Shown here: in pieces, positions 1-64,000 of the stretch
Position numbering within the stretch: the first letter of the stretch is position 1
How the letters are laid out: each line of letters begins with the position of its first letter
Origin: Candidatus Hydrogenedentota bacterium
GTDB lineage: Bacteria; Hydrogenedentota; Hydrogenedentia; Hydrogenedentales; SLHB01
Direction of reading: 5' to 3'
Assembly: GCA_019695095.1 (NCBI GenBank)
Contig: JAIBAQ010000010.1
Span: 7,845-71,844, forward strand
Length of the DNA stretch: 64,000 bases
The notes under the pieces: model-generated
Seen by the model: the letters and a program-made list of their open reading frames with translations, nothing else
What the model was told of the DNA's origin: nothing
Database searches by the model: none
Made by a program: the position numbers and the translations under genes

Positions 1-117
1 TGCGTTTGCGAGGCACCATTTCCCCGTCAATGCGGAAACACGGAGGTCTGCCGGTCTTGATATGAATATCGGAGGCGTTCTTCTGAATGGCCCGTTGAAG
101 CAATTGCTGCAAAAGCG

Positions 118-1377
118 TCAAGAGCGTTTCATCCTCTTCCGCATGAATGCGGGAATACCCATGTCCTCTTCCTGGTCCCTCGAGAAGTTGATGGTGACCA
201 CTTCGTGCGGTTCATCCATCGTAGCGGGATCTTCGTTGGGGAACAGGAATTCTTCTTGTTCGGCGGCAGCACCCTTCTTCTTTTTCGGCGCGGTCACGGA
301 AGCCGGCATGGGTTCGGGATCCGGAAGAGGTTGCGGTAACACCGACTGATGGATGTCTTCCGCGACCTCCAGGGTCAGTGTAACGGCGTCTTCGTAGCGG
401 TCTGTATCGGCCATAGCCTCAAAGGGGAAACCTGCCGCAATAACTGTCACCTGCATTTCGGGGCGAGGTTCGTCGTCGACGACCGCGCCGAAAATGATGT
501 TTGCGTTAGGATGAGCCGCTTTCTGAACCGTAGTAACCGCTTCGAGCACTTCCTTCATGCCCATATCGCTTCCACCCTTGACGTTTACTATAACTCCCAT
601 AGCCCCGTCGATGGTAGATTTTTCGAGTAACGGACAGACAATGGCTTCCTGCGCGGCACGAAGTCCGCGCTTGTCGCCTTCCGCAGTGCCGATACCCATC
701 AGTGCGCGTCCGCTGTCGCGCATGATCGTGCGCACGTCGGCGAAGTCGAGGTTGATCAGACCGGTGACTGTGATAAGTTCGGAGATGGCCCTCACGCCAT
801 TGTGCAGCACTTCGTCGGCCAGACAGAACGCGTTCAAGAAGGAGATGTTCTCGTGGCAGAGAAGTGCCAGCCGTTCGTTCGGAACGACAATAAGCGCATC
901 GACTTTCTTCTGGAGGGCCTTTAAGCCTTTTATGGCGTTGTCCATTCGGCCTCGGCCTTCGAACTTGAAGGGCAGCGTGACGATGGCGACGGTCAGCGCG
1001 CCTGTTTCGCGGGCAATTTCGGCCACGATCGGCGTTGCGCCCGTGCCTGTGCCACCGCCGAGACCCGCAGTGAGGAAGATCATGTCAGCTCCCGCCAGGA
1101 CCTCTCCAATGCGGTCGCGGTCATCGAGCGCTGCCTTCTCCCCCATCTCGGGTTTGGCGCCAGCGCCGAGGCCCACCTCGCCGATTTGAAGACGCGTTCC
1201 GGCGGGCGAATGCTTCAACGCCTGGGCATCCGTGTTGACCGTGATGAACTCGACGTCTCTGAGTCCGGCCTCGATCATGCGTCCGACGGCGTTACCACCA
1301 CCGCCGCCGATACCGACAACCTTGATGATGGCTTGCTGATCAAAGCTTGTAAATTCGTCGCAGAATCCCATAGTCAT
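118..1377 (-). CDS. ftsZ: Cell division protein FtsZ
   Basis: IKVVGIGGGGGNAV N-terminus, tubulin signature GGGTGTG, INLDFADVRTIM, C-terminal peptide DMGIPAFMRK. ORF track starts at 1392; ATG 1377 follows a GGGAGAG RBS. Confidence 0.98.
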   Translation of the reverse strand: MTMGFCDEFTSFDQQAIIKVVGIGGGGGNAVGRMIEAGLRDVEFITVNTDAQALKHSPAGTRLQIGEVGLGAGAKPEMGEKAALDDRDRIGEVLAGADMIFLTAGLGGGTGTGATPIVAEIARETGALTVAIVTLPFKFEGRGRMDNAIKGLKALQKKVDALIVVPNERLALLCHENISFLNAFCLADEVLHNGVRAISELITVTGLINLDFADVRTIMRDSGRALMGIGTAEGDKRGLRAAQEAIVCPLLEKSTIDGAMGVIVNVKGGSDMGMKEVLEAVTTVQKAAHPNANIIFGAVVDDEPRPEMQVTVIAAGFPFEAMADTDRYEDAVTLTLEVAEDIHQSVLPQPLPDPEPMPASVTAPKKKKGAAAEQEEFLFPNEDPATMDEPHEVVTINFSRDQEEDMGIPAFMRKRMKRS

Positions 1378-1485
1378 TGGACGCTCTCCCAACAGTAAGG
1401 CCCGGTTCCGGCAAGCTCTTCCCTGCTTGCCGATTCGCGGCCGCTCCTTCCCTTTCCGGACAATTCGCTATCCATGCTTCCTTAC

Positions 1486-2277
1486 TTATTTGCAGGCCAA
1501 GTCCCTGCCGAAGCGCACATCCAAGTACTCAAGGCAGGGCAGACATCCCTTCTTTTCCCGCCACAAAACGTCGAGCCGCTTCGCTTGAGACTCGTAGTCT
1601 CCACGACCCCAACGGATCTCGTACCGCAACTCGTCGCAATACATTCGAATATCGTTTGGGGCGTGGGCGGCCAGTTCCGAAACGGTCACTTCCTTAGACA
1701 TTTGGGTGGCGCAGAAGGCTTTCCAGACTTCCATCGCCTCCATCAAGGCACGTTGCCTCACTATGCCGCCCACTTCTACGGTGCCCAACTCTGGGACTTC
1801 GGTGATCATCGGTCCGGGAACGATTGCGCCTGGTTCAAGCCGCTGCAGAACGATCCCTTCCGGGTCAATCGCATAGACGCGGTTGTGGGCCATTAGTGCC
1901 GCGGCGACCTTACGCTCCACAATCTTGATGGAAACCATGTCGGGAAAAATGCGAGCCACTCGACACTTTTCGATGTACGGTTCAGCGATGAGTCTGCCTC
2001 GGATAGACGACGTGCGAACGAAGAGGATGTTGTCTTCGTTTGTGAGGCCGGAAATCTCAACCACGCGCTCGGGCGTAAGAGTCTCCGTGCCTTCTACGCG
2101 AATTGTCTTTAGTTGCAGATAGTCCGAGTCTTGCACATTCAGAAATGCCAGATAGCCAACCATGCTTGCGAGGATGGCAACTACGAGTGTCAAAAAAATA
2201 GAGGTGGCGTTCCTGCGAATGGAACGCCCTGTTGCGCCGCGGCGCGGAGTTCGCATTGTCAATGCGCGCGTCGTCAT
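1486..2277 (-). CDS. ftsQ: Cell division protein FtsQ/DivIB
   Basis: Basic N-terminus, one TM helix, POTRA-like LKTIRVEG...SGL...NIL segment, C-terminal YLDVRF; lies between murC and ftsZ; 4-nt overlap with the murC stop. Confidence 0.88.
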   Translation of the reverse strand: MTTRALTMRTPRRGATGRSIRRNATSIFLTLVVAILASMVGYLAFLNVQDSDYLQLKTIRVEGTETLTPERVVEISGLTNEDNILFVRTSSIRGRLIAEPYIEKCRVARIFPDMVSIKIVERKVAAALMAHNRVYAIDPEGIVLQRLEPGAIVPGPMITEVPELGTVEVGGIVRQRALMEAMEVWKAFCATQMSKEVTVSELAAHAPNDIRMYCDELRYEIRWGRGDYESQAKRLDVLWREKKGCLPCLEYLDVRFGRDLACK

Positions 2278-3707
2278 GATTCGGGAATGGCCTCAAGCAT
2301 GGGCCAAGCGATGCGGTTGATGGTGCCTGCCCCGAGAATCAAGACTACATCGCCGGGTTCAAGGTCGGGAGCCAGGACCGCTGGCACCGCGTTCATATCG
2401 TTGACAAGCTCTACATGCGTTGCGCCTCGCTTGCGCGCCGCATCGATAATCAGACCCGAATCCACTCCTGGCATAGGCTCTTCGCGCGAGGGATAGATGT
2501 CCGTAACGATGGCGCGGTCGAAACGGCTGAGGACCTTTGCGAAGTCTTCGTAGAAAAATTTCGTGCGGCTGAATAGGTGTGGCTGGAATACGCCAATGAT
2601 CCGCTTCGGTTCCACCCATTGAACTGCTTCGAAAGTTGTCGCGATTTCGGTGGGATGGTGCGCGTAATCTTCGACCACGGTGATGCCGCGTTTCTCGCCG
2701 CACACTTGCAGGCGACGCTGGACACCGTCGTATAGTTTCAATCCGTCGGCGATTTGCGGGAACTTCATTCCCAAGCACAACCCCACGGCACAGGCTGCCA
2801 GGGCGTTTCGCGCGTTGTGCGCCCCGATTGCGTTGAATGTCAGAGTCCCCAGCTTGCCGGTCACCTGCAAGCGCGGGTCCAGGCTGGTGACGTCCATTCG
2901 CATGCACAGGCCCGCCAACTGGGAGGCCTTCGATTTTGCGGCATTCGTCGAGCACAAACCTACGTTTGAACCAATCAGGCCGGCGCCTTCTTCAAGACCA
3001 AACGTGACGCACACGCTTTGGATTTCGGGGAGGATGCTGCGCACATTGGGGTCGTCCCAACAGGCAATTACAAATCCGTAGAATGGCACCCCATTGCTGA
3101 ACTCGACGAAAGCGCGCTTGATGTTGTCGAGCGTGCCGTAGTACTCGAGATGTTCCGCGTCGATATTCGTGACGACGCTGATCGTCGGATGCAATCGCAG
3201 GAACGAGCCGTCGTGCTCGTCGGACTCCGCGACAATGAAGTCACCAGTCCCCCAGCGCGCATTGGTGCCGCTGCGGTGCAAGATGCCGCCAATCACACTC
3301 GTCGCGCCGATATTTGCGTTGTCGAGAATCGCGCTGATCATGGACGTGGTCGTGGTCTTTCCGTGCGTGCCTCCGACAACCACTGCGTTGGGCTTCAGTC
3401 GGATCAAGTCCGCCAGCAAGTCACTCCGATGAATGACCGGCACATTGCGCTGGCGCGCGACCAGAACTTCAGGATTGTCTTGGGGGACCGCGGCGGAGAT
3501 CACCACGATAGCTGCGTCGCCGACATTGGCTGCGGCGTGGCCCTCAGCGAACGTAAGACCTCGCTCGACGAGCCGTTGCGTAATCTCTGAGGATTTGAGG
3601 TCTGATCCCGAGACTTGATATCCGAGATTGAGCAAGATTTCGGCGAGGCCGCTCATTCCGATGCCGCCGACCCCGACGAAGTGGACTTTTCGCTTGAGAC
3701 CGTTCAC
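2274..3707 (-). CDS. murC: UDP-N-acetylmuramate--L-alanine ligase
   Basis: HFVGVGGIGMSGLA, GTHGKTTTTSM P-loop, AESDEHDGSFL, EDYAHHPTE, FQPHLFSRT motifs; GTG start with a GGAG RBS. Confidence 0.97.
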   Translation of the reverse strand: MNGLKRKVHFVGVGGIGMSGLAEILLNLGYQVSGSDLKSSEITQRLVERGLTFAEGHAAANVGDAAIVVISAAVPQDNPEVLVARQRNVPVIHRSDLLADLIRLKPNAVVVGGTHGKTTTTSMISAILDNANIGATSVIGGILHRSGTNARWGTGDFIVAESDEHDGSFLRLHPTISVVTNIDAEHLEYYGTLDNIKRAFVEFSNGVPFYGFVIACWDDPNVRSILPEIQSVCVTFGLEEGAGLIGSNVGLCSTNAAKSKASQLAGLCMRMDVTSLDPRLQVTGKLGTLTFNAIGAHNARNALAACAVGLCLGMKFPQIADGLKLYDGVQRRLQVCGEKRGITVVEDYAHHPTEIATTFEAVQWVEPKRIIGVFQPHLFSRTKFFYEDFAKVLSRFDRAIVTDIYPSREEPMPGVDSGLIIDAARKRGATHVELVNDMNAVPAVLAPDLEPGDVVLILGAGTINRIAWPMLEAIPES

Positions 3708-3719
3708 GAAGACACTCCA

Positions 3720-3735
3720 ACCCTACATATTGTGG
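3720..3735. promoter_or_regulatory. NrdR-box-like site 1
   Basis: ACCCTACATATTGTG matches the NrdR consensus acaCwAtATaTwGtg at 13/15; adjacent to the murC RBS. Confidence 0.45.
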
Positions 3736-3791
3736 TGAGTCTCAGTATATCAGACAGTCCGCCGCAATTGGAAGTATTTTGTTGACAGAAG

Positions 3792-3807
3792 CGCCTATAT
3801 ATTGTAG
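3792..3807. promoter_or_regulatory. NrdR-box-like site 2
   Basis: CGCCTATATATTGTA has a perfect core CtAtATaTtGt (11/15 overall) and lies 72 bp from site 1. Confidence 0.4.
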
Positions 3808-4315
3808 GTCTGCGCCTATGACTTGTGTTATCGAAGAAGTATACATGTAAAGCCAATTACAGCAACGTGTTACGAAAGAAACAGACGCCAATTCGCTGTT
3901 CCCTCCAAGAGATTGAGATTCTATACTGACAAGGCTACCCACTCTTCTGCGCGGGCGGAGTTGTATCGACGACTAACAGGTGGGAAATGCACCGGAAGAA
4001 GCACATCGCACTAAGTGCATTATTCTATTTTTGCGTCGCCAACCCGAAGTGCCACTCGAACACGGTTTTGGGCCTGACGTTAACCAGGCTCACTTCCACA
4101 CTCTCCCAACCGGTAACCGACCATGGCGAAAACGACTACCAACAAAGCGCAGCACGATGAATATGCACTATCGACCGCTGGAGTTCGGCAGTTTCAGTGC
4201 CGGTTTGCGAACCGTGCTCAAGGTAAGTACTCTCATCTCGCGAGGGAGTCACTCAACTCCCCGGCTGCAACCGAGCTGTCCAGAAGAGACTCCCTAAGCA
4301 GAGGAGGGATTCACC

Positions 4316-5143
4316 GTGCCTTACGCAGAGATCATCTACGAAGTCAGCGACAACATCGCCACGGTAACACTGAATCGCCCTGACAAACTCAATGCTTGGA
4401 CCTTCAAGATGGAGTCCGAGTACAAGCAAGCGTTGGCAGAGGCTGAACGGGACGATGCGGTGCGTGTGATTGTCGTCACGGGAGCAGGCCGAGGTTTCTG
4501 CGCAGGCGCGGACATGGGATTGCTGAGCAGCGTGATGAGCGGAGAAGTCGACACATCCGAATTGGAAGCTGGCACAGTGTCGTTCGGCGGCGGACAGACC
4601 GTTCCGGAGGACTTTAGGAAGCAGTACTCATTTCCGCCGTCAGTAAGCAAGCCCATCATCGCGGCGGTAAACGGTCCCGCTGTAGGAATCGGGCTTGTCC
4701 ACGCCCTCTATTGCGACATGCGATTCGCAAGCGATGTGGCGCGATTCGGAACGGCGTTCGCACAACGCGGGCTCATCGCTGAACACGGAATCTCATGGTT
4801 GCTACCGCGAATCGTCGGCATCGACAATGCACTTGATCTCCTGTATTCCGCGCGCATGATCGATGCGGAAGAGGCCTTGCGTATGCGCTTGGTAACCCGA
4901 GTGGTCCCTCACGATGACCTCCTCCCCACGGTGCGGGCCTATGCCACGCAACTTGCGACATTGTCGTCGCCGCGATCCATGCGAGTCATCAAGCGACAGG
5001 TTTGGGGGGCCATGCTTACGAATCTCGGCGATGCTGTCGATAGTGCGGTGAACGAGATGATGGAGAGTTTCGGGTCCGAGGATTTCCGCGAGGGGGTCCT
5101 CGCGTTTATGGAAAAACGCCCACCACAGTTTCCGGGAAAGTAG
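4316..5143 (+). CDS. Enoyl-CoA hydratase/isomerase (crotonase superfamily)
   Basis: VTLNRPDKLNA, FCAGADM, KPIIAAVNGPAVG, C-terminal EDFREGVLAFMEKRPPQF; GTG start with a GGAGG RBS. Confidence 0.93.
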   Translation: MPYAEIIYEVSDNIATVTLNRPDKLNAWTFKMESEYKQALAEAERDDAVRVIVVTGAGRGFCAGADMGLLSSVMSGEVDTSELEAGTVSFGGGQTVPEDFRKQYSFPPSVSKPIIAAVNGPAVGIGLVHALYCDMRFASDVARFGTAFAQRGLIAEHGISWLLPRIVGIDNALDLLYSARMIDAEEALRMRLVTRVVPHDDLLPTVRAYATQLATLSSPRSMRVIKRQVWGAMLTNLGDAVDSAVNEMMESFGSEDFREGVLAFMEKRPPQFPGK

Positions 5144-5156
5144 AAACAAACCTACA

Positions 5157-5924
5157 CTACTTCGGAGCCATTCTAATCGCGCCATCGAGACGAATAGTCT
5201 CGCCGTTCAGCATGGGGTTCTCGATGATGTGTTTTGCGAGGGCTGCGAACTCTGACGGCTTTCCTAGTCTGCTCGGGAAGGGAATGGACTCGGCGAGCGA
5301 TTGCCGCGCCGGTTCAGGCAGAAGAGCAAGCAGCGGGGTATCGAACAGGCCGGGCGCGATCGTCACCACGCGAATACCAGATTTAGAGAGATCGCGCGCG
5401 ACGGGAAGTGTCATGCCGACGATGCCCGCCTTTGAAGCGGAGTATGCTGTTTGACCAATTTGGCCGTCGAACGCCGCAACTGACGCCGTATTGATGATGA
5501 CACCGCGTTCGCCGCCGTCATTCGGCTCGTTCTTCATCATTGCGTGGGCTGCAAATCGGATTACGTTGAATGTCCCGACTAGATTGATATCGATCACGGT
5601 CTTGAAGACTTCGAGGCCGTGCGGGCCCCCTTTGCCGACAATCTTCATGGCCATGCCAACGCCCGCGCAACTAATCGCACCGTGAATTCCGCCAAACGTT
5701 TCTACCGCGGCTTCGACCGCTGCCTTAACCTGATCTTCTTTGGTTACGTCGGTGGAGACAAATCGGGCCCGATTTCCCAGTTCTCCTGCTACGCGAATTC
5801 CGTTCTCTTCGTTCATATCGGCTATTACGACCTGACCACCAGATTCAACCAGTAATCGCGCCGTCGCTTCCCCGAGGCCCGAGCCACCGCCCGAGATTAC
5901 AAATGCCTTTCCGTTCACGTCCAT
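5157..5924 (-). CDS. SDR, 3-hydroxyacyl-CoA dehydrogenase type-2 (HSD17B10-like)
   Basis: [46 protein letters not shown]; start set at ATG 5924 after a GGGAGG RBS. Confidence 0.93.
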
Positions 5925-6184
5925 GACACTGCCTCCCTGACTTAGAGAACACCAGCCGCCCAATTAAGGTGAGGAGTTGAGTATAAGTCACACGAGGGTC
6001 ACTCTACCACACAGCTTCGAATGGCGTTGGCCCTCTATTCTTGCCAGACCCGGGCGAGTACGGTACAGTTTGCTGTCATCAACCGGATTCGGTTAATTGG
6101 TAATCTTGCAGTTAGCCAGCGCCGCGCTCATCGAGCGCTGCGCTACCGAGCGCATCCGAATTGTACGTCTGGGGGGAGAACACT

Positions 6185-7327
6185 ATGCGACGTCGAGAGT
6201 TTTTGAAAGCCGTTGCTGCCACGACCGCAGCACTGTATGTGCCGGGGGTATCGTCAGGCCAGGAATCCGTTCCGAAGCCTAAGTCGATGGACGTGTTGTT
6301 GTGGTGCTGGGACGCGCGCATGACGTGGGACGATGAGCCGGAGCAAATTTCTACGAAGATGGCCGCGTCGGAAGTGCCCTTCCCCTACTTGAAGCGACCC
6401 GAATCGTATCTTGTGGGCTTCAAACGGCTCGTGGACTATTGCGCAACAATTGGCGTCAAGGGGATTATCGTCTGGGGATTTCTGCGTGACGCGCACGGTG
6501 GCGTCGATGCGGCAAAAGAACTCTGTACGTATGCGAAAGACCGCGGCGTTTCAATCCTGCCGGGCGTCGGACTCTGCTCGTATGGAGGTTACTATTTTGA
6601 AGGCGAACATCCGTTCAACCTCAACACTTACCTTAAGAAGTACCCGGAGCGAGTCAGCAAGGCATTTGAAGAAGGCGGCAAGCGTGAAGTGATGCCGGTC
6701 TTGGACCCTTCCTTGAAAGCCAATCAGACGTGGTGGAAGGACGGGTTGGAATGGATGCTGGAGACGTTTGCGATAGGCGGTGTCGATTACGAGATGGGCG
6801 ACTTCATCGTTAATCCGTCGCCTGAGGCCGTCCAAGCGCGCGAGGCCCTTGGCGTCGACGCCGATGGCAATATTCTCGATACGATCGTCGCGACGAAGGA
6901 CCTCATGGACTTTGCCTACGCGCAGAAACCCGACGGAATCTTCATCGATTGCACGTATCGCGGATTCGAGCGAATCAAGGGTTTCCCGGACATTCCTTAC
7001 CTCGACGTCATCAACAAGAAGACCGTTTGGGAATACACGCTCACGGGCACGTCGCGCAGGGACGATTTCCCCGCCGCTTTTGCAGGCGTGAAACCACATC
7101 GGATGTACGGGTATCTACATTGGTTCAATCCATCGACGAAAACGATGGAGAAGGACTATGTGGCCGATGTTGCGCGCGTGTTCCCCGGAGCGGCCTCGCT
7201 GGGATTCGAATTCATCGGCACGTACGGCGAGGTATCGGCAGTCGAGAATCCCTTGGCCGACCGCAACTACCGTGCGCAGGTGGCGTGGGCTAAGGAGCCG
7301 GGACTGAAGGTCGCCGATTTCGCATGA
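6185..7327 (+). CDS. Tat-exported hypothetical protein, probable TIM-barrel enzyme
   Basis: Twin-arginine signal MRRREFLKAVAA; GGGGGAG RBS; no family recognised with confidence. Confidence 0.7.
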   Translation: MRRREFLKAVAATTAALYVPGVSSGQESVPKPKSMDVLLWCWDARMTWDDEPEQISTKMAASEVPFPYLKRPESYLVGFKRLVDYCATIGVKGIIVWGFLRDAHGGVDAAKELCTYAKDRGVSILPGVGLCSYGGYYFEGEHPFNLNTYLKKYPERVSKAFEEGGKREVMPVLDPSLKANQTWWKDGLEWMLETFAIGGVDYEMGDFIVNPSPEAVQAREALGVDADGNILDTIVATKDLMDFAYAQKPDGIFIDCTYRGFERIKGFPDIPYLDVINKKTVWEYTLTGTSRRDDFPAAFAGVKPHRMYGYLHWFNPSTKTMEKDYVADVARVFPGAASLGFEFIGTYGEVSAVENPLADRNYRAQVAWAKEPGLKVADFA

Positions 7328-7426
7328 TCATCAACAAGCGCGATCCTCGGCAGATGCTGCCGGAAGTCTGACCTGAGTCCTGGGTGGCTTATGGTATACT
7401 GACCACAAGGACGGTGAATAGCCAAC

Positions 7427-7654
7427 ATGATCAAGACAGAAGATATTGTAGAACACATTCAGTCGTTGCCGATCGATAAGCGACTGCAATTGATTGACTC
7501 ACTTCTCTGCCTGCTTAATCCCTCCGATGCTGCCATCGACCAGGAGTGGGCGCGTGTGGCGCATGATCGCATGAACGAGATTCGCAGTGGATCGGCAACA
7601 CCCGTTCTCGCGACGGACGTTTTCGCCCGCATCGACAAACGACTCGCGACGTGA
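7427..7654 (+). CDS. Putative addiction-module antitoxin (TIGR02574-like)
   Basis: 75 aa, LPIDKRLQLIDSLL...W...A..R..E pattern; overlaps the downstream toxin by 4 nt; TATACT -10-like box upstream. Confidence 0.85.
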   Translation: MIKTEDIVEHIQSLPIDKRLQLIDSLLCLLNPSDAAIDQEWARVAHDRMNEIRSGSATPVLATDVFARIDKRLAT

Positions 7655-7944
7655 GAGTCCAATTCCACCCTGCTGCAGAAGCAGAATTGGAAAATGCCGT
7701 CGACTATTACGAATCTGCCGGGCAAGGACTAGGAAGAGACTTCGCACGAGAAGTCTTGTTTGCAGTAGAACGAGTGCTTGCCTACCCTCATGCTTGGCCC
7801 ATCCTCGAAGGAGACATTCACCGGTGTTTGGTTCACAGGTTTCCTTACGGACTCCTGTATGTCACGAGCGAAGAGGCCATCTTGATTCTTGCTATCATGC
7901 ACCTACGTCGCAGGCCCGGTTTGTGGAAAGAGCGCAATCGCTGA
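7651..7944 (+). CDS. RelE/ParE-family toxin
   Basis: 97 aa: FHPAAEAELENAVDYYE...HRCLVHRFPYGLLY...ILAIMHLRRRPGLW. Confidence 0.9.
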   Translation: MRVQFHPAAEAELENAVDYYESAGQGLGRDFAREVLFAVERVLAYPHAWPILEGDIHRCLVHRFPYGLLYVTSEEAILILAIMHLRRRPGLWKERNR

Positions 7945-7974
7945 TTCGCGTCATTCGGAATAAGGAAGCGTCGA

Positions 7975-9948
7975 CTAGATTTGCACGTCGATGCTGTCGA
8001 CCGGCATTACACCTTCACTCGATTGAACGCGGACGCCATGCAGTGTGCCCTGCTGGAACCTGTGGGTGAAGACTGGCGACGATGGCGTGGCCACTTCGCT
8101 GTGGAAGTCGACCGTGCCGACTGAAACGCCATCGACGAAGACTTCAGCCTTTCCATAGCCAGGTCCTTTTGGACCCCACAGTGTGAACTCGCTTCCTTCC
8201 ACGTTCCATTTCACGTGGGCGTTTGGGTTCTTTGAAATGCACCCAATGCCATAGCGAAATTGGGCGTCGTCTTTCACCTCCCAATCATCGAGCTTCTGGG
8301 CTGCGTTCAAGAGGGCCTCGACATAATGGTACGAGACCTGCGCCGTTGAGGGCGGGGCGTCGACGACAAACTTCGATACGGAAGCGTGGCTATTCGCGCC
8401 GGCGAGGATAGCCACCGCTCCGGGACCGTTTGGCATCGGCCCAGACCACACATCCGCACCATTTATCTTCAGGCTTGCGACACCCGAATCGTCCCAGGGT
8501 AACGCGACGGATACCTCTTCTGTGTCTGTGCGCTTGCCTTCCGCAACGACGGACCGCTGGCCTTGCGCATCGACCGTCACGAGCACCCAAGCGCCTGGGG
8601 ATAACTCCACGCCTGAATATCTTCTCACCGTAAGCGGGTGTAGCGTCGAGCCGGAAGTACTCTTGCTCGGTCCGAGTGGTCCCGAGTGGTCCCATACCAA
8701 CGAGACTGTTCCGTGTGTACGTGCCTCCATTTCAATACGCGACAGCGGGCCGCCGCGTTTCAACAAGGCAAGCGAAAGACCTTCGTGTCCGCTGACGACA
8801 AAGCCGCGTTCGCGATAAGGGGCATCCCACCGGCGCTCGGCGAAGTTGATCGTCCCCATGCCGTTTCTGTCGCGCGAGGGGAACATCACGTGAAACACGC
8901 CATCCTTTCCAATGAAACCGGAAAAGGCTTGTCCCCAGATTCCGTGGTACTCATTTTCAACCGGGTCCGCGTGCCACACGCTACCGTGCATGACATACTC
9001 CCACGCATTCGGTTCGAGCATGTTTTCAATCGGCGCGCGAAAGACGCCCTGATAGTTGCGATTCAGCGCCACGGATGTCGCCGGAGAGTAGACGTACCCT
9101 TCGTGGACAAACGCAGGGAAGAACTCGAGCAACGGCGGATAGAAACGGTCCTGTTCGGGATGAAGCAACAACGCAGGCTTGGAGTAAGGCCCTTCGGGCT
9201 TGTCTGCCTTCATTCCTAGCAGCGCCCAACCAAAATACGGCCCCGAATCCGTAAGGGTGAGCACAACCCAGTCGTTCGCACGCCGAATAATCGACGATGC
9301 GTATAACCGCCGGTATTTACCCTGCAACAATTCCTGGTCGCGCGTTGTTGCCACGGGACGCGACGTGGGATGAAACGGGCCCTCGGGTTTGTCTGACCAG
9401 GCATAGCCAACGCCGTCGTTTGCTTCTTTCGGCGGATTCGCTGCGTTCTCCCAGGTGATGCCAAAGGTCGTGAAATCGAAGCTCATGTGGTAGCGGCCTT
9501 CGGCGTAGATTACGCATACGTCCGGGGCATGGTCGAGCGCAGCGACTTCACCTTCAAAGACGTGCGTACCACGTCCTTCGATAGCGGGGCCGACGCGTTC
9601 CCACGACTTACCTTTGTCCTTGGAGCGAAACACGACGCAACGCGTCGGCGCGTCTTCGACCATCGCATAGCCCTTGCAGTACTCGCCCACGTACGTGTAC
9701 CAGTTGCCGCTCACCGGATCTTCGAAGAGAAAGCCGTTCACTGGCCATTCGTAGGGTGCGGCGCCCCGCACCATGGGATTTGACGCCGCATGCGTAAATG
9801 AATCGAAGGAAGCATCGCCCAGCACCGGGTGCCGCAACCACGCGTCGCGTTGGGACGACACGGCGTAGTCGATGGTTTCGCCGAATGCGTGAGACATGCA
9901 TCCCATGGACAACGCAAACGATACAAGAACCCGAATGGTGCTTTTCAT
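7975..9948 (-). CDS. Secreted putative glycoside hydrolase (beta-propeller-like N-part, beta-sandwich C-terminus)
   Basis: Signal peptide ending AFG; APD, YASS and EFFP segments reminiscent of five-bladed propeller hydrolases; C-terminal GPGYGKAEVFVDG carbohydrate-binding-like motif. Family uncertain. Confidence 0.55.
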   Translation of the reverse strand: MKSTIRVLVSFALSMGCMSHAFGETIDYAVSSQRDAWLRHPVLGDASFDSFTHAASNPMVRGAAPYEWPVNGFLFEDPVSGNWYTYVGEYCKGYAMVEDAPTRCVVFRSKDKGKSWERVGPAIEGRGTHVFEGEVAALDHAPDVCVIYAEGRYHMSFDFTTFGITWENAANPPKEANDGVGYAWSDKPEGPFHPTSRPVATTRDQELLQGKYRRLYASSIIRRANDWVVLTLTDSGPYFGWALLGMKADKPEGPYSKPALLLHPEQDRFYPPLLEFFPAFVHEGYVYSPATSVALNRNYQGVFRAPIENMLEPNAWEYVMHGSVWHADPVENEYHGIWGQAFSGFIGKDGVFHVMFPSRDRNGMGTINFAERRWDAPYRERGFVVSGHEGLSLALLKRGGPLSRIEMEARTHGTVSLVWDHSGPLGPSKSTSGSTLHPLTVRRYSGVELSPGAWVLVTVDAQGQRSVVAEGKRTDTEEVSVALPWDDSGVASLKINGADVWSGPMPNGPGAVAILAGANSHASVSKFVVDAPPSTAQVSYHYVEALLNAAQKLDDWEVKDDAQFRYGIGCISKNPNAHVKWNVEGSEFTLWGPKGPGYGKAEVFVDGVSVGTVDFHSEVATPSSPVFTHRFQQGTLHGVRVQSSEGVMPVDSIDVQI

Positions 9949-10018
9949 ACACACTCCCTCAGTATCTGAGATTGTTTGATGGCGAGAATTCTCTGGCTAT
10001 CACGAGAGTACGACACTC

Positions 10019-10228
10019 TGTCATGCTGAGCAAGGCGAAGAATCGGACACAAACATGACCGATGTCCTTATCGGTTTCTTCGGTTCGCTCTCAGTCAACA
10101 ACTCCATCAGGACAACACTTGGATCTTACTTTTGTTTTTCATGCTGAGTCCGCCTACGGCGGACGTAGCATCTGGCATCAGAGAGAATCGTTCTTAAGCC
10201 AGATCCTTCGCTTCGCTCAGGATGACAA
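10019..10228. repeat. REP-like palindromic repeat cluster (TGTCATCCTGAG...CGAAGGATCT type)
   Basis: Inverted pair TCATGCTGAG...CGTAGCATCTGGC (10139-10176) / GCCAGATCCTTCGCTTCGCTCAGGATGACA (10198-10227), plus a more degenerate pair at 10019-10044 / ~10074-10100. Confidence 0.75.
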
Positions 10229-10288
10229 TCAGACGCCTGAGAATGACAATTCCTCATGATTGTGGTTGGTCGAAATTGGTTTGCGTCC

Positions 10289-11560
10289 CTACAATGGCAA
10301 CTTCAGGAATCCGCTGCCTCCCTTCAACCATCGCTCCATGGTCTTGGGATCGCCGGTGATCTGTTTGTAGGGTCCGTCAGCCTTTGGAAGCGTGTCGAGA
10401 CTGCCCATTTCGCGGAAGAGTTCGCTCTTGGGACTGAACAGATTAAATGTGTAGATTCCGCTAACACCCGCTTCGAGCGCGGCGCGTGCTTCACCTCGCC
10501 ATAGGGGTTTCGCGTCTTCTCGTCCACCTTCGGGATTTGACGGCGACACCACGCGCGAGCCACTGAGACACGCATATACAGGTGCGTCGTACTTCTTACC
10601 GATGGCGACCATGTTCTCCCACGGTTCGAGGTGGAAGTAGCCGCTGAGCGACACGATATCGACAAGGTCTTCTTTCAACCATCGCTCCCAATCCAGTCCA
10701 ATACCCTGTGCATATCCCAGCGAGTCGGGAACACGAATCGAAATGAGCACGGGACGTCCGCGTTTCTTACCGACATCCTCGGTCATGACGCGGACGCGAC
10801 GGATCAACTCGGTCATCATGTCGCAATGCTCTTGCGTGACAGGTTCGCCGGTCATTTGCGGTTTGAAGTAGACAGGGTGGCGGAAGAAATCAAGTTCAAG
10901 CCCGTCCACGTCGTAGCGGGTGCATACATCGGCCAGAATGCGAAACACTTTGTCGCGGACTTCTGGCAATCCATAGTTCACGGCCGACCAGCGGCCTCCC
11001 CCGTGGGGGAACTTGTCACCCTTCTTGCCCATCAGATAGTCGGGATGATCCTGCTTCCATTTGCAGAGCAGCGCGTTGTCCCCGGAGTCGTGCGTATCGT
11101 TCATCCGCATCGACCAGAAGGCTTCCATCTTGTTCGCATGCGCGAACTTGATAATTTCCGTGAGCGAGTCTGTTCCGAGTTTCGTTAATTCCCACGCCCA
11201 GTCGAGTGATTCCTTATCACCGTGGCCGCGCAGTTCTGTCTCGGTGCTCGGCTGTGTGTAGAGATTGAAGACGCCGGTACAGTAGAAAATCGCATCGACT
11301 TGCGAACCGGCCAACGGTGTCGAGCGATTCATCAGGAAGTTGTCGACCGTATGCTCCTGGTCCTTGGTGCGCGCGTCGTTGCCGTCATTATTCATGATGA
11401 TGCGACGTTGTTTGTGTGCAGCCTCTTTACGCGCAGCACGATACTGTTCAATGGTCATCCCTTGAGGATCTTGTGCTTGAGCATGGGTGATCAAAGTTGT
11501 GAGCGCAAAGACGAGTGTAAGCGCGGTCGTGACGTTAATGAAACCGAAATTGCGTTTCAT
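10289..11560 (-). CDS. Secreted glycoside-hydrolase-like protein (GHL10/DUF187-like TIM barrel)
   Basis: Signal peptide ending AQA; SMRMNDTHD and YDVDGLELDFFRHP motifs. Confidence 0.65.
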   Translation of the reverse strand: MKRNFGFINVTTALTLVFALTTLITHAQAQDPQGMTIEQYRAARKEAAHKQRRIIMNNDGNDARTKDQEHTVDNFLMNRSTPLAGSQVDAIFYCTGVFNLYTQPSTETELRGHGDKESLDWAWELTKLGTDSLTEIIKFAHANKMEAFWSMRMNDTHDSGDNALLCKWKQDHPDYLMGKKGDKFPHGGGRWSAVNYGLPEVRDKVFRILADVCTRYDVDGLELDFFRHPVYFKPQMTGEPVTQEHCDMMTELIRRVRVMTEDVGKKRGRPVLISIRVPDSLGYAQGIGLDWERWLKEDLVDIVSLSGYFHLEPWENMVAIGKKYDAPVYACLSGSRVVSPSNPEGGREDAKPLWRGEARAALEAGVSGIYTFNLFSPKSELFREMGSLDTLPKADGPYKQITGDPKTMERWLKGGSGFLKLPL

Positions 11561-11863
11561 CGTTCTCCCCCTCACGTGTGATTCCTTGAATGGACTTAGT
11601 CTGCATACTTTTGGGGCGGATTGCCATTTATTGAAATTGGCAAGGTCGGATACCCGCTATCGCCCGTATGACGGGCGAGTGATTCTGGCAGGGGAATGCG
11701 CGTTTCAACGTTGGATATTGCGCCTTAGGCAAGGTCGGAACCACGTGCGCGAACCGGCATTGGTTCACTGGCATTGGTTCACCGTTGTATTCTTGACATC
11801 TCTGTGCTAGAATTCGATGGGGGCACGGCCCGACAGTAGGTTGCATCAAAGGGGGAATCTTCA

Positions 11864-13057
11864 ATGTATACGCCAACTTGCCGAATCTCGTTCATCCTCA
11901 TGTTTCTTGTTGCTCTTATCACCTGTGGATGTCCAAGCGACACTATCGTTCCTTGGGCCCAGATCTATGGCGGAGACAGCCTGGAAAGCGCAGAGACTGT
12001 CGTGCAAACTGCAGACGGAGGCTTCGCATTTGCAGGCAAGTCGTTTTCATACGTCGATGGTGGTTTCTACCTGGTGAAGACAGATGCCCAGGGCGAGCAG
12101 GAATGGACCGGTACCTATGCCCGAGACAATGGCGATATTCTAAAGGACATGATTCAGACTGCTGACGGTGGCTATGCGCTTGTCGGCAACACGTATTTCC
12201 CGGACACAACTTTCGTTGAGATGTATTTGGTGAAGACATACGCCGACGGTGATGTTGAATGGGCCAATTCATATGGCGCTGGCAGTCACAATGATCAAGC
12301 CAATTCCGTGATTCAATCCACCGACGGTGGATTCGTGATTGCTGGCGTCACGTACTCGTACGGCGCGGGCAATGGTGACATGTTCTTGGTGAAAATCGAT
12401 TCGGGCGGCGAGCAAGAATGGGCAAAGACGTATGGAGGCACTGACCTTGACGAGGCGAATTGCGTGATCCGGACATCCGATGGCGGTTACGCGGTGGCAG
12501 GATACACGTATTCCTACGGCGAGGGCGGCAAGGACATGTACTTGGTTAAGACAGACTCCAAGGGCGACCAAGTTTGGGCCAGGACGTTTGGCGGCAGTGG
12601 ACTGGAGCACGCAAACTCCGTGGTGCGAACCGGCGATGGAGGATTTGTACTTGCAGGAATATTCGATATTCTGGGAACAAGTAATGGCGATATGTATCTC
12701 GTAAAGACCAATTCCAACGGCAACCAAGAATGGTCCAGGACTTTCGGTGGCAGTGGCATTGATGAGGCATTCTCCGTCGCACGGACCTTAGGTGGATTTG
12801 CCCTTGCAGGCATCACGTATTCCTACGGCACCGGGAATAGTGACATGTACTTGGTGAAAACAAATGACAACGGCCACCAAGCCTGGGCCAAGACATATGG
12901 AGGTAATTCAGAGGAAGGGGCCAACTCAGTGGTTTCGGTTGCAGGCGGATACATCATGGCCGGGTTCACTACCTCCTACGGCTTGTTGGGCCTGTCTGAT
13001 ATGTATGCGGTACGCACCGATAGCGATGGCAATGCCCCCAATGCGCCGTCCAAATAG
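11864..13057 (+). CDS. Putative lipoprotein, 7-repeat beta-propeller
   Basis: Signal ending ...TCGCP; seven ~52-aa repeats W.kTyGG...a.sv..T.DGG...aG.t.syg....DmylVKTd..G. Confidence 0.8.
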   Translation: MYTPTCRISFILMFLVALITCGCPSDTIVPWAQIYGGDSLESAETVVQTADGGFAFAGKSFSYVDGGFYLVKTDAQGEQEWTGTYARDNGDILKDMIQTADGGYALVGNTYFPDTTFVEMYLVKTYADGDVEWANSYGAGSHNDQANSVIQSTDGGFVIAGVTYSYGAGNGDMFLVKIDSGGEQEWAKTYGGTDLDEANCVIRTSDGGYAVAGYTYSYGEGGKDMYLVKTDSKGDQVWARTFGGSGLEHANSVVRTGDGGFVLAGIFDILGTSNGDMYLVKTNSNGNQEWSRTFGGSGIDEAFSVARTLGGFALAGITYSYGTGNSDMYLVKTNDNGHQAWAKTYGGNSEEGANSVVSVAGGYIMAGFTTSYGLLGLSDMYAVRTDSDGNAPNAPSK

Positions 13058-13250
13058 AATTGCCCAGGCTCTAGGTGCATATAGGACGGACCCGACGGAA
13101 TAGTTGTATTCCCTTAAGAGTCCGGAATGTCATCGGTGTCAACACGCGCGGTGGAAAAGCCGCACGCCCACCTCCTATGATTTTCGGGGTCGGCAGAACA
13201 TTGCTGGTGACGCAATCTTCTGCCAATGAGTCCAATCCGGGAGGAAGGGC

Positions 13251-13667
13251 ATGTCCGAGCTTGAGCGATTGAGCTTCTCCATTGAGAAACCCTTGTCCAC
13301 AAAGCTCGAAAAGCTGGTGCGGGCGGCGAAATACACGAATCGTTCTGAGTACATTCGGGATCTGATACGTTCGCGCCTGGTCGAGCAGGAATGGGAAACA
13401 GACAAGGAAGCCTTAGGGACGGTCACGCTATTATACGATCACCATACGCGCGGACTGAGCGACCGCCTCACCCGTCTCCAGCACGACTTCCACAGCCACA
13501 TACTTGCCACGACGCACGTTCACCTCGATCATGATATTTGCGCGGAGGTCATCATGATTCGGGGAAAGGCAAATCTGATCCGGCAACTCGCGGCCGCAAT
13601 GGGCCGGGAGAAGGGAGTCCTTCACGCGTCGCTCAGCCTCAGCAGTACGGGGAAACAACTCGCTTAG
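13251..13667 (+). CDS. nikR: Nickel-responsive transcriptional regulator NikR
   Basis: Ribbon-helix-helix N-terminus (RLSFSIE...NRSEYIRDLIR); Ni ligands in LQHDF, THVHL and ICAEV; GGAGGAAGG RBS. Confidence 0.95.
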   Translation: MSELERLSFSIEKPLSTKLEKLVRAAKYTNRSEYIRDLIRSRLVEQEWETDKEALGTVTLLYDHHTRGLSDRLTRLQHDFHSHILATTHVHLDHDICAEVIMIRGKANLIRQLAAAMGREKGVLHASLSLSSTGKQLA

Positions 13668-13724
13668 TACACTCGGGCCGAACCTTGCTCAATTCGAAGA
13701 CGTTTGGCATGCGAGGCCGAACCA

Positions 13725-14393
13725 TCACCGTATTTCAACCAATACCTCATTGCGTCGCATGAATGGAGGCGTCCAGGGGGGATTGTACTGAGCCAAGATG
13801 GGCTCACCGACGACTTCGAGGCCGTCGCGTTTTGCGTATTCGAGCAGTTGCTCTTTCTTAGCGCGCGATTTCTTCTCAGGCGCGTACCCGGAAAAACGCA
13901 AGACCGCGCATTTGCGTTCAGGTACCTCACGTATGTTGATTTCGGAGTTGTTGGGCTTGGGAAGGGTGTCCATTGTGTAAGAACTGGGCATCACAAAAGA
14001 GACGATGTGTTTGCCAGCCTGTCCTTGCTCAAGCACGGGAGCGGTCATGGCGATTTTCTCGGACGGGGCAGCCTGCTCCAATACAGGCGCCGTCATCGCG
14101 ATCTTCTCCGACCCCTGTTGGGACCGCTTCGTATTGTTCCCAAAGATGTAGTCCGCGATCTTGCGGAACCCCCGATTCAGGGCTTCGTCTTGCGGGCCTT
14201 CGACGGTCACTTCCGCGACGATAAGCGGCTCGTACACGCGGATTTCGTAGCCGTCCCGTTTTTCAGCGACCTTGTACTTTGGTGTTTCAATGCCCGCCAC
14301 GCTTGCGTACCCCACACCGATCCATGCGCCAAAAAGGAGAAGCACTAGCAGCACCAACACAACCGCTACTATACGAATTGGACGGAAACGCAT
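13725..14393 (-). CDS. SOUL-family heme-binding protein, membrane-anchored
   Basis: ETPKY, YEIRVY, GFRKIADYIFGNN, IAMTAPV, YNPPWTPPFMRRNEV; N-terminal hydrophobic helix. Confidence 0.92.
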   Translation of the reverse strand: MRFRPIRIVAVVLVLLVLLLFGAWIGVGYASVAGIETPKYKVAEKRDGYEIRVYEPLIVAEVTVEGPQDEALNRGFRKIADYIFGNNTKRSQQGSEKIAMTAPVLEQAAPSEKIAMTAPVLEQGQAGKHIVSFVMPSSYTMDTLPKPNNSEINIREVPERKCAVLRFSGYAPEKKSRAKKEQLLEYAKRDGLEVVGEPILAQYNPPWTPPFMRRNEVLVEIR

Positions 14394-14512
14394 CGTCCAC
14401 CAGCTCCTCAATGTGATTTCAGAACACGTCAACTGCTTCGTCAAGAGTTGACTCGTCCGAGTACAGCCTCTATAACACTCGTAACTAACCGCGCTGAAGG
14501 AGCCCCTATTCC

Positions 14513-16348
14513 ATGACTTCTACGCACCGCACGCTATTTGTATTTGTTGTCTCCCTCCTGGTCGCATGGACAGGGTTGTTACCTGGGTTGTCGGCTCAAG
14601 AGACTCCGCCAGACCTTCGGCTGAGCGTCTACTTGACTACCGATTCCGTTCATAAGATGGCCTCCGACGCTGAGGCTCGGGCCAAGGCGCTTTCTGTGCT
14701 CCAGCCCCTGCACATTTCGCGAGTCTTTCTGGAAATCTACCGCGGCGGCGACGTGGTGGACCGGAAGACGCTGGAGTCTGCGCGCGATTTCTTTCGTGAG
14801 AACGGATTCCAGGTAACGGGAGGCATCGCGACCGTGCCGGGCGGAGAGATTGGCGTGCGGCAGGAGGGCCCGCTCGGTTGGTTCAATTGGCAGAATCCAA
14901 AGACTCAGGAAGACATCCGGCGCATCATTGCCGATGCTGCGCCGGTGTTCGACGAGCTGATCGTGGACGACTTCTTCTGTACCGGAGACGTGAGTGCCGA
15001 ATCGCAAGCTGCGAAAGGTGATCGCTCCTGGTCCGACTACCGCCGGGACCTCATGGTTGGGTTGGCCAAGACCGTCATCATCGATCCGGCCAAACAAGCG
15101 AATCCGGGAATACGGGTCATCATCAAGTTCCCCCAGTGGTATGACCGGTTCCATGAGTTTGGATACGACGTTCCCCGCGAATCGGCCCTGTTTGACGGCG
15201 TCTGGGTCGGAACAGAGACCCGAGGTGCGACGACCCAACGGTTCGGCTTCGTGCAGCCCTATGAGGGATTCGTGAACTTCCGGTGGGTCGCCAGCATCGC
15301 AGGCGATAAGACTCTGGGTGCATGGTTCGATCACGGCGATTGCGATGCGGACGATTTCATCGAGCAGGCTTACCAATCTGTCCTGGCTGGAGCCCCAGAA
15401 CTGACCCTGTTCAGCTATGGAGCGTTTGAGGAAGGACACCCCGGCCATGAGAAGCTTGCCAAGGAGTTCGACTCTCTGAATGCCCTCTCAAAGGCCGTGC
15501 GCACGAATCCGATTCAGGGACTCCCTGCCTACAAACCCGCCAACAGCGATTCGGGCAGCGACATGTACATCATGGATTACATTGGGATGCTCGGCATTCC
15601 TCTTGTTCCAGTTTCGACTTTTCCCGATGACGCTCCTTGCGTGTTCTTGCCGACTCAGGCAGCCTCTGACAGCACGATCAGCGCGAAGATCGCGGACTTT
15701 GTTGCGTCACGTAAAACAATCATTCTTACAACCGGCTTCATCGTTAAGGCACAGAGCTCCACCCTAAACAATCTAGCAGGATTGCGCGGTCCTGTTGTCT
15801 CAATGCCCCTTGAAGCGAATGCAGTTCTGGTTAATGGCCAGTCAGTCCGTTTGTCAAGTAAACTTAACATCGGTTGTTCATTTACGCTGGGAGATGCTGC
15901 AGTTCTCGTCTACGCAATGGCAGGCGAGAAGAAGGTACCGCTTCTGACGCTCAACAATCTTCAAGGCGCCACTGTCATCGTGGTGAATACGTGTACATTC
16001 ACGCAGGCAGATTTCGACGCAGTCGGGGAAGTGCTACTTGCTCCAAAGTGGCTGGGGATTTTAGACTTACCCCAACCATCGGTTGAAGTGCTGCGGCGGG
16101 CTTTGTCTGGTTCACTAGGAGCGAACTTGCTGGCACCCGTGCGGACAAGCCTACAGACGTTGTCAAATAACAATTACATTATTCAGAACTACAACGGAGA
16201 TTCGGCGACGGTTTCGTTGTTGCTCTCGGCGACGGCAACGCCCGCATTTTCGGAGGCTTGGTCTACTTCGAAAATCCCGTCTACGTCCACGAGACTCGAT
16301 TTGACGATTCCAGCACGTTCCAGAGTGTGGGTTACCCCGGACAAGTAG
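14513..16348 (+). CDS. Secreted hypothetical protein, probable glycoside-hydrolase-like TIM barrel
   Basis: Signal peptide; ELIVDDFFCT, IIKFPQWYDRF and VGTETR conserved-looking motifs; family not assignable from memory. Confidence 0.6.
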   Translation: MTSTHRTLFVFVVSLLVAWTGLLPGLSAQETPPDLRLSVYLTTDSVHKMASDAEARAKALSVLQPLHISRVFLEIYRGGDVVDRKTLESARDFFRENGFQVTGGIATVPGGEIGVRQEGPLGWFNWQNPKTQEDIRRIIADAAPVFDELIVDDFFCTGDVSAESQAAKGDRSWSDYRRDLMVGLAKTVIIDPAKQANPGIRVIIKFPQWYDRFHEFGYDVPRESALFDGVWVGTETRGATTQRFGFVQPYEGFVNFRWVASIAGDKTLGAWFDHGDCDADDFIEQAYQSVLAGAPELTLFSYGAFEEGHPGHEKLAKEFDSLNALSKAVRTNPIQGLPAYKPANSDSGSDMYIMDYIGMLGIPLVPVSTFPDDAPCVFLPTQAASDSTISAKIADFVASRKTIILTTGFIVKAQSSTLNNLAGLRGPVVSMPLEANAVLVNGQSVRLSSKLNIGCSFTLGDAAVLVYAMAGEKKVPLLTLNNLQGATVIVVNTCTFTQADFDAVGEVLLAPKWLGILDLPQPSVEVLRRALSGSLGANLLAPVRTSLQTLSNNNYIIQNYNGDSATVSLLLSATATPAFSEAWSTSKIPSTSTRLDLTIPARSRVWVTPDK

Positions 16349-16362
16349 TTCGATTTAAGCGC

Positions 16363-16454
16363 CTATCCGGGATTACTCACGACATATCCGCAACGTCTTT
16401 CACGTGAACAATTTGCGTCGACGCTCAAACGCGCTGATGCAAATTACGGACTAT
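16363..16454 (-). mobile_element. MITE-like repeat, copy D (92 bp, large stem deleted)
   Basis: Matches both ends of copies B and C (TAGtccgtaatttgca... and ...tcgtgagtaatcccggaTAGgc) but lacks the central ~100 bp; begins on the TAG stop of the 16451-18196 gene. Confidence 0.7.
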
Positions 16455-18196
16455 GGCCCGGCGTTCAAGTTGACCGTCTCACCGCGACGTATGATTCGCT
16501 CTACGTTCTGGGTCACGTTGATGAGGGTGACTGCGCTGGGAGCGCGGTCAATTTTCGCGACGGTCCAGTCCTTATCCAGCAGGTCTCCGACTGCGGCGGT
16601 AACACGCTCTTCTGCGGCTCCTCCCCGGACTAGCTTCAAGACGGCCTTCTCCCCCATTGTTCCAACAAACGAAACGAGGAGTTGAGCAACCGGTGCAGGC
16701 GCCTGCTTCTGCGGCTGGGGCGGGGCAGGCGCGGAAACTGAGGTCTTCTGTGGTTTTGCTGCGACAGCGGGTCCGGGGTCGGCGGCGCGTGGTTCAACTT
16801 TTGCAGGGGGGGAAAGGTATGCAGCGCCTAAGTTGGTCTCAAATGGCATCAATTCGCGGGAATCGGAGTAGAACGTGAGGCGGATAGACTCCGCATTGGC
16901 GCCCAGCGCCGTGAGGCGCCGTAGGTCCAAGGTCAATTCCAACGACGATGCGGGGCTCACTCGGAAGGACCCCTCCCCTTCACCGGGCAACCCGGCGGTT
17001 GACCAGGCCGCCTCCGTGTTTGGAAGCATACGGTACTCACTGGTGCCGCGCTCCTTAACATAGACATCCACCCCAGCCTCGTGCCCCCCTCCACGCGACG
17101 CGGGCCGTGCCGACCACGAGGTGTAGACGTCAACGGCTTCTCCACCCTCGGATCGGCAAACCACGCGAATTGCGTCTTGGGCAGGCAGCACCAATGAGGC
17201 ATCGAATGTTACGCGAGCCCCGCCGCTTGAGGCATAAATCGCTGCCATAACCCCCAATACAGCCAACGTCATCACTGCGGCGAAGGCGGCAACGGCCGCA
17301 AGCCTTCGCTTAAGGGCGATGGAGACATCGCCAACGCGCAGGCCACCCATCACGATGAACGCTACACCCACTGCGCAATAGAGAATGCTCCCCGGCCGGA
17401 ATAGCTGTAGTAATTCGCTTGGAGCGAGGCCGAACAGACTTCCGCGGTTTGCAAGCGGACTGGGCAACATACCGGCGGTAGTTACCAAGACACCTAGAAA
17501 CAGGATTCCCCACCCCACAAGTCCCTTCTTGCGAATTGCCACTATGGGAATGGATACAAAAGGCAGCACGAAGAGGGGTAGCCACAGCAAATGCAGGGAA
17601 GTGGGCAGACTTCCGCCAGCGAGTCCAACCAGAGATCGGTCTATGTCTTCAACCCGAACCCAAGGCAGAAAGATGGAGGCTGCTGCCACGATGGAGAGTA
17701 GCAACGCCAAAACCCATTCCATGGTGCCAACCGGTTTGGGCGTATACGGGACTTCCCCCTGGTACTTTTCAAACGGCAAGTCGATTCTTCCGCCGAGTTC
17801 TTCGGGGTGCTCAGCCGAGAGGCGCGCTTTGACGGCTGTTACCCCTTCCTGAAGGGCAGTAATTCTTCTTCGCAGACTTCGATTGGCGTCATTCGCACCA
17901 CTCGCACTGATCGTTCCTCGCTTTACCGCGTTTGGCAGGTCTTCCTGCTCTTCACGTAGGAGACGAAGGTTTGCCTCCAGGCGAACGATACTGGCGCGCT
18001 CGGCATCGCGGAGTTTTCGGACCGTTGCCTCCGCGCGGGCCAGTTCGTGCTCCAACTCCGCGACCTGGAGGTCGTGCGAATTCTTGTCGAGACGGCCCGC
18101 CGCCAAATCCCGCTTGCACTGCGCCAGTCCCTCGCGGGCCTTCGCCCGATGGGACAGGGCAAGACGCAGCGCCAGATTTGGATCAGCCTTTTGCAC
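16451..18196 (-). CDS. Hypothetical membrane protein (coiled-coil N-terminus, several TM helices, periplasmic beta region, Pro/Ala linker)
   Basis: Long ORF overlapping the pyrG stop; hydrophobic segments in the middle; PAAEP-rich linker before a small C-terminal beta domain. Confidence 0.75.
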
Positions 18197-19820
18197 GGGC
18201 GTTTCGATACTCTAGGGCAGCCTTCACGAAGTCACGAAACAGCGGCTGCGGCTTCAACGGAGTCGACGTGAATTCGGGATGGAACTGCGACGCACAGAAC
18301 CAGGGGTGATCCTTCAATTCGATAATCTCCACCAATTCGTGGTCGCTGCGGGTATGAAGGCCACTGACTACAAGTCCGGCTTCTTTCTCAAGGCGTTCGC
18401 GGTACGAATTGTTGAATTCATACCGATGCCGGTGGCGTTCCGACACTGAGTCAGCGCCATACGCTTTGCGCGCCTTGGTCTTTTCCACCAGTTCGCACCG
18501 GTATGCGCCCAAGCGCATTGTGCCACCCAGTTCGCGAATACCGCGCTGCTCCGATAGCAGCGATATCACCGGATTCGCAGTCTCTGTATTGAACTCGGTG
18601 GAATTTGCATCCTTGAGACCAAGGCAGTTTCGCGTCATTTCGATTACGGCGATCTGCATGCCTAAACAGATTCCGAAGAAAGGTTTCTTGGCCTTGCGAA
18701 CGTACTCTACCGCCTTAATTTTACCTTCGATGCCACGCGAACCGAAACCGGGACCCACCAAAACGCCATCGAATTGTGCAAGGGCTTCTTCGGGTACCGT
18801 GCCGTTTTCGAAGGTTTCGGAATCGACCCACTCCAGTTTCACGCGGCAATCGTTGGCGACGCCTGCGTGCACAAACGCCTCATTGATGCTCTTGTACGCA
18901 TCGCCGTGGTGCGTGTATTTGCCGACAGCGGCAATACGAACTTCATGCTTGGGCTTGACGATGCGCTCGATGACGCCTTCCCACGCTGACAAGTTGATCT
19001 CACGTGTTTCCAGTCCGAGGCATCGAAGCACGATTTCGTCCAAGCGCTGCCGATGGAAATTCATCGGAATCGCGTACACGGGCTTGACGTCGGGGGCTCC
19101 AATAATGCACTCCTCGGTCACATTGCAGAACATCGCGATCTTCCGGCGCTGGTCCGGCCCAAGGTCCTGCGTTCCCGTGCGGCACACGATGACGTTGGGT
19201 TGAATACCAATATCGCGCAATGCCCGCACGCTGTGCTGCGTCGGCTTCGTCTTCAATTCTTCCGCGGCTTCAATGTAGGGTACCAAGGTAACATGGATGT
19301 TGCAGCACGGAGTAGGAGCTACGTCGAGATTGAACTGACGGATTGCCTCCAGGAACGGAAGGCTTTCGATGTCGCCTACCGTGCCCCCGATTTCAATCAG
19401 CGCCACATCCGCGTCGTCTTCCGGCTCGGCTGTCAATTCGCGGATTCTACGCTTGATTTCGTCGGTGATGTGGGGAATCACCTGCACGGTTTTACCGAGG
19501 TACTCGCCGCGTCGCTCCTTCTCAATGACAGAATGGTAGACACTACCGGTAGTCATATTGCTTTTCTGTGAGATTTTGGCGTTGGTGAAACGCTGGTAGT
19601 GTCCGAGATCCAGATCCGTTTCCGCTCCATCGTCGGTCACGAAGACTTCTCCGTGCTCGAATGGATTCATGGTTCCTGGGTCCACATTGATGTACGGGTC
19701 AAGCTTCATCATGGCGACTTTGTAGCCGCGAGCTTCCAGCAACAGCCCCAGACTTGCCGCGGCGATACCTTTACCAACCGACGAGACCACACCACCTGTT
19801 ACAAACACGTACCTCGGCAT
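18183..19820 (-). CDS. pyrG: CTP synthase
   Basis: [49 protein letters not shown]. Confidence 0.99.
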
Positions 19821-20593
19821 TACATCCTTCCTTCCAACGCGCCCTCAAGCATTGCGCGTACCTGCTCCAAGTCTTCCGGCGTATCCACTCCGATGCTCTG
19901 GTACTTCGTATCGACAACCGCGATGGGATAACCGCGCTCCAAGACCCTCAACTGTTCCAACTTCTCCAACTTTTCCAGCGACGACGGAGCCCATCGCGAA
20001 TAATCAAGCAAAAACTCGCGCCGATAGACATAAAGTCCAATATGCTGCCAATGGCACTTGGGCGCGGAAGCGCGGTCGGCGGCATCGCGAACGTACGGTA
20101 TCGGATACCGCGAGAAATACAAGGCGCGGCCCCGGCTGTCGCAGACGACCTTCACGACATTGGGATTTTCAATGTCGTCCGGATCCGTAATCAGGCGTCT
20201 GGCCGTCGCCATCGGTAAACTCGGGTCGATTAGCAAAGGCCGGATTGCCTCGTCGATGGTGTGGGGATCGATTAGCGGCTCATCGCCCTGCACATTCACG
20301 ATTAGATCGGCTTCCACTCCTTGGGCAACCTCCGCAATGCGATCCGTTCCCGAGGGGTGTTCAGGACGCGTCATCACCACGGGAATGCCCAGAGGCTCCA
20401 AGGCGCTTCGGACACAATCGTCGTCGGTGGCGACCAGAACGCGAGAAACCAGCGCAGCTTCGCAGGTTCGATAGTAGGTGTGTGCCACAAGAGGCTTTCC
20501 AGCCAGCGGCGCAATGACCTTCCCCGGGAACCTGGTGGAGGCGAAACGAGCGGGAATTACCGCCACAACTCCCCGGCTTCCAATAACTTGCAT
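19820..20593 (-). CDS. kdsB: 3-deoxy-manno-octulosonate cytidylyltransferase
   Basis: [49 protein letters not shown]; stop overlaps the pyrG start. Confidence 0.96.
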
Positions 20594-20809
20594 CACCAAG
20601 CCCCTTGCCCTGGCGGGCGATTTCCCTGCGTCGGAAATTGGCCAACGCGATATTCCCCAAAACGCACCAAAATACCGCGAAGGTTAGGAGATGTGTGGCG
20701 GAAGGCCCCGTGTCCTAACGGGATTTTATGTTAGCACAGGTGTGCTTCGATTTCAACGCAGAAAATCGCCAGAAACACAAATGATTGCGGTGGTTGGCAG
20801 AAAAAGGCC

Positions 20810-21874
20810 CTACATCTGGGACGTCAGACGCTCGGCACTTTGACGAGACGGTGGCGTGGGGGTAACGGTGTCCACCAAGCTCTTGCGGACACGGAAGCTG
20901 CGCCCTTGATACTCAATGTAGTAGTAGTCGTCCTCTTCGACAACCTTTTCGGCCTGCTGTACAGCGCCGCGTTTGAATTTGACTTGGAATTTCTGTTTTG
21001 GCTCTTCCTTCCGCACTACCGCGACCTGCTTGATGTCTTTCTCCGCGGAGGGGAGTTTGGCCTTCAAAAACGACCGATTCAGGTAGCTCGCATCGACCCC
21101 GTTCTTGGAGTACTGTTTCGAGAACCCAAGAACCTTCTTGACGTAATTTTGCGTTTCTTCAAAGGGAGGAATCCCGCCCCACTTCTTAACGTTTTCAGGG
21201 CCGGCGTTATAGCCCGCCAAGGCGTTGACCGGGTCGTTGTCGAACAACTCAAGCAGTTTGGCGATGTATTGAGTGCCGCCGGCGATATTTTCGGCGGGGT
21301 CGTGGATGTTCTTAACGCCCATATCTTCCGCTGTGGAAGGCATGAGCTGCATCAGACCACGCGCCCCTTTTGGAGACACTGCGTTCGGATTGCCGTTACT
21401 CTCGACTTTGATGATGGCGTAGATGAGCGATTCGTCGACGTTGTACTGGCCGGCATAGCGCCGCACGAGTTCGCCGATATCAGAGGTAGAGTAAGACTCA
21501 GGGGTAGCGCGGTTCCGGAAGCGTTCAGGAATTACAACAGGATCGTATTCCAGGGTGATTTCATTGTATCCGGCCCGATTGCGGTATTTTTCGGGGCGGT
21601 TGGTGAGGATCGTAACGCCCTTCTTGCTTTGAAAAGCACCAAACCCCTGCTTTCGCACTGAGGCCTCGCGCCGCTCTCGAAGCAATCGTTGGCGCAACTC
21701 TGATTGACGCGAAGCGCGCCGCTCTTCGCTGGCAGTGATGGTTGAGGTACTGAACGCCTGGGTGCCGGCAAAGGGCACCATAATGATGACACAAAGCACC
21801 ACGGCAAGAATCCGCGGCTCCAGGCACAGACGACCAAACCTACCCCATCCGTGCGAGTGAGATCGGGTTTTCAT
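20810..21874 (-). CDS. Soluble lytic transglycosylase (SLT domain)
   Basis: IIKVESNGNPNAVSPKGARGLMQLMP, LAGYNAGP, IPPFEETQNYV. Start uncertain; the ORF-track extension to 22126 looks non-coding. Confidence 0.9.
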   Translation of the reverse strand: MKTRSHSHGWGRFGRLCLEPRILAVVLCVIIMVPFAGTQAFSTSTITASEERRASRQSELRQRLLRERREASVRKQGFGAFQSKKGVTILTNRPEKYRNRAGYNEITLEYDPVVIPERFRNRATPESYSTSDIGELVRRYAGQYNVDESLIYAIIKVESNGNPNAVSPKGARGLMQLMPSTAEDMGVKNIHDPAENIAGGTQYIAKLLELFDNDPVNALAGYNAGPENVKKWGGIPPFEETQNYVKKVLGFSKQYSKNGVDASYLNRSFLKAKLPSAEKDIKQVAVVRKEEPKQKFQVKFKRGAVQQAEKVVEEDDYYYIEYQGRSFRVRKSLVDTVTPTPPSRQSAERLTSQM

Positions 21875-22370
21875 GTCAAGAGTATACCGAAATGCCCTGC
21901 CTCTTGCAAGAGGCTGTTTCTTCCCCAACGAACGTTCGTCAACATGGGACCGGACGTTTCCCCCGGTCGACCCGAGTGCAAAAACACTCCATCTGCCGAA
22001 AAACTTCCTAGAAGGATTGGGGCACGTTATTGATGCACGTATTGCTGCTGGTGAAGTCCTGAATTGCACGGCCGCGCGCGTCTCGGCGTAGAATATCCGG
22101 CCTTGTATTCCTAACTTGATGGGCACGCAGCAGAGAATTTGACTCTGTCGCCGACAATAATTAACCTCTTTGCGGAATGTGCAAGGGCTACTGGGGTTGT
22201 TAGTAGGTGAGGCGGGAGGCGATCCCTATCCGCTCACAGACGACACACGTGCTTTTTATGCTATTCACTTTTCGTTTTTGGGGACGATTTCAAATCCCGT
22301 GTCCCCCTGGCAGAGTAGGCAGAACGCCACGAGTTTATCGTGTGCTGACTATATTTGGGAGAACGTGCTC

Positions 22371-23375
22371 GTGGCAATTGAACGCGTTGTGCTCGCGAAT
22401 CCGAGAGGATTCTGCGCGGGAGTTGTACGGGCTGTCGACATAGTTGAGCAAGTACTGGACCTCGTGGACTCGCCCATTTATGTCTTTCACGAGATTGTTC
22501 ATAACGTGCATGTTGTCGATAGATTGCGCGCGCGCGGGGCGGTGTTTGTCGAAAGTATCGCTGATATTCCCGAGGGGGCTGTCTGCGTTTTCAGCGCTCA
22601 CGGCATCTCCCCCGAGGTTCGCAATGAAGCGAATGAGAAGGGGCTACGCGTAATCGACGCGACCTGTCCGCTCGTAACGAAAGTGCATCTGGAAGTTATT
22701 CGTTACGCAAAGGCAGGCTATTCCATCGTTCTGATTGGGCATGCGGGGCACGAAGAAGTTGAAGGTACGATGGGCGAAGCGCCCATGCATCTAGTAAGTA
22801 CCGTTTCAGATGTGGAATCACTCGCCGTGGAGAATGCGGAGAAGCTTATTTACCTTACGCAGACGACGCTGAGTCTGGATGACACAGCTCGAATTGTGGA
22901 GGCACTGAGAGCGAAGTTCCCCTCGATACAGTCTCCGCCGAAGGACGATATATGTTACGCCACGCAGAACCGCCAGAATTCCGTGAAGGAGCTGGCGGCC
23001 AAAGTGGATGTTGTATTGGTTACCGGTTCGCAGAACAGTTCGAATTCGCAGCGGCTTTGTGAAGTGGCCGCGAGCGTTGGCGTGTCGGCGTACCTTATTA
23101 ACGATGAAACTGAAATCCGGAGCGAGTGGTTTGAAGGCAAGCGCGTCGTTGGCGTGACGGCAGGCGCGTCGGCCCCGGAAGACTGTGTGCGCCGGATACT
23201 TGACCATCTCAAGACTTTGGGAGCAGCGGTAGTTGAAGAGCTGCGAACGGCCACCGAGAAGGTTCATTTCTCGATGCCTCGCGAATTTTTTGCACTCGTG
23301 GAGTCGTTGCGACACACGGCTCCCGGTACAACGCAGCAGAGCATGGTGCCGAGTCCCAGCGCAATGAATCAGTAA
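22371..23375 (+). CDS. ispH: 4-hydroxy-3-methylbut-2-enyl diphosphate reductase
   Basis: LANPRGFCAGV, DATCPLVTKVH, ICYATQNRQ (three Fe-S Cys), SSNSQRL, GVTAGASAPE; GTG start after GGGAG. Confidence 0.97.
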   Translation: MAIERVVLANPRGFCAGVVRAVDIVEQVLDLVDSPIYVFHEIVHNVHVVDRLRARGAVFVESIADIPEGAVCVFSAHGISPEVRNEANEKGLRVIDATCPLVTKVHLEVIRYAKAGYSIVLIGHAGHEEVEGTMGEAPMHLVSTVSDVESLAVENAEKLIYLTQTTLSLDDTARIVEALRAKFPSIQSPPKDDICYATQNRQNSVKELAAKVDVVLVTGSQNSSNSQRLCEVAASVGVSAYLINDETEIRSEWFEGKRVVGVTAGASAPEDCVRRILDHLKTLGAAVVEELRTATEKVHFSMPREFFALVESLRHTAPGTTQQSMVPSPSAMNQ

Positions 23376-23451
23376 CAAGCTGCGCCGGCACCGTTACGGC
23401 GGAAGAGGTAACGGCGGCGCGATAATTGCCGGGTAGGAAAGGTAGGAGAAA

Positions 23452-25386
23452 TTGGCCGTAACAGCAGCGAATCAAATGGGCTCCGCGTTGCTCCCATTGG
23501 GAGACACAATTAACGCGGGCGTGAAAACGGCTATTGAGGCTACGCAGGCTTTTCTGTTGAGCCAACAGCATGCCGACGGTCACTGGTGCGCCGAACTTGA
23601 AGGCGACACGATCCTCGAATCCGAGTACATCCTGACGATGCACTACATCGGGCGCACCCAAGAAGACCGGGTGCGCAAGGCTGCCAATTATCTACGCAGG
23701 CAGGCGCTGCGTGAGGGAGGCTGGAGCATCTATCCGGACGGGCCTGCTGATGTCAGCGCTTCGGCCAAGGCGTATTTCACGTTAAAACTCCTCGGGGACA
23801 GCGAGAACGCGCCTCACATGGTGAAGGCGCGGGAGGTCATTCGGAAGCTTGGCGGACTCGATGCCACGAATAGTTTCACGCGGCTCTATCTGGCCATCTT
23901 CGGTCAATATCCGTGGGAGAAGTGCCCCGCCGTGCCTCCCGAGATTCTGCTTCTTCCATCCGTTGCACCGATCAATCTCTACGAGATGTCGTCATGGAGC
24001 CGTGGAATAGTCGTACCGCTGTCGGTGATCTGGGCCTACAAACCGTACTGTCCAGTTCCCGAGCACGCCAACATTCCCGAACTCATGGTCGAGAACCCGA
24101 ATGAGCCGACTCGGCAGACGGGCATGTGGCCCGCATTCTTCATGGCCATTGACTCAACGCTCAAGGCCGTGGAAAGCTCGCGGATAACGCCTATGCGCGC
24201 CAAGGCCTTGCGCGCCTGTGAAAAGTGGATGATAGAACACTTCGAGCAGAGCGACGGCATTGGGGCGATTTTCCCGCCCATAATCAACAGCATTATTGCG
24301 CTGCGCTGCCTGGGATATCCGAATGAGCATCCGCTGACGCAGTCGCAGATTCGCGAATTGGAGAAACTGGAAATCGAGGAAGGCGAAACCCTTCGCGTGC
24401 AACCTTGTTTTTCTCCGGTGTGGGACACGGCCTACGTGCTTCATGCGTTCGTGGAATCCGGAATGGATCGAAGCCACCCGGAGTTGTTGAAGGCCTCCGA
24501 TTGGCTACTTGCAAAAGAGGTTCGGAAACCGGGGGACTGGAAACTTAAGAACCCCAATGCGAAACCGGGCGGCTGGTACTTCGAGTATGCCAACGAGTTC
24601 TATCCCGATTTGGACGACACTTTCGAAGTGCTTACGACGCTTCGCCAAATCCACTATCCCGATTCGGCAAATGAACAGCGGAAGCAAGCGGCACTGAAGC
24701 GTGGCCTGGACTGGGCGCTCTCGATGCAGAACGTGGACGGCGGCTGGGGCGCATTCGATCGGGGCTGCGACAAGGAATACCTGACGCAAATTCCGTTTGC
24801 GGATCACAATGCGATGATCGATCCCAGCACAAGCGATATCACAGCGCGCGGAATCGAGGCGTTGGTTACCATGGGGTACTCCAGAAATCACCCTGTGATG
24901 CAGCGGGCATTGGAGTTTGTCCGAAACCAGCAGGAAGCGGATGGCACATGGTTTGGACGCTGGGGCGTCAACTACATTTACGGTACGTGGCTCGCTTTGT
25001 GCGGCTTGCGCGCGGCTGGCGAAGACATGACGAGCGCGAACATTCAACGCGCCGCAAAGTGGCTTCGGACGGTTCAGAACAGCGATGGCGGTTGGGGCGA
25101 GTCGCCTCGAAGCTACGACGACCCCTCGCAAAAAGGCAAGGGCGTCAGCACCGCCTCACAGACAGCCTGGGCGCTCATGGGACTCATGGCGACGGGCGAC
25201 TACACGTCGCCGAGCGTGCTGAAAGGAATTACGTATCTTCTGGAGACTCAGAATGCCGATGGAACATGGCACGAGGATCAGTGGACCGGGACTGGATTTC
25301 CGCGGGTGTTTTACCTGCACTACCACTATTATGCAATCTACTTCCCGTTGATTGCGCTAGGTAAGTTCCGAAAATTTCATTCCTAG
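23452..25386 (+). CDS. shc: Squalene-hopene cyclase
   Basis: Catalytic DXDD (YPDLDDT), several QW repeats (QNVDGGWG, QEADGTW, QNSDGGWGE), SPVWDT, GRWGVNYIYGT, GTGFPRVFYLHY. Confidence 0.97.
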   Translation: MAVTAANQMGSALLPLGDTINAGVKTAIEATQAFLLSQQHADGHWCAELEGDTILESEYILTMHYIGRTQEDRVRKAANYLRRQALREGGWSIYPDGPADVSASAKAYFTLKLLGDSENAPHMVKAREVIRKLGGLDATNSFTRLYLAIFGQYPWEKCPAVPPEILLLPSVAPINLYEMSSWSRGIVVPLSVIWAYKPYCPVPEHANIPELMVENPNEPTRQTGMWPAFFMAIDSTLKAVESSRITPMRAKALRACEKWMIEHFEQSDGIGAIFPPIINSIIALRCLGYPNEHPLTQSQIRELEKLEIEEGETLRVQPCFSPVWDTAYVLHAFVESGMDRSHPELLKASDWLLAKEVRKPGDWKLKNPNAKPGGWYFEYANEFYPDLDDTFEVLTTLRQIHYPDSANEQRKQAALKRGLDWALSMQNVDGGWGAFDRGCDKEYLTQIPFADHNAMIDPSTSDITARGIEALVTMGYSRNHPVMQRALEFVRNQQEADGTWFGRWGVNYIYGTWLALCGLRAAGEDMTSANIQRAAKWLRTVQNSDGGWGESPRSYDDPSQKGKGVSTASQTAWALMGLMATGDYTSPSVLKGITYLLETQNADGTWHEDQWTGTGFPRVFYLHYHYYAIYFPLIALGKFRKFHS

Positions 25387-25537
25387 TCAGCAATTTGCAG
25401 GACTTTAAGGTTATGCCATGAGGATTTCTCGCGAACACGCTCTGTCTTTGGAGAGCAGCTTTGCTTTTCGCCACAAGTCTCGTAAGCACACTGGTTACGA
25501 GATAGGCTCAAGTGTGTTCGTGAGAAATCCGGGCTAG
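25383..25537 (+). mobile_element. MITE-like repeat, copy A (155 bp, 5' hairpin partly deleted)
   Basis: CTAG at both ends, the left one containing the shc stop; 17-bp outer stem 25422-25438/25514-25530; inner stem TCTCGTAA/TTACGAGA. Confidence 0.8.
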
Positions 25538-25595
25538 AGCGAGCGTTGAGAATTGAACGAGTAGTACTTCAAAGAGAACGGACTTTAAGAGAATC

Positions 25596-26597
25596 ATGCG
25601 ATTTCCACTACATATCACGATGGACTCCATCAAGCACCAGGTTCGAAACGCGCTCAAAGGCAATAAGCGCTATCCCATGGTGATGATGCTGGAACCACTG
25701 TACACGTGCAATTTGGCGTGTATCGGTTGTTCGACCGAACGGCATACTGGCAAGCTCAAGGACCGCGTCGCACTCGACTCATGTTTTCAGGCGCTGGATG
25801 ATTGCGGCGCGCCTATCGTGTCGATCTGCGGGGGTGAACCGACTCTCTATCCAGAGTTGAAAGAGCTGATTGAGGGTATCGTGGCGCGCAAACGCCACAT
25901 CTACTTGTGCACAAACGCAATCTGCCTCGCCGATAAGGTCTACGGGAAGATTGCGCCCCACAAGCGCCTTACCGTGAATATTCATCTTGACGGCATGCGC
26001 GAAACCCACGACATGGTGTGTGCGCGGAAGGGCGTATTCGACAACGCGATCGAGATGCTGAAGGAAGGTAAACGCCTCGGCTATCACATGTACACCAACA
26101 CGACCGTCTACCGCGAAACGGAGATGGCTGAGGTGGAAGAGTTATGCCGGGTATGTACCGAGGCGGGCGTGGACGGCATGTTGATAGCGCCGGGCTATCA
26201 TTACGAGACAGTCGAGAAGGATATCTTCCTCACACGCCGCGAAATCAACGAGAAGTTCGCCAAAGTGATGGAGCTTTCCAAGCGGTACCGGCTAAGTTCC
26301 ACGCCCATGTACCTGGAATTCGCGGCAGGCATGCGCAGCTACAACTGTTCGCCGTGGAGTACGGTTACGTTCACCCCGAAAGGCTGGAAAGGCCCCTGCT
26401 ACCTCTTGGGCAAGCAGTTCTTCGAGACGTGGCAGGAATTCTGGACTACAATGGATTGGGCCTATTGGGAATCGCGAGAAGACCGCGCCTGTCAGAACTG
26501 CATGATGCACAGCGGGTTCGAGGCCTCGGCGGTCTTCGAACTCAAGAACAGCCCGAAGGACATGCTGAGGATGGCAGCCTGGAATCTCCTCGGCTAA
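25596..26597 (+). CDS. hpnH: Adenosyl-hopene transferase, radical SAM
   Basis: MLEPLYTCNLACIGC (CxxxCxxC), VSICGGEP, HLDG, C-terminal GWKGPCYLL...CQNCMMHSGFE; follows shc. Confidence 0.93.
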   Translation: MRFPLHITMDSIKHQVRNALKGNKRYPMVMMLEPLYTCNLACIGCSTERHTGKLKDRVALDSCFQALDDCGAPIVSICGGEPTLYPELKELIEGIVARKRHIYLCTNAICLADKVYGKIAPHKRLTVNIHLDGMRETHDMVCARKGVFDNAIEMLKEGKRLGYHMYTNTTVYRETEMAEVEELCRVCTEAGVDGMLIAPGYHYETVEKDIFLTRREINEKFAKVMELSKRYRLSSTPMYLEFAAGMRSYNCSPWSTVTFTPKGWKGPCYLLGKQFFETWQEFWTTMDWAYWESREDRACQNCMMHSGFEASAVFELKNSPKDMLRMAAWNLLG

Positions 26598-26615
26598 CCG
26601 AGAGTAGATTTAACG

Positions 26616-27353
26616 TTGAGCAGTAACAAGGCGACAAGCGCCAAGACTTGGTGCATCGCCGCGGCGATGCCGGGCGAGATCGCAGCAGTACAGCGCCTTG
26701 CATTGCCCAACATTTCGTACCTGATTACGGGTGTGGGCACACGCAATGCCGAGCGCGCAGCGTTGCAGGCCATTTCTCAATCGTCGTTCGACGCGCTTCT
26801 CCACATCGGTTTTGCAGGGGCGTTATCCCCCGCGCTAGCCGTAGGTGACATTCTGTTCGCGAATGCCGTCGCAGGCCCGCACGAGGTCCGCATCGACTTA
26901 GGGTCGCCTCGAGTCGCGGAGAAGACACATATTGGCGGTGTGAACGTGCGAGTGGGTACGTTTGTGACTCGTGATCGCGTCCTCACGACGAGTCAGGATA
27001 AGCGTGAAGTCGCCGCGACATTGCGACAAGGTTCCTTGGGGTGCGCCGACATGGAGTCTGCGCCCGTCGCGCGCATATGTGCGGAACACGGTATTTCCTA
27101 CATGGGCCTTCGGTGTATCACCGATACGCTCGACGAGGACTTGCCGCTCGACCTCAATGCCTGCCGGGATCAAAGCGGCAATATCGCCACGGGGCGGGTG
27201 ATTTGGGCGCTTGCGCGCAAACCGACTGCGTTACCGGGACTCATGGAACTCCGTCGGCGAGCGCACAGTTGCGCAGCCATCCTGGCGCGCGTCATCTCAG
27301 AGTTGCTTAAGCCATTGCCGAGCGGAGAAACAGACCTGGGCAATCGAGCATAA
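26616..27353 (+). CDS. hpnG: Hopanoid-associated nucleoside phosphorylase
   Basis: PNP/MTA-phosphorylase fold motifs TGVG, IGFAGAL, ADMESA, RCITD; directly after hpnH. Confidence 0.8.
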   Translation: MSSNKATSAKTWCIAAAMPGEIAAVQRLALPNISYLITGVGTRNAERAALQAISQSSFDALLHIGFAGALSPALAVGDILFANAVAGPHEVRIDLGSPRVAEKTHIGGVNVRVGTFVTRDRVLTTSQDKREVAATLRQGSLGCADMESAPVARICAEHGISYMGLRCITDTLDEDLPLDLNACRDQSGNIATGRVIWALARKPTALPGLMELRRRAHSCAAILARVISELLKPLPSGETDLGNRA

Positions 27354-27408
27354 TGCGGCGCGTTCGGTGGGGCCGGTATTACTTGACCCGAGACGAAAGG
27401 AACGGAGA

Positions 27409-28209
27409 ATGAGACGCCTCGAATCGTGGCAAGGTAAGGTTACAGTCATCACCGGCGCGTCCAGCGGAATCGGTCGACTTCTCGCCATCCACGCCGCCAA
27501 AGCGGGGGCGCTTGTCGTATTGGTGGCGCGCAATGAGGAGCGGCTGACTGCGGTTTCCAGCGAAATCCAAGCGACCGGAGGAAAGGCCGACGTGGTCATT
27601 TGCGACGTATCCGATCGCGATGCGGTCTTTCGGGCAGCGCAAGCCATTCTCGAACGACACGGCCGCGTTGATGTGCTGCTTAATAACGCCGGATATGGCC
27701 GCCATCTACGCTTTGCCGAATGGGACCTTAACGACATAGAGCGCATGGTCCAAGTGAATCTTCTGGGCGCCATCTTCTGGACCAAAGCGTTGCTTCCTCA
27801 CATGCTTGATCGCGGTTCTGGGTGGCTGGTGTTTGTTGCCTCGGTCGCAGGCAAGCTTGGCGTGCCCGACGAAAGTGTCTATTGCGCGACCAAATTCGCG
27901 ATGATCGGGATGGCCGAGTCGATATCGATCGAGGTTGAGGATGCAGGAATACACGTGCTGACGGTGTGTCCCGGCGCAATCGATACCGAGTTCTTCTCTG
28001 AAGAAATGCTCCGCCGAATGCCTCCTGTCGCGAAGAAGAACATGATCAGACCTGAGAGGCTGGTCGCTGAAATCATGAATGCGCTCGCAAAAGGCAAACG
28101 CGAAATCACCGTGCCACGCTCTATCGCCGCGGGCTATATCGCGCGCACGCTCTTCCCTCGATTCACGCGAGCAATGGTTAAGCGGGTGGCTCTCCGGCCG
28201 GTTGAATAA
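27409..28209 (+). CDS. Classical SDR oxidoreductase, probably NADP(H)-dependent
   Basis: TGASSGIG, VARN (Arg implies NADPH), NNAG, SVAG, YCATK; AGG/GGAG RBS before ATG 27409. Confidence 0.92.
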   Translation: MRRLESWQGKVTVITGASSGIGRLLAIHAAKAGALVVLVARNEERLTAVSSEIQATGGKADVVICDVSDRDAVFRAAQAILERHGRVDVLLNNAGYGRHLRFAEWDLNDIERMVQVNLLGAIFWTKALLPHMLDRGSGWLVFVASVAGKLGVPDESVYCATKFAMIGMAESISIEVEDAGIHVLTVCPGAIDTEFFSEEMLRRMPPVAKKNMIRPERLVAEIMNALAKGKREITVPRSIAAGYIARTLFPRFTRAMVKRVALRPVE

Positions 28210-28221
28210 GCAGAATTAGTT

Positions 28222-28279
28222 GGAAAACAGGGACAGAATCGTCTCCGCTTCGCTGCGCTTGTGTCAGTCCCTGTTTTCC
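28222..28279. terminator. Inverted repeat between convergent genes (terminator or REP-like)
   Basis: Perfect 13-bp inverted repeat GGAAAACAGGGAC / GTCCCTGTTTTCC with a 32-nt spacer. Confidence 0.5.
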
Positions 28280-28338
28280 GCCGCTGCTGACTCTTCCTAG
28301 GGTCAACCAATATGTTGACTTAATTACGATTCACTACT

Positions 28339-29664
28339 CTAGCGGGCGCCTCCGCAGCACTTTTTGAATTTACGTCCGCTGCCACACGGACAAGGATCGT
28401 TTGGTCCCGCGCCTTGCTTGCCCGACATTTGCAGATCGCGCTGTGCGGCGAATCGGCGAACGTTAGCCGGAGGACGGCTCATCCGAAGTTCGTTTGCCAT
28501 GAATTGCATATAGGGCGCGATGTGCGTGAAGAAGTGCTTGTAGCCGGCGCACAGATAGTTCAGCCCAGACTCACCGTCGGGGGTCTTGATGAACCGGTGT
28601 TTTGGGCACTCGCCGTGACACACAAACCGCACGTCGCAGGAACGGCAGTATTGCGGAAGGGCGTCGGCCTTGTCGTTACCGAACTGCTTCTGTTGTTCGG
28701 AGTCAACCAACGCGCGAATACCTTGCTCCATGATGTTCCCAAGGCGGTTTTCGGGGTAGACAAAGTGATCGCAAGAGTAGAGGTCGCCGTTGTGTTCCAA
28801 TGCCATAGCCGTGCCGCACCGTTCGGCGAACACACATAGGCTTGGGTCATAGCCCACCCATGCCTCCAGGGCCACGTCGAAGATTTGCACGAACGTTTCA
28901 CCTACGTCGTTGCGGACCCATTCGTCAAAGACAGCGGACAGGAACTTGCCGTATTGCAGGGGCTCTACCGACCATCGAGAGACCGTGGCCTTGTCAGGGT
29001 AATCGGGCGATACAAGAACGAGTTGATCCTCGTCGGTAACTTCTGCGATGCGTTCCACAATCGGAATGAACTGTATGAAACCGCTGCCGACACTTTTTAA
29101 GAATCGGTAGACTTCGAGCGGATGATACGAGTTCTTGCGGTTCACACACGTGAGGGTATTGAATTCGACTCGATGCTTCTTGAGCGTGTCAATTCCGCGC
29201 AGCACTTTGTCGAATGTCCCGCGTCCACCTTTGTCGCGCCGATACGCATCGTGCAATTCCTGCGGACCATCAATGGAAATACCCACAAGGAAACCGTTCT
29301 GTGCGAGAAACTCCCCCCAGCGATCATCGAGCAAGATGCCATTGGTCTGGAAGGCATTATTGATTCGTTTACCGTTTGCATATCGTTTCTGCAACTCGAC
29401 GGCGCGCTCGAAGAAACCAACTCCCAGGATGGTCGGTTCACCACCCTGCCACGCAAACTGAATTTCGGGGACATCCTGAGCTTCAATGTACTGCTGGATA
29501 TATGATTCGAGCGTATCGTCGGACATTGCCCATCCCGAATCATTGGGATAGAGCTTCTCCTTTTCGAGATAGAAGCAGTATGTGCAATCGAGATTACAGA
29601 TCGGTCCCGTAGGCTTGGTCATCACGTGGAATGCGGATGAGACCCTTCTGGACTCTGCAGACAT
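28339..29664 (-). CDS. Anaerobic sulfatase-maturating radical SAM/SPASM enzyme with C-terminal SEC-C motif
   Basis: KPTGPICNLDCTYCFY, WQGGEPT, SPASM Cys (CVFAERCG, YSCDH, CRSC, CHGECPK), GPNDPCPCGSGRKFKKCC. Confidence 0.95.
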   Translation of the reverse strand: MSAESRRVSSAFHVMTKPTGPICNLDCTYCFYLEKEKLYPNDSGWAMSDDTLESYIQQYIEAQDVPEIQFAWQGGEPTILGVGFFERAVELQKRYANGKRINNAFQTNGILLDDRWGEFLAQNGFLVGISIDGPQELHDAYRRDKGGRGTFDKVLRGIDTLKKHRVEFNTLTCVNRKNSYHPLEVYRFLKSVGSGFIQFIPIVERIAEVTDEDQLVLVSPDYPDKATVSRWSVEPLQYGKFLSAVFDEWVRNDVGETFVQIFDVALEAWVGYDPSLCVFAERCGTAMALEHNGDLYSCDHFVYPENRLGNIMEQGIRALVDSEQQKQFGNDKADALPQYCRSCDVRFVCHGECPKHRFIKTPDGESGLNYLCAGYKHFFTHIAPYMQFMANELRMSRPPANVRRFAAQRDLQMSGKQGAGPNDPCPCGSGRKFKKCCGGAR

Positions 29665-29822
29665 TGAGTTTCCTCACTCGTCGTTCTCCCTGGCATCCGG
29701 GAGTCTACCGTGCAGCATAGCAGAGAACTGCCCTCTATTGACGAGTGCATGGGAAGGGGCTAGACTGCTCCTGGACGTAATACTTGCCTAACGCGACTCG
29801 GCTGTTAGGGTATGGGGGACTG

Positions 29823-30269
29823 ATGAGCTTGAGGTTCTTTGCCCGAATCGCAATTGTTGCGTTGTGTTTGGGTGTTCTTGGCTGCATCATTCCTGTCCCC
29901 ATTCCGGGGAAAGAAAAGGTCTCAGACGAGCTTTTCGGACGAGTCATTGATGCCCAAACCAAGGCGCCGATTGAAGGGGTCAAGGTGCGGGTCGTGGGCT
30001 ACTCAGACTCAGACTCTGAAGCTAGGAAGGCGCACCGTCCCGAGACTACCACTGACCGAGACGGAAAGTTCCATCTACCCGCCGATCAGCACTTCTACCT
30101 CGTGAGCTTCCATACGCCCTGCCCCATCTATCACTTTCCGCCCACGGGAGAACACTCGTCTACTCTACTTCTGACACATCCAGACTACGAGACTCGACGT
30201 GTCAGTTCATTTGAGTACGCGCCAAGCGGGCAAAGGGACTTCGACATAGAGCTTGCACCGGTGCAGTAA
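29823..30269 (+). CDS. Hypothetical lipoprotein with carboxypeptidase-regulatory-like domain
   Basis: Lipobox VLGC; GRVIDAQTKAPIEGVKV...TTTDRDGKF pattern. Confidence 0.65.
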   Translation: MSLRFFARIAIVALCLGVLGCIIPVPIPGKEKVSDELFGRVIDAQTKAPIEGVKVRVVGYSDSDSEARKAHRPETTTDRDGKFHLPADQHFYLVSFHTPCPIYHFPPTGEHSSTLLLTHPDYETRRVSSFEYAPSGQRDFDIELAPVQ

Positions 30270-30650
30270 ATGTGACCTGCCTGTTTCACGATATATCCAG
30301 AGGTGTTGCACCTTCAATGGTAACCGTATTTCTTGAGCACCTCGCGCGTAGCCGCATGATTTGTCACCGAGATGCTCAATGCTCCCCCCGGAAACGTTTT
30401 TTGTATCCGCCGGTATTATTCCACAGGTGAGTTCTGCTTTGAATAGCCTGAAGGTATTCTACCGCGCTGCTATGCCGAATTGCTCTGTCTTGCACGGACG
30501 TGGGAAAACAGGTGTAATATGCGCTCCTGATTTTAATTCTTGACTGTCTATGCGACTCTGCGGCCGGGTCAATCCGAGGGAATGCTGGGTGTGCATTTCC
30601 AGGCTGAGAGCTTTCGATTACTGCAACTTTCTTCCGAAGGGCCTTGCGGA

Positions 30651-32513
30651 ATGACGCGGAAGGAATTGAGAATAGGATTCTCTCCATTGCCACGCCACAA
30701 CGTGTGGATTGCTGCATCCATTTGCCTGGCATTCGCGCTGGGAGGTCGAGCGGATACGCCGGCCACTCAGGCGGCGAATAGCGGGCCCGCGCCCACCACG
30801 TCCGTGACCTCAATTATTGAACTCCAGCCCCATCGCGAAGTGCACACCTTGGCGAACGCGCGCGGCGACCAGGTATCGATCATCAACCTGAATACCCATA
30901 TCGGCGCCTACTATCTACTTCAGGGCAGTATCGCAGGCGAAAAATTCTCGCTGCATCTCGAAGTCCCCGTTTCGACGCCGGGTAGAATTGAGCGGCCCGC
31001 GCTGACTTTGGTGAGTGAGGGTATCGTAGTCACAGAGCCCCGTGGAACGGTTCACTCGTACCTGCTTTGGCCCAATGCAATGACTCACACTTCCCCCTTT
31101 GTTCTTGAAGTGACGCCGGCAGGAACAGCCCCCAATCGTCTGTGCGACACACCCGTCATTGGCGACATATTGCGCGGCGCCCTTCGGGCAAGTTCGGCCT
31201 TCACTTCGATTTGCGATGGACACGTGCTGGTGCGTACGCAAAAGACGGGGTCTGCGACACTCCTGGAATCGACAACAGACTTCCTGCGGCAGGCTTCCAT
31301 CGGCGATTGGCTCCTTGAACAAGCAAAGCCCTATCTCATCCCAGCTCCGGAGCTTGTAAGTGACCATGCGGCAGTTGCTCAACCGTTACCGACACGAGGC
31401 CCGCGGTCTGCGCTTGTGGACCCTTCTCATGCTGAGACGGCCTGTGTTGCCACATCTGTTGGCGTGGCAATAGATGCCGCCGAACATGGCATGGTCTACG
31501 GCAAATGGTATGCCGCTCAGCGGCATCCCGGTATCTTCGTGAGCGTGATCAAGGCGTCTGTCATCGATACGCAGATTCTCGAATCGTACAAGGATCGTGT
31601 TGCGCGTCTCGGGAGCCAGGATGCACGCGAGGCCGACGCGCTTGTCTATCTGCTTGCCTTTGACACGATGCAATACCGATTTGGTTTTTCGATGGGCGCG
31701 GAACATCCGGGATTGGGTTGGTCGCCGTATATCAAGACAGCACATGACACGCAGGGGCCCGATGGATTCTCGTCGCGGAAGCCGCTGGTAACGATTGGAG
31801 CCGTGCCCCCCTACGAGGAACCTTATGTGACCGCCACCTTCACTGGGGGATTCAAGCGCCAGCACGGGGCCTTCAAGTCGGGGGCGCTGTCCCAGGTGAA
31901 CAATGGAAGCCATTTCGGATTCGTTGAGAAGGGGGTCATCTTCAGCCGCGTGATGCCGGGATTGGCGACGGCGGCCATCAAACAGGACGGTCAGATCGAC
32001 CTCTATACGTGGCCACAGGATTCTTCGTTTCTCTCTCCGGTTCTTTACGACGTTCGGCAGAATTGCGTGGCTATCGTCGATGGTGTAGATGCCAACGGAC
32101 TCACCATTCCCGGCGAGCTAGTGAATAAATGGGGCGAAGGTGCATGGTCGGGAAGTCAGACCGGCCAGTTCACAACAACGCGAACGGGGCTGGCGATTCA
32201 GGATTCGGAACACGCATCATTCATCCTCTTCGCCTACTTCACCGGTGCAACTCCGAATGCGATGGCGAGAGTGTTTCAGGCCTACCAGTGCCGGTACGCA
32301 ATGCTGCTGGACATGAACAGCTTTTCGGCGTGCTTTGCGACTTTGTACGACCGCGACGCACAGCGTAATGTGACCGATGTCGAGTATCTGCACAAAGAGA
32401 TGGCGTCGGTCGGCGGCAAACTTGGCAGGTTGCGCTTCCTTGAGACCGACGACACGCGGGACTTCTTCTATGTCATGCGCAAACCTGACCAAGGACGCGT
32501 GGCGAAACGTTGA
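30651..32513 (+). CDS. Exported conserved hypothetical protein
   Basis: Signal-like N-terminus; motif-rich C-half (FTGGFKRQHGAFK, VRQN, GAWSG, TRTG, AMLLDMN) loosely resembling phosphodiester-glycosidase (NAGPA-like) folds. Confidence 0.6.
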   Translation: MTRKELRIGFSPLPRHNVWIAASICLAFALGGRADTPATQAANSGPAPTTSVTSIIELQPHREVHTLANARGDQVSIINLNTHIGAYYLLQGSIAGEKFSLHLEVPVSTPGRIERPALTLVSEGIVVTEPRGTVHSYLLWPNAMTHTSPFVLEVTPAGTAPNRLCDTPVIGDILRGALRASSAFTSICDGHVLVRTQKTGSATLLESTTDFLRQASIGDWLLEQAKPYLIPAPELVSDHAAVAQPLPTRGPRSALVDPSHAETACVATSVGVAIDAAEHGMVYGKWYAAQRHPGIFVSVIKASVIDTQILESYKDRVARLGSQDAREADALVYLLAFDTMQYRFGFSMGAEHPGLGWSPYIKTAHDTQGPDGFSSRKPLVTIGAVPPYEEPYVTATFTGGFKRQHGAFKSGALSQVNNGSHFGFVEKGVIFSRVMPGLATAAIKQDGQIDLYTWPQDSSFLSPVLYDVRQNCVAIVDGVDANGLTIPGELVNKWGEGAWSGSQTGQFTTTRTGLAIQDSEHASFILFAYFTGATPNAMARVFQAYQCRYAMLLDMNSFSACFATLYDRDAQRNVTDVEYLHKEMASVGGKLGRLRFLETDDTRDFFYVMRKPDQGRVAKR

Positions 32514-32597
32514 GCACCACGTAGAATTCCTCAGATTCCTGCGGTATGCTCCGTGCCGTTTGGCGTCTGGAGACAACGACGCCTGAAGAGGGAACTG

Positions 32598-33812
32598 ATG
32601 AAGATTCGCTCCAGTGCTTTGATCATTTCTGCCGCTATTGTGCTTCTGGCGGCTTGCCCATTGGGCTACGCACAAACCGATGAAGTCGGCAATGTACACA
32701 CTGTCTTGCTTACGGAAGGCCGTGACCGGCTCGACAACGCCCACATCGTGTTTACGCAGGAGAAAAAAGGGCGGGTGGCATTCATTGGCGGATCCATCAC
32801 AGCATCGCCTGGATGGCGCGACCTCACCTGCGAAATGCTCAAACAACGTTTCCCAGAAACTGAATTCGATTTCATCAACGCGGGTGTCGGAGGAACGAAT
32901 TCCACGTTGGGAGCCATGCACCTAGAGAACGACGTGTTTTCGAAAGGACGCGTTGACCTTCTGTTTGTCGAGTTCGCGGTAAATGATGGCGACTCTCCAT
33001 CCCGTGGCAGCCGGCTTGATCGCGCCATGGAGGGCATCGTACGGCACGCGCGCACTATCAATCCTAACATTGACATTGTCATTCAGTACTTCATGCAGCA
33101 GGGCATGCAGGAGGCGGTGAACCAAGGCAAGTTCCCCTCTTCTGTGGAATACCACGAGCGCGTTGCCGAGCACTACCGAATACCCGCGATCAACATGACC
33201 GCGGTGGTTACGAAGATGCTGAACGAGAAGAGCCTTGCCTGGGATGAATTCTCACGAGACTCCTGCCATCCTACCGAGACCGGGCACAAGTTATACGCGG
33301 AGCAAATCCATCAACTTTTCGATGTCATGTGGGATGCTCCGTTGCCTGTTGACGCAAGAGTTGCTTCGCACCCTATTCCCCAACCCTTGGACATGCAAAA
33401 CTATGAGCATGGACGATTTGTCGAGGTGAACGAGGCGAAGATTTTGAATGGCTGGGAATTGGTCAAGGGTTGGGAAACGCAGAAGACCTGCAACTACAGC
33501 GGAGCAGTCGACGTTCTAACTGCCACCGAACCGGGCGCAGAGCTTGAACTGACCTTTGAGGGCACTCTGGTGGGAATCAACGCGATCGCCGGTATGGACG
33601 CAGGGACTCTTGAGTATGCCATCGATGACGGACCAGTGAATTCGCAGGATCTGTTTGACCACTATTGCGAGCAGTTTCACCGGCCCGTCTGCCACGTGTT
33701 GGCCGAGGATTTGCCTCCGGGAAAGCACATACTGCGTTTGAAGATGGCGGTGAAGGCCAACGAAAAGAGCGAAGGACACGCGGCACGGATACGCTGCTTT
33801 GTAGTGAATTGA
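32598..33812 (+). CDS. Secreted SGNH/GDSL hydrolase with C-terminal beta domain
   Basis: AFIGGSIT (block I), NAGVGGT, VEFAVND, DSCHP (D-x-x-H). Confidence 0.88.
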   Translation: MKIRSSALIISAAIVLLAACPLGYAQTDEVGNVHTVLLTEGRDRLDNAHIVFTQEKKGRVAFIGGSITASPGWRDLTCEMLKQRFPETEFDFINAGVGGTNSTLGAMHLENDVFSKGRVDLLFVEFAVNDGDSPSRGSRLDRAMEGIVRHARTINPNIDIVIQYFMQQGMQEAVNQGKFPSSVEYHERVAEHYRIPAINMTAVVTKMLNEKSLAWDEFSRDSCHPTETGHKLYAEQIHQLFDVMWDAPLPVDARVASHPIPQPLDMQNYEHGRFVEVNEAKILNGWELVKGWETQKTCNYSGAVDVLTATEPGAELELTFEGTLVGINAIAGMDAGTLEYAIDDGPVNSQDLFDHYCEQFHRPVCHVLAEDLPPGKHILRLKMAVKANEKSEGHAARIRCFVVN

Positions 33813-33888
33813 GGGCAAGGACTCCAAGGACAGCAAAGACAACGGTCCATGCAAGTCGTAAAGAAACGATACGATACGGTAGCCTCGC

Positions 33889-36345
33889 CTATTTCTGCGG
33901 AGTCAGCGTTCCCTTGTAGTCTCCTCCAGTAAGGGTGACGGCGAGCCGACGGCCTTTACGAGAGATTTCGGAGGCGGGCGGTGCCCCGCCATTCAGAATA
34001 AGTTGTTCGTCGCCGGAAGCGACTGGCAACGAAAGTGAAGCTGTCGTGTTCTTGGGGATCGAAACCTCAAAGTGCAGCGAGCCACTCTCCTTGTCGCGTT
34101 TCCACATCACCGGCACGGGTCCAAATTCAGTAACCACGACACCTTTGGCTTCCGTCAAGTCACCCAGGCGAGGCTCGATCACGATGTGGCGGTTCTTGAT
34201 GGGACCATCCACACGCACGCCGAGCACATAGCGACTGAGGAACAGTGTAGGCGCAGAGCCCATGTTGTGACAGTACTCGCCGGGGCCAAAGTTCTCCCAA
34301 CCCGTACCCGTCTCGCTTTCGCTCATGGCTTTCCAACGCGTGCGAATCAGGTCAAGCACCAACTGGTCTGCCTTGTCGTTGTTCATGCGATAGAGGTCTT
34401 CGAATAGGAACACGTGCACATACGAACTGACCGATTCTTTTGATTCGTTCTCGAAAAGCCACTGCTCCAGACGCGCACGCGATTCCGCGGGCACCGCGTC
34501 GAAATACAAGGCAATGATTGCGGCGTGCACGGTCGGCGGAGTCTTGGAGCCATCATCCGCAATACTCCCGAAATACGCACCGATTTCCGGATTCCACAGT
34601 TGTGCGGTGAGTGCATTCCGGATCGAGTCCGCAGCGGACTTGTACGAATCCCGTTTCTCTACGTCGCCCAGGGCGTCCGCCAAGTAGGCCGCGTCATTCA
34701 ACGCGCCAAAGATGTAAGCATTCAGAGACGCGCCTTCGCAGACCTTGTAGCAAAGCGGGTTTCCAGGAAAGACAAACTCCCGCGCCTTGACGAGGCCGCG
34801 TTCGGTGCGATGGTCCAAGAACCACTGCAATTGCTTTGTCACGTAGGGCCACACTTGCCGTACAAACGCAAGTCCCTCGTCGGGGTACTCCAAACCGTTG
34901 GTGCTGTCGTAGTACTCGCGAATCGAGTGAATCCAAAGGCACGAATAGTCTTCGATGTATCCGTGAATGTCCCACCGATCGGAAGGATGGTGGGCCTTCA
35001 CGCGGCCGTCGGGTTGTTGGCTGATTGCGATGTGCCAGAGGGCGTTGTGAATGAGGCGCGGATCGGCGTAGCGAGGACCATTCACGCCGGGTCCTGAGAA
35101 TACTGACCGCGTAATGGGGTACTCATCGACAGCGGCATCGCCCAGCCATTCGACGCGTTCGCGAGTCGCGCAATCCACGTAGCTGTCCTCACTGCAGGCG
35201 AGAACCGTGTTCACGCCAATTTGCCAGAGCTTGTCGAGCAAAGGATCGCTGGACGCGAACTGTCCGGCGACATCGAACGGATACAGGCGGTTAACAATCT
35301 CTACGTTCTGCAACTGTACACTTCCCGAAGTCACTCGCACGACGAGGTACTTGAAACCGTAGGTATCCGTGCTCATATAGGCCTGGCGTCCGCCACGGGC
35401 AATGTAGGTATTCACGTGTCCATTCGAATTGGCAGGATTGTTGCCAGAGGTAAAGTAGGTCTGAGCGTATTCAATCTCTAAGCGCGCTCCCTCCTCCGCC
35501 TCAAAACCGAGGATGGAATAGGCCTGCACAAACTGGTTTGCATCGACAACAGTACGTTCGCCCGCCTTCAAATCCATCGGCAGCGAATTGGCAACGAGTT
35601 TACGCTCTTTGGATTCGCCGCACTCAAGCACAGTCAGGTTACTGAGCTTGGCCTCACGCAGCAGCGGGATGTGCCTTGGGTGGAGATTTCCCCACTGCTT
35701 CCCATCAACCGGCGATGCGAGTTTCCACGAAGAATCATCAAACGATGTTAAAGTCCAATCCGCAGTCGCCTTCCGCGCATCCACATCGTCCATGGCGCCA
35801 GCCCAGTCGATACGACCGGGTAAGAACTGCGTGTCCGCGCTCACGCGCCAGGTTGTGTCGGTCAGCACTTCTGTCCGCTTTCCTTGAGCGTCCGTCGCGA
35901 GAAGCTGGGCGCTAAGCCCCGGAACATGTCGCATGGCACGGCCGTAGAAACCCTCGGGCGTCTCTTTGGGTTTCCCGTCATGGATGTGTTGTACCAAGAC
36001 AACGATCGAGTTGGTTCCCGCAACGAGTTTCGAGGTGACATCGAGTTCATCGTATTCCGGAGCGAGCGGATCGAATCGACATGGCCCGCGGTCAACATAT
36101 TGACCATTCACCCAGAGGATGTACCGGGTGTCGGCGAAGAGGCGGAGAACCGCAGTCGAAGGCGTTGAATCCAAGGGAAACGTCTTGCGGAACGCGACCC
36201 AAACCTGTTTTCCAGCCGGAGCGGAGTCCAGCCAGACCATCGAGTTTTGCAGCGTCATTGCGGCACTCGAAGACGTGGGTTCGCCTGCCGGCGCATAGGA
36301 CGCCAGCAGCATTGTGATTAGCCAAAATGAACAGATTCGCTTCAT
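33889..36345 (-). CDS. GH78-like alpha-L-rhamnosidase family protein, secreted
   Basis: ADTRYILWVNG N-terminal domain, VDCATRERVEW, WENF...CHNMG, IEPRLGDL...G.V.T.FG C-terminal domain. Confidence 0.82.
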   Translation of the reverse strand: MKRICSFWLITMLLASYAPAGEPTSSSAAMTLQNSMVWLDSAPAGKQVWVAFRKTFPLDSTPSTAVLRLFADTRYILWVNGQYVDRGPCRFDPLAPEYDELDVTSKLVAGTNSIVVLVQHIHDGKPKETPEGFYGRAMRHVPGLSAQLLATDAQGKRTEVLTDTTWRVSADTQFLPGRIDWAGAMDDVDARKATADWTLTSFDDSSWKLASPVDGKQWGNLHPRHIPLLREAKLSNLTVLECGESKERKLVANSLPMDLKAGERTVVDANQFVQAYSILGFEAEEGARLEIEYAQTYFTSGNNPANSNGHVNTYIARGGRQAYMSTDTYGFKYLVVRVTSGSVQLQNVEIVNRLYPFDVAGQFASSDPLLDKLWQIGVNTVLACSEDSYVDCATRERVEWLGDAAVDEYPITRSVFSGPGVNGPRYADPRLIHNALWHIAISQQPDGRVKAHHPSDRWDIHGYIEDYSCLWIHSIREYYDSTNGLEYPDEGLAFVRQVWPYVTKQLQWFLDHRTERGLVKAREFVFPGNPLCYKVCEGASLNAYIFGALNDAAYLADALGDVEKRDSYKSAADSIRNALTAQLWNPEIGAYFGSIADDGSKTPPTVHAAIIALYFDAVPAESRARLEQWLFENESKESVSSYVHVFLFEDLYRMNNDKADQLVLDLIRTRWKAMSESETGTGWENFGPGEYCHNMGSAPTLFLSRYVLGVRVDGPIKNRHIVIEPRLGDLTEAKGVVVTEFGPVPVMWKRDKESGSLHFEVSIPKNTTASLSLPVASGDEQLILNGGAPPASEISRKGRRLAVTLTGGDYKGTLTPQK

Positions 36346-36548
36346 TCTTCCCCCCAATACTCAATCCGACCTGAAGCAGGCAATGCCTCCGCCATGCTCA
36401 GGAATGAGTCCGTCTGACTATGCGTTGTTGAAGCTAGAGAATCAAGAATCCGGTTTGTGTTTTGCCTACTTAACTAACCTTGCCCGAGGCGCTGGCGGAG
36501 TGCTACCGTAGGCGCGTCACGTCAAGGCGCACCATCCCAGGAGAAGCT

Positions 36549-37025
36549 ATGCCCGAATCGTTGCTTGAAAAACAGATTGGCGACCGTTTGACTCGCCGCA
36601 AGGAGACTGTCGCGTCGGCAGAATCCTGCTCCGGTGGCCTCATTGCCCACCGCATCACGAATGTGGCGGGGTCCTCCGCGTATTTTCAGGGCGGAGTCGT
36701 GACATACAGCAATCAAGCGAAGTGCGACCTTCTTGGCGTGAAGAAAGACTCAATTTTGGCAGAAGGCGCGGTCAGTGACACGGTGGCACGGCAGATGGCG
36801 GAGGGGGCGCGCGCGCGATTCTTGGCGGATTGGGGCGTGGGGGTAACCGGAATTGCCGGGCCCACCGGTGGCACGCCGGAAAAACCCGTTGGATTGGTCT
36901 ACGTGGCCGTCTCCGGCAAAGCTGGAACAACCGTGCAACGTTGCATGTTCAACGGTAACAGGGAAGAGATTAAATCGCAGACCGCCAATACGGCGTTACA
37001 GATGATATTGGAGCAGTTGGCATGA
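36549..37025 (+). CDS. pncC: CinA C-terminal domain protein (NMN deamidase, PncC-like)
   Basis: AESCSGGLIA, GSSAYFQGGVVTYSNQAK, GAVS, VTGIAGPTGG, KPVGLVY; ATGA overlap with dnaE. Confidence 0.85.
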   Translation: MPESLLEKQIGDRLTRRKETVASAESCSGGLIAHRITNVAGSSAYFQGGVVTYSNQAKCDLLGVKKDSILAEGAVSDTVARQMAEGARARFLADWGVGVTGIAGPTGGTPEKPVGLVYVAVSGKAGTTVQRCMFNGNREEIKSQTANTALQMILEQLA

Positions 37026-40000
37026 GTGCTGGGTTTGTGCATCTCCACGTACACTCCGAATACAGCGTGCTCGACGGGGCAAGCAAAGTGTACGAATTGA
37101 TGGAGCGATGCAAGGAATACGGAATGCGCGCATGCGCCCTGACCGACCATGGGGCGATGTTTGGAGCGCTTGACTTCTACACGGCCGCAAAGAAGGCGAA
37201 TGTGAAGCCGATTATCGGGTGCGAACTTTACGTGGCCAGGGGCAGCCGCTTCGACAAGACGGGGCGTTCGGCGGGCGCGTCGAACAATCACTTCCTGCTG
37301 CTGTGCGAAAACGAAGTGGGCTACCACAATCTTTGCAGACTGAGCTCGCTGGGTTTCCTGGAAGGCTTTCATTACAAACCACGCGTCGACCTCGAGCTGC
37401 TGGCTCGGTATAAAGAAGGCCTTATCGCGAGCAGCGCGTGCTTGGCCGGAGAGATTCCCCAAGCATTGTTGGCAGGCGACATGGATGCGGCCAACGAGGC
37501 CATCCGGAAGTACGTTGCCGTCTACGGACGTGACAACTTCTTGATTGAGTTGATGGACCACGGCCTTCCTGAACAGAAGAAGGTCAATCCGCTGTTGGCG
37601 GAGTTGGCGGAACATCACGGGCTTATGGTCATTGCGACCAATGACAGCCATTACACGGACAAACGCGATTCGGAGCCGCATGATGCGTTGCTGGCGATTC
37701 AAACCGGCTCCACACTCGACAAGCCAGACCGCTTCCGCTTCGAAACGCCGGAATTCTATTTCTGCAGCCCCGATGAGATGCGCGAGCGATTTAAGGAGTA
37801 TCCGAAGGCCATCGAGAACACGGAGCTGGTGGCCGCGCGCTGCAACGTGGAACTCAAGCTGCACAGCCACCTCATCCCCCACTTCGATCCGCCGGAGGGA
37901 TTCACGCGCGAAACTTATTTGCGGGAATTGGTGAAGCTCGGACTGGAGGACCGCTACGATGGCGCGCCATCGCCTGACCATGTCGCGCGCGCGGATTACG
38001 AATTGTCCGTGATTGAGCAGATGGGTTTTGTCGACTACTTCCTTGTTGTGTGGGACCTCATCAACTTTGCGCGCAGCAAAGGCATTCCAGTGGGCCCAGG
38101 ACGCGGTTCGGGCGCAGGCAGTCTCGTGGCGTTTGCGCTCAAGATCACCAACATCGACCCGATACGGTACGGTCTTCTGTTTGAGCGCTTCTTGAATCCT
38201 GAGCGTGTCTCCATGCCGGACTTCGACCTCGACTTCTGCTACAACCGCCGAGGCGAAGTGATTGAGTACGCGCGCGCAAAGTACGGTGAAGACAATGTCT
38301 GCCAGATCATCACGTTTGGCAGAATGAAGGCACGTCAGGCAATCCGCAACGTGGGTCGCGTGATGGGAATGCCCTACGGCGATGTGGACCGCATTGCAAA
38401 GCTGATACCGGACGATCCTGCCGCCAAGGTGACGCTTGAGAAGTCTCTGAACGCCGAACCCGAATTGCAGCGCCTTGTGAAGGAGGATGCGCAAGTAAAA
38501 CGTCTATGGGAGCTGGCCACGCGACTTGAAGGAACCGTGGGCAACGTAGGTACACATGCCGCTGGCGTTGTGATTTGCGACCAACCCCTGACGGACCACG
38601 TGCCACTCTTTAAAGCCGCGGACAGCGACACCGTCGCCACGCAGTTCGAAATGAAAGGCGTCGAGGAAGTCGGACTGCTGAAGATGGACTTCCTGGGCTT
38701 GCGCACACTGACCGTGGTTCACGATGCGGTCAAGTTTGTGAAGCAGAACCGCGCAATCGATATCGATATCGACAACCTTGAGCCCAACGACAAGAAGACG
38801 TATGCGCTTCTTCGTTCCGGGAAGACCATGGGCGTGTTTCAGCTTGAAAGTTCGGGCATGCGGGATCTTGCCAAGCGCATCGGGCTCCAGAGTCTGGAAG
38901 AAGTCTGCGCCCTTATTGCCTTATACCGCCCCGGTCCGATGCAGTTGAAGGACCAATACATCGACAGTAAGCACCATCCCGACAAGGTTCAGTACGATCA
39001 CCCTGTGCTCGAGTCTATTCTCAAGGAAACCTACGGGGTTGCACTGTACCAAGAACAAGTGATGCAGATCGTGCAGGCCGCCGCGAAATTTACGCTCGGA
39101 CAAGCCGATATTCTCCGCCGAGCCATGGGTAAAAAGAAGGCCGACCTCATGGCTGAGCAGCGCGACAAGTTTGTCGAAGGCTGTAAAGGCAACAATATCA
39201 GCGAAGAACTCGCGGATATGCTGTTCGGAAAGATTGAACAATTCGCGGGATACGGCTTCAACAAGTCGCACAGCATGGCGTACGCGTTCGTGGCGTATCA
39301 GACCGCCTTTTTGAAAGCCAACTATCCCGTCGAATTCATGGCAGCATTGCTCACGTCCGAAGCCGGCAACCTCGACAAGGTCGGGATCTACGTCGAAGAA
39401 TGTCGCCGTCTCGGAATTGAAGTGCTGCCTCCGGATGTGAACTCCAGCTACGCGGGTTTCACGGTGGAAGGCGACCGCATCCGTTTTGGCATGGGAGCGA
39501 TCAAGAACGTCGGCGAGGGACACGTCGAGGCCATCGTGAAGGAGCGCGAATCGGAAGGCCCCTACAGGGACATATTTGACCTATGCCGCCGCGTGGACTC
39601 GCGCGTAATCAACCGTCGCGTGCTTGAAAGCCTGAACAAGGCGGGCGCATTCGCCAGCACGCAATGGAACCGCCGTCAGGTGGAAATGGTGCTCGATAGC
39701 GCCATCAGCGAAGGGCAGCTAAGCCAGAAGGAACGCGAGGCTGGGCAGACTTCGCTGCTTGACCTGATGGGTGGAGGCACTTCCGAGACGCAGATGCATC
39801 AGAAACCGGATATGCCCGAGTGGGCAGAAAGCGAGCTACTTGCTTTCGAAAAGGAAATGCTCGGACTCTACGTTTCAAGTCATCCGCTCGCGCGCTACGC
39901 AAAGACGCTCGACCGATATTCCTCGCACAGCCTTGCGCAATTGCAGGACTTGCGCGACGGCACGGAAGTCGTCGTAGGCGGAATGATCAGTATCATCAAA

Positions 40001-40489
40001 AACCACGTCACCGCGCGCGGCGGCAAGAAAATGGCCTTCATCACACTGGAAACGCTCGAAGGCCCATGCGAGGTCACCATCTTTCCCGATCTCTACGAGA
40101 CGAAGGCCGGTTTGATCGTCGCGGATATGCCCCTTCTGATTCCCGCACGGGTCAGTTTCAGAAATGACGAAGCAGGGCTTATCGCCAGCGATGTGGTGCC
40201 GATGGAAGAAGCCGAAGAGAAGCTTACGACGGCGACCCACATCCGTTTGACGACCATCGGTCTTGACGATGACACGTTAACGAAGCTGGCTAACGTGCTT
40301 GGCGCGCGTCCGGGTAAATGCGACGTGTATCTGCATTGCGTAACTCCCGAGCACGATGACGTTACGATTCACGCGACGAGCGCGTGCAGAGTGGCCGCGA
40401 CAAAGTCGCTCATTGAAGAGGTCGAGCGTCTCTTGGGTGAGGAATCGATTTGGTTCTCAGGCGGCAACGGACTACCCACGCACGAATAG
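37022..40489 (+). CDS. dnaE: DNA polymerase III alpha subunit
   Basis: PHP domain FVHLHVHSEYSVLDGA, GPGRGSGAGSL, SMPDFDLDF, YGFNKSHS, OB-fold C-terminus; no intein-sized insertion. Confidence 0.99.
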   Translation: MSAGFVHLHVHSEYSVLDGASKVYELMERCKEYGMRACALTDHGAMFGALDFYTAAKKANVKPIIGCELYVARGSRFDKTGRSAGASNNHFLLLCENEVGYHNLCRLSSLGFLEGFHYKPRVDLELLARYKEGLIASSACLAGEIPQALLAGDMDAANEAIRKYVAVYGRDNFLIELMDHGLPEQKKVNPLLAELAEHHGLMVIATNDSHYTDKRDSEPHDALLAIQTGSTLDKPDRFRFETPEFYFCSPDEMRERFKEYPKAIENTELVAARCNVELKLHSHLIPHFDPPEGFTRETYLRELVKLGLEDRYDGAPSPDHVARADYELSVIEQMGFVDYFLVVWDLINFARSKGIPVGPGRGSGAGSLVAFALKITNIDPIRYGLLFERFLNPERVSMPDFDLDFCYNRRGEVIEYARAKYGEDNVCQIITFGRMKARQAIRNVGRVMGMPYGDVDRIAKLIPDDPAAKVTLEKSLNAEPELQRLVKEDAQVKRLWELATRLEGTVGNVGTHAAGVVICDQPLTDHVPLFKAADSDTVATQFEMKGVEEVGLLKMDFLGLRTLTVVHDAVKFVKQNRAIDIDIDNLEPNDKKTYALLRSGKTMGVFQLESSGMRDLAKRIGLQSLEEVCALIALYRPGPMQLKDQYIDSKHHPDKVQYDHPVLESILKETYGVALYQEQVMQIVQAAAKFTLGQADILRRAMGKKKADLMAEQRDKFVEGCKGNNISEELADMLFGKIEQFAGYGFNKSHSMAYAFVAYQTAFLKANYPVEFMAALLTSEAGNLDKVGIYVEECRRLGIEVLPPDVNSSYAGFTVEGDRIRFGMGAIKNVGEGHVEAIVKERESEGPYRDIFDLCRRVDSRVINRRVLESLNKAGAFASTQWNRRQVEMVLDSAISEGQLSQKEREAGQTSLLDLMGGGTSETQMHQKPDMPEWAESELLAFEKEMLGLYVSSHPLARYAKTLDRYSSHSLAQLQDLRDGTEVVVGGMISIIKNHVTARGGKKMAFITLETLEGPCEVTIFPDLYETKAGLIVADMPLLIPARVSFRNDEAGLIASDVVPMEEAEEKLTTATHIRLTTIGLDDDTLTKLANVLGARPGKCDVYLHCVTPEHDDVTIHATSACRVAATKSLIEEVERLLGEESIWFSGGNGLPTHE

Positions 40490-40532
40490 CGACCGGAGTC
40501 CGTGTCTGCCCTAGTCATGGAGCAACGCCTGC

Positions 40533-40943
40533 ATGAACAAGGATCGACCGCAGATCGTCGTCCTCTTCGACGGAGTGTGCGTGCTCTGCAATCGGACGGC
40601 CGATTTCATTCTCCGTCACGATCGAGACGGAGCGATTAAACTCGGAGCTCTGCAATCGCCTGCTGGGCAAGAGCGCCTGAGGCGCGCGGGACTTCCGACA
40701 GACTATGTAGAGTCTCTGGTAGTCATCGATGGCGAACGCGTGCTCACGAAGTCCTCGGCAGCAATCCGTATTGCACGCGAACTGGGATTTCCGTGGCACT
40801 TGGCATCTGCGCTGAGATGCGTTCCTGTATTCATTCGTGACGCCATTTACGATTGGATAGCCAAGAATCGATACCGCTGGTTCGGCAAACGCGAATCGTG
40901 CCGTTTGCCAACTGATTCCGAGCGGGACCGATTCTTGTCGTAG
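40533..40943 (+). CDS. DCC1-like thiol-disulfide oxidoreductase (DUF393)
   Basis: LFDGVCVLC (DxxCxxC); RDAIYDWIAKNRYRWFGK. Confidence 0.92.
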   Translation: MNKDRPQIVVLFDGVCVLCNRTADFILRHDRDGAIKLGALQSPAGQERLRRAGLPTDYVESLVVIDGERVLTKSSAAIRIARELGFPWHLASALRCVPVFIRDAIYDWIAKNRYRWFGKRESCRLPTDSERDRFLS

Positions 40944-40949
40944 CAGGTA

Positions 40950-42371
40950 TTATTCGGTCCTTGGATTGACCGTCATCTTCCCCAGGCAATAACGGCGATG
41001 TCCGTCTTCATCGTTCAGCGGCAGTGCGATCGTTGGGGTGCCGTCGCGTAACCCCACGGAAATATAGACATCATAGGTGCCGGGGCTCATGTTGGGGGCA
41101 AACCCATGTTCGGAATCGATGTGCTGCTCCGGAGCTTGATCCGGCGCGGCGACTTCGAGATTGCGCACGTCAAACGCTTCGTTCACAAAGACCGCAACAA
41201 TGCCGCCGTTCGCATCTTTTAGCGTGTACGCCACGAATCCGCCGGGATAGCACGGCGCGACGCCGGCATTGGCCCAAACTGACGACAGCGTAATCCGCTC
41301 CGACAAGCTAACCGATTCTGGCCACGACGCCTCCCGCAATTGGATGCGGTAACCAAGGCGAAGATTTGCGCGCTGGATCAGCTCGCGCTCACTTGCCAAG
41401 AACTCGTGAGGCCACCAGTGAATACTCATGTAAGAAGCATGGTACTCTTCAATCGCGCGCATGAAGATATCGCGAATCCACGCCTTCTTGTTGACCGAAG
41501 ACCCATAGTGTTCGTGCTCCAGCACCACGGGCAACTTCGGCCAGACTGCCTGCGCCAAGTCCGCGTGGAAATAGGAATTGGGCGGCGGTTGCACCAGGAT
41601 ACTGTCATCGCGCAAGGTCATGCCTTTTGAGAAGGCATAGGGGATGATATCGTCACCCTGAAACGCAAAATCGTCGTTCGCCGTGAGCAGGGTGCGTTTG
41701 AAATGTTTGGCGTACAGATCGATATGCATTTTGACAACTTCGGCAGGGACCTTGATGCCCGTGCTGGCAAATGTATGTCCTTCACCCCACACGCCGAATG
41801 ACCCCACATCCACAAACGCGACATTCGGATTGCCGTCGTAGCGCGCGGCAGCCGCGGCAAGAAAATGGTCGAGCTTTTCCAGGAAGACCGGGTCTGCGTA
41901 GTCTGGCTCCCAGTAGGGGCCGCTCTCGTCCAGTTTGCCGGGGGTGAAGTTGTACCCTTTTGCGCCTGCCTCCTCGACCCACTTGGGCGTGGAGTAACGC
42001 ATGAACGATTCGGAAGACGTAAAACGAAAGGCGACTTGAAGGCCCTTATCTATCCATCGCTGTGCGGGTGCATCTACAACTGACCAATCGAACTTCCCCT
42101 CGACAGGTTCAATATGTGACCACGGTAGACGCAAAAATACGCACGATAATCCAGGAAATTCATCAACGGTGTCGGATGGGGCGAGTTTGGAGCCATAGTT
42201 GGCGAGAAAGTCTGAATAGAAATGGAGGGTCCAGCCCATCATCGGGTTGACCAGCCCTTTCCCATTGTCAGACGGCTTTACAACGGTCCTCTGGGACTCA
42301 GCAAAAGCGGGCTGCAACTGCAGACAAAAAAGCGACACCAGCAACACTCCGCGACTGACTGACTGATACAT
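40950..42371 (-). CDS. Secreted glycoside-hydrolase-like protein (GH42-like N-part, DUF4832-like C-terminus)
   Basis: Signal ending AFA; LVNPMMGW, WSHIEPVEGKFDWS, GVWGEGH, RLGYRIQL, NAGVAPCY. Confidence 0.7.
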   Translation of the reverse strand: MYQSVSRGVLLVSLFCLQLQPAFAESQRTVVKPSDNGKGLVNPMMGWTLHFYSDFLANYGSKLAPSDTVDEFPGLSCVFLRLPWSHIEPVEGKFDWSVVDAPAQRWIDKGLQVAFRFTSSESFMRYSTPKWVEEAGAKGYNFTPGKLDESGPYWEPDYADPVFLEKLDHFLAAAAARYDGNPNVAFVDVGSFGVWGEGHTFASTGIKVPAEVVKMHIDLYAKHFKRTLLTANDDFAFQGDDIIPYAFSKGMTLRDDSILVQPPPNSYFHADLAQAVWPKLPVVLEHEHYGSSVNKKAWIRDIFMRAIEEYHASYMSIHWWPHEFLASERELIQRANLRLGYRIQLREASWPESVSLSERITLSSVWANAGVAPCYPGGFVAYTLKDANGGIVAVFVNEAFDVRNLEVAAPDQAPEQHIDSEHGFAPNMSPGTYDVYISVGLRDGTPTIALPLNDEDGHRRYCLGKMTVNPRTE

Positions 42372-42563
42372 GAATTGTCTCCCCCTTACGCCCGCTCTCG
42401 ACTTATTGCCTCAGGGTATCGGCACGTCGATGCGGATAGCAAGCTCGCTCCGCACAAGCTGTTCGATTTGAGACGCCAAACGGAGTAGGATGGTTCTTTG
42501 CGTCGATTTGGCGCGACAAGATACGGTCTATTGTCAGCAAGCGAAAAGAGGGGGGCTAGACCC

Positions 42564-43811
42564 ATGGCAGAGTCACCGACTCGACGAGAGTTTCTCAAAA
42601 CAGCAGCAGTTGGCGCGGCGGCAGTCTCCATGTCTGCAAGCAGTTATGCGCGCGTGATTGGTGCGAACGATCGCATCTCGATTGGCATCATTGGATGCGG
42701 CAGCCGCGGCATTGACGCTCACATGAATGGGATCAACACGCACGCAAAGGCACAAAACGTTGAGATTAACGCCGTCTGCGATCCGTGGAGTGTACGTCGC
42801 GACATGGCCGCGGCCAAGTGCAAGGAGTGGTACAACGTCGACGCCCGCAAGTGCGTGTCGTATCGCGAACTCCTCGAACTGGACAACATCGATGCGGTGA
42901 CTATCGCCTCGGTCGAGCATCAACACACCACGCATCTTAAAGCAGCGGCCGACGCCAAGAAAGATGTGTACTGCGAGAAGCCCCTTGGCAAGGATTTCGA
43001 TGAACTGAAGAAGGCCGTGGATGCGGTCAAGAAGAACAACGTAGTTTGTCAGGTTGGCACGCAGTTGCGAAGCATGGCGAGCATGACCGGCGCAAAAGAG
43101 TTGTTCAAGACGGGTATCTTGGGCAAGTTGTCTCGTGTAGAACAGTGCCGCAACGGCTGGAGGCCGTACTGGTATTCGTATCTCAAACCGGCACGCAAGG
43201 AGGATGTGGACTGGAACGAATTCCTGATGCACCTGCCGAAACGTCCGTTTGACGCCAACTTCTTCACGGGTTGGTATGGTTATCGTGAGACATCCGACGG
43301 CACCGTCCCAAGCTTCGGGGCTCACTATCTCGATCTTGTCCACTACATCACCGGGGCTGAGTATCCGATTAGCGCCGTGTGTCTTGGGAATACCTACGTA
43401 TGGAAGGACGACTACAAGTTCACATGCCCTGACCATGTCCAAGCGACCTGGAACTACCCGGACTTCACGGTACACTACTCGACGAATTTCGGAAGCGGCG
43501 CGGGAAACACCTTCAAGATTTTCGGCGATCGCGCGCACTTCGATCTTCAGAATTGGGACAAGCCCATGGTCGCCAGCGAGGGACTCGGCCCCGACAAGGC
43601 AGCCGTGAAGGAAGCGACCCCCATCGAGCATATCGAGAAACCGGACCACATGCTGGATTGGTTACAGTGTATCCGTTCGCGGCAAACGCCAAACGCGTCT
43701 ATCGATGCGGGCTATCAGCATTCCGTGGCCGCAATCATGGCCATGAAAGCGTATGACACGGGCCATCGCATGATTTACGACCACAAGAATCGCGTTATAC
43801 GAAAAGGTTAA
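42564..43811 (+). CDS. Tat-exported Gfo/Idh/MocA-family oxidoreductase
   Basis: TRREFLK signal; IGIIGCGSRG, DVYCEKP, QVGTQLRS, GAHYLD. Confidence 0.93.
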   Translation: MAESPTRREFLKTAAVGAAAVSMSASSYARVIGANDRISIGIIGCGSRGIDAHMNGINTHAKAQNVEINAVCDPWSVRRDMAAAKCKEWYNVDARKCVSYRELLELDNIDAVTIASVEHQHTTHLKAAADAKKDVYCEKPLGKDFDELKKAVDAVKKNNVVCQVGTQLRSMASMTGAKELFKTGILGKLSRVEQCRNGWRPYWYSYLKPARKEDVDWNEFLMHLPKRPFDANFFTGWYGYRETSDGTVPSFGAHYLDLVHYITGAEYPISAVCLGNTYVWKDDYKFTCPDHVQATWNYPDFTVHYSTNFGSGAGNTFKIFGDRAHFDLQNWDKPMVASEGLGPDKAAVKEATPIEHIEKPDHMLDWLQCIRSRQTPNASIDAGYQHSVAAIMAMKAYDTGHRMIYDHKNRVIRKG

Positions 43812-43816
43812 CGGAT

Positions 43817-44722
43817 ATGGCTGAAACATCCGGCATATCACGCAGGGAGTTTCTATCCCGCGCCGCAGCGGGAAGTGCCCTGGCAATCGTTGGCACTTCA
43901 CGCTCGTCGGCGCAGAGTCAGGCAGGCGGTTGGCAAATCGGCTGCTACACGCGACCTTGGGACAAGCATGACTATCGAGTAGCCCTCGACGCGATCGCCG
44001 AAGCCGGCTTTGCATACGTGGGCCTGATGACCACGAAATCGGCAAACGGATTGGTCCTCTCCGTAGAGACAACCCCTGACGAAGCCAATGCGATCGGGGA
44101 AGAGTGCAAAAAACGCAATCTGAAGGTTCCCTCCGTTTACGGTGGAGGAATACCTTCTCATGAGTCCGTCGAGGCCGGTATTGCGGGTATGCGCAAGCTA
44201 ATCGACCATTGTGTCGCGGCAGGGGTAGCAAACCTGATGATGGGAGGAGTTGGCGACGAAAAGGAGTCGGTCCCTTACTACAAGGCCATAGCTGAGAGCT
44301 GCTCGTACGCGGCCGAAAAGGGTATTGGCATCAGCGTTAAGCCGCACGGTGGCACGAATTCTACAGGGCCGCAGTGCCGCGCGCTCATAGAAGGCGTAAA
44401 CAAGTCGCAATTTCGCTTGTGGTACGACCCCGGCAACATCTACTACTACTCTGACGGCAAACTCGATCCGGTGGATGACGCCGCAACTGTGGACGGTCTT
44501 GTCGTGGGGATGAGTATCAAGGACTTCAAGGACCCGAAAGAAGTTCTGCTCACTCCGGGAACTGGGCGCGTGGATTTTCCGAAAGTCATGGCGCGCCTGA
44601 TTCAAGGGGGATTCACGTCGGGGCCACTCATCGTTGAATGCCTGACGCCAGGCGAATTGCCTCAACTCTTGGAAGAGGCAAAGAAGGCGCGCGCGTTTGT
44701 AGAATCGCTCGTAAAGAAATAG
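43817..44722 (+). CDS. Tat-exported sugar phosphate isomerase/epimerase (xylose-isomerase-like TIM barrel)
   Basis: SRREFLS signal; YDPGNI, MSIKD, PGTGRVDF, VE motifs. Confidence 0.82.
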   Translation: MAETSGISRREFLSRAAAGSALAIVGTSRSSAQSQAGGWQIGCYTRPWDKHDYRVALDAIAEAGFAYVGLMTTKSANGLVLSVETTPDEANAIGEECKKRNLKVPSVYGGGIPSHESVEAGIAGMRKLIDHCVAAGVANLMMGGVGDEKESVPYYKAIAESCSYAAEKGIGISVKPHGGTNSTGPQCRALIEGVNKSQFRLWYDPGNIYYYSDGKLDPVDDAATVDGLVVGMSIKDFKDPKEVLLTPGTGRVDFPKVMARLIQGGFTSGPLIVECLTPGELPQLLEEAKKARAFVESLVKK

Positions 44723-44789
44723 AGCCAAAACACCAGACGCATCACGGTGCATACTGCTACCGTGAGGCGTCTGAACATTATAAGGGAAT

Positions 44790-45662
44790 CTATGCGGATG
44801 CGCCCAGCAACTTCCGCGCAAACTCCGCATTCTTTTTGAAATCAGCCACACGATCGGTCGACGGGCAACTCGTCTCGAGCACGACCCAACCGCTGTAGCG
44901 AATATCGCGCATGGCCTGGCCAACGGCTTTCATATCGACCTTGCCCTCGCCCAGATAGCTGGCGCCGTCCTTGAAATGGAACTGGCAGATTCGATCTCCA
45001 AGCATCCGGATTTCGGCAGGCACGTCGTATTTCTTGTGCGTGGAGTTGCCAACATCGTAATAGACCTTAACGGCATTACTCTGTATACGGTCCAGAATCG
45101 CGAGGTTGTCCTTGGCGGAGAGGTAATTCTCAAGCCCCAGGATTACCCCAGACTTTTCGGCAAGGGGAGCCGCGGCTTTAACGCGCTCGACCAGGATATC
45201 CACGTCTGCGGTCTTGAGCTTGTTCTCCTTCAAGAGGTCGCCCTTTCCAAAAAAGGCAAGGAGGATCACGCGCGCGCCCAAGTCCTGCGTGCCCGAAATA
45301 GTCTGTTCGAGCCACTGGGGCGCTTTCTCTTCCGAGACAAACGGATTGTCGTTGAGAAAGCCCATCGCCGTGGACGACACCACAATACCGGCGGCCTCGC
45401 ACGCCTTCTTGTACTCGGCTCTGAGATTGGCATCCGCGATCGGCAAGGTGTCTCCCGGACCGCCGGAAGAGACCTCTACTCCATCGAGTCCGATAGACTT
45501 GCCGTACGCGATACTCTCAGGACCATTGACTCCCAACGACCAATCGCATGCGCTGAGCCGAATCTCCAGCCCCTTCTCCTCTGCCAGCGCGCGCTTGGTA
45601 AACACTAAGGCGCCCAAAACGGCCGAAGATCGTCCAATGAATTGCCTGCGGGTAGTCTGCAT
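44790..45662 (-). CDS. Tat-exported sugar phosphate isomerase/epimerase (xylose-isomerase-like TIM barrel)
   Basis: TRRQFIG signal; GLENY, YYDVGN, FHFKD, LGEGKVDM, VLET metal-site pattern; GGAGGAG RBS. Confidence 0.88.
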   Translation of the reverse strand: MQTTRRQFIGRSSAVLGALVFTKRALAEEKGLEIRLSACDWSLGVNGPESIAYGKSIGLDGVEVSSGGPGDTLPIADANLRAEYKKACEAAGIVVSSTAMGFLNDNPFVSEEKAPQWLEQTISGTQDLGARVILLAFFGKGDLLKENKLKTADVDILVERVKAAAPLAEKSGVILGLENYLSAKDNLAILDRIQSNAVKVYYDVGNSTHKKYDVPAEIRMLGDRICQFHFKDGASYLGEGKVDMKAVGQAMRDIRYSGWVVLETSCPSTDRVADFKKNAEFARKLLGASA

Positions 45663-45691
45663 TGTTGCGCTCCTCCAGCGTGTCAAGTGAC

Positions 45692-45885
45692 CCAGCCCCG
45701 ATCTCTCACGAACACAATTGAACCTCTTTCGCAACCAGGGTGTTTGCGAAACTTGCGGCGAAGAACATAGCGGTTATCCGAGAACAAAGTGTGTTCGCGA
45801 GAGATCCTCATGGCATAACCTCAGCGTCTTACACGTGAGCAATTTGCGTCGGCGCTCAAGCGCGCCGGTGCAAACTGCGGACTAC
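45692..45885 (-). mobile_element. MITE-like repeat, copy B (194 bp, full length)
   Basis: Same length and layout as copy C; ends GTAG and CTGG; outer stem GATCTCTCGCGAACAC/GTGTTCGTGAGAGATC; inner stem TTTCGCAA/TTGCGAAA. Confidence 0.8.
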
Positions 45886-45953
45886 GCGTCATTATGCCAA
45901 GAATAGCACCAATTGGGGTAGGACTTGGCAATCCTCGGTCACAAGCACCCAGG

Positions 45954-49913
<3,960 letters not shown>

Positions 49914-50361
49914 CCAAGGAGACTCCTACTGATTGGTGCTTATGCGCAACCTTCACACATGCCGTTCCAGAAAGACTCACTAAACTTCTGTGCGATAAAG
50001 GCTAGTGGGCACCGCAGCGGAGGGGAGAAATGATCATGAATCACGGCACACAGTACGCTACCAGTCTTGTGCATACTCGTGTGCCTGATCACAATACAGC
50101 TCCAACGAACCAGCAGAAATACACCGCCTACACAGCAAAAGCCAAGTCCATAAATATTAACATGCGGTCGGCAGCCTGTCAAACGCGCATAACAAGAAAT
50201 ACCATTTTTTATGGTTAAACAATGCTCCGTATATTCGAAATTTTACTTATGCGAATCTACATTATCCCGAATCTGCTTCAAGCAAGCGCTGGTATTTTCC
50301 TGCGCGACATGCTAGTCCCTTGACATAATCATGAAAAACAGCGAATTCGCACACCGCATGA

Positions 50362-53088
50362 CTAGTCGGTGAGTTGGGCCTCGAATTGGTACGATCCTGA
50401 ATGAACAAGGTAAGTGGACCTACCGTTCTCATGGCCCAGGAAATCCACCCCATGTGCTGATTTGGCCGGCACTTGGCTCTCAAGCACGGATTCGGATGAC
50501 TTGGACGGCACGCAAACGGTGGCTGTGGTGTTCGGCGGAATCTCAATTGTCCATGTGAACGTGTGGTCTTTTGCCCTCCATTCGCTTACGATGGGACCCC
50601 TTATCGTCGCGTGCTTAACCCTGACCCAGTCTAAGCCATCCGGAACGTCCGGACTCAGGACGAAATGGCGGTAGCCTGGTGACAACTCGTCAGAGCGGAT
50701 ACCGCCCAAGCCGCGATAGAACCATTCCTCCGCATGTCCAAGCATGCAATGATTGTTGGACGAAGCAGGGTTGGCGTCCCACGCTTCTGTCAGCGAGGTG
50801 GCATTCTTGTTGAGCTGGTCGACATAGCCGGGGCCCTCATCTTGCACGACCATCTTGTACAGGGTGTCACCAGCGCCGTTGTCGGTCAGTGTGCGCACGA
50901 GATAGGAGAATCCCACGTCTCCAGCGGTTACGTGGTACCCCCCACTCTTAATCCGGTCGACCAGTCCCTCAAGCACCGCAGCACGGTCCGCTTCCGGGAC
51001 CAACCCCACGACGAACGGCATCGCGCTGGCGGTTTGGCTTCCCTGGTCGTAGTCTCCGGGATTGGCTTTGTGAAACTGCCGGTTAAACGCGTCGCGCACG
51101 AGCACGGCACGCTCGGCAAACCGCTTGGCGTCATCGGGCTTCCCTAGTACCGTGGCGACTTTCGCCATTACGCTCAGGTCTTGGTAATAGACGGCCGTCG
51201 CCGTCAACCCCTTGGAAGTCAATTGCGATTCCCCCGGGCTCTTGGGTCCGATGTCGTACCAGTCGCCCAGCCCGTGAGATACGATGTTATCCTGCGCAGT
51301 CGTTGCGAGGTAGTCGACGTACCGCTGCATGGTTACGTAATTGACCTCCAAAACACGGCGGTCGCCGTAGGTCAGGTAGGTATACCAAGGGTTAAGAATG
51401 CTGGCACTACCCCATTCGGGTGAATCGACAAAGCCACCGTTGAAGACGGTGTATTCCGGCGCGATGTCGGGTACGAGGCCGTTCTCGCGCTGGGAATCGC
51501 GCATGTCGCGCGAGACCTTTGCGTAGAACCGCGGCACATCGTAGTTGTACATAATCGCGCCCGCGAGCAGATGAGAAACCTCAAGCCATCCAAGCTTCTC
51601 GCGGTGCGGACAATCCGTCAAGACACTCTGGAAATTGCTCCGAATGGCGGTGAGTATCAGTTCGTGGATACGGTTGACCGTCTCGTTCGAGCACGAGAAT
51701 TCGCCGGCAATCTCCGCGGCGGCATAGGTAAAGTCGCCTTTCAGATCAAGGACAATCGGCCCCTTGGAGCGCCGTTCGGCCATCTTTTCCGGAGTCGCTC
51801 CCTCGACCTGAACGTAGCGGAATCCATAGTAGGAGAATTGGGGCCTCCATTCTTCGATTCCCTTTCCTGCCAACGTGTAACTAAACCACACAGGCCCACC
51901 GGAACTACGTTGGGTAACGAGGCCATCTCCATCCAACAGCTCTCCAGGAATCAACTTTACCGTCGATCCCCTCGGACCTTTCACGCGAAGAATCGGTCGC
52001 CCAGAGGTGTTCTGCCCGAGGTCGTACACGAATATGCCCGGCTTCGGCTGCGTTACCCCCACGGCGTCGCGTACGCGCATAACCTTGATCGGCAAACTGC
52101 CTTCGCTTGTAAGGCGTCCGCCGGGACCTTGGCTTTCAACCGCAGGCACCCAGCTAGAATCACCATATTGAGGCATGGTCCAACCGGGCTTCACTTCGCG
52201 AGCATCGTAATCCTCCCCGCCGTAAATGCATGAGAAGACCACCGGGCCGGGGCTTGTCTTCCACGATGAGTCGGTGACGACGTCATGCGTCGTACCGTCC
52301 TCGTACTCGAGGTGCAGGATGGCCGTGAGCGAGGGCGGTCCAAAGGACCCCTTGAATTTCACGTAACGGCCGCCTTTGACGTTGTACATGCCGTTTCCGA
52401 GCATCACGCCGACGGCGTTTGCGCCCTTCTGCAGCAGCGTAGTGACTTCATAGCTGCTATATACACACGTCTTCTTGTAGTTCGTCCAGTCTGGCGCAAA
52501 TACGGAATCTCCGACTCTATTGCCATTCAAGTAAAGTTCATGGAAGCCAAGGCCGCAGAGGTACACCACGGCCCGCCTGATTCGCCCTTCGACTGCGAAC
52601 TCCTTCCGAAACAGGGGCAATGGACCCGATCCGTCAAGTTGGCTCGTAATCCACTTTCCGGTCCATTCTTCCGGACGCAGTACCCCCATGGCCCACTGTG
52701 CAGGCTTGCTCCATCCGCTCTCTACTCCATCTTGGTTCCACACACGCACTCTCCAAAAGCAAACCTGGTGCGAAACAAGTGGAGTGCCTCCATAGACGAT
52801 TTGGCTTTGCTCTGGTGATTCAACCTTGCCGGAATCCCACAGGTCACCCTTTCCCTGATCCAGGATACCCGCAGACGTGGCCACAAGAACTTGGTAGGCC
52901 GACTGGCGCTGCGCCCTTGTTGAAGACTGAAGCTCCCAGCTCAGCCGAGGACTCGCCACATCGAGTCCGATAGGGGACCGCAAATACTCGCAGCGCAAGT
53001 TGACAGCTTCAATCTGAGCCCACGACTCGAACGACGCGCTTGCCAGAATGGCAAGAAGCACCACCCATTTGATAGTAAGTATCTTCAT
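50362..53088 (-). CDS. Alpha-L-rhamnosidase (GH78), secreted
   Basis: LRCEYLRSPIGLD, YDLGQN, FSYYGFRYVQV, TDCPHREKLGW, TSLTEAW, NHCMLG. Confidence 0.93.
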   Translation of the reverse strand: MKILTIKWVVLLAILASASFESWAQIEAVNLRCEYLRSPIGLDVASPRLSWELQSSTRAQRQSAYQVLVATSAGILDQGKGDLWDSGKVESPEQSQIVYGGTPLVSHQVCFWRVRVWNQDGVESGWSKPAQWAMGVLRPEEWTGKWITSQLDGSGPLPLFRKEFAVEGRIRRAVVYLCGLGFHELYLNGNRVGDSVFAPDWTNYKKTCVYSSYEVTTLLQKGANAVGVMLGNGMYNVKGGRYVKFKGSFGPPSLTAILHLEYEDGTTHDVVTDSSWKTSPGPVVFSCIYGGEDYDAREVKPGWTMPQYGDSSWVPAVESQGPGGRLTSEGSLPIKVMRVRDAVGVTQPKPGIFVYDLGQNTSGRPILRVKGPRGSTVKLIPGELLDGDGLVTQRSSGGPVWFSYTLAGKGIEEWRPQFSYYGFRYVQVEGATPEKMAERRSKGPIVLDLKGDFTYAAAEIAGEFSCSNETVNRIHELILTAIRSNFQSVLTDCPHREKLGWLEVSHLLAGAIMYNYDVPRFYAKVSRDMRDSQRENGLVPDIAPEYTVFNGGFVDSPEWGSASILNPWYTYLTYGDRRVLEVNYVTMQRYVDYLATTAQDNIVSHGLGDWYDIGPKSPGESQLTSKGLTATAVYYQDLSVMAKVATVLGKPDDAKRFAERAVLVRDAFNRQFHKANPGDYDQGSQTASAMPFVVGLVPEADRAAVLEGLVDRIKSGGYHVTAGDVGFSYLVRTLTDNGAGDTLYKMVVQDEGPGYVDQLNKNATSLTEAWDANPASSNNHCMLGHAEEWFYRGLGGIRSDELSPGYRHFVLSPDVPDGLDWVRVKHATIRGPIVSEWRAKDHTFTWTIEIPPNTTATVCVPSKSSESVLESQVPAKSAHGVDFLGHENGRSTYLVHSGSYQFEAQLTD

Positions 53089-53197
53089 TCCCTCACCCCC
53101 TGTATCGTGTGCCGTTGAAGCCGCCCAACTCGACGGATATTGTAGCTCAACGGGACAGGCAGCCGGGAGCTTTGGTTACATTTGGGGGAAGCGAGAA

Positions 53198-53584
53198 ATG
53201 CGGTTGTTCGAGAACCACTTTGGGCGGTGGCAAGTCTACATTTTTGAAGTGCAGTTCCTGGTCTTCACCGTGCTGAGTTATGTGGGCGCGAAAGGCGGTC
53301 TGGATGCTTCAGAGCCTCCCAAACGATTATGGACCGTCACATGCGCTGCCATCACTGGGCCGTTCGCGGGCGCAATAGCGCGCGGAGGCCAGTCGTGTTG
53401 CTTGGAATTCTCGCTCCAGATTCTGCCGGTATGCGGTGGGGCTCTCGCAATGGGCACAGTGGCGCAATTCTTACGGCTTCCATTCGGACGATTCAACAAG
53501 CCGATGCGGCTGGCGGCATGGAGTCTGGGGCTTCTGGTTTGGTTCTCGGGGATTCCGGTGTCGTTTCTGCATGCATTCTCGTGA
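53198..53584 (+). CDS. Small hypothetical membrane protein
   Basis: 128 aa with 3-4 hydrophobic segments; GGGGGA upstream of ATG 53198. Confidence 0.55.
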   Translation: MRLFENHFGRWQVYIFEVQFLVFTVLSYVGAKGGLDASEPPKRLWTVTCAAITGPFAGAIARGGQSCCLEFSLQILPVCGGALAMGTVAQFLRLPFGRFNKPMRLAAWSLGLLVWFSGIPVSFLHAFS

Positions 53585-53653
53585 CTCTGGCAGCAGCCTC
53601 TGATTAACCCGGACTACTTTTTCACGAGGCACGACCCCGGCAAAAAATGCGCG

Positions 53654-54565
53654 TTAACCCAGTAGGTTCTCTGCATCTGCGCGTAACGAATCGGGAACAT
53701 CGTTGCAGCGCATCAAGCGATGAAGATAGGTTCGGGATTCGTCGCGTCTACCAAGTGCGACCAAGATCTTCGCCAGGGCAATGTATGCAAAGTGGAACTC
53801 GGAATCGCTGCTGATCGCATTTGCCAATACGGCGACGGCTTTGTCGAATTGCTTCTGCCCAATGTAGACATCCGCAAGAAACGAACAGACTTCGCGATCC
53901 GCGGGGTTAATTTCAAAGGCACGATCCGCATAGTGAAGAGCCCGCTCGATATTGCCCTCCATTTTCTGGCGGTCGGCGGCGAGCAGGAAGCCTTTCGCGC
54001 GCACATCAGGTGCAACGTCTTTGGGACAGAAGAAACTCCCGTACGCTCCGACCGGGAGTTCATAGGGCTGAAAAATGTTTGGATACGGGTGGAAGTCTTC
54101 CGGATACCAAACGCTTCGGTGCAATTCCCCGGGATTCCCGTGACACTCCGGATGATCCCAGCCTTCACCAAGCGGAATATTCACCAGCAAAGCACGAGTC
54201 GCCTTCTCGTACAATTGTTCAAGGACCCGCTCGCCCTCATCTTTGTGCAGGTGCTCAATAACATCGCCGGCGATAATCAGCTCGTATTGGTCCAGAGTCG
54301 GTGCAATCTCACGAATGTCGCCGATGATGATGTTCGAATACAGTGCGCGTTGGTGAGTCTGAATATAGGGTTCAAAGAGTTCTATACCGTCTATCCGGGT
54401 TTTCCACGTCGAAGGTTGGACACGAGTCTCCATAACGTCCAGATATTCACGGCAAAGGAATCCCCACATTCCAAACCCGCACCCGACATCAAGAACTGAC
54501 TTGGGGTGCAAGGAGTAGATGCAAGTCATACAATGCGAAATTTGGATCATTGCGCTAACGGGCAT
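53654..54565 (-). CDS. Class I SAM-dependent methyltransferase with C-terminal TPR repeats
   Basis: VLDVGCGFG, GIELF, GDVIEHL; C-terminal TPR-like helices; divergent from fliW. Confidence 0.85.
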   Translation of the reverse strand: MPVSAMIQISHCMTCIYSLHPKSVLDVGCGFGMWGFLCREYLDVMETRVQPSTWKTRIDGIELFEPYIQTHQRALYSNIIIGDIREIAPTLDQYELIIAGDVIEHLHKDEGERVLEQLYEKATRALLVNIPLGEGWDHPECHGNPGELHRSVWYPEDFHPYPNIFQPYELPVGAYGSFFCPKDVAPDVRAKGFLLAADRQKMEGNIERALHYADRAFEINPADREVCSFLADVYIGQKQFDKAVAVLANAISSDSEFHFAYIALAKILVALGRRDESRTYLHRLMRCNDVPDSLRADAENLLG

Positions 54566-54915
54566 AGACGAATCCCACTGGTTTTGCTCCTCCTCAGAAC
54601 ATGACAAGTGTATCATTATCCTCCATCAGGCGATAGACTACGTATCAGGGGGGAGCCTGGACCGATCTTGCGACAACGTCGACCTATCCTGCTTCTCCGC
54701 GACAGGGCTTGCTGCAAGCGTCTTCCCTACCGGCTGCCTGCGGTCCGGTCTGCGCGCATCGGTCATCAATTTGCGTCCATGTCCACTGAAAACCAGCGAC
54801 TTCGGGGAGCAGCGACCGTCACTAAGGGGCGTGCCAACTAACGCTTGCGCCGGGGGACGGATTCGGGCATACTTAAGCAGCGCTAAGACTTAGGCAGGGT
54901 TGAGAACTGTCGAGC

Positions 54916-55389
54916 ATGGAACTAAAGACTACACGCTTCGGGACACTTCAAGTAGACCCAGCCACCATAGTGACTTTCACTCAGCCGATTCTGGGGTTTC
55001 AAGAGTTTCGCCGTTACATCACCTTGCCGGGGCCAAGTGAACATTTGACGTGGCTTCAGTCAACGGACTCGGGCGATTTGGCCTTTATACTGCTTGACCC
55101 TAAGACGATAGTTGCCGACTATCATGCGGGGATCCGGCCGGATGAGATGACTGAGTTGGCAGTGTCTTCACCGGAAGAATTGGATGTGTACACGCTGATC
55201 GTAGTTCCGCAGGATCCTTCGAAGGTCCGGACGAACCTGAAGGCTCCAATTCTAATCAATCCCAAGCATCGCCTTGGAAAACAGACGATCTTGGATCGAT
55301 CCAACTATCCGGTTCAGTACTTCCTCGCGCAGGCAAAGCGCTCCGGCACGGAGGCGGGAGAGGTGGCGAATGCTCGTTCTGACGCGTAA
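54916..55389 (+). CDS. fliW: Flagellar assembly factor FliW
   Basis: [33 protein letters not shown]; overlaps csrA by 20 nt. Confidence 0.95.
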
Positions 55390-55591
55390 AGAGAATGAGA
55401 ACATCATGATTGGGGACGACATTGTCGTGAAGGTTCTCGATGTCCGCGAAAATCAAGTGAAGATTGGAATCGTGGCTCCACGCTCGGTAGCCGTGCATCG
55501 CCAAGAAGTCTACGACGCTATTCAGGCGGAAAACTCGCAGGCAGCCCGGGTCACCCAAGTGGAAGCGATCACCAATCTGATACCGCGTTAA
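55370..55591 (+). CDS. csrA: Carbon storage regulator CsrA
   Basis: MLVLTRK...[11 protein letters not shown]...[20 protein letters not shown]; Asn55 and a C-terminal extension as in FliW-regulated CsrA. Confidence 0.97.
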
Positions 55592-55605
55592 GGGGAGATG
55601 AAGAC

Positions 55606-56232
55606 ATGGATGTCATTATCGACGGGAACCGCACTCACACCTTTGAAACCGCCCCATCCGAAGTAATTGCCGCCCTGGGAGAAGTTAGTGCCACGCTTCA
55701 AAGCGAAGGCCGCGCAATCGTGGGAATCAACATCGACGGACAGAATCTCACCGCCGATCGCTTGGCCGAAGTTCTGGAAAACAAGACTCCCGATCAAGTT
55801 GGGACGATTTCAGTATCTACGGAACGTGTCGCGATTCTGGTGGGACAAGCGCTCGACGAGCTTGAACAAAGCCTCCCGAATCTGCCTCAAGCCTGTCACG
55901 AACTTGCGCATGTATTCCAAGGCGCAGACCCGACGCAAGGTTTTCAACACTTTCAGGTGCTTGCCGAGCTGTGGTCACATGTGAAGGAGCGCGAGAATAC
56001 CGTCGCGCATGCGCTTGGATTGGATTTGGATTCGATGAAGGTTGGCGATACTTCCGTCAAAATGCTTCACGAGCACCTGAACAGAACATTGGATGACGCG
56101 GTGCGCGCGATGGAGTCTCAGGATTTGGTGCTTCTTGGCGATCTTCTCGAATACGAACTGGCGCCCCGCGCCGAGTCCGAAGCGGAGATAGTCTCGATGC
56201 TCAAGGCGCAGGCGCAGGAGCGGGCCAGCTAG
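55606..56232 (+). CDS. Hypothetical protein, flagellar-locus associated
   Basis: 208 aa, GGGGAG RBS, helical C-half ending DLVLLGDLLEYELAP. Confidence 0.75.
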   Translation: MDVIIDGNRTHTFETAPSEVIAALGEVSATLQSEGRAIVGINIDGQNLTADRLAEVLENKTPDQVGTISVSTERVAILVGQALDELEQSLPNLPQACHELAHVFQGADPTQGFQHFQVLAELWSHVKERENTVAHALGLDLDSMKVGDTSVKMLHEHLNRTLDDAVRAMESQDLVLLGDLLEYELAPRAESEAEIVSMLKAQAQERAS

Positions 56233-56422
56233 CCCGCAATTTGCACCGGCGCAACTTAACGCCGATGCAAATTGCTCAAGCGCAAGGCGTTGAGGTTATG
56301 CCATGAGGATTTCTCGCGAACACACACTGTATGTGGAGAACTATCCCCATTTTCACTGCAAGCCGCACGAACGCACTGGTCACGAGATAGTCTCATGTGT
56401 GTTCGTGAGAAATCCGGACTAG
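56229..56422 (+). mobile_element. MITE-like repeat, copy C (194 bp, full length)
   Basis: CTAG at both ends, the left one containing the upstream stop; 5' hairpin GCAATTTGCA/TGCAAATTGC; 19-bp outer stem 56307-56325/56397-56415; ends 2 nt before an ATG. Confidence 0.82.
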
Positions 56423-56424
56423 GC

Positions 56425-59400
56425 ATGGCCTCGCCCCGCATCCTGACGTTTAATTTCCATGAACCTTATCTGTGTCTGCTTGCACAAACGGGTTTCGCAT
56501 TCGATGTGGGTCAGTTTGAAAAGCCGCCCTTCGCGCGAGAATGGCAGACCCGGTTTCGCCCACTCCCCCCGAATCTAACATTGGTCGAAGAAAAGGTATG
56601 GCGAAGGGAATTGCAGGCAGGCAAGTACGACGTCGTAATTGCCCACAATGAGCTCAACGCGAATGACCTATTTGGTTGCCCGGCCTCGGCCATACTGGTC
56701 TGTCACAACCGCAGAAACTTCCTTGAGACAACCGTAACCGGGGATAAGGAAGAGGGCAAGAACGCCTACGAGAAGATCCTCGCCAAGCTTCAGGAACAAT
56801 TCTCATTCGTGTTCATTTCCGAGGCGAAGCGCCAGAGCTACGGACTCGAAGGCACAGTCATACTCCCCGGAATCGATGTTAACGACTATGGCGGCTACAT
56901 GGGAGAACGGAGGGAAATACTTCGGGTTGGCAATGCCATGCGCGCCCGAAACCTGATGTTCGACGTGGATTTTCAGGAAGCGGTTTGCCTGGGTCTTCCC
57001 CATCGCGTTGTCGGAGAGGACCCGCAGATTCCGGGAGCACGACCTTCCCAGTCCTTCGAAGAACTCCTTGGATACTTCAGGGACCTGCGCTGCCTTCTAC
57101 ATGTCACCTGCCATCCCTTTGAAGACGGCTACAACTTATCGATGTTGGAGGCCATGGCTTGCGGCATGCCGGTGGTCTCGCTGGCAAATCCATCTTCGCC
57201 GCTGACGGATGGTCGGGACGGCTTGGTGGCAACTGACGTTCAGGGACTTCGCGAACGTCTATCGCGATTGCTAGAAGATGTGATTTATGCGCGAGAGATT
57301 GGCGCTCAAGGACGCGAAACCGTTTCGCGCGCGTATCCGTTGCAGCGATTCGTGCAACAATGGCAGGAAGTCATTGAAAAGGCAGCGGAATCCGGGCCGC
57401 GCGGCCGGGCTGCTGTTGCTGCCAAGCGAATCGCGGAATCCATGGCTTCCGCACAAGACTCATCACTTCCGCGACTCAACGTTCTGCTCGAGTACTACGT
57501 ATCACCAATCACGACCGGAAGATACTTCGAGACTGCGCTTCGGAAGACGCAAAACGTAACGGTTGCCGGGGTCACTGTACCGCTCTCGACTCTCAAAGGT
57601 TGGGGATTCACCGGAACACCGCCGTTCGAATCAAGACCTGACGTCCTGCACGGACCGGACGAACCTTACAGCGAACTCATGCGGCGCCTGGGCGAAGACA
57701 AGAAGCCGCACCTGCTTCTGTGGATCGACTCTGGCCTTGCGGGCATGCCCACAGACTCGCACGCACTGGGGGTTCCGCGTGTTTGTTACATCATTGATAC
57801 GCATTGCATGTTAAGTCACCGGATCGAGATCGCGAAGCACTTCGATTACACGTTTCTTGCCCAACCGACTTACATGCAGCACTTCGTGGACGCCGGCGTC
57901 AAAAATGTCGCGTGGCTTCCGCTGGGGTGTTCACCCGAGTTGCACCATATCGAGCCTCAAGAACGCGTTTACGATGTAGCATTCGTCGGCGGAATCCCGG
58001 AGGACAAGAACGATCGACGTCGCAAGCTCATAGACGCGGTTTGCGCGCATTTCCCGAATCACGTGGTAGGCCGCTTCTGGCCTGAGGAGATGGCGCGTAT
58101 CTACGCCCAATCGAAAATCGTCATCAACATCGCGGCGGCGCGCGACACCAACATGCGCGTATACGAAGGAATGGCCTCGGGCGCCTTATTGATCACCGAC
58201 GAGGCCGACGGCCTTGAAGAACTCTTCAACGATGGAGAGCATCTGGTTATCTATCGGCATGACGAGGATCTCATTCCCACTATCGAGCGATTCCTTGCTG
58301 ACGATGAGACACGCATGCGTATCGCACATGCGGGCAAAGCGTTTGTTTTGTCCGAGCACACGTACGATGTCCGCATTCGTCTCATGCTGGCGATGGTTCT
58401 CGAGTCTCTTGGACTCTTGGGCGGCTACCAGGGCGAATCACGGTTCAATCGAGGCGGATACTACCGTTCACCGCGACCCGAACTGGCGCGCCAAGTGCCC
58501 AAGCATGTGCAGCGTCTACTCGATGTCGGCTGCGGGGGTGGAGAATTCGGACTGTCACTAAAGCGCCGCGGCGTTCGCTATGTCGCGGGTATTGAGGTTG
58601 TGGAGCGCGCGTGGAGTCTCGCCAAGCAGGCGCTCGACGACGCGGTTCTTGGAAATATCGAACACATGGCCCTTCCTTTCGAGGAAGGGACCTTCGACTG
58701 CATTGTCTGCGGTGACGTCCTGGAGCACCTCGTAGAACCCGCGCAAGCGTTACGAAAACTCGCGCGCATGTTGGAGCCGGAAGGTCTGGTAGTCATCAGC
58801 ATTCCCAATATCCAGTTCTGGATGACATTCGAGATGCTATCGAATGGACGATGGCATTATGAAGATGCCGGTATCATGGACCGCACCCATTTGCGCTTCT
58901 TTTGCGCGGAAGACGTTCGTGAACTGATTCGCGACGCGGGCCTGGAAATAGTCCGCATGGAACCGCTGTCTATGTGGTCGGCGGATCACCTTCCACGAGA
59001 TGCGAACGGATGCCTGAGACTTGGTAAAGCAACCATTGGCCCATTGACCGACGAAGAGTACCGTGATTACCTGACGTATCAGTTCCTCGTCGTGGCAGGG
59101 AAAAAGGGGTTCGATAGACTCGCGCTTGCCAGGCGCGCCATCGAAGTTGGCGATCCTTCGTTTGCTCTTTACCTGGCCGAAAGCGTAACCGACACGTCCA
59201 ATGTCGAACGACAGCGCGTGATGGCGATCGCTGCGGCCAAAATGGGTAAAGCCGATTTGGCCGAGAGGCTTCTTAGGGATGCACTCTCCTTACCCAGGGC
59301 CGCTACAAGCTTGCACGGCGATCTGGGTATCTTGTTGGTCGCGCTAAACCGCCCTGAAGAAGCGGTCACACATCTAGAGCTCGTCCTTGAATCCGATCCG

Positions 59401-59760
59401 GATAATAGCCGCTACCTCGGGGGCTTAGGTCTCGCCTACACCAGCCTGGGGAAATACGCCGAAGCATTTGCCCATCTGGTCCGCGCATTGGACGTCGACT
59501 TTCAAAACGCCCCCCTCACGATGCATCTCATTGCTGCCGCGCGCGCGTCGAACCGTTTGTCCGATGCCGAGCCCATTGTGAAGCGGTTCGTGGATTTCTT
59601 CCCAGGAACAAAGGAAGTCGGATACGCGTATGCGGAACTGCTGTGCGATCTGGGAAAGAAGGACGCGGCGCGCGATGCCCTGGACACATTGCTTATGCTT
59701 GCTCCAGACTATGAGCCGGCCCTTGCACTGCTGGCGGCATTGGATAGACGCGAGGTATGA
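56425..59760 (+). CDS. Multi-domain glycosyltransferase: GT4-like + CgeB-like GT + SAM methyltransferase + TPR
   Basis: EDGYNLSMLEAMACGMPVV (GT-B E-x7-E); NMRVYEGMASGALLITD; LLDVGCGGG...DVLEHL...DRTHLRFF; C-terminal TPRs. The ORF-track extension to 56272 reads through the repeat element. Confidence 0.88.
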   Translation: MASPRILTFNFHEPYLCLLAQTGFAFDVGQFEKPPFAREWQTRFRPLPPNLTLVEEKVWRRELQAGKYDVVIAHNELNANDLFGCPASAILVCHNRRNFLETTVTGDKEEGKNAYEKILAKLQEQFSFVFISEAKRQSYGLEGTVILPGIDVNDYGGYMGERREILRVGNAMRARNLMFDVDFQEAVCLGLPHRVVGEDPQIPGARPSQSFEELLGYFRDLRCLLHVTCHPFEDGYNLSMLEAMACGMPVVSLANPSSPLTDGRDGLVATDVQGLRERLSRLLEDVIYAREIGAQGRETVSRAYPLQRFVQQWQEVIEKAAESGPRGRAAVAAKRIAESMASAQDSSLPRLNVLLEYYVSPITTGRYFETALRKTQNVTVAGVTVPLSTLKGWGFTGTPPFESRPDVLHGPDEPYSELMRRLGEDKKPHLLLWIDSGLAGMPTDSHALGVPRVCYIIDTHCMLSHRIEIAKHFDYTFLAQPTYMQHFVDAGVKNVAWLPLGCSPELHHIEPQERVYDVAFVGGIPEDKNDRRRKLIDAVCAHFPNHVVGRFWPEEMARIYAQSKIVINIAAARDTNMRVYEGMASGALLITDEADGLEELFNDGEHLVIYRHDEDLIPTIERFLADDETRMRIAHAGKAFVLSEHTYDVRIRLMLAMVLESLGLLGGYQGESRFNRGGYYRSPRPELARQVPKHVQRLLDVGCGGGEFGLSLKRRGVRYVAGIEVVERAWSLAKQALDDAVLGNIEHMALPFEEGTFDCIVCGDVLEHLVEPAQALRKLARMLEPEGLVVISIPNIQFWMTFEMLSNGRWHYEDAGIMDRTHLRFFCAEDVRELIRDAGLEIVRMEPLSMWSADHLPRDANGCLRLGKATIGPLTDEEYRDYLTYQFLVVAGKKGFDRLALARRAIEVGDPSFALYLAESVTDTSNVERQRVMAIAAAKMGKADLAERLLRDALSLPRAATSLHGDLGILLVALNRPEEAVTHLELVLESDPDNSRYLGGLGLAYTSLGKYAEAFAHLVRALDVDFQNAPLTMHLIAAARASNRLSDAEPIVKRFVDFFPGTKEVGYAYAELLCDLGKKDAARDALDTLLMLAPDYEPALALLAALDRREV

Positions 59761-61538
59761 AACCCGCGTCTGCATGGATTGAATCACTCTCTAGCGTAGA
59801 GGTTCCTTCCTCGATTGCGCTTGTTCAAGGACCTGGCGCGAACCCTTCGATCACCATCGATGGCGTTTACCTCCACAGCAAGTATCGCCCCCGCGAAGAG
59901 GCAGAAGCGCTCATCGACTCCCTTGAGTTGGCGCAGACCGAGCCCGTGCTCGTTGTGGGCCTCGGACTTGGTTATCACGTACAAGTCTTGCTGGAGCGGG
60001 GCTTCGACGTGTGCGCCGTCGAATGTGAACCGGCGGTCGCCAAGCTTGCGTTGCAGGGGTCGTTAAAAAACACGGAGTTCCTTCTAGCCGTCGGCTGCGC
60101 TGACGCATTGTCGCGAGATTCGGAACTCTTGGCGTTTCTCAAGAAACATCCACAGGTTCTGCTCCACCCGCCCACTGCGCGTGTTCGAAGCGCTTTTGTC
60201 TCCGAAATTGAACGGCTTGTAGCGCGGGCAGGCATTGAGGGCGAACGCCTGGGGATTGCTGTCGTGGGGCCGATGTACGGTGGGTCGCTGCCGATAGCAA
60301 AGTATCTCGCGGATGCCTTCACAGCGCTTGGTCACCGAACGTTGTATGTGGACAACAGCAGTATCTGGCCCGTTTATCAAGCCATCACCCAGAGCATTGA
60401 GACACGTCAGGCCAACTCCCAACTGTCCGCGATGCTGGTGAACCTTGCCGGCGAGTGGAGCTATGCGCGTGTTGCGGAGTTCGATCCGAACATCTGCATC
60501 GTGATGGCGCAGGCTCCGGTCGGGGCGGATTGGCCTGCGAGACTCAACAAGAATGAGATCGTCACGGCATTCTGGTTTGTAGAGAATTGGCGCCATATGA
60601 CGTACTGGCGCGATATCGCGTCTCGCTACGATTACTTCTTCCATATTCAACCCGGCGAGTTTGAACGCCAATTGAGGGAGGCTGGATGCCCCCATCATGC
60701 CTACGTTCAAACGGCCTGCGATCCCCGCGTACACAAACCCGTGGAATTGACGAGCGACGACGAACGCACCTACGGATGCGATCTGTCGTTTGCCGGCGCT
60801 GGGTACCATAACCGTAATCAGTTCTTTCAGGGTCTTACGGACTACAACTTCAAGATTTGGGGTGTCGAATGGCAGGCTCGGGAACTCATCAATCACGTTC
60901 AGAATCCGAACGAGCGTTTCGGCCCCGAGGAATTCGCGAAGATCGTGGCTGCCTCGAAGATTAATCTGAATCTGCACTCCAGCGCCACGCACAATGGCGT
61001 CGATCCCCACTGCGATGCCATCAATCCACGCGTATTTGAAATAGCCGCTTGCGGCGGTTTTCAGCTCTGTGACCCTTGCCGTGGACTGGATACATTGCTC
61101 GATCCCGAAACGGAATTACCCGTCTATCGCGACTTGCCTGAACTGCGAGCCCTCATCGACCGGTTTCTTGAGAGCCCTGAAGAGCGCCAGGCTTTTGCCG
61201 ACCGCGCCAGGTCGCGTGTGTTGAGAGACCACACTTATGAGAAGCGCGCCCAGCAAATGCTCGATCTGATCGTGGACCAGCACGGTTCCCGTATACTTAG
61301 CAAGGGAATTCGTGCGCTTCGTACCGTGGGGGAAATGGCGGAACGTGTTGGCGTCGATACCGCCCTCGGCAGATACCTTCAGTCTCTGCCGAAGGATCTG
61401 CCCTTTACTCAAGAAGCCATCAACGAGCGCATTCCCGTGATGGGAACCAAGCTTAGCTATCCGGAAGCTCTGTTCTCCTATCTTCGGGAGATGCGCAACT
61501 CGTCAGAACAAATACTCGCGATGTTCGAGGGCGTGTAA
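59757..61538 (+). CDS. Maf-like N-terminal domain fused to a CgeB-family (DUF3880/Glyco_trans_1_2-like) glycosyltransferase
   Basis: LHSKYRPREEAE and VVGLGLGYHV at the N-terminus; DLSFAGAGY and INPRVFEIAACGGFQL; ATGA overlap with the previous gene. Confidence 0.8.
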   Translation: MKPASAWIESLSSVEVPSSIALVQGPGANPSITIDGVYLHSKYRPREEAEALIDSLELAQTEPVLVVGLGLGYHVQVLLERGFDVCAVECEPAVAKLALQGSLKNTEFLLAVGCADALSRDSELLAFLKKHPQVLLHPPTARVRSAFVSEIERLVARAGIEGERLGIAVVGPMYGGSLPIAKYLADAFTALGHRTLYVDNSSIWPVYQAITQSIETRQANSQLSAMLVNLAGEWSYARVAEFDPNICIVMAQAPVGADWPARLNKNEIVTAFWFVENWRHMTYWRDIASRYDYFFHIQPGEFERQLREAGCPHHAYVQTACDPRVHKPVELTSDDERTYGCDLSFAGAGYHNRNQFFQGLTDYNFKIWGVEWQARELINHVQNPNERFGPEEFAKIVAASKINLNLHSSATHNGVDPHCDAINPRVFEIAACGGFQLCDPCRGLDTLLDPETELPVYRDLPELRALIDRFLESPEERQAFADRARSRVLRDHTYEKRAQQMLDLIVDQHGSRILSKGIRALRTVGEMAERVGVDTALGRYLQSLPKDLPFTQEAINERIPVMGTKLSYPEALFSYLREMRNSSEQILAMFEGV

Positions 61539-61542
61539 CACC

Positions 61543-63261
61543 ATGAGCGACTGCGAGCGGCCCATTCGAATACTCGTTGCCCAGATGACACGCATGGGCG
61601 ATGTACTTCAGACATCCCCCCTCATCCGCTCGCTGCGCACACGCCATCCTGACGGACACATCGCGGTCATGGTCCGACGTATGGGCAAGTCCATTGCCGA
61701 ATGCAATCCCGATATCGACGAAGTGCTCGTGTACGAAGAGGACACGATGTTTCAAGATCTCAAGTCGGGCGACTCTGACCGCTTCCTCCACGCGTACGAG
61801 ACGGCAGGCGCATATGCCACGACGATTCGGGATGGCCGCTACGATGTGATTTACAACTGCACGCACAGTTTCTCTTCGGCCATTCTCTTCGCGGCTGCGG
61901 GCGCGCCTGAAGTTATTGGCGCGCATCTGAGCGACGATTGGCGCTATGTCATCCGTGGGCGCGGGCCAAACTACTTCTTCACAAGTATCCTTCATCGTGA
62001 ATACAACAACCTGAACCTCTGTGACGCGTTCCGATTCTTCCTCGTTGATCCTCCGGCATCGCAGGGACTGGTTATGAATGTAGGGGAAGCGGTCCGCGAA
62101 CAGGCCCACAGCATCCTGCGCGAATATGGAATCGCCGACAACGACTTCCTCGTATGCTTCCAGTTGGGAGCAAGCGACAAGGACAAGCGCTGGCCCGTGC
62201 AGCAGTTTGCCCGTCTTGCCGGATTCCTCAAGGAAAAGTACAACGCCAAGATCGCCTTGCTGGGCGTTTCCGCCGAGGCCTACCTAGGCCAGGAATTCGA
62301 GCGACTTGCTCCCGGAGTAGCGGTCCCCCTTTTCGGGAAGACTTCGGTGCCGCAACTTGCGGAAGTGCTGCGCCGGTCGCGCGTCCTCGTTACGAACGAC
62401 ACGGGCACGATGCATATTGCCGCTGCAATGCAATGCCCCATTGTGTTGGTCTCCGTGGGGTACGTCCATTTTCGCGAGACCGGCCCCTACGGGGCAGGGC
62501 ACATCGCGATTGAGCGCCGCCGCAGCAGCGTTGGACGCTCCGATATTCGCGAGTCCATTCGATCCGATGAGATCACTCCCGAGCAGGTGTTGAAGGCCGT
62601 CGAATTGGTTGTCGAACGCGAAAGTTCTGATGCGATTCCTTCCATCGACGATACGCCGAGCTTCTCGGATGTCGACATCTACTACTCCGGCTTCGCGCCG
62701 GACGGTTGCCTCGAATGGTACCCGGTCGTTCGCCGGCCCATGCAGGAACTCGATTTCATTCGCATGACGTATCGCGCGATGTGGCTTGATTTTCTAAGCG
62801 AGCGATCCGAAGTAACCGGCGAGTCCGCTGCATTCACGCGCATGCTTGCGTGCTTTGACGGCGATCAACACGAGGCGCTTGAGACGTGGCGGAATGGTAT
62901 GACGGAGATCATGCAGAAGCTTGTAACCGGTTCCAATACAGGTGTTCAGACTTCCGTGTCCCTCCTCAACGTGTTGCGTCAAGGCGAGAGCATGAAACGC
63001 GCGAAGGCGCTGGTGACTGAGCTTATGGACCTGGATGAGCAACTGCGGCTAATTGGTGAAGTACATCGCGTAGGCCGCCCGCTTGTGGCGATTGCGCGGT
63101 TCGAGCGTGACAACTTGGAGGGCGCCGATCCTGTGCACCTCACCCGCACCACGCGCGGGATCTACGAAGACATTCATACGCGCGCCACGCTCATGATTGA
63201 AAAGGCACACCGAATAGCGCAATTGGCTCAGGGCGAAAGTCAGAACACCGCGTCTACGTAA
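61543..63261 (+). CDS. GT9 (heptosyltransferase-family) glycosyltransferase with C-terminal helical extension
   Basis: RMGDVLQTSP, QLGAS...KRWP, LVTNDTGTMHIAAA, ETGPYG. Confidence 0.9.
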   Translation: MSDCERPIRILVAQMTRMGDVLQTSPLIRSLRTRHPDGHIAVMVRRMGKSIAECNPDIDEVLVYEEDTMFQDLKSGDSDRFLHAYETAGAYATTIRDGRYDVIYNCTHSFSSAILFAAAGAPEVIGAHLSDDWRYVIRGRGPNYFFTSILHREYNNLNLCDAFRFFLVDPPASQGLVMNVGEAVREQAHSILREYGIADNDFLVCFQLGASDKDKRWPVQQFARLAGFLKEKYNAKIALLGVSAEAYLGQEFERLAPGVAVPLFGKTSVPQLAEVLRRSRVLVTNDTGTMHIAAAMQCPIVLVSVGYVHFRETGPYGAGHIAIERRRSSVGRSDIRESIRSDEITPEQVLKAVELVVERESSDAIPSIDDTPSFSDVDIYYSGFAPDGCLEWYPVVRRPMQELDFIRMTYRAMWLDFLSERSEVTGESAAFTRMLACFDGDQHEALETWRNGMTEIMQKLVTGSNTGVQTSVSLLNVLRQGESMKRAKALVTELMDLDEQLRLIGEVHRVGRPLVAIARFERDNLEGADPVHLTRTTRGIYEDIHTRATLMIEKAHRIAQLAQGESQNTAST

Positions 63262-63994
63262 CCGAGACACCTTCCGCGCGCTGTTCGGCCAGCGCCAATC
63301 CCCGGTGAATCTCTTCCAGCACCGTTTCGCCCAGTTTCCCCTGCTTCTTCATCCACGCGCCGGTGTTGTGCAAGGCTGTGGGCAATCCGACCAACTTCAC
63401 ATCGGGCTGATCTTTGTACATCATCGCGATGCGCTTATCGGGACGGCAGCGTTCGCCGTAGAACAACGTCATGGATGGGCGCTTCTCTGCCTCCAGGTAG
63501 ACCTCTGGCAAGCGCCAGATGCCTTCGTGTCCCCCGACCGCGCGTTTGATCGCCATTTCCACGAAATTGGTGGCAAACGTAATGAAGGCGACTTCGTAGA
63601 ACTCCTCCCAACTCCTGAACAGCAGAGGCAGATCGGTATACGCCTTAAGCTGCATCATCGGCTCAAGGTAAGCCCGGAATGGACACGGCGGACTCATCGC
63701 AATCACGTGGTCCATGCCGCAACGTGTTCCGTAGTAAATGGCGGCACACCCGCCTACCGAATCGCCCAAGGCCACATAGCGTTTGGACTTCAACTGGTCC
63801 ATAACGCGAATCACTTCGCGCTCATAGAACTCGAGACCGCCTCCGCCGCCTTCCGGTTTGAGGTGATAGGCCAACCGGTGAATGTCGCGTATAAAGACAA
63901 GGTTGTAGTCGTCGCCATGCTTCATCAACAGCTTGCGGAACTCGAATGTGGGTTGTCCGGCAAACAGGAGCGCGCCCCCCGCGAACGAGAACAC
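63254..63994 (-). CDS. Alpha/beta-hydrolase-like protein, probably 5'-truncated at the window edge
   Basis: Nucleophile elbow LGDSVGG; FIRD upstream; C-terminal His (ALHN). Confidence 0.6.
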   Translation of the reverse strand: MFSFAGGALLFAGQPTFEFRKLLMKHGDDYNLVFIRDIHRLAYHLKPEGGGGGLEFYEREVIRVMDQLKSKRYVALGDSVGGCAAIYYGTRCGMDHVIAMSPPCPFRAYLEPMMQLKAYTDLPLLFRSWEEFYEVAFITFATNFVEMAIKRAVGGHEGIWRLPEVYLEAEKRPSMTLFYGERCRPDKRIAMMYKDQPDVKLVGLPTALHNTGAWMKKQGKLGETVLEEIHRGLALAEQRAEGVSVT

Positions 63995-64000
63995 GGTCGT

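Follow-up and report, generated by a model that had tools for sequence, protein, structure and literature searches.

What is the short repeat that recurs in the 64-kb stretch of Hydrogenedentota DNA analyzed here (the window), and why does it so often begin exactly where a gene ends? The answer that best fits the evidence below is that the repeats are a non-autonomous DNA transposon (MITE) of an undescribed family, and we consider this probable. It is a known kind of element and a new family, the IS families having been compared with it by their described targets.

Four copies of a repeat with conserved termini

The four copies were recovered at the coordinates and on the strands given in a preliminary description of this DNA, and none of 100 shuffled sequences produced a match. 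Copy A (positions 56229 to 56422, plus strand) and copy B (45692 to 45885, minus strand) are full length and, as had been described, both 194 bp, which in copy A includes both flanking CTAG tetranucleotides. Copy C (25383 to 25537, plus strand; 155 bp) lacks the inner part of hairpin 1, and copy D (16363 to 16454, minus strand; 92 bp) is missing the core of hairpin 2, the deletion endpoints being two TGAG microhomologies. Over this size range of 92 to 194 bp the ends are discrete: both termini are retained in all four copies, the deletion derivatives C and D included. The termini, (T)CCGCAATTTGCAC and (T)CCGGATTTCTCAC, are conserved in every copy and match weakly, at 9 to 10 of 14 positions; the 9/14 quoted earlier for the terminal inverted repeat was reproduced.

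Read from its left end on the plus strand, copy A starts with a target copy, CTAG (56229 to 56232), whose TAG terminates the upstream gene. Hairpin 1, a subterminal 5′ palindrome, follows at 56234 to 56275 (GCAATTTGCA-cc-GGCGC ... GCGCC-ga-TGCAAATTGC), and the most conserved core (56290 to 56325) then presents, in this order, GAGG, TTATGCC, ATG, and the left arm of hairpin 2, GAGGATTTCTCGCGAACACAC. Beyond a variable middle (56326 to 56396), inside which lie two small covarying stems, the right arm of hairpin 2 (56397 to 56418; GTGTGTTCGTGAGAAATCCGGA) doubles as the right terminal inverted repeat, and the second target copy of CTAG (56419 to 56422) ends 2 nt upstream of the downstream ATG. Both hairpins are set 3 to 4 nt inside the borders. 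The variable middle differs by 28 to 44% between copies, without indels, and that of copy A is unique in the source sludge run, X1; the 5′ half of copy B is near the family consensus.

Copy number and distribution

Only four copies had been described, at a density of 4 per 64 kb in the window, and this count has to be corrected, as 138 to 153 Logan contigs of X1 carry the element between unrelated flanks. The summed contig depth of the core was ~4000 in X1 versus ~9 for flanking single-copy DNA, which suggests hundreds of copies, probably a few hundred per genome. Hairpin 1 is likewise conserved family-wide (depth of ~2000 to 2700 with copy B as reference). The boundary of the family was sharp: for 17 contigs the alignment broke off exactly at the T of TAG.

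No copy was found outside the source organism in relatives' loci, GTDB representatives, JGI metagenomes, or plasmids. The element was absent from 108 other loci (747 kb), relatives included; the GTDB representative genomes gave chance 17-mer matches only; and the JGI metagenomes and plasmids searched lacked it. Its sequence words were confined to sludge and wastewater runs. The element is thus lineage restricted across the collections searched and, as part of the explanation that we favor, probably belongs to one uncultured activated-sludge Hydrogenedentota species. No presence/absence polymorphism was seen within that species, a point that counts against a MITE.

Empty sites and border tetranucleotides

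Copy A separates a 208-aa DUF8042 gene, at its stop codon, from a 1111-aa glycosyltransferase/methyltransferase/TPR gene that starts with the ATG at 56425. In two Hydrogenedentota relatives (L023 and L024), whose DUF8042 proteins share 72% and 68% identity with that of the window, the orthologous site is empty and reads ...gccagCTAGgcATG...; this empty site (...caggagcgggccagCTAGgcATGgcctcgccc...) equals the window sequence minus 190 bp and one CTAG, and its spacing to the downstream ATG is the same as that seen after the final CTAG of copy A. Because the relatives' site corresponds to the window without the element and one CTAG, copy A is, judged by this comparison of sequences, a precise insertion with target duplication. 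A further locus in L023, where the interval occupied by copy B measures 20 nt versus 212 nt in the window, is consistent with an empty site for that copy. The expectation that orthologous sites would reduce to a single CTAG was therefore borne out in both relatives, and the empty sites, together with the many copies in differing flanks, uphold the earlier view that this is a non-autonomous mobile element.

The two border tetranucleotides agree with each other in each of the three intact window copies, CTAG/CTAG in A and C and ATAG/ATAG in D; those of copy B are decayed (GTAG/CTGG). At the right end the tetranucleotide is variable (CTAG, ATAG, TTAG, CTAA, ATAA, and others) and equals the left flank in A, C, and D. 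Single Logan contigs likewise show NTAG at both borders, varying alike, and for this reason a 4-bp target duplication is the simplest reading. On the strand of the element, ATAG and GTAG borders are present and their complements, CTAT and CTAC, almost never occur. A purine (ATAG, GTAG, ATAA) is often the first base of a border, in place of the Y of YTAR. The link previously drawn to the YTAR target of the IS5 and IS701 families was consequently not established, many ATAG and GTAG borders misfitting YTAR, even though a 4-bp duplication stands as the simplest reading. The IS1380 family, with ends beginning CC and duplications of 4 to 5 bp, is presumably another candidate source.

If the element were instead derived from IS630/Tc1-mariner transposons, it would have inserted at the TA of (C)TAG and duplicated TA alone, and the G and C would belong to its inverted repeats (GTCCG...CGGAC). 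The empty CTAG site is equally compatible with such an origin. IS630, IS870, and ISMt1 all insert at 5′-CTAG-3′; IS630 prefers the TA of this sequence (Tenzen and Ohtsubo 1991, as cited in PMC2170065), and the ORFs of IS870 and ISMt1 terminate on the target TAG (PMC13630536), just as a 39-codon frame of the element does (see below). However, those IS elements are autonomous, with a transposase, and duplicate TA, whereas the borders here favor 4 bp. With a TA duplication, the element itself would encode the nucleotide that precedes TA at its right end and the one that follows TA at its left end. Yet both vary as freely as flanking DNA, the former being C, A, T, or G and the latter G or A; the adjacent CCG/CGG is invariant, and copy D has A at both borders. 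We regard an IS630-type origin as unlikely.

An open frame within the element

The element contains a 39-codon frame that is open in copies A, B, and C and for which the terminal TAG is the stop in A and C; the SD-like GAGG of the core lies 7 nt upstream of its ATG. These features could indicate a family of small protein genes (MRISREH...VFVRNPG, 39 to 42 aa) with their own ribosome-binding site, a reading that we consider extremely improbable. Codon positions 1 and 2 carried no fewer substitutions than position 3, the seemingly conserved N- and C-terminal residues are the two inverted repeat arms, and the frame is broken in copy D and in one shorter variant. A search of 5.8 billion proteins, within the length range that it covers, found no relatives, and Pfam gave no match. 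Frame 0 was open in three of three copies and likewise in 10 additional fragments (0 stops in 85 codons), but this openness is not significant, as the counts for the other frames were 4/88 and 1/88 stops, with the reverse frame equally open. Lacking both a codon-position signature and relatives, the element is, as far as its sequence can be read, without coding capacity.

Gene context, orientation, and fold

Three copies had been described as starting on a TAG stop codon, and this holds for A (the DUF8042 gene), C (the squalene-hopene cyclase gene shc, 58 nt before hpnH), and D (a 581-aa ORF, with the next gene convergent). Copy B is the exception. It lies 68 nt past a TGA stop, in the 5′ leader of a gene for a xylose-isomerase-like TIM-barrel protein with a Tat signal, and is flanked there by a conserved GGCATAATG on one side and the Shine-Dalgarno (SD) site on the other. 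In this lineage TAG is used more often than either other stop codon (19 of 43 ORFs). The idea that the element targets stop codons thus agrees with three of four copies, but the target itself is NTAG. Since TAG is the commonest stop and insertions within genes would be lost, occupancy of stops could reflect target choice plus survival. The window carries two copies on each strand, and all four point in the same direction as the upstream gene; this fixed orientation suggests something beyond target choice and survival. GC skew gave no readable replication direction.

The fold of the element is much more stable than those of shuffled sequences (z = −7.2 and −5.1). Across three copies, 7 of 44 pairs showed compensatory double changes, compared with 2.9 ± 1.3 in shuffles (2 of 500 reached 7) and 0 to 2 in slid controls, a count that comes from three linked sequences and from a structure predicted from those same sequences. 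The compensatory stem changes quoted earlier are real (alignment columns 18/118, 71/93, and 75/89), and it is the copy at 56229 whose inner stem is degraded. Of the proposal that the fold is under selection, the excess of compensatory pairs is suggestive, although templated correction of palindromes could mimic it. An Rfam search returned no match at gathering scores in the window and otherwise only miRNA-model noise (E > 0.2). In copies B and C, which are consensus-like, the sense strand folds ~13 to 14 kcal/mol better, through G-T/G-U pairs, and in copy A the antisense strand folds better. Taken together, the strong covarying fold and the fixed orientation suggest a possible extra constraint on a single strand, RNA or DNA.

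Alternatively, transposition could be of the single-strand (HUH/Y1) kind, IS200/IS605 derived or REPIN type, with insertion 3′ of a TAG on one strand, no duplication, and recognition by two subterminal hairpins. Two such hairpins are present, the element and TAG stand in a fixed strand relation, copies B and C have the better-folding sense strand, and co-orientation with the stop-hit gene would follow automatically. Nevertheless, the variable right tetranucleotide that matches the left flank in A, C, and D behaves as a duplicated target rather than as an element-encoded, constant 3′ cleavage site, two copies per strand misfit a replication-strand bias, and copy A folds the wrong way. We therefore think this route very unlikely.

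The element could also be a transcribed RNA module of mobile origin that the host has kept as an mRNA stabilizer or processing site or as an inter-cistron translation relay. Such a module would explain both the covariation and the orientation with transcription of all four window copies; in addition, conservation peaks in its GAGG-N7-ATG core, frame 0 is open in every copy and fragment counted above, and there are precedents in ERIC, Correia, and bcr1 (PMC2229807, PMC3184786). Against it, the small, linked, self-predicted set behind the covariation and the nonsignificance of the open frame weigh as they do above, DNA palindromes can acquire compensatory changes by template switching, neither a promoter nor a terminator consensus was found, and relatives do without the element at the same junction. 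On balance a host-kept module seems unlikely. It is rather improbable, too, that the family is an orientation-locked, "operon-compatible" MITE in which TAG or TAA at both ends of its own strand, the direction shared with the stop-hit gene, and the conserved SD-like GAGG, ATG, and frame closing on the duplicated stop preserve the stop and pass translational coupling on over 190 nt of folded RNA, so that hundreds of operon junctions could be colonized. If that were true, a ribosome would terminate at the exact original position ahead of the next cistron.

Discussion

We return to the MITE as the preferred reading. As in MITEs, the copies are dispersed, noncoding, and shorter than 300 bp, with weak inverted repeats and a target duplication. 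We propose that a DDE-type transposase acting in trans would recognize the imperfect terminal inverted repeats, (T)CCGCAATTTGCAC and GTGAGAAATCCGG(R), and mobilize the element by cut-and-paste or copy-paste. Its cut would be staggered by 4 bp at NTAG sites, chiefly CTAG or ATAG, and this tetranucleotide would end up duplicated. Because TAG is the commonest stop and would be restored by the duplication, insertions on stops and in short operon gaps would be tolerated and would accumulate, and those within genes would probably be lost. Several observations argue against this account. The 64-kb window holds no transposase or full-length IS with matching termini, and the terminal repeats are weak. 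ATAG and GTAG borders misfit the symmetric YTAR/CTAG target of IS5, IS701, and IS630 enzymes, and the near absence of the CTAT/CTAC complements is not predicted by a symmetric DDE mechanism. Finally, the nearly invariant 100-nt 5′ part far exceeds what a transposase binding site needs.

Among described elements, MITEPsy1 of Pseudomonas syringae (100 nt, ~6 copies, with ISPsy2 as partner and probably derived from the IS5 family) is similarly small and noncoding, has imperfect inverted repeats and a 4-nt duplication at CTAG or YTAA, and is proven to be mobile (PMC3189936). In contrast, the present element has 190 nt plus the duplication, hundreds of copies, two long internal hairpins, ATAG and GTAG borders, and a fixed orientation to TAG, and the two share no sequence similarity. 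Correia/NEMIS of Neisseria and ERIC/IRU of enterobacteria resemble it in size (100 to 200 bp), in TA-containing duplications, in numbering hundreds to ~700 copies, and in being cotranscribed with flanking genes into long stem-loop transcripts, often with open frames (PMC2229807, PMC10969869); they differ in belonging to other phyla, duplicating TA, and lacking sequence similarity, and those two papers describe no stop-codon preference or fixed orientation for them. The bcr1 repeat of the Bacillus cereus group (~155 bp) is likewise flanked by short direct repeats, nonconserved in distribution, and transcribed, with compensatory changes that preserve its fold, but its duplication is 5 bp, its structure is different, and its copy number is much lower (PMC3184786). 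REP/REPIN sequences (GTAG head, RAYT mobilized) are also strand-specific intergenic hairpin repeats with a conserved tetranucleotide ending in TAG beside a palindrome; they are much shorter and have no target duplication, whereas the tetranucleotide here is a site-variable direct repeat at both ends.

Outside Proteobacteria and Firmicutes, few bacterial MITEs are well catalogued, and a loose search on the phylum name plus MITE terms turned up no description of one in Hydrogenedentota. With a few hundred copies, such a family breaks up short-read assemblies (Logan contigs end inside the element) and misleads gene callers (the ORF at 56272 to 59760 starts within copy A); knowledge of the family should therefore improve annotation of sludge genomes. 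Moreover, the combination of strand-locked NTAG borders and compensatory stems offers a testable case of whether RNA-level constraints act on small transposons at operon junctions.

The four copies and their architecture

Sequence comparison showed that the four stretches of the window taken in the preliminary description to be copies of one element are mutually homologous. Pattern searches allowing up to 3 mismatches matched only these four copies in the window (0 of 100 shuffles gave a match), and an nhmmer profile recovered the same four and no others. Copies A (56229-56422, plus strand) and B (45692-45885, minus strand) are full copies of 194 bp. Copy C (25383-25537, plus strand; 155 bp) has an internal deletion that removed the interior of hairpin 1, and copy D (16363-16454, minus strand; 92 bp) has one that removed the core of hairpin 2, its deletion junction being a TGAG microhomology common to both arms of that hairpin. 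Because neither deletion removed a terminus, the element is a unit with defined ends rather than a loose mosaic.

A full copy consists, in order, of a border tetranucleotide, (T)CCG, hairpin 1 (GCAATTTGCA..GGCGC / GCGCC..TGCAAATTGC), the invariant GAGGTTATGCCATG, hairpin 2 (arms of 20-21 bp around a variable middle of 70-75 nt with two small stems), CCGG(R), and the border tetranucleotide repeated; the termini, left to right, read TCCGCAATTTGCAC ... GTGAGAAATCCGG. Across the family, there is almost no variation in the 5' 100 nt or in the last 25 nt, and the middle diverges by 28 to 44% between copies without indels. Two sequencing runs, X1 (the activated-sludge run in which the window is best represented) and X3, also contain a variant with 51 nt fewer in its middle.

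Insertion at copy A and the setting of copy B

Upstream of copy A lies a 208-amino-acid (aa) gene with a precomputed Pfam hit to DUF8042, although a separate Pfam scan at an E value below 1e-5 gave no hit. Relatives of this gene (72% and 68% identity) are found in loci of two related Hydrogenedentota, L023 (a Logan contig, assembled from a sequencing run) and L024 (an NCBI metagenome-assembled genome), and in both a large glycosyltransferase gene begins 2 nt past it. The junction there reads ...caggagcgggccagCTAGgcATGgcctcgccc..., and the window has the same letters plus 190 bp and a second CTAG. Judged by this comparison, the element at copy A is an insertion, and its empty site reduces to a single CTAG; an empty site that did not do so had been named beforehand as an observation that would count against a mobile element. 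The longest ORF for the window's glycosyltransferase gene begins at a TTG inside the element (56272-56424), and the relatives back an ATG at 56425 (1111 aa); this is a case of the element misleading ORF calls.

At copy B, the ribosome-binding site of a TIM-barrel gene is separated from the conserved GGCATAATG by 20 nt in L023 and by 212 nt in the window. The copy is flanked by GGCATAATG, which resembles a -10 box, and by the GGAGGA ribosome-binding site of the gene (flanking stretches 45886-45905 and 45662-45691), whose product carries a Tat signal. Given this position, copy B probably lies within the 5' leader of the TIM-barrel gene. Nearby, a 1319-aa hybrid histidine kinase gene (45954-49913; multiple PAS domains, HisKA, HATPase, and receiver) is missing from the closest relative between its TIM-barrel and rhamnosidase genes (L023:3406-3520); L024 has at this position a large gene, cut by the contig end.

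For copy C, a scan of JGI metagenomes based on HpnH returned only relatives of at most 72% identity, too distant for comparison at the nucleotide level. No contig skipping the element was seen in the sludge runs, and an exact search for the CsrA and DUF8042 proteins encoded in the window matched no record.

Target sequence and stop codons

Borders were read on the element's strand from the loose ends of single contigs in low-depth runs. Those on the left were CTAG, ATAG, GTAG, CTAA, and ATAA, with TGAG and CCAG once each; those on the right were mostly CTAG but also ATAG, TTAG, CTAA, ATAA, GTAA, ACAG, and CTGG. Both ends vary alike, in the first base and more rarely in the last, and the adjoining CCG/CGG is constant. 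Left and right borders agree in the three intact window copies (CTAG/CTAG, CTAG/CTAG, and ATAG/ATAG). The simplest reading of these sequences is that insertion would duplicate 4 bp of NTAG, with the rarer variants being single transitions of TAG; less probably, the duplication would comprise TA only, as in IS630.

CTAG is strongly depleted in the window (42 sites, where base composition predicts 243). Among the window's 43 long ORFs, TAG is used as a stop more often than any other codon (19, with 13 TAA and 11 TGA), and it is also frequent in L023 (6 of 15) and L024 (2 of 5). Three of the four window copies occupy a TAG stop, which the duplication restores, and two of the five window CTAG sites that coincide with stop codons hold an element. 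The proposal that the element targets stop codons is partly supported; target choice, combined with the disappearance of insertions that fall inside genes, would account for most of the pattern.

Copy number and range

In Logan contigs of run X1, depth was ~9 over the window flanks versus ~4000, summed, over the conserved core of the element. Between 138 and 153 X1 contigs align to the element, many of them 1 to 6 kb long with unrelated flanks and a depth of 8 to 12, which is the organism's own. Together with the window density of 4 copies per 64 kb, the depth and number of these contigs suggest that each genome carries a few hundred copies, a rough estimate, as copies are not counted by summing contig depth. 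A second stretch with high summed contig depth in X1 (~3400, versus ~8 around it) lies at 19227-19259, inside a 545-aa ORF (18183-19820), and points to a further sequence, unrelated to the element, that is highly repeated or widely shared.

Words of the element occurred only in runs from sludge and wastewater, all belonging to the studies in which the window itself is found. No relatives were found by nhmmer in 108 other loci, L023 and L024 included, by a two-arm pattern in JGI metagenomes, or by blastn in plasmids. A 17-mer scan of GTDB representative genomes gave chance hits only, and two seed-only hits in viral contigs were not extended by nhmmer. Protein searches with the sense 42-aa and antisense 61-aa frames yielded no candidates for other copies annotated as genes.

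Fold and covariation

The RNA folds of the full copies have predicted energies of -81 and -84 kcal/mol (z-scores of -7.2 and -5.1), and 93% of cells are paired across the three copies having hairpin 2. In this small sample of three sequences, from which the structure tested was itself predicted, double-sided changes fall in 7 of 44 pairs, versus 2.9 ± 1.3 in shuffles (2 of 500 reached the observed number) and 0 to 2 in slid controls. The compensatory stem changes picked out in the preliminary description are among the seven. The sense-strand fold is better by ~13 to 14 kcal/mol in copies B and C because of G-U pairs; it is not better in copy A. Selection on the predicted fold is plausible, and template-switch correction of palindromes can mimic it.

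No promoter or terminator consensus occurs within the element, and an intrinsic terminator was among the readings rejected. Rfam, which the preliminary description had proposed to search, gave no match to the element, and identity with a known RNA family was accordingly rejected. An integron attC-like site was rejected as well, its core motifs not fitting by eye.

A small open frame

A frame of 39 to 42 codons (MRISREH...VFVRNPG) starts 7 nt past a GAGG and ends on the terminal TAG in copies A and C. Substitutions in it are no rarer at codon positions 1 and 2 than at position 3, and the reverse frame is just as open. Searches gave no protein relatives and no Pfam match for the peptide, whose "conserved" ends are simply the inverted repeat's two arms. 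On these grounds, a small-protein gene was rejected. In ten further fragments the frame had 0 stops in 85 codons versus 4 in 88 and 1 in 88 in other frames, a difference that is not significant; the frame is preserved in one shorter variant and disrupted in another. IS870 and ISMt1 likewise take the stop of their ORF from the TAG in a CTAG target (PMC13630536), so the small frame may be what remains of a parent element. More speculatively, it could act as a relay that maintains translational coupling.

Orientation and relationship to known elements

All four window copies are codirectional with the upstream gene. Among the nonpalindromic borders, ATAG and GTAG (also ATAA and GTAA) occur at ~10 distinct flanks, whereas the complements CTAT and CTAC occur once or twice at most. 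A symmetric transposase should insert in both orientations, and this asymmetry is left over by target choice and intragenic loss; it reflects either asymmetric target capture or purging of opposite insertions. The orientation lock would follow from a single-strand (HUH) mechanism, but such a mechanism should leave an unvarying site at the right end and no duplication, neither of which was observed. The direction of replication could not be read from GC skew.

The size, fold, TA-containing duplication, copy number, cotranscription context, and compensatory changes of the element all have precedents among MITEPsy1 (PMC3189936), Correia and ERIC (PMC2229807, PMC10969869), and bcr1 (PMC3184786). 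A loose literature search found no paper describing a MITE (a small noncoding mobile element) in Hydrogenedentota. The element represents a new family of this known kind, marked by an orientation lock and a long invariant 5' part.

What the first reader, a model, noticed from the sequence alone, without database searches (positions are those of the whole stretch)
27409..28209. SDR after hpnH-hpnG: candidate for the unassigned ribosylhopane-to-bacteriohopanetetrol reductase
Seen: an NADP(H)-type SDR (VARN, YCATK) is the last co-oriented gene of ispH-shc-hpnH-hpnG, 55 nt after hpnG and followed by an inverted repeat. Known: HpnH makes adenosylhopane and HpnG removes adenine to give ribosylhopane. 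To my knowledge the enzyme that reduces this to bacteriohopanetetrol has not been assigned to a gene. No hpnO aminotransferase is in this cluster. Inference: this SDR is well placed to be that reductase or another side-chain oxidoreductase.
Basis: partly seen in the sequence, partly recalled or inferred. Interest (0 to 1): 0.75.

Follow-up and report, generated by a model that had tools for sequence, protein, structure and literature searches.

The report
SDR reductase gene in hopanoid operon
An intact short-chain dehydrogenase gene ends a hopanoid-lipid operon in an uncultured wastewater bacterium, and because the same enzyme family sits in hopanoid clusters of a second phylum, where a different suspected reductase (hpnA) normally lies, it is a credible but unproven candidate for the still-unassigned enzyme that makes bacteriohopanetetrol.

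Summary
Window 27409-28209 (+) encodes an intact 266-aa classical SDR with NADP(H)-type features. It lies 55 nt after an HpnG-like gene, last in ispH-shc-hpnH-hpnG-SDR, and a strong hairpin follows it.

- Four Candidatus Hydrogenedentales-type relatives (SDR 67-80% identical) keep hpnH-hpnG-SDR while the downstream gene changes.
- The same SDR family (55-57% identical) lies inside hopanoid clusters of Acidobacteriota (Thermoanaerobaculia, Holophagae). There are at least four gene orders, often with the SDR coupled to an adenine deaminase gene.
- The nearest HpnH relatives in metagenomes carry shc-hpnH-hpnA-hpnG. All 11 SDR-linked clusters and the 64-kb window lack hpnA. The literature has proposed HpnA for the ribosylhopane-to-BHT step, which remained unassigned in 2025-2026 papers.

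Against the interpretation:
- About 85% of family members are not near hopanoid genes.
- The two linked clades share no distinguishing residues.
- HpnA and the ug1/ug2 zinc dehydrogenases are rival candidates.
- No co-transcription or biochemical data exist.
- Whole-genome co-occurrence could not be run because the tool was shut.

I put about 0.45 on a hopanoid side-chain reductase (most likely ribosylhopane to BHT) and about 0.3 on a general lipid or aldehyde SDR. This is a good, testable candidate, not an assignment.

The parts
22170..23375 (+). ispH (LytB, HMBPP reductase), first gene of the co-oriented block. The true start is probably later than this longest ORF, because the LytB domain begins at residue 72.
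   Evidence: PF02401 at 321 bits and NF002188 at 452 bits. The relative L001 calls a 334-aa product.
23452..25386 (+). shc, squalene-hopene cyclase
   Evidence: TIGR01507 at 729 bits, cut-off 431.
25404..25570 (.). Intergenic stretch between shc and hpnH that carries a high-copy repeated element.
Evidence: Word depth is 648 in metagenome run X1, against about 8 on both flanks.
25596..26597 (+). hpnH, radical-SAM adenosylhopane synthase, of a divergent subtype
   Evidence: TIGR03470 at 359 bits, cut-off 225; Radical_SAM plus DUF3463. One metatranscriptome contig lies on 26163-26387.
26616..27353 (+). HpnG-like nucleoside phosphorylase/nucleosidase (PNP_UDP_1), 18 nt after hpnH
   Evidence: PF01048 at 77.6 bits. 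TIGR03468 scores 110.7 bits, below the cut-off of 187.1. HpnG genes in bona fide hpnA-containing clusters score the same low way, 102-109 bits.
27409..28209 (+). The finding: a classical SDR of 266 aa with NADP(H)-type features. It is a candidate hopanoid side-chain reductase.
   Evidence: AF2 model with pLDDT 91.2. Synteny with hpnH-hpnG in L001/L012, L002, L009 and L010/L013.
28222..28279 (.). Inverted repeat (13-nt perfect arms, 32-nt spacer) between the SDR stop and the convergent radical-SAM gene. It probably marks the end of the transcription unit, but it is not a canonical intrinsic terminator.
   Evidence: There is no T-run after the stem.

Best explanation
The gene encodes a cytoplasmic, NADP(H)-dependent classical short-chain dehydrogenase/reductase. 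It is made from the same transcription unit as ispH, shc, hpnH and hpnG in a Candidatus Hydrogenedentales bacterium from activated sludge.

Its most likely job is a redox step on the C35 hopanoid side chain, directly after HpnG has removed adenine from adenosylhopane. Specifically, hydride would pass from NADPH to the C-35 aldehyde of the open-chain form of ribosylhopane, through the N117-S145-Y158-K162 tetrad, giving bacteriohopanetetrol (BHT).

In this lineage the SDR would fill the slot that the extended-SDR gene hpnA occupies in the most closely related hopanoid clusters.

Shown here: gene integrity, motifs, fold, conserved synteny, a second independent linkage in another phylum, and locus-level mutual exclusion with hpnA.
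Inferred: co-transcription, cofactor, substrate and direction of the reaction.
For: 1. The SDR is intact, with a complete cofactor motif and catalytic tetrad. R41 follows strand beta-2 and no acidic residue is there, which marks the NADP(H) type. Its GC and GC3 match its neighbours.

2. No promoter or terminator signal above chance lies in the 55-nt gap.

3. Four independent relatives keep hpnH-hpnG-SDR, with gaps of 46-100 nt. SDR identity is 67-80%; HpnG identity is only 46-56%. The gene downstream differs among them: anaerobic sulfatase-maturase-like, enoyl-CoA hydratase or PhyH.

4. Of 85 family members placed on a tree, the hpn-linked ones form two separate clades: Hydrogenedentales (5 of 5) and Thermoanaerobaculia plus Holophagae (7 of 9). 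The label needs at least 3 changes on the tree.

5. The acidobacterial clusters have at least four gene orders, and the SDR stays in the cluster through all of them:
- shc-hpnG-X-ade-SDR facing hpnB-hpnH
- shc-hpnG-ade-SDR
- hpnH-hpnB-SDR facing ade
- SDR facing hpnB-hpnH

6. In those clusters the SDR is 4-14 nt overlapped with, or 8-10 nt from, an adenine deaminase gene (TIGR01178, 566 bits). Adenine deaminase would consume the other product of the HpnG reaction.

7. Reverse survey. In 80 metagenome loci chosen by HpnH similarity alone (589 kb), no member of this SDR family occurs, and only one remote partial SDR hit was found. Twenty-one of these loci carry hpnA (TIGR03466, 482-486 bits), in most of them immediately after hpnH. 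None of the 11 SDR-linked clusters, nor the 64-kb window, has hpnA.

8. On the HpnH tree the window clade nests inside a 32-row group in which half the rows are hpnA-type. The acidobacterial SDR-type HpnH lie on a separate long branch, so there were two independent recruitments.

9. Literature. The enzyme for ribosylhopane to BHT 'has not yet been established' (PMC12583986). A 2026 review shows no enzyme for it (PMC13459092). HpnA next to hpnG was proposed for exactly this step (PMC5462960).

10. Precedent and fold. The best PDB sequence match is clavaldehyde dehydrogenase, deposited as 'clavulanic acid dehydrogenase | clavaldehyde dehydrogenase' (2jah, E 4e-38). That it is an NADPH-dependent SDR reducing an aldehyde to a primary alcohol is my own knowledge. 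The best full-length structural match is HSD17B13 (TM 0.83-0.88); that it is lipid-droplet associated and acts on lipids is also my own knowledge.
Against: - Most of the family is not within 10 kb of any hpn gene: 73 of 85 tree rows, from Binatia, Myxococcota, Halieaceae, Terriglobales and another Hydrogenedentes MAG. These members sit in other recurring contexts: GFO/IDH/MocA-SDR, TetR-SDR, zinc-ADH, and acyl-CoA dehydrogenase/enoyl-CoA hydratase. Whether these genomes carry hpn genes elsewhere could not be checked.
- The family is 51-64% identical across phyla. The two hpn-linked clades share no distinguishing residues; S171 is the only weak case. So nothing in the sequence marks a hopanoid-specific subfamily.
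- Hydrogenedentales-specific changes near the pocket (R100L, Y/F118L, A157V, D197T, A200M) are absent from the acidobacterial clade.
- Some hpnH-hpnG clusters have neither hpnA nor an SDR nearby. The step may therefore be done by an unlinked or unspecific reductase in many bacteria.
- HpnA itself is reported as not essential for BHT in Burkholderia and absent from Rhodopseudomonas (PMC5462960). 'Replaces HpnA' therefore does not by itself mean 'makes BHT'.
- Other candidates exist, notably the ug1/ug2 zinc dehydrogenases.
- There is no RNA evidence for co-transcription and no biochemical data.
Confidence: 0.45

Rival explanations
1. It is a general-purpose lipid, alcohol or aldehyde SDR with a housekeeping or catabolic role, the same as its many unlinked orthologues. 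Its position beside hpn genes in two lineages reflects convenience, or loose co-regulation with membrane-lipid genes, and not a dedicated hopanoid step.
For: - About 85% of sampled family members are unlinked to hpn genes. They sit beside GFO/IDH/MocA oxidoreductases, TetR regulators, zinc-ADHs, acyl-CoA dehydrogenases and enoyl-CoA hydratases.
- High identity across phyla, with no linked-clade signature.
- The relative L002 even has an enoyl-CoA hydratase gene next to it.
Against: - The same orthologous family recurs in hpn clusters of two phyla, despite very different HpnH types and at least five gene orders overall.
- Classical SDRs are otherwise almost absent from 589 kb around 80 hpnH loci.
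- There is locus-level exclusion with hpnA.
Confidence: 0.3
2. It acts on hopanoids but catalyses a different redox step. Three possibilities:
- Oxidation of the ribosylhopane lactol to the lactone (ribonylhopane), in the manner of glucose 1-dehydrogenase.
- An oxidation/re-reduction that epimerises a side-chain carbinol and gives a BHT stereoisomer.
- A step tied to the unknown function of the glycosyltransferase HpnB.
For: - The linkage evidence is the same as for the best explanation.
- Glucose 1-dehydrogenase-type SDRs are among the sequence and fold relatives.
- hpnB lies beside the SDR in L047, L048, L077 and L088, with only a 107-aa hpnB-like fragment in L058.
- That ribonylhopane and BHT stereoisomers exist, with unknown biosynthesis, is my own knowledge and was not checked here.
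Against: - The NADP(H)-type cofactor signature favours a reductive direction in vivo.
- The Hydrogenedentales clusters have no hpnB, so an HpnB-coupled role cannot be general.
- The only missing step needed by every BHT producer is the reduction.
Confidence: 0.15
3. It belongs to a nucleoside by-product salvage or detoxification module. A PNP-type nucleosidase, an adenine deaminase and the SDR would handle 5'-deoxyadenosine-type by-products of radical-SAM enzymes, with the SDR reducing 5-deoxyribose. It would not act on the hopanoid itself.
For: - The ade-SDR pair is tightly coupled in Thermoanaerobaculia and lies next to a PNP_UDP_1 gene and a radical-SAM gene.
- Another radical-SAM gene lies convergent to the SDR in the window.
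Against: [quoted passage not shown]
- The Hydrogenedentales clusters have no adenine deaminase.
- The best fold match is a lipid-acting SDR (the lipid role is my own knowledge).
- The PNP gene sits in the HpnG position after shc/hpnH.
Confidence: 0.06

Closest known systems
HpnA (TIGR03466, 'hopanoid-associated sugar epimerase')
   Same: It is an NAD(P)-Rossmann enzyme of the SDR superfamily, encoded next to hpnG/hpnH. The literature proposes it for the ribosylhopane-to-BHT step (PMC5462960). It occupies the cluster slot that this SDR seems to replace.
   Different: HpnA is an extended SDR of about 327 aa, related to 3-beta-HSD/SdmB. This protein is a 266-aa classical SDR. HpnA queries find nothing in the window. 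The function of HpnA is itself unproven, and it is reported dispensable in Burkholderia.
ug1/ug2 zinc-dependent MDR dehydrogenases of acidobacterial hopanoid clusters (Sinninghe Damste et al. 2017, PMC5462960)
   Same: They are oxidoreductase genes of unknown function embedded beside hpnG in hopanoid clusters. They are candidates for the same unassigned step.
   Different: They belong to a different superfamily (zinc MDR, about 340-aa pairs) and a different lineage (Terriglobia). None is present in the SDR-type clusters seen here.
NCBIfam NF004825 (PRK06181) 'SDR family oxidoreductase'
   Same: This is the best profile match, over the full length (residues 6-259 of 266).
   Different: The score of 205.8 is below the curated cut-off of 215. 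The family has no assigned function in any case.
Clavaldehyde (clavulanic acid) dehydrogenase CAD, PDB 2jah
   Same: It is the best PDB sequence match (E 4e-38; 34% identity in the structural alignment). It is a classical SDR; that it uses NADPH to reduce an aldehyde to a primary alcohol, the chemistry proposed here, is my own knowledge.
   Different: Its substrate is a small polar beta-lactam. It lacks the C-terminal helical extension (the match ends at residue 196). It has no link to hopanoids.
Human HSD17B13 / HSD17B11 (SDR16C)
   Same: This is the best full-length structural match (TM 0.83-0.88, including the C-terminal helices). That these are lipid-droplet or membrane-associated SDRs acting on steroid, retinoid or lipid substrates is my own knowledge.
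   Different: Identity is only 26-29%. These are eukaryotic proteins with an N-terminal membrane anchor (own knowledge) that is absent here.

Membership tests
Classical short-chain dehydrogenase/reductase (PF00106) | TGxxxGxG cofactor motif, NNAG, the catalytic N-S-Y-K tetrad (YxxxK), and a Rossmann fold of about 250-270 aa | tested here: met
   PF00106 at 193 bits. T15-G16-ASSG-I-G22, N92-N-A-G95, N117, S145, Y158 and K162 are present. The AF2 model is a Rossmann fold with pLDDT 91.2.
NADP(H)-preferring classical SDR (basic residue after strand beta-2) | Arg/Lys in the first two positions after beta-2, and no Asp/Glu at the end of beta-2 | tested here: met
   The sequence reads V39-A40-R41-N42, and R41 is invariant in 50 relatives. 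Cofactor use was not measured.
NCBIfam NF004825 / PRK06181 equivalog | Whole-protein score at or above the curated cut-off of 215 bits | tested here: not met
   The score is 205.8 bits.
HpnA (TIGR03466) | Match to the HpnA profile: an extended SDR of about 327 aa | tested here: not met
   TIGR03466 is not among the 25 best of 223 NCBIfam matches shown for P0001. tblastn with two bona fide HpnA proteins finds nothing in the window at E 1e-5.
Hopanoid (hpn) biosynthetic operon member | Co-oriented with, and tightly spaced to, shc/hpnH/hpnG, with the linkage conserved in relatives | tested here: met
   The gap is 55 nt with no promoter or terminator signal above chance. Synteny holds in 4 Hydrogenedentales-type relatives and in 7 acidobacterial loci.
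Hopanoid (hpn) biosynthetic operon member | Co-transcription with hpnG | tested here: inconclusive
   Only one 231-nt metatranscriptome contig was found, and it lies on hpnH. No RNA run holds the SDR.
Hopanoid (hpn) biosynthetic operon member | Genome-wide co-occurrence with shc/hpnH/hpnG | not testable with these tools
Ribosylhopane reductase (activity; no defined family) | NADPH-dependent conversion of ribosylhopane to bacteriohopanetetrol | not testable with these tools
   This needs an enzyme assay. The activity is known only from a cell-free system (Bodlenner et al. 2015, as cited in PMC12583986).

The most novel reading that the evidence does not exclude
This PRK06181-like classical SDR is a genuine ribosylhopane reductase. 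It would have displaced HpnA in situ at least twice, in Hydrogenedentota and in Thermoanaerobaculia/Holophagae. That would imply three things. First, the last unassigned step of BHT biosynthesis is carried out by non-orthologous reductases in different phyla (HpnA, this SDR, possibly ug1/ug2). Second, in Thermoanaerobaculia an adenine deaminase-SDR pair pulls the HpnG reaction forward by removing both of its products. Third, the wider, unlinked SDR family may be the 'unspecific' reductase that does this job in bacteria whose hpn clusters encode no reductase.
Probability: 0.33. Interest if true: 0.8.

Novelty: new variant of a known kind. Interest (0 to 1): 0.6.

Why it matters
Bacteriohopanepolyols are major membrane lipids, and they are the precursors of the geohopanes that geochemists use as molecular fossils.

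The pathway from squalene to BHT has one step with no gene: the reduction of ribosylhopane. Papers from 2025-2026 still list it as unassigned, or draw it as non-enzymatic.

A compact five-gene operon, ispH-shc-hpnH-hpnG-SDR, with no hpnA, hpnB or hpnO nearby, is close to a minimal 'BHT cassette'. It could be expressed as a unit. It gives a concrete protein to assay. It also suggests a testable rule: HpnA-type and SDR-type clusters are alternatives.

If the assignment is confirmed, BHT production could be predicted from genomes of uncultured phyla such as Hydrogenedentota and Thermoanaerobaculia, and the role of HpnA would become clearer. If it is not confirmed, the gene is an ordinary SDR.

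Tried and rejected
- Whole-genome and relatives search for co-occurrence of the SDR with hpn genes and hpnA: the genome search and the fetch from genomes were shut. All conclusions are therefore at locus level, within 10 kb or less.
- Co-transcription: 16 runs hold the stretch. The single RNA run gave one contig, on hpnH only. No RNA run holds the SDR.
- Promoter and terminator scan of 22000-28500: counts are at chance level. The only promoter-like match near the gap is 9 of 12 and overlaps the start codon, so it is uninformative.
- Convergent 'signature' residues shared by the two hpn-linked clades: none found beyond a weak S171. I therefore reject the idea of a sequence-defined hopanoid subfamily.
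- A link to the convergent downstream radical-SAM/SPASM gene (anaerobic sulfatase-maturase-like, 28339-29664): rejected, because relatives L002 and L009 have other genes there.
- A link to the SLT transglycosylase genes seen near Binatia homologues: the window's SLT is not homologous to those at E 1e-10, so this is coincidence.
- The primary papers Bodlenner 2015 and Liu 2014 are not held. They are cited only through PMC12583986 and PMC12324291.
- Literature searches for hopanoids in Hydrogenedentes and Binatota gave nothing useful.
- No paper in the library links hpnG with a short-chain dehydrogenase. Six papers hold both 'hopanoid' and 'adenine deaminase', but none by title concerns hpn clusters, and they were not opened.

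Full report
OBSERVATION. The ORF at 27409-28209 (+) is intact and encodes 266 aa. It is a classical SDR: PF00106 scores 193 bits, and the best NCBIfam match is PRK06181/NF004825 at 205.8 bits, just under its cut-off of 215. All defining motifs are present: TGASSGIG, NNAG, N117, S145 and Y158-CAT-K162. R41 after strand beta-2 ('VARN') gives the NADP(H)-type signature.

Upstream and co-oriented lie four genes:
- ispH, 22170-23375.
- shc, 23452-25386 (TIGR01507, 729 bits).
- hpnH, 25596-26597 (TIGR03470, 359 bits).
- An HpnG-like phosphorylase gene, 26616-27353. Its TIGR03468 score of 110.7 bits is below the cut-off. HpnG genes in bona fide hpnA-containing clusters score the same way.

The hpnG-SDR gap is 55 nt, and it holds no promoter or terminator signal above chance. 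Twelve nucleotides after the stop codon, a perfect 13-nt inverted repeat forms a hairpin of -34.8 kcal/mol with z = -4.6. A convergent radical-SAM/SPASM gene follows. GC and GC3 of the SDR match its neighbours. The window contains no hpnA, hpnB, hpnO-like aminotransferase or adenine deaminase.

WHO CARRIES IT. The nearest genomic relatives are Candidatus Hydrogenedentales MAGs. The window sequence itself is found in activated-sludge and wastewater metagenomes.

NEAR RELATIVES. Four independent contigs carry SDRs 80, 78, 73 and 67% identical to this one. All of them have hpnH-hpnG-SDR in the same order, with gaps of 46-100 nt. HpnG itself has diverged to 46-56% identity. The gene after the SDR differs among them: sulfatase-maturase-like in two, enoyl-CoA hydratase in one, PhyH in one. 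The SDR therefore travels with hpnG and not with its other neighbour.

FAMILY-WIDE SURVEY. The protein belongs to a large, well-conserved family: 2183 database proteins at E <= 1e-30, many at about 60% identity. I fetched 80 genomic loci and scanned them with the window's hopanoid proteins. Most members have no hpn gene within 10 kb. These come from Binatia, Myxococcota, Halieaceae, Terriglobales and another Hydrogenedentes MAG. They show other recurrent contexts: a GFO/IDH/MocA oxidoreductase or a TetR gene directly upstream, a zinc-ADH, or acyl-CoA dehydrogenase/enoyl-CoA hydratase genes.

A second group, however, does lie inside hopanoid clusters. On the SDR tree the linked proteins form two separate clades: Hydrogenedentales (5 of 5 rows, SH-aLRT 98) and an Acidobacteriota clade of Thermoanaerobaculia plus Holophagae (7 of 9 rows, once L077 is counted). 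The label needs at least three changes on the tree.

ACIDOBACTERIAL CLUSTERS. Their HpnH is a canonical type (TIGR03470, 538-547 bits) and is only 37% identical to the window's. The gene orders differ:
- L058 and L047: shc-hpnG-X-ade-SDR, facing hpnB-hpnH.
- L055: shc-hpnG-ade-SDR.
- L048 and L077: hpnH-hpnB-SDR, facing ade.
- L078: ade-SDR, with a REP-type transposase inserted before hpnH.
- L088: SDR facing hpnB-hpnH, with hpnG-shc further on.

The SDR stays in the cluster through all these rearrangements. An adenine deaminase gene (TIGR01178, 566 bits) also stays with it. In L055 and L078 it overlaps the SDR start by 4 and 14 nt.

HpnG releases adenine and ribosylhopane (or its 1-phosphate) from adenosylhopane. 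An adenine deaminase and a reductase next to each other would each consume one of those two products. This is a functional argument, and it is inference.

REVERSE SURVEY. I chose 80 metagenome loci purely by similarity to the window's HpnH, at 43-72% identity. In their 589 kb there is no member of this SDR family, and only one remote partial SDR hit. So an SDR beside hpnH is not a common accident.

Instead, 21 of these loci carry hpnA, which follows hpnH within about 170 nt in most of them. Its identity is confirmed by TIGR03466 at 482-486 bits, above the cut-off of 368. Many of the loci read shc-hpnH-hpnA-hpnG. None of the 11 SDR-linked clusters has hpnA, nor does the 64-kb window.

On an HpnH tree the window's clade (SH-aLRT 100) nests in a 32-row group. 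Half of that group's rows are hpnA-type, and several of the rest are contigs too short to tell. The acidobacterial SDR-type HpnH sit on a distant branch, so the SDR label needs two origins.

The simplest reading is in-situ non-orthologous displacement: hpnA was lost and a classical SDR was recruited beside hpnG, at least twice.

LITERATURE.
- A November 2025 survey states that the enzyme converting ribosylhopane into BHT 'has not yet been established', and that the functions of hpnA, hpnB and hpnL are unknown (PMC12583986).
- A 2026 review draws the step as non-enzymatic (PMC13459092).
- Sinninghe Damste et al. 2017 proposed HpnA, which is clustered with hpnG, for exactly this step. They also noted that it appears dispensable in Burkholderia and is absent from Rhodopseudomonas (PMC5462960).
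- That paper's unknown genes ug1/ug2 are further candidates. Earlier notes of this scan identify them as zinc-ADHs.
- I found no paper linking hpnG with a short-chain dehydrogenase. Six papers hold both 'hopanoid' and 'adenine deaminase', but none by title concerns hpn clusters, and I did not open them.

STRUCTURE. An AlphaFold2 model built on 50 homologues is confident, with pLDDT 91.2 and pTM 0.91. The best full-length structural matches are HSD17B13 chains (TM 0.83-0.88), including the C-terminal helices. The best sequence match in the PDB is clavaldehyde dehydrogenase. From my own knowledge, HSD17B13 is a lipid-acting SDR, and clavaldehyde dehydrogenase reduces an aldehyde to a primary alcohol with NADPH. 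Both are compatible with the proposed chemistry on a lipid-borne aldose. Neither proves it.

WHAT WEAKENS THE CASE.
- The family is mostly unlinked to hopanoid genes.
- The two linked clades share no diagnostic residues.
- The Hydrogenedentales clade has its own changes near the pocket (R100L, Y/F118L, A157V, D197T, A200M). The acidobacterial clade does not share them.
- Some hpnH-hpnG clusters carry no reductase gene at all.
- The function of HpnA is itself unproven.
- There is no RNA evidence for co-transcription.
- The whole-genome co-occurrence test could not be run, because the genome tools were shut.

MECHANISM AND ODDS.
- Best explanation (0.45): an NADPH-dependent reductase acts right after HpnG on the open-chain C-35 aldehyde of ribosylhopane and gives BHT.
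- Rival 1 (0.30): a general lipid or aldehyde SDR whose linkage carries no specific meaning.
- Rival 2 (0.15): another hopanoid redox step, such as lactone formation, epimerisation, or a step coupled to HpnB.
- Rival 3 (about 0.06): salvage of radical-SAM nucleoside by-products.

VERDICT. This is a new variant of the hopanoid gene cluster, SDR-type instead of hpnA-type, and it offers a concrete, easily testable candidate for a step that has lacked a gene for more than a decade. It remains a candidate, one of three families now in that position.

Noticed in passing
L058 8277-9992; L047 8275-9984; L055 7926-9782; L078 1535-3340; L048 5465-6481 (-): An adenine deaminase gene (TIGR01178, 566 bits) is a constant member of Thermoanaerobaculia hopanoid clusters. 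It is often translationally coupled to the SDR. It would consume the adenine released by HpnG. I found no paper in the library that links the two.
   Followed up: partly
L058 6636-8132; L047 6798-8270: A conserved protein of about 498 aa, with no Pfam or NCBIfam match, lies between hpnG and the adenine deaminase gene in two acidobacterial hopanoid clusters (69% identical between them).
   Followed up: no
window 25404-25570: The shc-hpnH intergenic stretch has a word depth of 648 in the source-like metagenome run, against about 8 on both flanks.
   Followed up: partly
window 28339-29664 (-): An anaerobic sulfatase-maturase-like radical-SAM/SPASM protein (NF010308, 536 bits) carries a C-terminal SEC-C zinc motif. 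It is convergent with the SDR. It is conserved in two relatives but replaced in two others.
   Followed up: partly
window 25596-27353: The window's HpnH and HpnG are divergent subtypes. HpnH scores 359 bits against about 540 for the acidobacterial ones. HpnG scores 110.7 bits, below the curated cut-off of 187, so automatic annotation would not name it HpnG.
   Followed up: partly
L137 437-1912 and about 8 similar metagenome loci: A wax-ester synthase/DGAT gene lies directly upstream of hpnG-hpnH in a group of HpnH relatives at about 60% identity.
   Followed up: no
L078 4206-5768 (-): A REP-associated tyrosine transposase (score 78.3, just under the cut-off of 80) and an HTH gene are inserted between the ade-SDR pair and hpnH in one Thermoanaerobaculia cluster.
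   Followed up: no
L047 12006-13300 (-): hpnH is split over two or three reading frames in this long-read MAG. This is either a frameshift or an assembly error.
   Followed up: no
window 4316-5963: A second, unrelated classical SDR (5157-5963, minus strand; 30% identical to the acidobacterial family member L058) lies convergent to an enoyl-CoA hydratase gene (4316-5143).
   Followed up: no
L005 4371-8801 and about 10 Binatia-type loci: In unlinked family members the SDR is directly preceded by a GFO/IDH/MocA oxidoreductase gene. In L005 it is also preceded by a PI-PLC-X-like gene and a radical-SAM gene. This hints at a different conserved pathway for the wider family.
   Followed up: partly

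Follow-up and report, generated by a model that had tools for sequence, protein, structure and literature searches.

Organization of the locus

The DNA analysed here, a stretch of 64,000 nucleotides (the window) from a Candidatus Hydrogenedentota MAG, contains at positions 54916–63261 a block of six genes, all in one direction (+), in the order fliW–csrA–p208–GTbig–p593–p572 (Table 1). A preliminary description had claimed that fliW–csrA is co-directional with a 208-aa protein and three large glycosyltransferases, which Pfam bears out; the domain scan of the window that it called for confirmed most of the genes described, and a search of the window agreed that no flagellin lies within it. As for the flanks, the divergent methyltransferase and TPR gene is present as described, whereas the convergent "alpha/beta-hydrolase", cut by the window end, has no Pfam match. 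An orthologue of this convergent ORF adjoins the block in only one relative (G007), and it is a neighbour rather than a member of the conserved unit. The divergent gene adjoins the block only in G001 and G002 of the same genus, and a GH78 rhamnosidase is a neighbour in the same genus only; both thus fall outside the conserved unit.

Table 1. Features of the fliW–csrA–glycosyltransferase block and its flanks (positions in the window)
Feature	Position	Strand	Description
Divergent methyltransferase-like + TPR gene	53654..54616	-	320 aa; Pfam TPR, weak Methyltransf_23
Promoter-like element	54845..54873	+	TTGCG-N-GGCATACT; -35 TTGC, -10 GCATACT; 42 nt 5′ of fliW ATG
fliW	54916..55389	+	157 aa; flagellar assembly factor, CsrA antagonist; Pfam FliW PF02623, E 1.7e-32
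csrA	55370..55591	+	73 aa; RNA-binding translational repressor; Pfam CsrA PF02599, E 2.6e-26
p208	55606..56232	+	208 aa; DUF8042/TP0873_N family; candidate flagellin-glycosylation adaptor
MITE-like dispersed repeat	56233..56422	+	Exactly between p208 stop and the next gene's start; CTAG duplication flanks
GTbig	56425..59760	+	1111 aa; GT-B + GT-B + SAM methyltransferase + TPR (Pfam)
p593	59757..61538	+	593 aa; Maf N-terminal domain (6–159) + CgeB-like GT-B
p572	61543..63261	+	572 aa; GT9-like glycosyltransferase (9–356); Pfam Glyco_transf_9, E 1.3e-24
Convergent ORF	63254..64000, runs past window end	-	320 aa in full (C295:71098-72060(-)); GDSVGG motif

The products of fliW and csrA, each single-copy in the genome, are also recognized by NCBIfam, with matches to the FliW models and a CsrA score above the model cut-off. 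The start of csrA overlaps the end of fliW by 20 nt, and csrA and p208 are 14 nt apart. Reading frames in the block overlap by 4 bp in 20 relatives and, where p593 starts within the end of GTbig, at the locus itself, and in a sister species GTbig begins only 2 nt beyond the stop codon of p208. These overlaps and the 2-nt spacer indicate a single transcript, and we infer from the gene packing that the six genes are probably co-transcribed as one operon (54845–63261).

Within the block, the promoter-like element is found solely before fliW. Its pattern, TTG[CA]-N16-21-[GT]CATA[AC]T, occurs within 150 nt 5′ of fliW at 27 of 29 orthologous loci, compared with a mean of 0.02 loci in shuffled sequence (500 shuffles). 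It is missing in G042, where flgL stands before fliW. The element does not correspond to a sigma-28 motif.

Conservation of the block and its association with flagella

All 20 relatives compared, drawn from 13 families, share this six-gene order, as do 55 metagenome contigs, an arrangement far beyond chance. In G042, a deep-branching genome of another order, one strand carries rod-binding protein–FlgN–FlgK–FlgL–FliW–CsrA–p208–GTbig–p593–p572, and a metagenome contig reads FlgL–FliW–CsrA–p208–GTbig. In G041, p208 accompanies GTbig rather than fliW–csrA, in the neighbourhood FliM..sigma..FliK–FlhB-like–p208–GTbig.

The association with flagella was surveyed across 126 genomes of the phylum, 104 with and 22 without flagellin (the counts ignore kinship). 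p208 is present in 95 of the 104 flagellin-bearing genomes, GTbig in 84 and p593 in 82, whereas none of the three occurs in any of the 22 flagellin-less genomes. At least two separate losses coincide with loss of flagellin, one in G009 inside family f1 and the other in most of family f11. LPS/EPS loci, raised in the preliminary description as another possible setting for homologues, never contain them in this phylum, where every homologue belongs to this operon or adjoins flagellar genes. Most genera of families f3 (G026, G037, G072, G078) and f6 (G029) possess flagellin and fliW–csrA–p208 and no downstream glycosyltransferases, so that the enzymes are dispensable for flagellation, and p208 may serve FliW/CsrA instead of the enzymes.

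The variable flanks of the block between genera, as expected for a mobile unit, and the MITE-like repeat inserted within it could be taken to mean that a glycosylation island merely chanced to land beside fliW–csrA and that the adjacency is meaningless. However, the gene arrangement, overlapping frames included, holds throughout the taxonomic order and recurs in a second one of the phylum, the conserved promoter-like element stands before fliW only, and the block disappears together with flagella. Given the synteny, the phyletic pattern and the metagenome contigs, a chance landing is very unlikely.

Domain composition of the glycosyltransferases

GTbig has full-length orthologues in all relatives (44–57% identity). 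With Pfam positions shifted by 51 aa for the corrected start (see below), it comprises a first GT-B module (Glyco_trans_1_4, ~225–285), a second GT-B module (DUF3880 + Glyco_trans_1_2, ~455–655), a SAM methyltransferase (~684–843) and a TPR array (~938–1029). The methyltransferase domain matches PDB 3cc8 (E 8e-37), and TPR hits were obtained in addition. Methyltransferase and TPR domains thus occur inside the operon too, in addition to those of the divergent gene.

Residues 6–159 of p593 form a Rossmann-like domain homologous to the N-terminal domain of Maf. An hhalign comparison with six Maf proteins gave a probability of 99.5% (E 2.5e-22, 154 columns), whereas GTbig and p572, used as negative controls, showed no Maf match; Pfam Maf_flag10_N matches 14 of 26 p593 orthologues. 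The remainder of p593 is a complete GT-B fold (DUF3880 + Glyco_trans_1_2 in Pfam), and the best folds for its AF2 model (pLDDT 92) are retaining GT4 enzymes. p572, invariably the last gene of the block (orthologues 47–58% identical), matches 3tov (GT9) best in the PDB, followed by heptosyltransferases, and bears an uncharacterised C-terminal extension of ~215 aa.

p208, a candidate adaptor

The Pfam scan of the window returned no match for p208, and its family was taken from precomputed Pfam (PF27299 TP0873_N + PF26154 DUF8042). In the AF2 model (pLDDT 89.7), an N-terminal beta-grasp domain (1–74) is followed by a C-terminal four-helix bundle (75–207); comparison with the PDB gave nothing significant, and no catalytic signature was found. 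Distant DUF8042 relatives, on distantly related metagenome contigs presumably from other phyla, lie directly beside bona fide Maf at six loci, some of them overlapping the maf gene. Others adjoin FliD (four loci), a flagellin array, an FlmG-like TPR-GT41 that is itself next to a flagellin gene, or a glycosyltransferase island repeating the GTbig-like, p593-like and GT9 set. As counter-evidence, Planctomycetota-like contigs carry DUF8042 behind a PIG-L deacetylase and away from any flagellar gene, and five well-flanked metagenome loci showed no flagellar neighbour. The flagellar and Maf neighbourhoods make p208 a candidate adaptor in flagellin glycosylation.

Within the phylum, fliW–csrA–p208 is an invariant core, which persists in f3 and f6 without a downstream glycosyltransferase. 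This core, the short csrA–p208 gap and a beta-grasp plus helical-bundle protein devoid of a catalytic signature would also suit a p208 that is chiefly a third component of the FliW–CsrA switch, e.g., a further partner of either protein or its antagonist, with the glycosyltransferases as cargo whose expression comes under the switch. We regard this as improbable, because DUF8042 outside the phylum occurs without fliW–csrA yet beside Maf, TPR-GT41 or glycosyltransferase islands, and because p208 of G041 goes with GTbig, away from fliW–csrA. The regulator and adaptor roles are not mutually exclusive.

Flagellin genes and the probable acceptor

The flagellin genes, whose location the preliminary description had wanted established, lie outside the window: at least three were found in the genome itself and 5–7 in complete relatives, where they are >1 Mb from the operon. 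A GCCGATA sigma-28-type −10 element is found at three single flagellin genes. The flagellin mRNA leaders carry CsrA-type motifs, with CA[ACT]GGAGG at the Shine–Dalgarno site in 14 of 16 and, in the majority of the 16, a hairpin further 5′ with GGA in its loop. One flagellin (contig C245; also several relatives) has a separate GT2-TPR gene directly 5′ of it, which has the architecture of GmaR of Listeria monocytogenes. The operon enzymes are therefore not the sole candidates for flagellin glycosylation.

Indeed, this GT2-TPR gene could be the real flagellin enzyme, and the operon enzymes might modify a non-flagellin target (another flagellar part, a broad range of O-glycoproteins or an envelope glycan) while merely being co-regulated with motility. 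The distance to the flagellin genes, the typical role of GT9 and GT4-like folds in LPS/polysaccharide synthesis and the action of CgeB-type proteins at spore surfaces are compatible with such a target. However, the enzymes are absent along with flagellin in 22 of 22 aflagellate genomes, p593 has a Maf N-terminal domain and GTbig a TPR domain, and the DUF8042 partner family recurs beside flagellin, FliD and Maf genes. In addition, the proteins are soluble, with no transmembrane segment in any of the six, and the block contains no Wzx/Wzy, flippase, lipid-carrier or export genes. A non-flagellin target is thus unlikely, and flagellin is the probable acceptor of the operon enzymes.

Comparison with known systems

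Flagellin recognition has been shown experimentally to occur in two ways, through a TPR domain that shares a polypeptide with the glycosyltransferase (PMC7591256) or through a four-helix-bundle accessory factor (bioRxiv 10.1101/2023.12.03.569772). [quoted passage not shown] Conserved acidic residues are found in the last helix of both (GlfM D77/E80; p208 D173, D179, E182, E184), p593 has a Maf N-terminal domain, and distant DUF8042 genes overlap maf. We note four differences. First, p208 is longer (208 aa, whereas GlfM has 89 aa), with an additional N-terminal beta-grasp domain. Second, the p208 gene precedes the enzyme gene, whereas GlfM is usually encoded downstream of it. Third, p593 has a CgeB-like GT-B as its catalytic domain, not the MAF_flag10 fold. 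Fourth, p208 is linked to FliW–CsrA, and no such link is described for GlfM.

GTbig, by its predicted domains, unites a TPR array and a glycosyltransferase in one polypeptide, like FlmG of Caulobacter crescentus, whose TPR array binds flagellin and which acts in the cytoplasm before export (PMC7591256). In contrast to FlmG/GmaR (GT41 or GT2), GTbig has a C-terminal TPR, an internal SAM methyltransferase and two GT4/CgeB-type GT-B modules. p593 and Maf (Pfam PF01973 + PF20157) have homologous N-terminal domains, whereas the defining MAF_flag10/MptE-like catalytic domain is missing from every operon protein (Pfam). GTbig and p593 share Glyco_trans_1_2/DUF3880 with CgeB of Bacillus subtilis (spore-crust maturation), and p572 shares Glyco_transf_9 with GT9 LPS heptosyltransferases; however, the operon setting is flagellar rather than spore or LPS-core, and those enzymes lack the extra domains of the operon proteins (Maf-N, methyltransferase, TPR and the 215-aa C-terminal extension).

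As in the Hag–FliW–CsrA switch of Bacillus subtilis (PMC6529632) and Clostridioides difficile (PMC8523840), fliW and csrA are adjacent and overlapping, and the flagellin leaders have a predicted GGA hairpin and a GGA site overlapping the Shine–Dalgarno sequence. The flgN–flgK–flgL genes upstream of fliW–csrA in G042 also resemble the Firmicutes. In contrast, no flagellin follows csrA; the flagellins are dispersed and would be regulated in trans, and in Hydrogenedentales a separate promoter-like element precedes the pair, with the genes for DUF8042 and the glycosyltransferases next in line.

Proposed function of the operon

We consider it likely that the operon joins the FliW–CsrA flagellin-homeostasis pair to a cytoplasmic machine for flagellin O-glycosylation and methylation. 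The flagellin or surface-protein glycosylation pathway put forward in the preliminary description, there thought to be possibly co-expressed with FliW–CsrA and to make a methylated glycan, thereby gains support from the co-loss, the Maf N-terminal domain and DUF8042 beside flagellin glycosyltransferases. CsrA would act in trans, blocking translation of mRNAs from the scattered flagellin genes at leaders with a GGA-loop hairpin and a CAYGGAGG Shine–Dalgarno site, and FliW would lift this repression while free of cytoplasmic flagellin. Newly made flagellin could be captured by the TPR array of GTbig and likewise by a complex of p208 with the p593 Maf-N domain, analogous to GlfM–Maf-2. Four GT-B/GT9 modules, together with a single SAM methyltransferase, would then assemble a glycan, probably short and methylated, on flagellin before export, and the single transcript would hold regulators, adaptor and enzymes at fixed proportion. 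The block encodes no nucleotide-sugar pathway, which counts against a glycosylation function; no nonulosonic-acid genes were found near the operon, and no Pse/Leg pathway is linked to it. Systems of this kind are already known, and what is new is the layout, with glycosylation genes tied to the FliW–CsrA checkpoint.

A dispersed repeat before GTbig

A GTbig start at 56272 was rejected: the first 51 codons of that longer ORF are supplied by the dispersed repeat and all orthologues are of the 1111-aa form, so the true start is the ATG at 56425. The repeat (~190 bp) has about 150 genomic copies with 79–84% identity, and the empty site in G001 reads GCCAGCTAGGCATGG. No T-run terminator was found after it, and its RNA is predicted to fold at −77.6 kcal/mol. 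Such a structured 190-bp repeat between p208 and the enzymes could alter their co-expression in this genome.

Operon organization and proposed function

The window covers C295:7845-71844 of a 6.77-Mb MAG (405 contigs). In this genome, fliW and csrA occur in one copy each and lead a block of six genes, which continues with the genes for p208 (a DUF8042/TP0873_N protein), GTbig (a glycosyltransferase/methyltransferase/TPR enzyme), p593 (a CgeB-like glycosyltransferase with a Maf N-terminal domain) and p572 (a GT9-like glycosyltransferase). We consider it probable that this operon joins the FliW–CsrA checkpoint to a cytoplasmic flagellin modification machine, with flagellin as the presumed acceptor, p208 as a putative adaptor, presumed co-transcription of the six genes and a predicted glycan. 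Such an operon would supply FliW, CsrA and the modification enzymes in fixed proportion. Flagellin could be recognized by two routes, i.e., through the TPR array of GTbig, as in FlmG, or through a complex of p208 with the Maf N-terminal domain of p593, by analogy with GlfM, the flagellin-glycosylation adaptor of Shewanella oneidensis. The product would be a short methylated O-glycan, as predicted from the four transferase modules and the one methyltransferase.

Genes were called from an ORF listing and from Pfam and NCBIfam scans of the window. These scans bear out the preliminary description of fliW, csrA, the 208-aa ORF and three large glycosyltransferase genes as co-directional, all of them lying on the + strand, and the domain scan proposed there matched glycosyltransferase domains in all three large genes. 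The GTbig and p593 genes overlap by 4 nt, and a gap of 4 nt separates p593 from p572. All six proteins are free of hydrophobic segments, no pseudaminic or legionaminic acid biosynthesis genes were found in the block or its variable flanks, and no known RNAs were found in the window with Rfam.

Features of the fliW–csrA block and its surroundings (window positions)
Feature	Position	Strand	Remarks
MITE-like element, further copy	25397-25537	+
MITE-like element, further copy	45691-45880	-
GH78 alpha-L-rhamnosidase	50362-53088	-	908 aa
Promoter-like element	54845-54873		upstream of fliW; equivalents in L025-L044, L109-L118
fliW	54916-55389	+	FliW PF02623, E 1.7e-32
csrA	55370-55591	+	CsrA PF02599, E 2.6e-26; 20-nt overlap with fliW
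p208	55606-56232	+	208 aa
MITE-like dispersed element	56233-56422		~190 bp (186-190); between p208 and GTbig
GTbig	true start ATG 56425	+	1111 aa
p593	59757-61538	+	DUF3880 + Glyco_trans_1_2
p572	61543-63261	+	GT9 domain + unassigned C-terminal third
Convergent ORF	63254-64000, on to C295:72060		cut by window end; full length 320 aa

Of 41 close and order-level relatives, 36 have a p208 homologue. For 20 of these, which belong to 13 families, the surrounding ±10 kb show an identical gene order, fliW-csrA-p208-GTbig-p593-p572, wherever the contig reaches, with overlapping stop and start codons and with flanking genes that vary, and a metagenome scan yielded 55 further contigs with the same arrangement. 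Given this conservation, it is very improbable that the adjacency of fliW-csrA and the glycosylation genes is meaningless. The p208 motif EYELAPRAE was found in 57 species-representative loci, all from Candidatus Hydrogenedentota MAGs, of which a few carry the wrong label Nitrospiraceae.

Upstream of fliW, the promoter-like sequence TTG[CA]-N16-21-[GT]CATA[AC]T is present in 27 of 29 loci (mean of 0.02 loci in shuffled controls), mostly 35–47 nt and usually about 40 nt before the fliW ATG; the sole absence is where flgL directly precedes fliW. The element, which can also be written TTGC(G)-N17-19-(T)GCATACT, is unusually invariant. A sigma-28 promoter was rejected for this position, where no GCCGATA motif occurs and the conserved TTGC...GCATACT element is found instead.

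Several observations concern variants and neighbours of the block. In one relative (G015, L033:4399-6323), GTbig and p593 are separated by two extra genes, encoding 213 and 428 aa; a p572 orthologue was not found in this locus. Immediately upstream of the divergent MT-TPR gene is the rhamnosidase gene, complete and with five domains; both genes are neighbours of the block only within the genus. The convergent ORF, previously described as an alpha/beta-hydrolase, carries a serine-hydrolase-like GDSVGG motif but matches no Pfam family; a 429-aa ORF comes after it.

Association with the flagellum

The phyletic set comprised 126 genomes of the phylum, each with a completeness of 80% or more, and 104 of them encode flagellin. 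All genomes with p208 (95), p593 (82) or GTbig (84) are flagellin-positive, and none of the three proteins was found in any of the 22 flagellin-less genomes (Fisher p = 1e-17 to 1e-12 for co-occurrence with flagellin, not phylogeny-corrected). At least two separate losses were seen, one in G009 inside family f1 and one in most of family f11. Set beside this distribution, the alternative that the enzymes modify an acceptor other than flagellin appears unlikely. Gene neighbourhoods are consistent with flagellin as the acceptor. In G042, a genome of another order, genes for a rod-binding protein, FlgN, FlgK and FlgL, which form the canonical late flagellar operon, stand ahead of the block on its own strand, and in G041 p208-GTbig comes after FliM, a FliA-like sigma factor, FliK and an FlhB-C-like gene.

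Two families of Hydrogenedentales, f3 and f6, have kept flagellins and fliW-csrA-p208 with no glycosyltransferases downstream (L109, L110, L114, L115, L118), and the genomes of these five loci contain no p593 orthologue at E ≤ 1e-20. These lineages are a natural "enzyme-less" comparison group, and because they keep the trio without the downstream glycosyltransferases, fliW-csrA-p208 is taken to be the invariant core. The same trio could be read as a switch in which p208 is the third partner beside FliW and CsrA, which would be compatible with the modification operon proposed here; we regard this role as quite unlikely.

Flagellin genes and their leaders

The preliminary description had noted that the window contains no flagellin and had called for the flagellin genes to be located. 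The ±10 kb around the block are free of flagellin genes in all 20 relatives, and the search found at least three flagellins of about 270 aa on other contigs of the same genome, as well as FlgF/G/A/H/I and an FlgL-like protein. In the single-contig genomes G035 and G039, the flagellins lie more than 1 Mb from fliW, with 5–7 flagellin-N matches each, tandem arrays included.

We read by eye the leaders of 16 flagellin genes, taken from this genome and from three relatives. The sequence CA[ACT]GGAGG is present at the Shine–Dalgarno site, 8–13 nt before the start codon, in 14 of the 16, and farther upstream most of the leaders can form a short hairpin whose loop contains GGA, e.g., TGCACGGATGCA or GCGCATGGATGCGC. 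Judged by their sequence, the leaders carry predicted CsrA sites, one GGA lying in a loop and the other in the Shine–Dalgarno site. This two-site layout is how CsrA blocks hag translation in Bacillus subtilis. A stoichiometric Hag–FliW–CsrA switch has been described (PMC6529632). Three single flagellin genes have a sigma-28-type GCCGATA -10 box, and two of the three also have a TAAAG -35 element.

A gene for a GT2+TPR protein (C245:1943-3352) lies directly upstream of a single flagellin gene (3497-4305) in this genome (G000, locus L001), the -10 box of this flagellin gene being of the sigma-28 type. Both genes are kept together in at least five relatives (G006, G012, G016, G023, G030), and in two more (G005, G039) the two genes are within about 1.7 kb of each other. 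GT2+TPR is the architecture of GmaR, and the protein is a second candidate flagellin glycosyltransferase.

Domain architecture of the three enzymes

GTbig consists of a GT-B module (Glyco_trans_1_4), a second, CgeB-type GT-B module (DUF3880 + Glyco_trans_1_2; PF13524 E 4.7e-40, PF12996 E 2e-5), a SAM methyltransferase domain (E 8e-37 vs. PDB 3cc8) and a TPR array. With TPR at residues ~938-1029, two GT-B modules and no transmembrane segment, GTbig is, as predicted from its sequence, FlmG/GmaR-like in that TPR and glycosyltransferase are joined in one cytoplasmic polypeptide. Shorter forms of about 800–950 aa occur in G020, G022, G116, G121, G061 and G062 and at L117:5987-8851; these lack the middle CgeB-like GT-B module (query residues ~335-665), and this module is therefore variable.

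The two families of the CgeB type matched in GTbig are matched in p593 as well (PF13524 E 8.7e-36, PF12996 E 1e-9). In addition, when 26 orthologues of p593 are compared as a profile with six Maf proteins, the alignment covers the Maf N-terminal domain over 154 columns (hhalign 99.5%, E 2.5e-22), and Pfam Maf_flag10_N (PF20157) is matched in 14 of the 26 orthologues, with a best E of 1.3e-5. The AF2 model of p593 (pLDDT 92) shows a Rossmann-like Maf N-terminal domain followed by a full GT-B fold, which is closest to retaining GT4 enzymes. GTbig and p572 were both negative for the Maf N-terminal domain by hhalign, and no operon protein matches the MAF_flag10/MptE-like catalytic domain (PF01973). 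The third enzyme, p572, has a GT9 domain (PF01075 E 1.3e-24; PDB 3tov E 4e-24), scores below the equivalog cut-offs of all NCBIfam heptosyltransferase models, and is encoded in the context of the fliW operon, not of LPS-core genes.

p208 and the DUF8042/TP0873_N family

Precomputed Pfam labels assign p208 (P0280) and its relatives to PF27299 TP0873_N and PF26154 DUF8042; p208 has no match in the Pfam version that we scanned, whose models do not include these two families. The AF2 model (pLDDT 89.7) shows an N-terminal beta-grasp domain and a C-terminal four-helix bundle (helices at residues 75-207). No solved relative was found by sequence, nor by Foldseek below E 0.04. A divergent FliS was considered and rejected, as a canonical FliS is encoded elsewhere and hhalign of DUF8042 vs. 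FliS gives a probability of only 12%.

A profile search of 1.84 billion representatives retrieved 2603 DUF8042 clusters at 50% identity (E ≤ 1e-3), and among the matches listed nearly all members are about 205 aa long with the C-terminal motif D-x-V-x-L-x-DLL-x-YEL. In six loci a distant DUF8042 gene is directly followed by a bona fide Maf (MptE-like + Maf_flag10_N), and several of these six also contain FlaG, FliS, flagellin or FlgK/L. Other distant members lie after a 943-aa TPR-GT41 gene with an adjoining flagellin gene (one case), directly downstream of FliD (four loci), behind an array of four flagellins, or inside a glycosyltransferase island that repeats the set of GTbig-like, p593-like and GT9 genes. 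There are contrary cases. On five Planctomycetota-like contigs (L119, L120, L123, L124, L125), DUF8042 lies behind a PIG-L deacetylase gene with a divergent GNAT acetyltransferase near it and no flagellar gene nearby; the two searchable genomes of this set (L119, L125) encode flagellins of about 500 aa. Five further well-flanked DUF8042 loci have no recognisable partner.

Taken together, these contexts allow a tentative reading, which we hold to be possible rather than probable: DUF8042/TP0873_N may be an uncharacterised flagellin-glycosylation adaptor, either an analogue or a very distant relative of GlfM, which serves at least four unrelated catalytic classes and in Hydrogenedentota is hard-wired to FliW–CsrA. 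The classes would be Maf, FlmG-like TPR-GT41, Maf-N/GT-B chimeras and GT9. Under the same reading, p208 may take flagellin from FliW or hand flagellin to FliW, and such a transfer would make glycosylation part of the flagellin-homeostasis checkpoint. If the reading is true, p593 shows that the Maf N-terminal domain is an adaptor-docking module to which catalytic parts of different folds can be joined. Should DUF8042 be the missing specificity factor in general, the recently proposed tripartite GlfM model would extend well beyond Maf-2 enzymes, and the family would offer an entry point for reconstituting the flagellin glycosylation of uncultured phyla.

Long AT-rich DUF8042 forms of 335–345 aa with a duplicated helical region (L126:362-1399, L127:1791-2798) were also found, directly downstream of fliD. 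This position fits that of TP0873, which we take to lie next to fliD in Treponema pallidum.

Comparison with known systems

The TPR array of FlmG recognizes flagellin (PMC7591256), and GlfM is an 89-aa four-helix bundle that binds to Maf-2, the two forming a ternary complex with flagellin (bioRxiv 10.1101/2023.12.03.569772). We note likenesses to and differences from known systems. First, fliW and csrA occur together and the flagellins have leaders of the CsrA type, a likeness to the FliW–CsrA–flagellin module that is predicted from sequence, whereas no flagellin adjoins fliW-csrA, unlike in the Firmicute layout. Second, p593 shares the N-terminal domain of Maf, but has a GT-B catalytic part in place of the MAF_flag10 domain. 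Third, p208 resembles GlfM in being a soluble four-helix bundle whose gene abuts GTbig in relatives and Maf in distant relatives, a likeness of fold and position, whereas at 208 aa it is larger than GlfM (~89 aa) and has an extra beta-grasp domain. Fourth, GTbig combines TPR and glycosyltransferase as FlmG and GmaR do, but its modules are GT4/CgeB-like rather than GT41 (FlmG-like) or GT2 (GmaR). Fifth, p572 shares the GT9 domain of LPS heptosyltransferases, but its scores fall below equivalog and its context is not that of the LPS core. Membership in the Maf, FlmG/GmaR and Firmicute-layout families fails on their defining features (MAF_flag10, glycosyltransferase family and adjacent flagellin, respectively); the system resembles these families in how it works but is a member of none.

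Already known in kind are flagellin glycosylation islands, the FliW–CsrA switch, flagellin glycosyltransferases that are guided by TPRs or related to Maf, and a helical-bundle protein as accessory factor. The literature searched yielded no publication on DUF8042/TP0873 and nothing joining flagellin glycosylation with CgeB, and the portions available to us of the literature on Hydrogenedentes flagella contain nothing on flagellar regulation. Relative to the literature searched, three elements are new: a phylum-wide operon joining the flagellin translation checkpoint to modification genes, with the flagellins dispersed elsewhere; the Maf-N/GT-B chimera p593, whose combination of the Maf N-terminal domain with a GT-B fold suggests that this domain is a portable substrate- or adaptor-docking module; and the recurrence of DUF8042, a family of thousands of members, beside varied flagellin glycosyltransferases, fliD or flagellin genes.

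A MITE-like element at the p208–GTbig junction

The MITE-like element between p208 and GTbig has about 150 genomic copies (79–84% identity), with a CTAG target duplication flanking it at this junction. The site is empty in the sister species G001, and the junction there (...GCCAGCTAGGCATGG) consists of the p208 stop codon, 2 nt and the GTbig start codon; the element went exactly into the 2-nt spacer of two translationally coupled genes. A GTbig start at TTG 56272 was rejected, as the first 51 codons read from it match about 100 other genomic places and belong to the dispersed repeat, and the product from ATG 56425 aligns end to end with its orthologues. The element carries no T-run terminator and has a strong predicted fold (-77.6 kcal/mol). 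It breaks the translational coupling of p208 and GTbig; both reading frames are intact.
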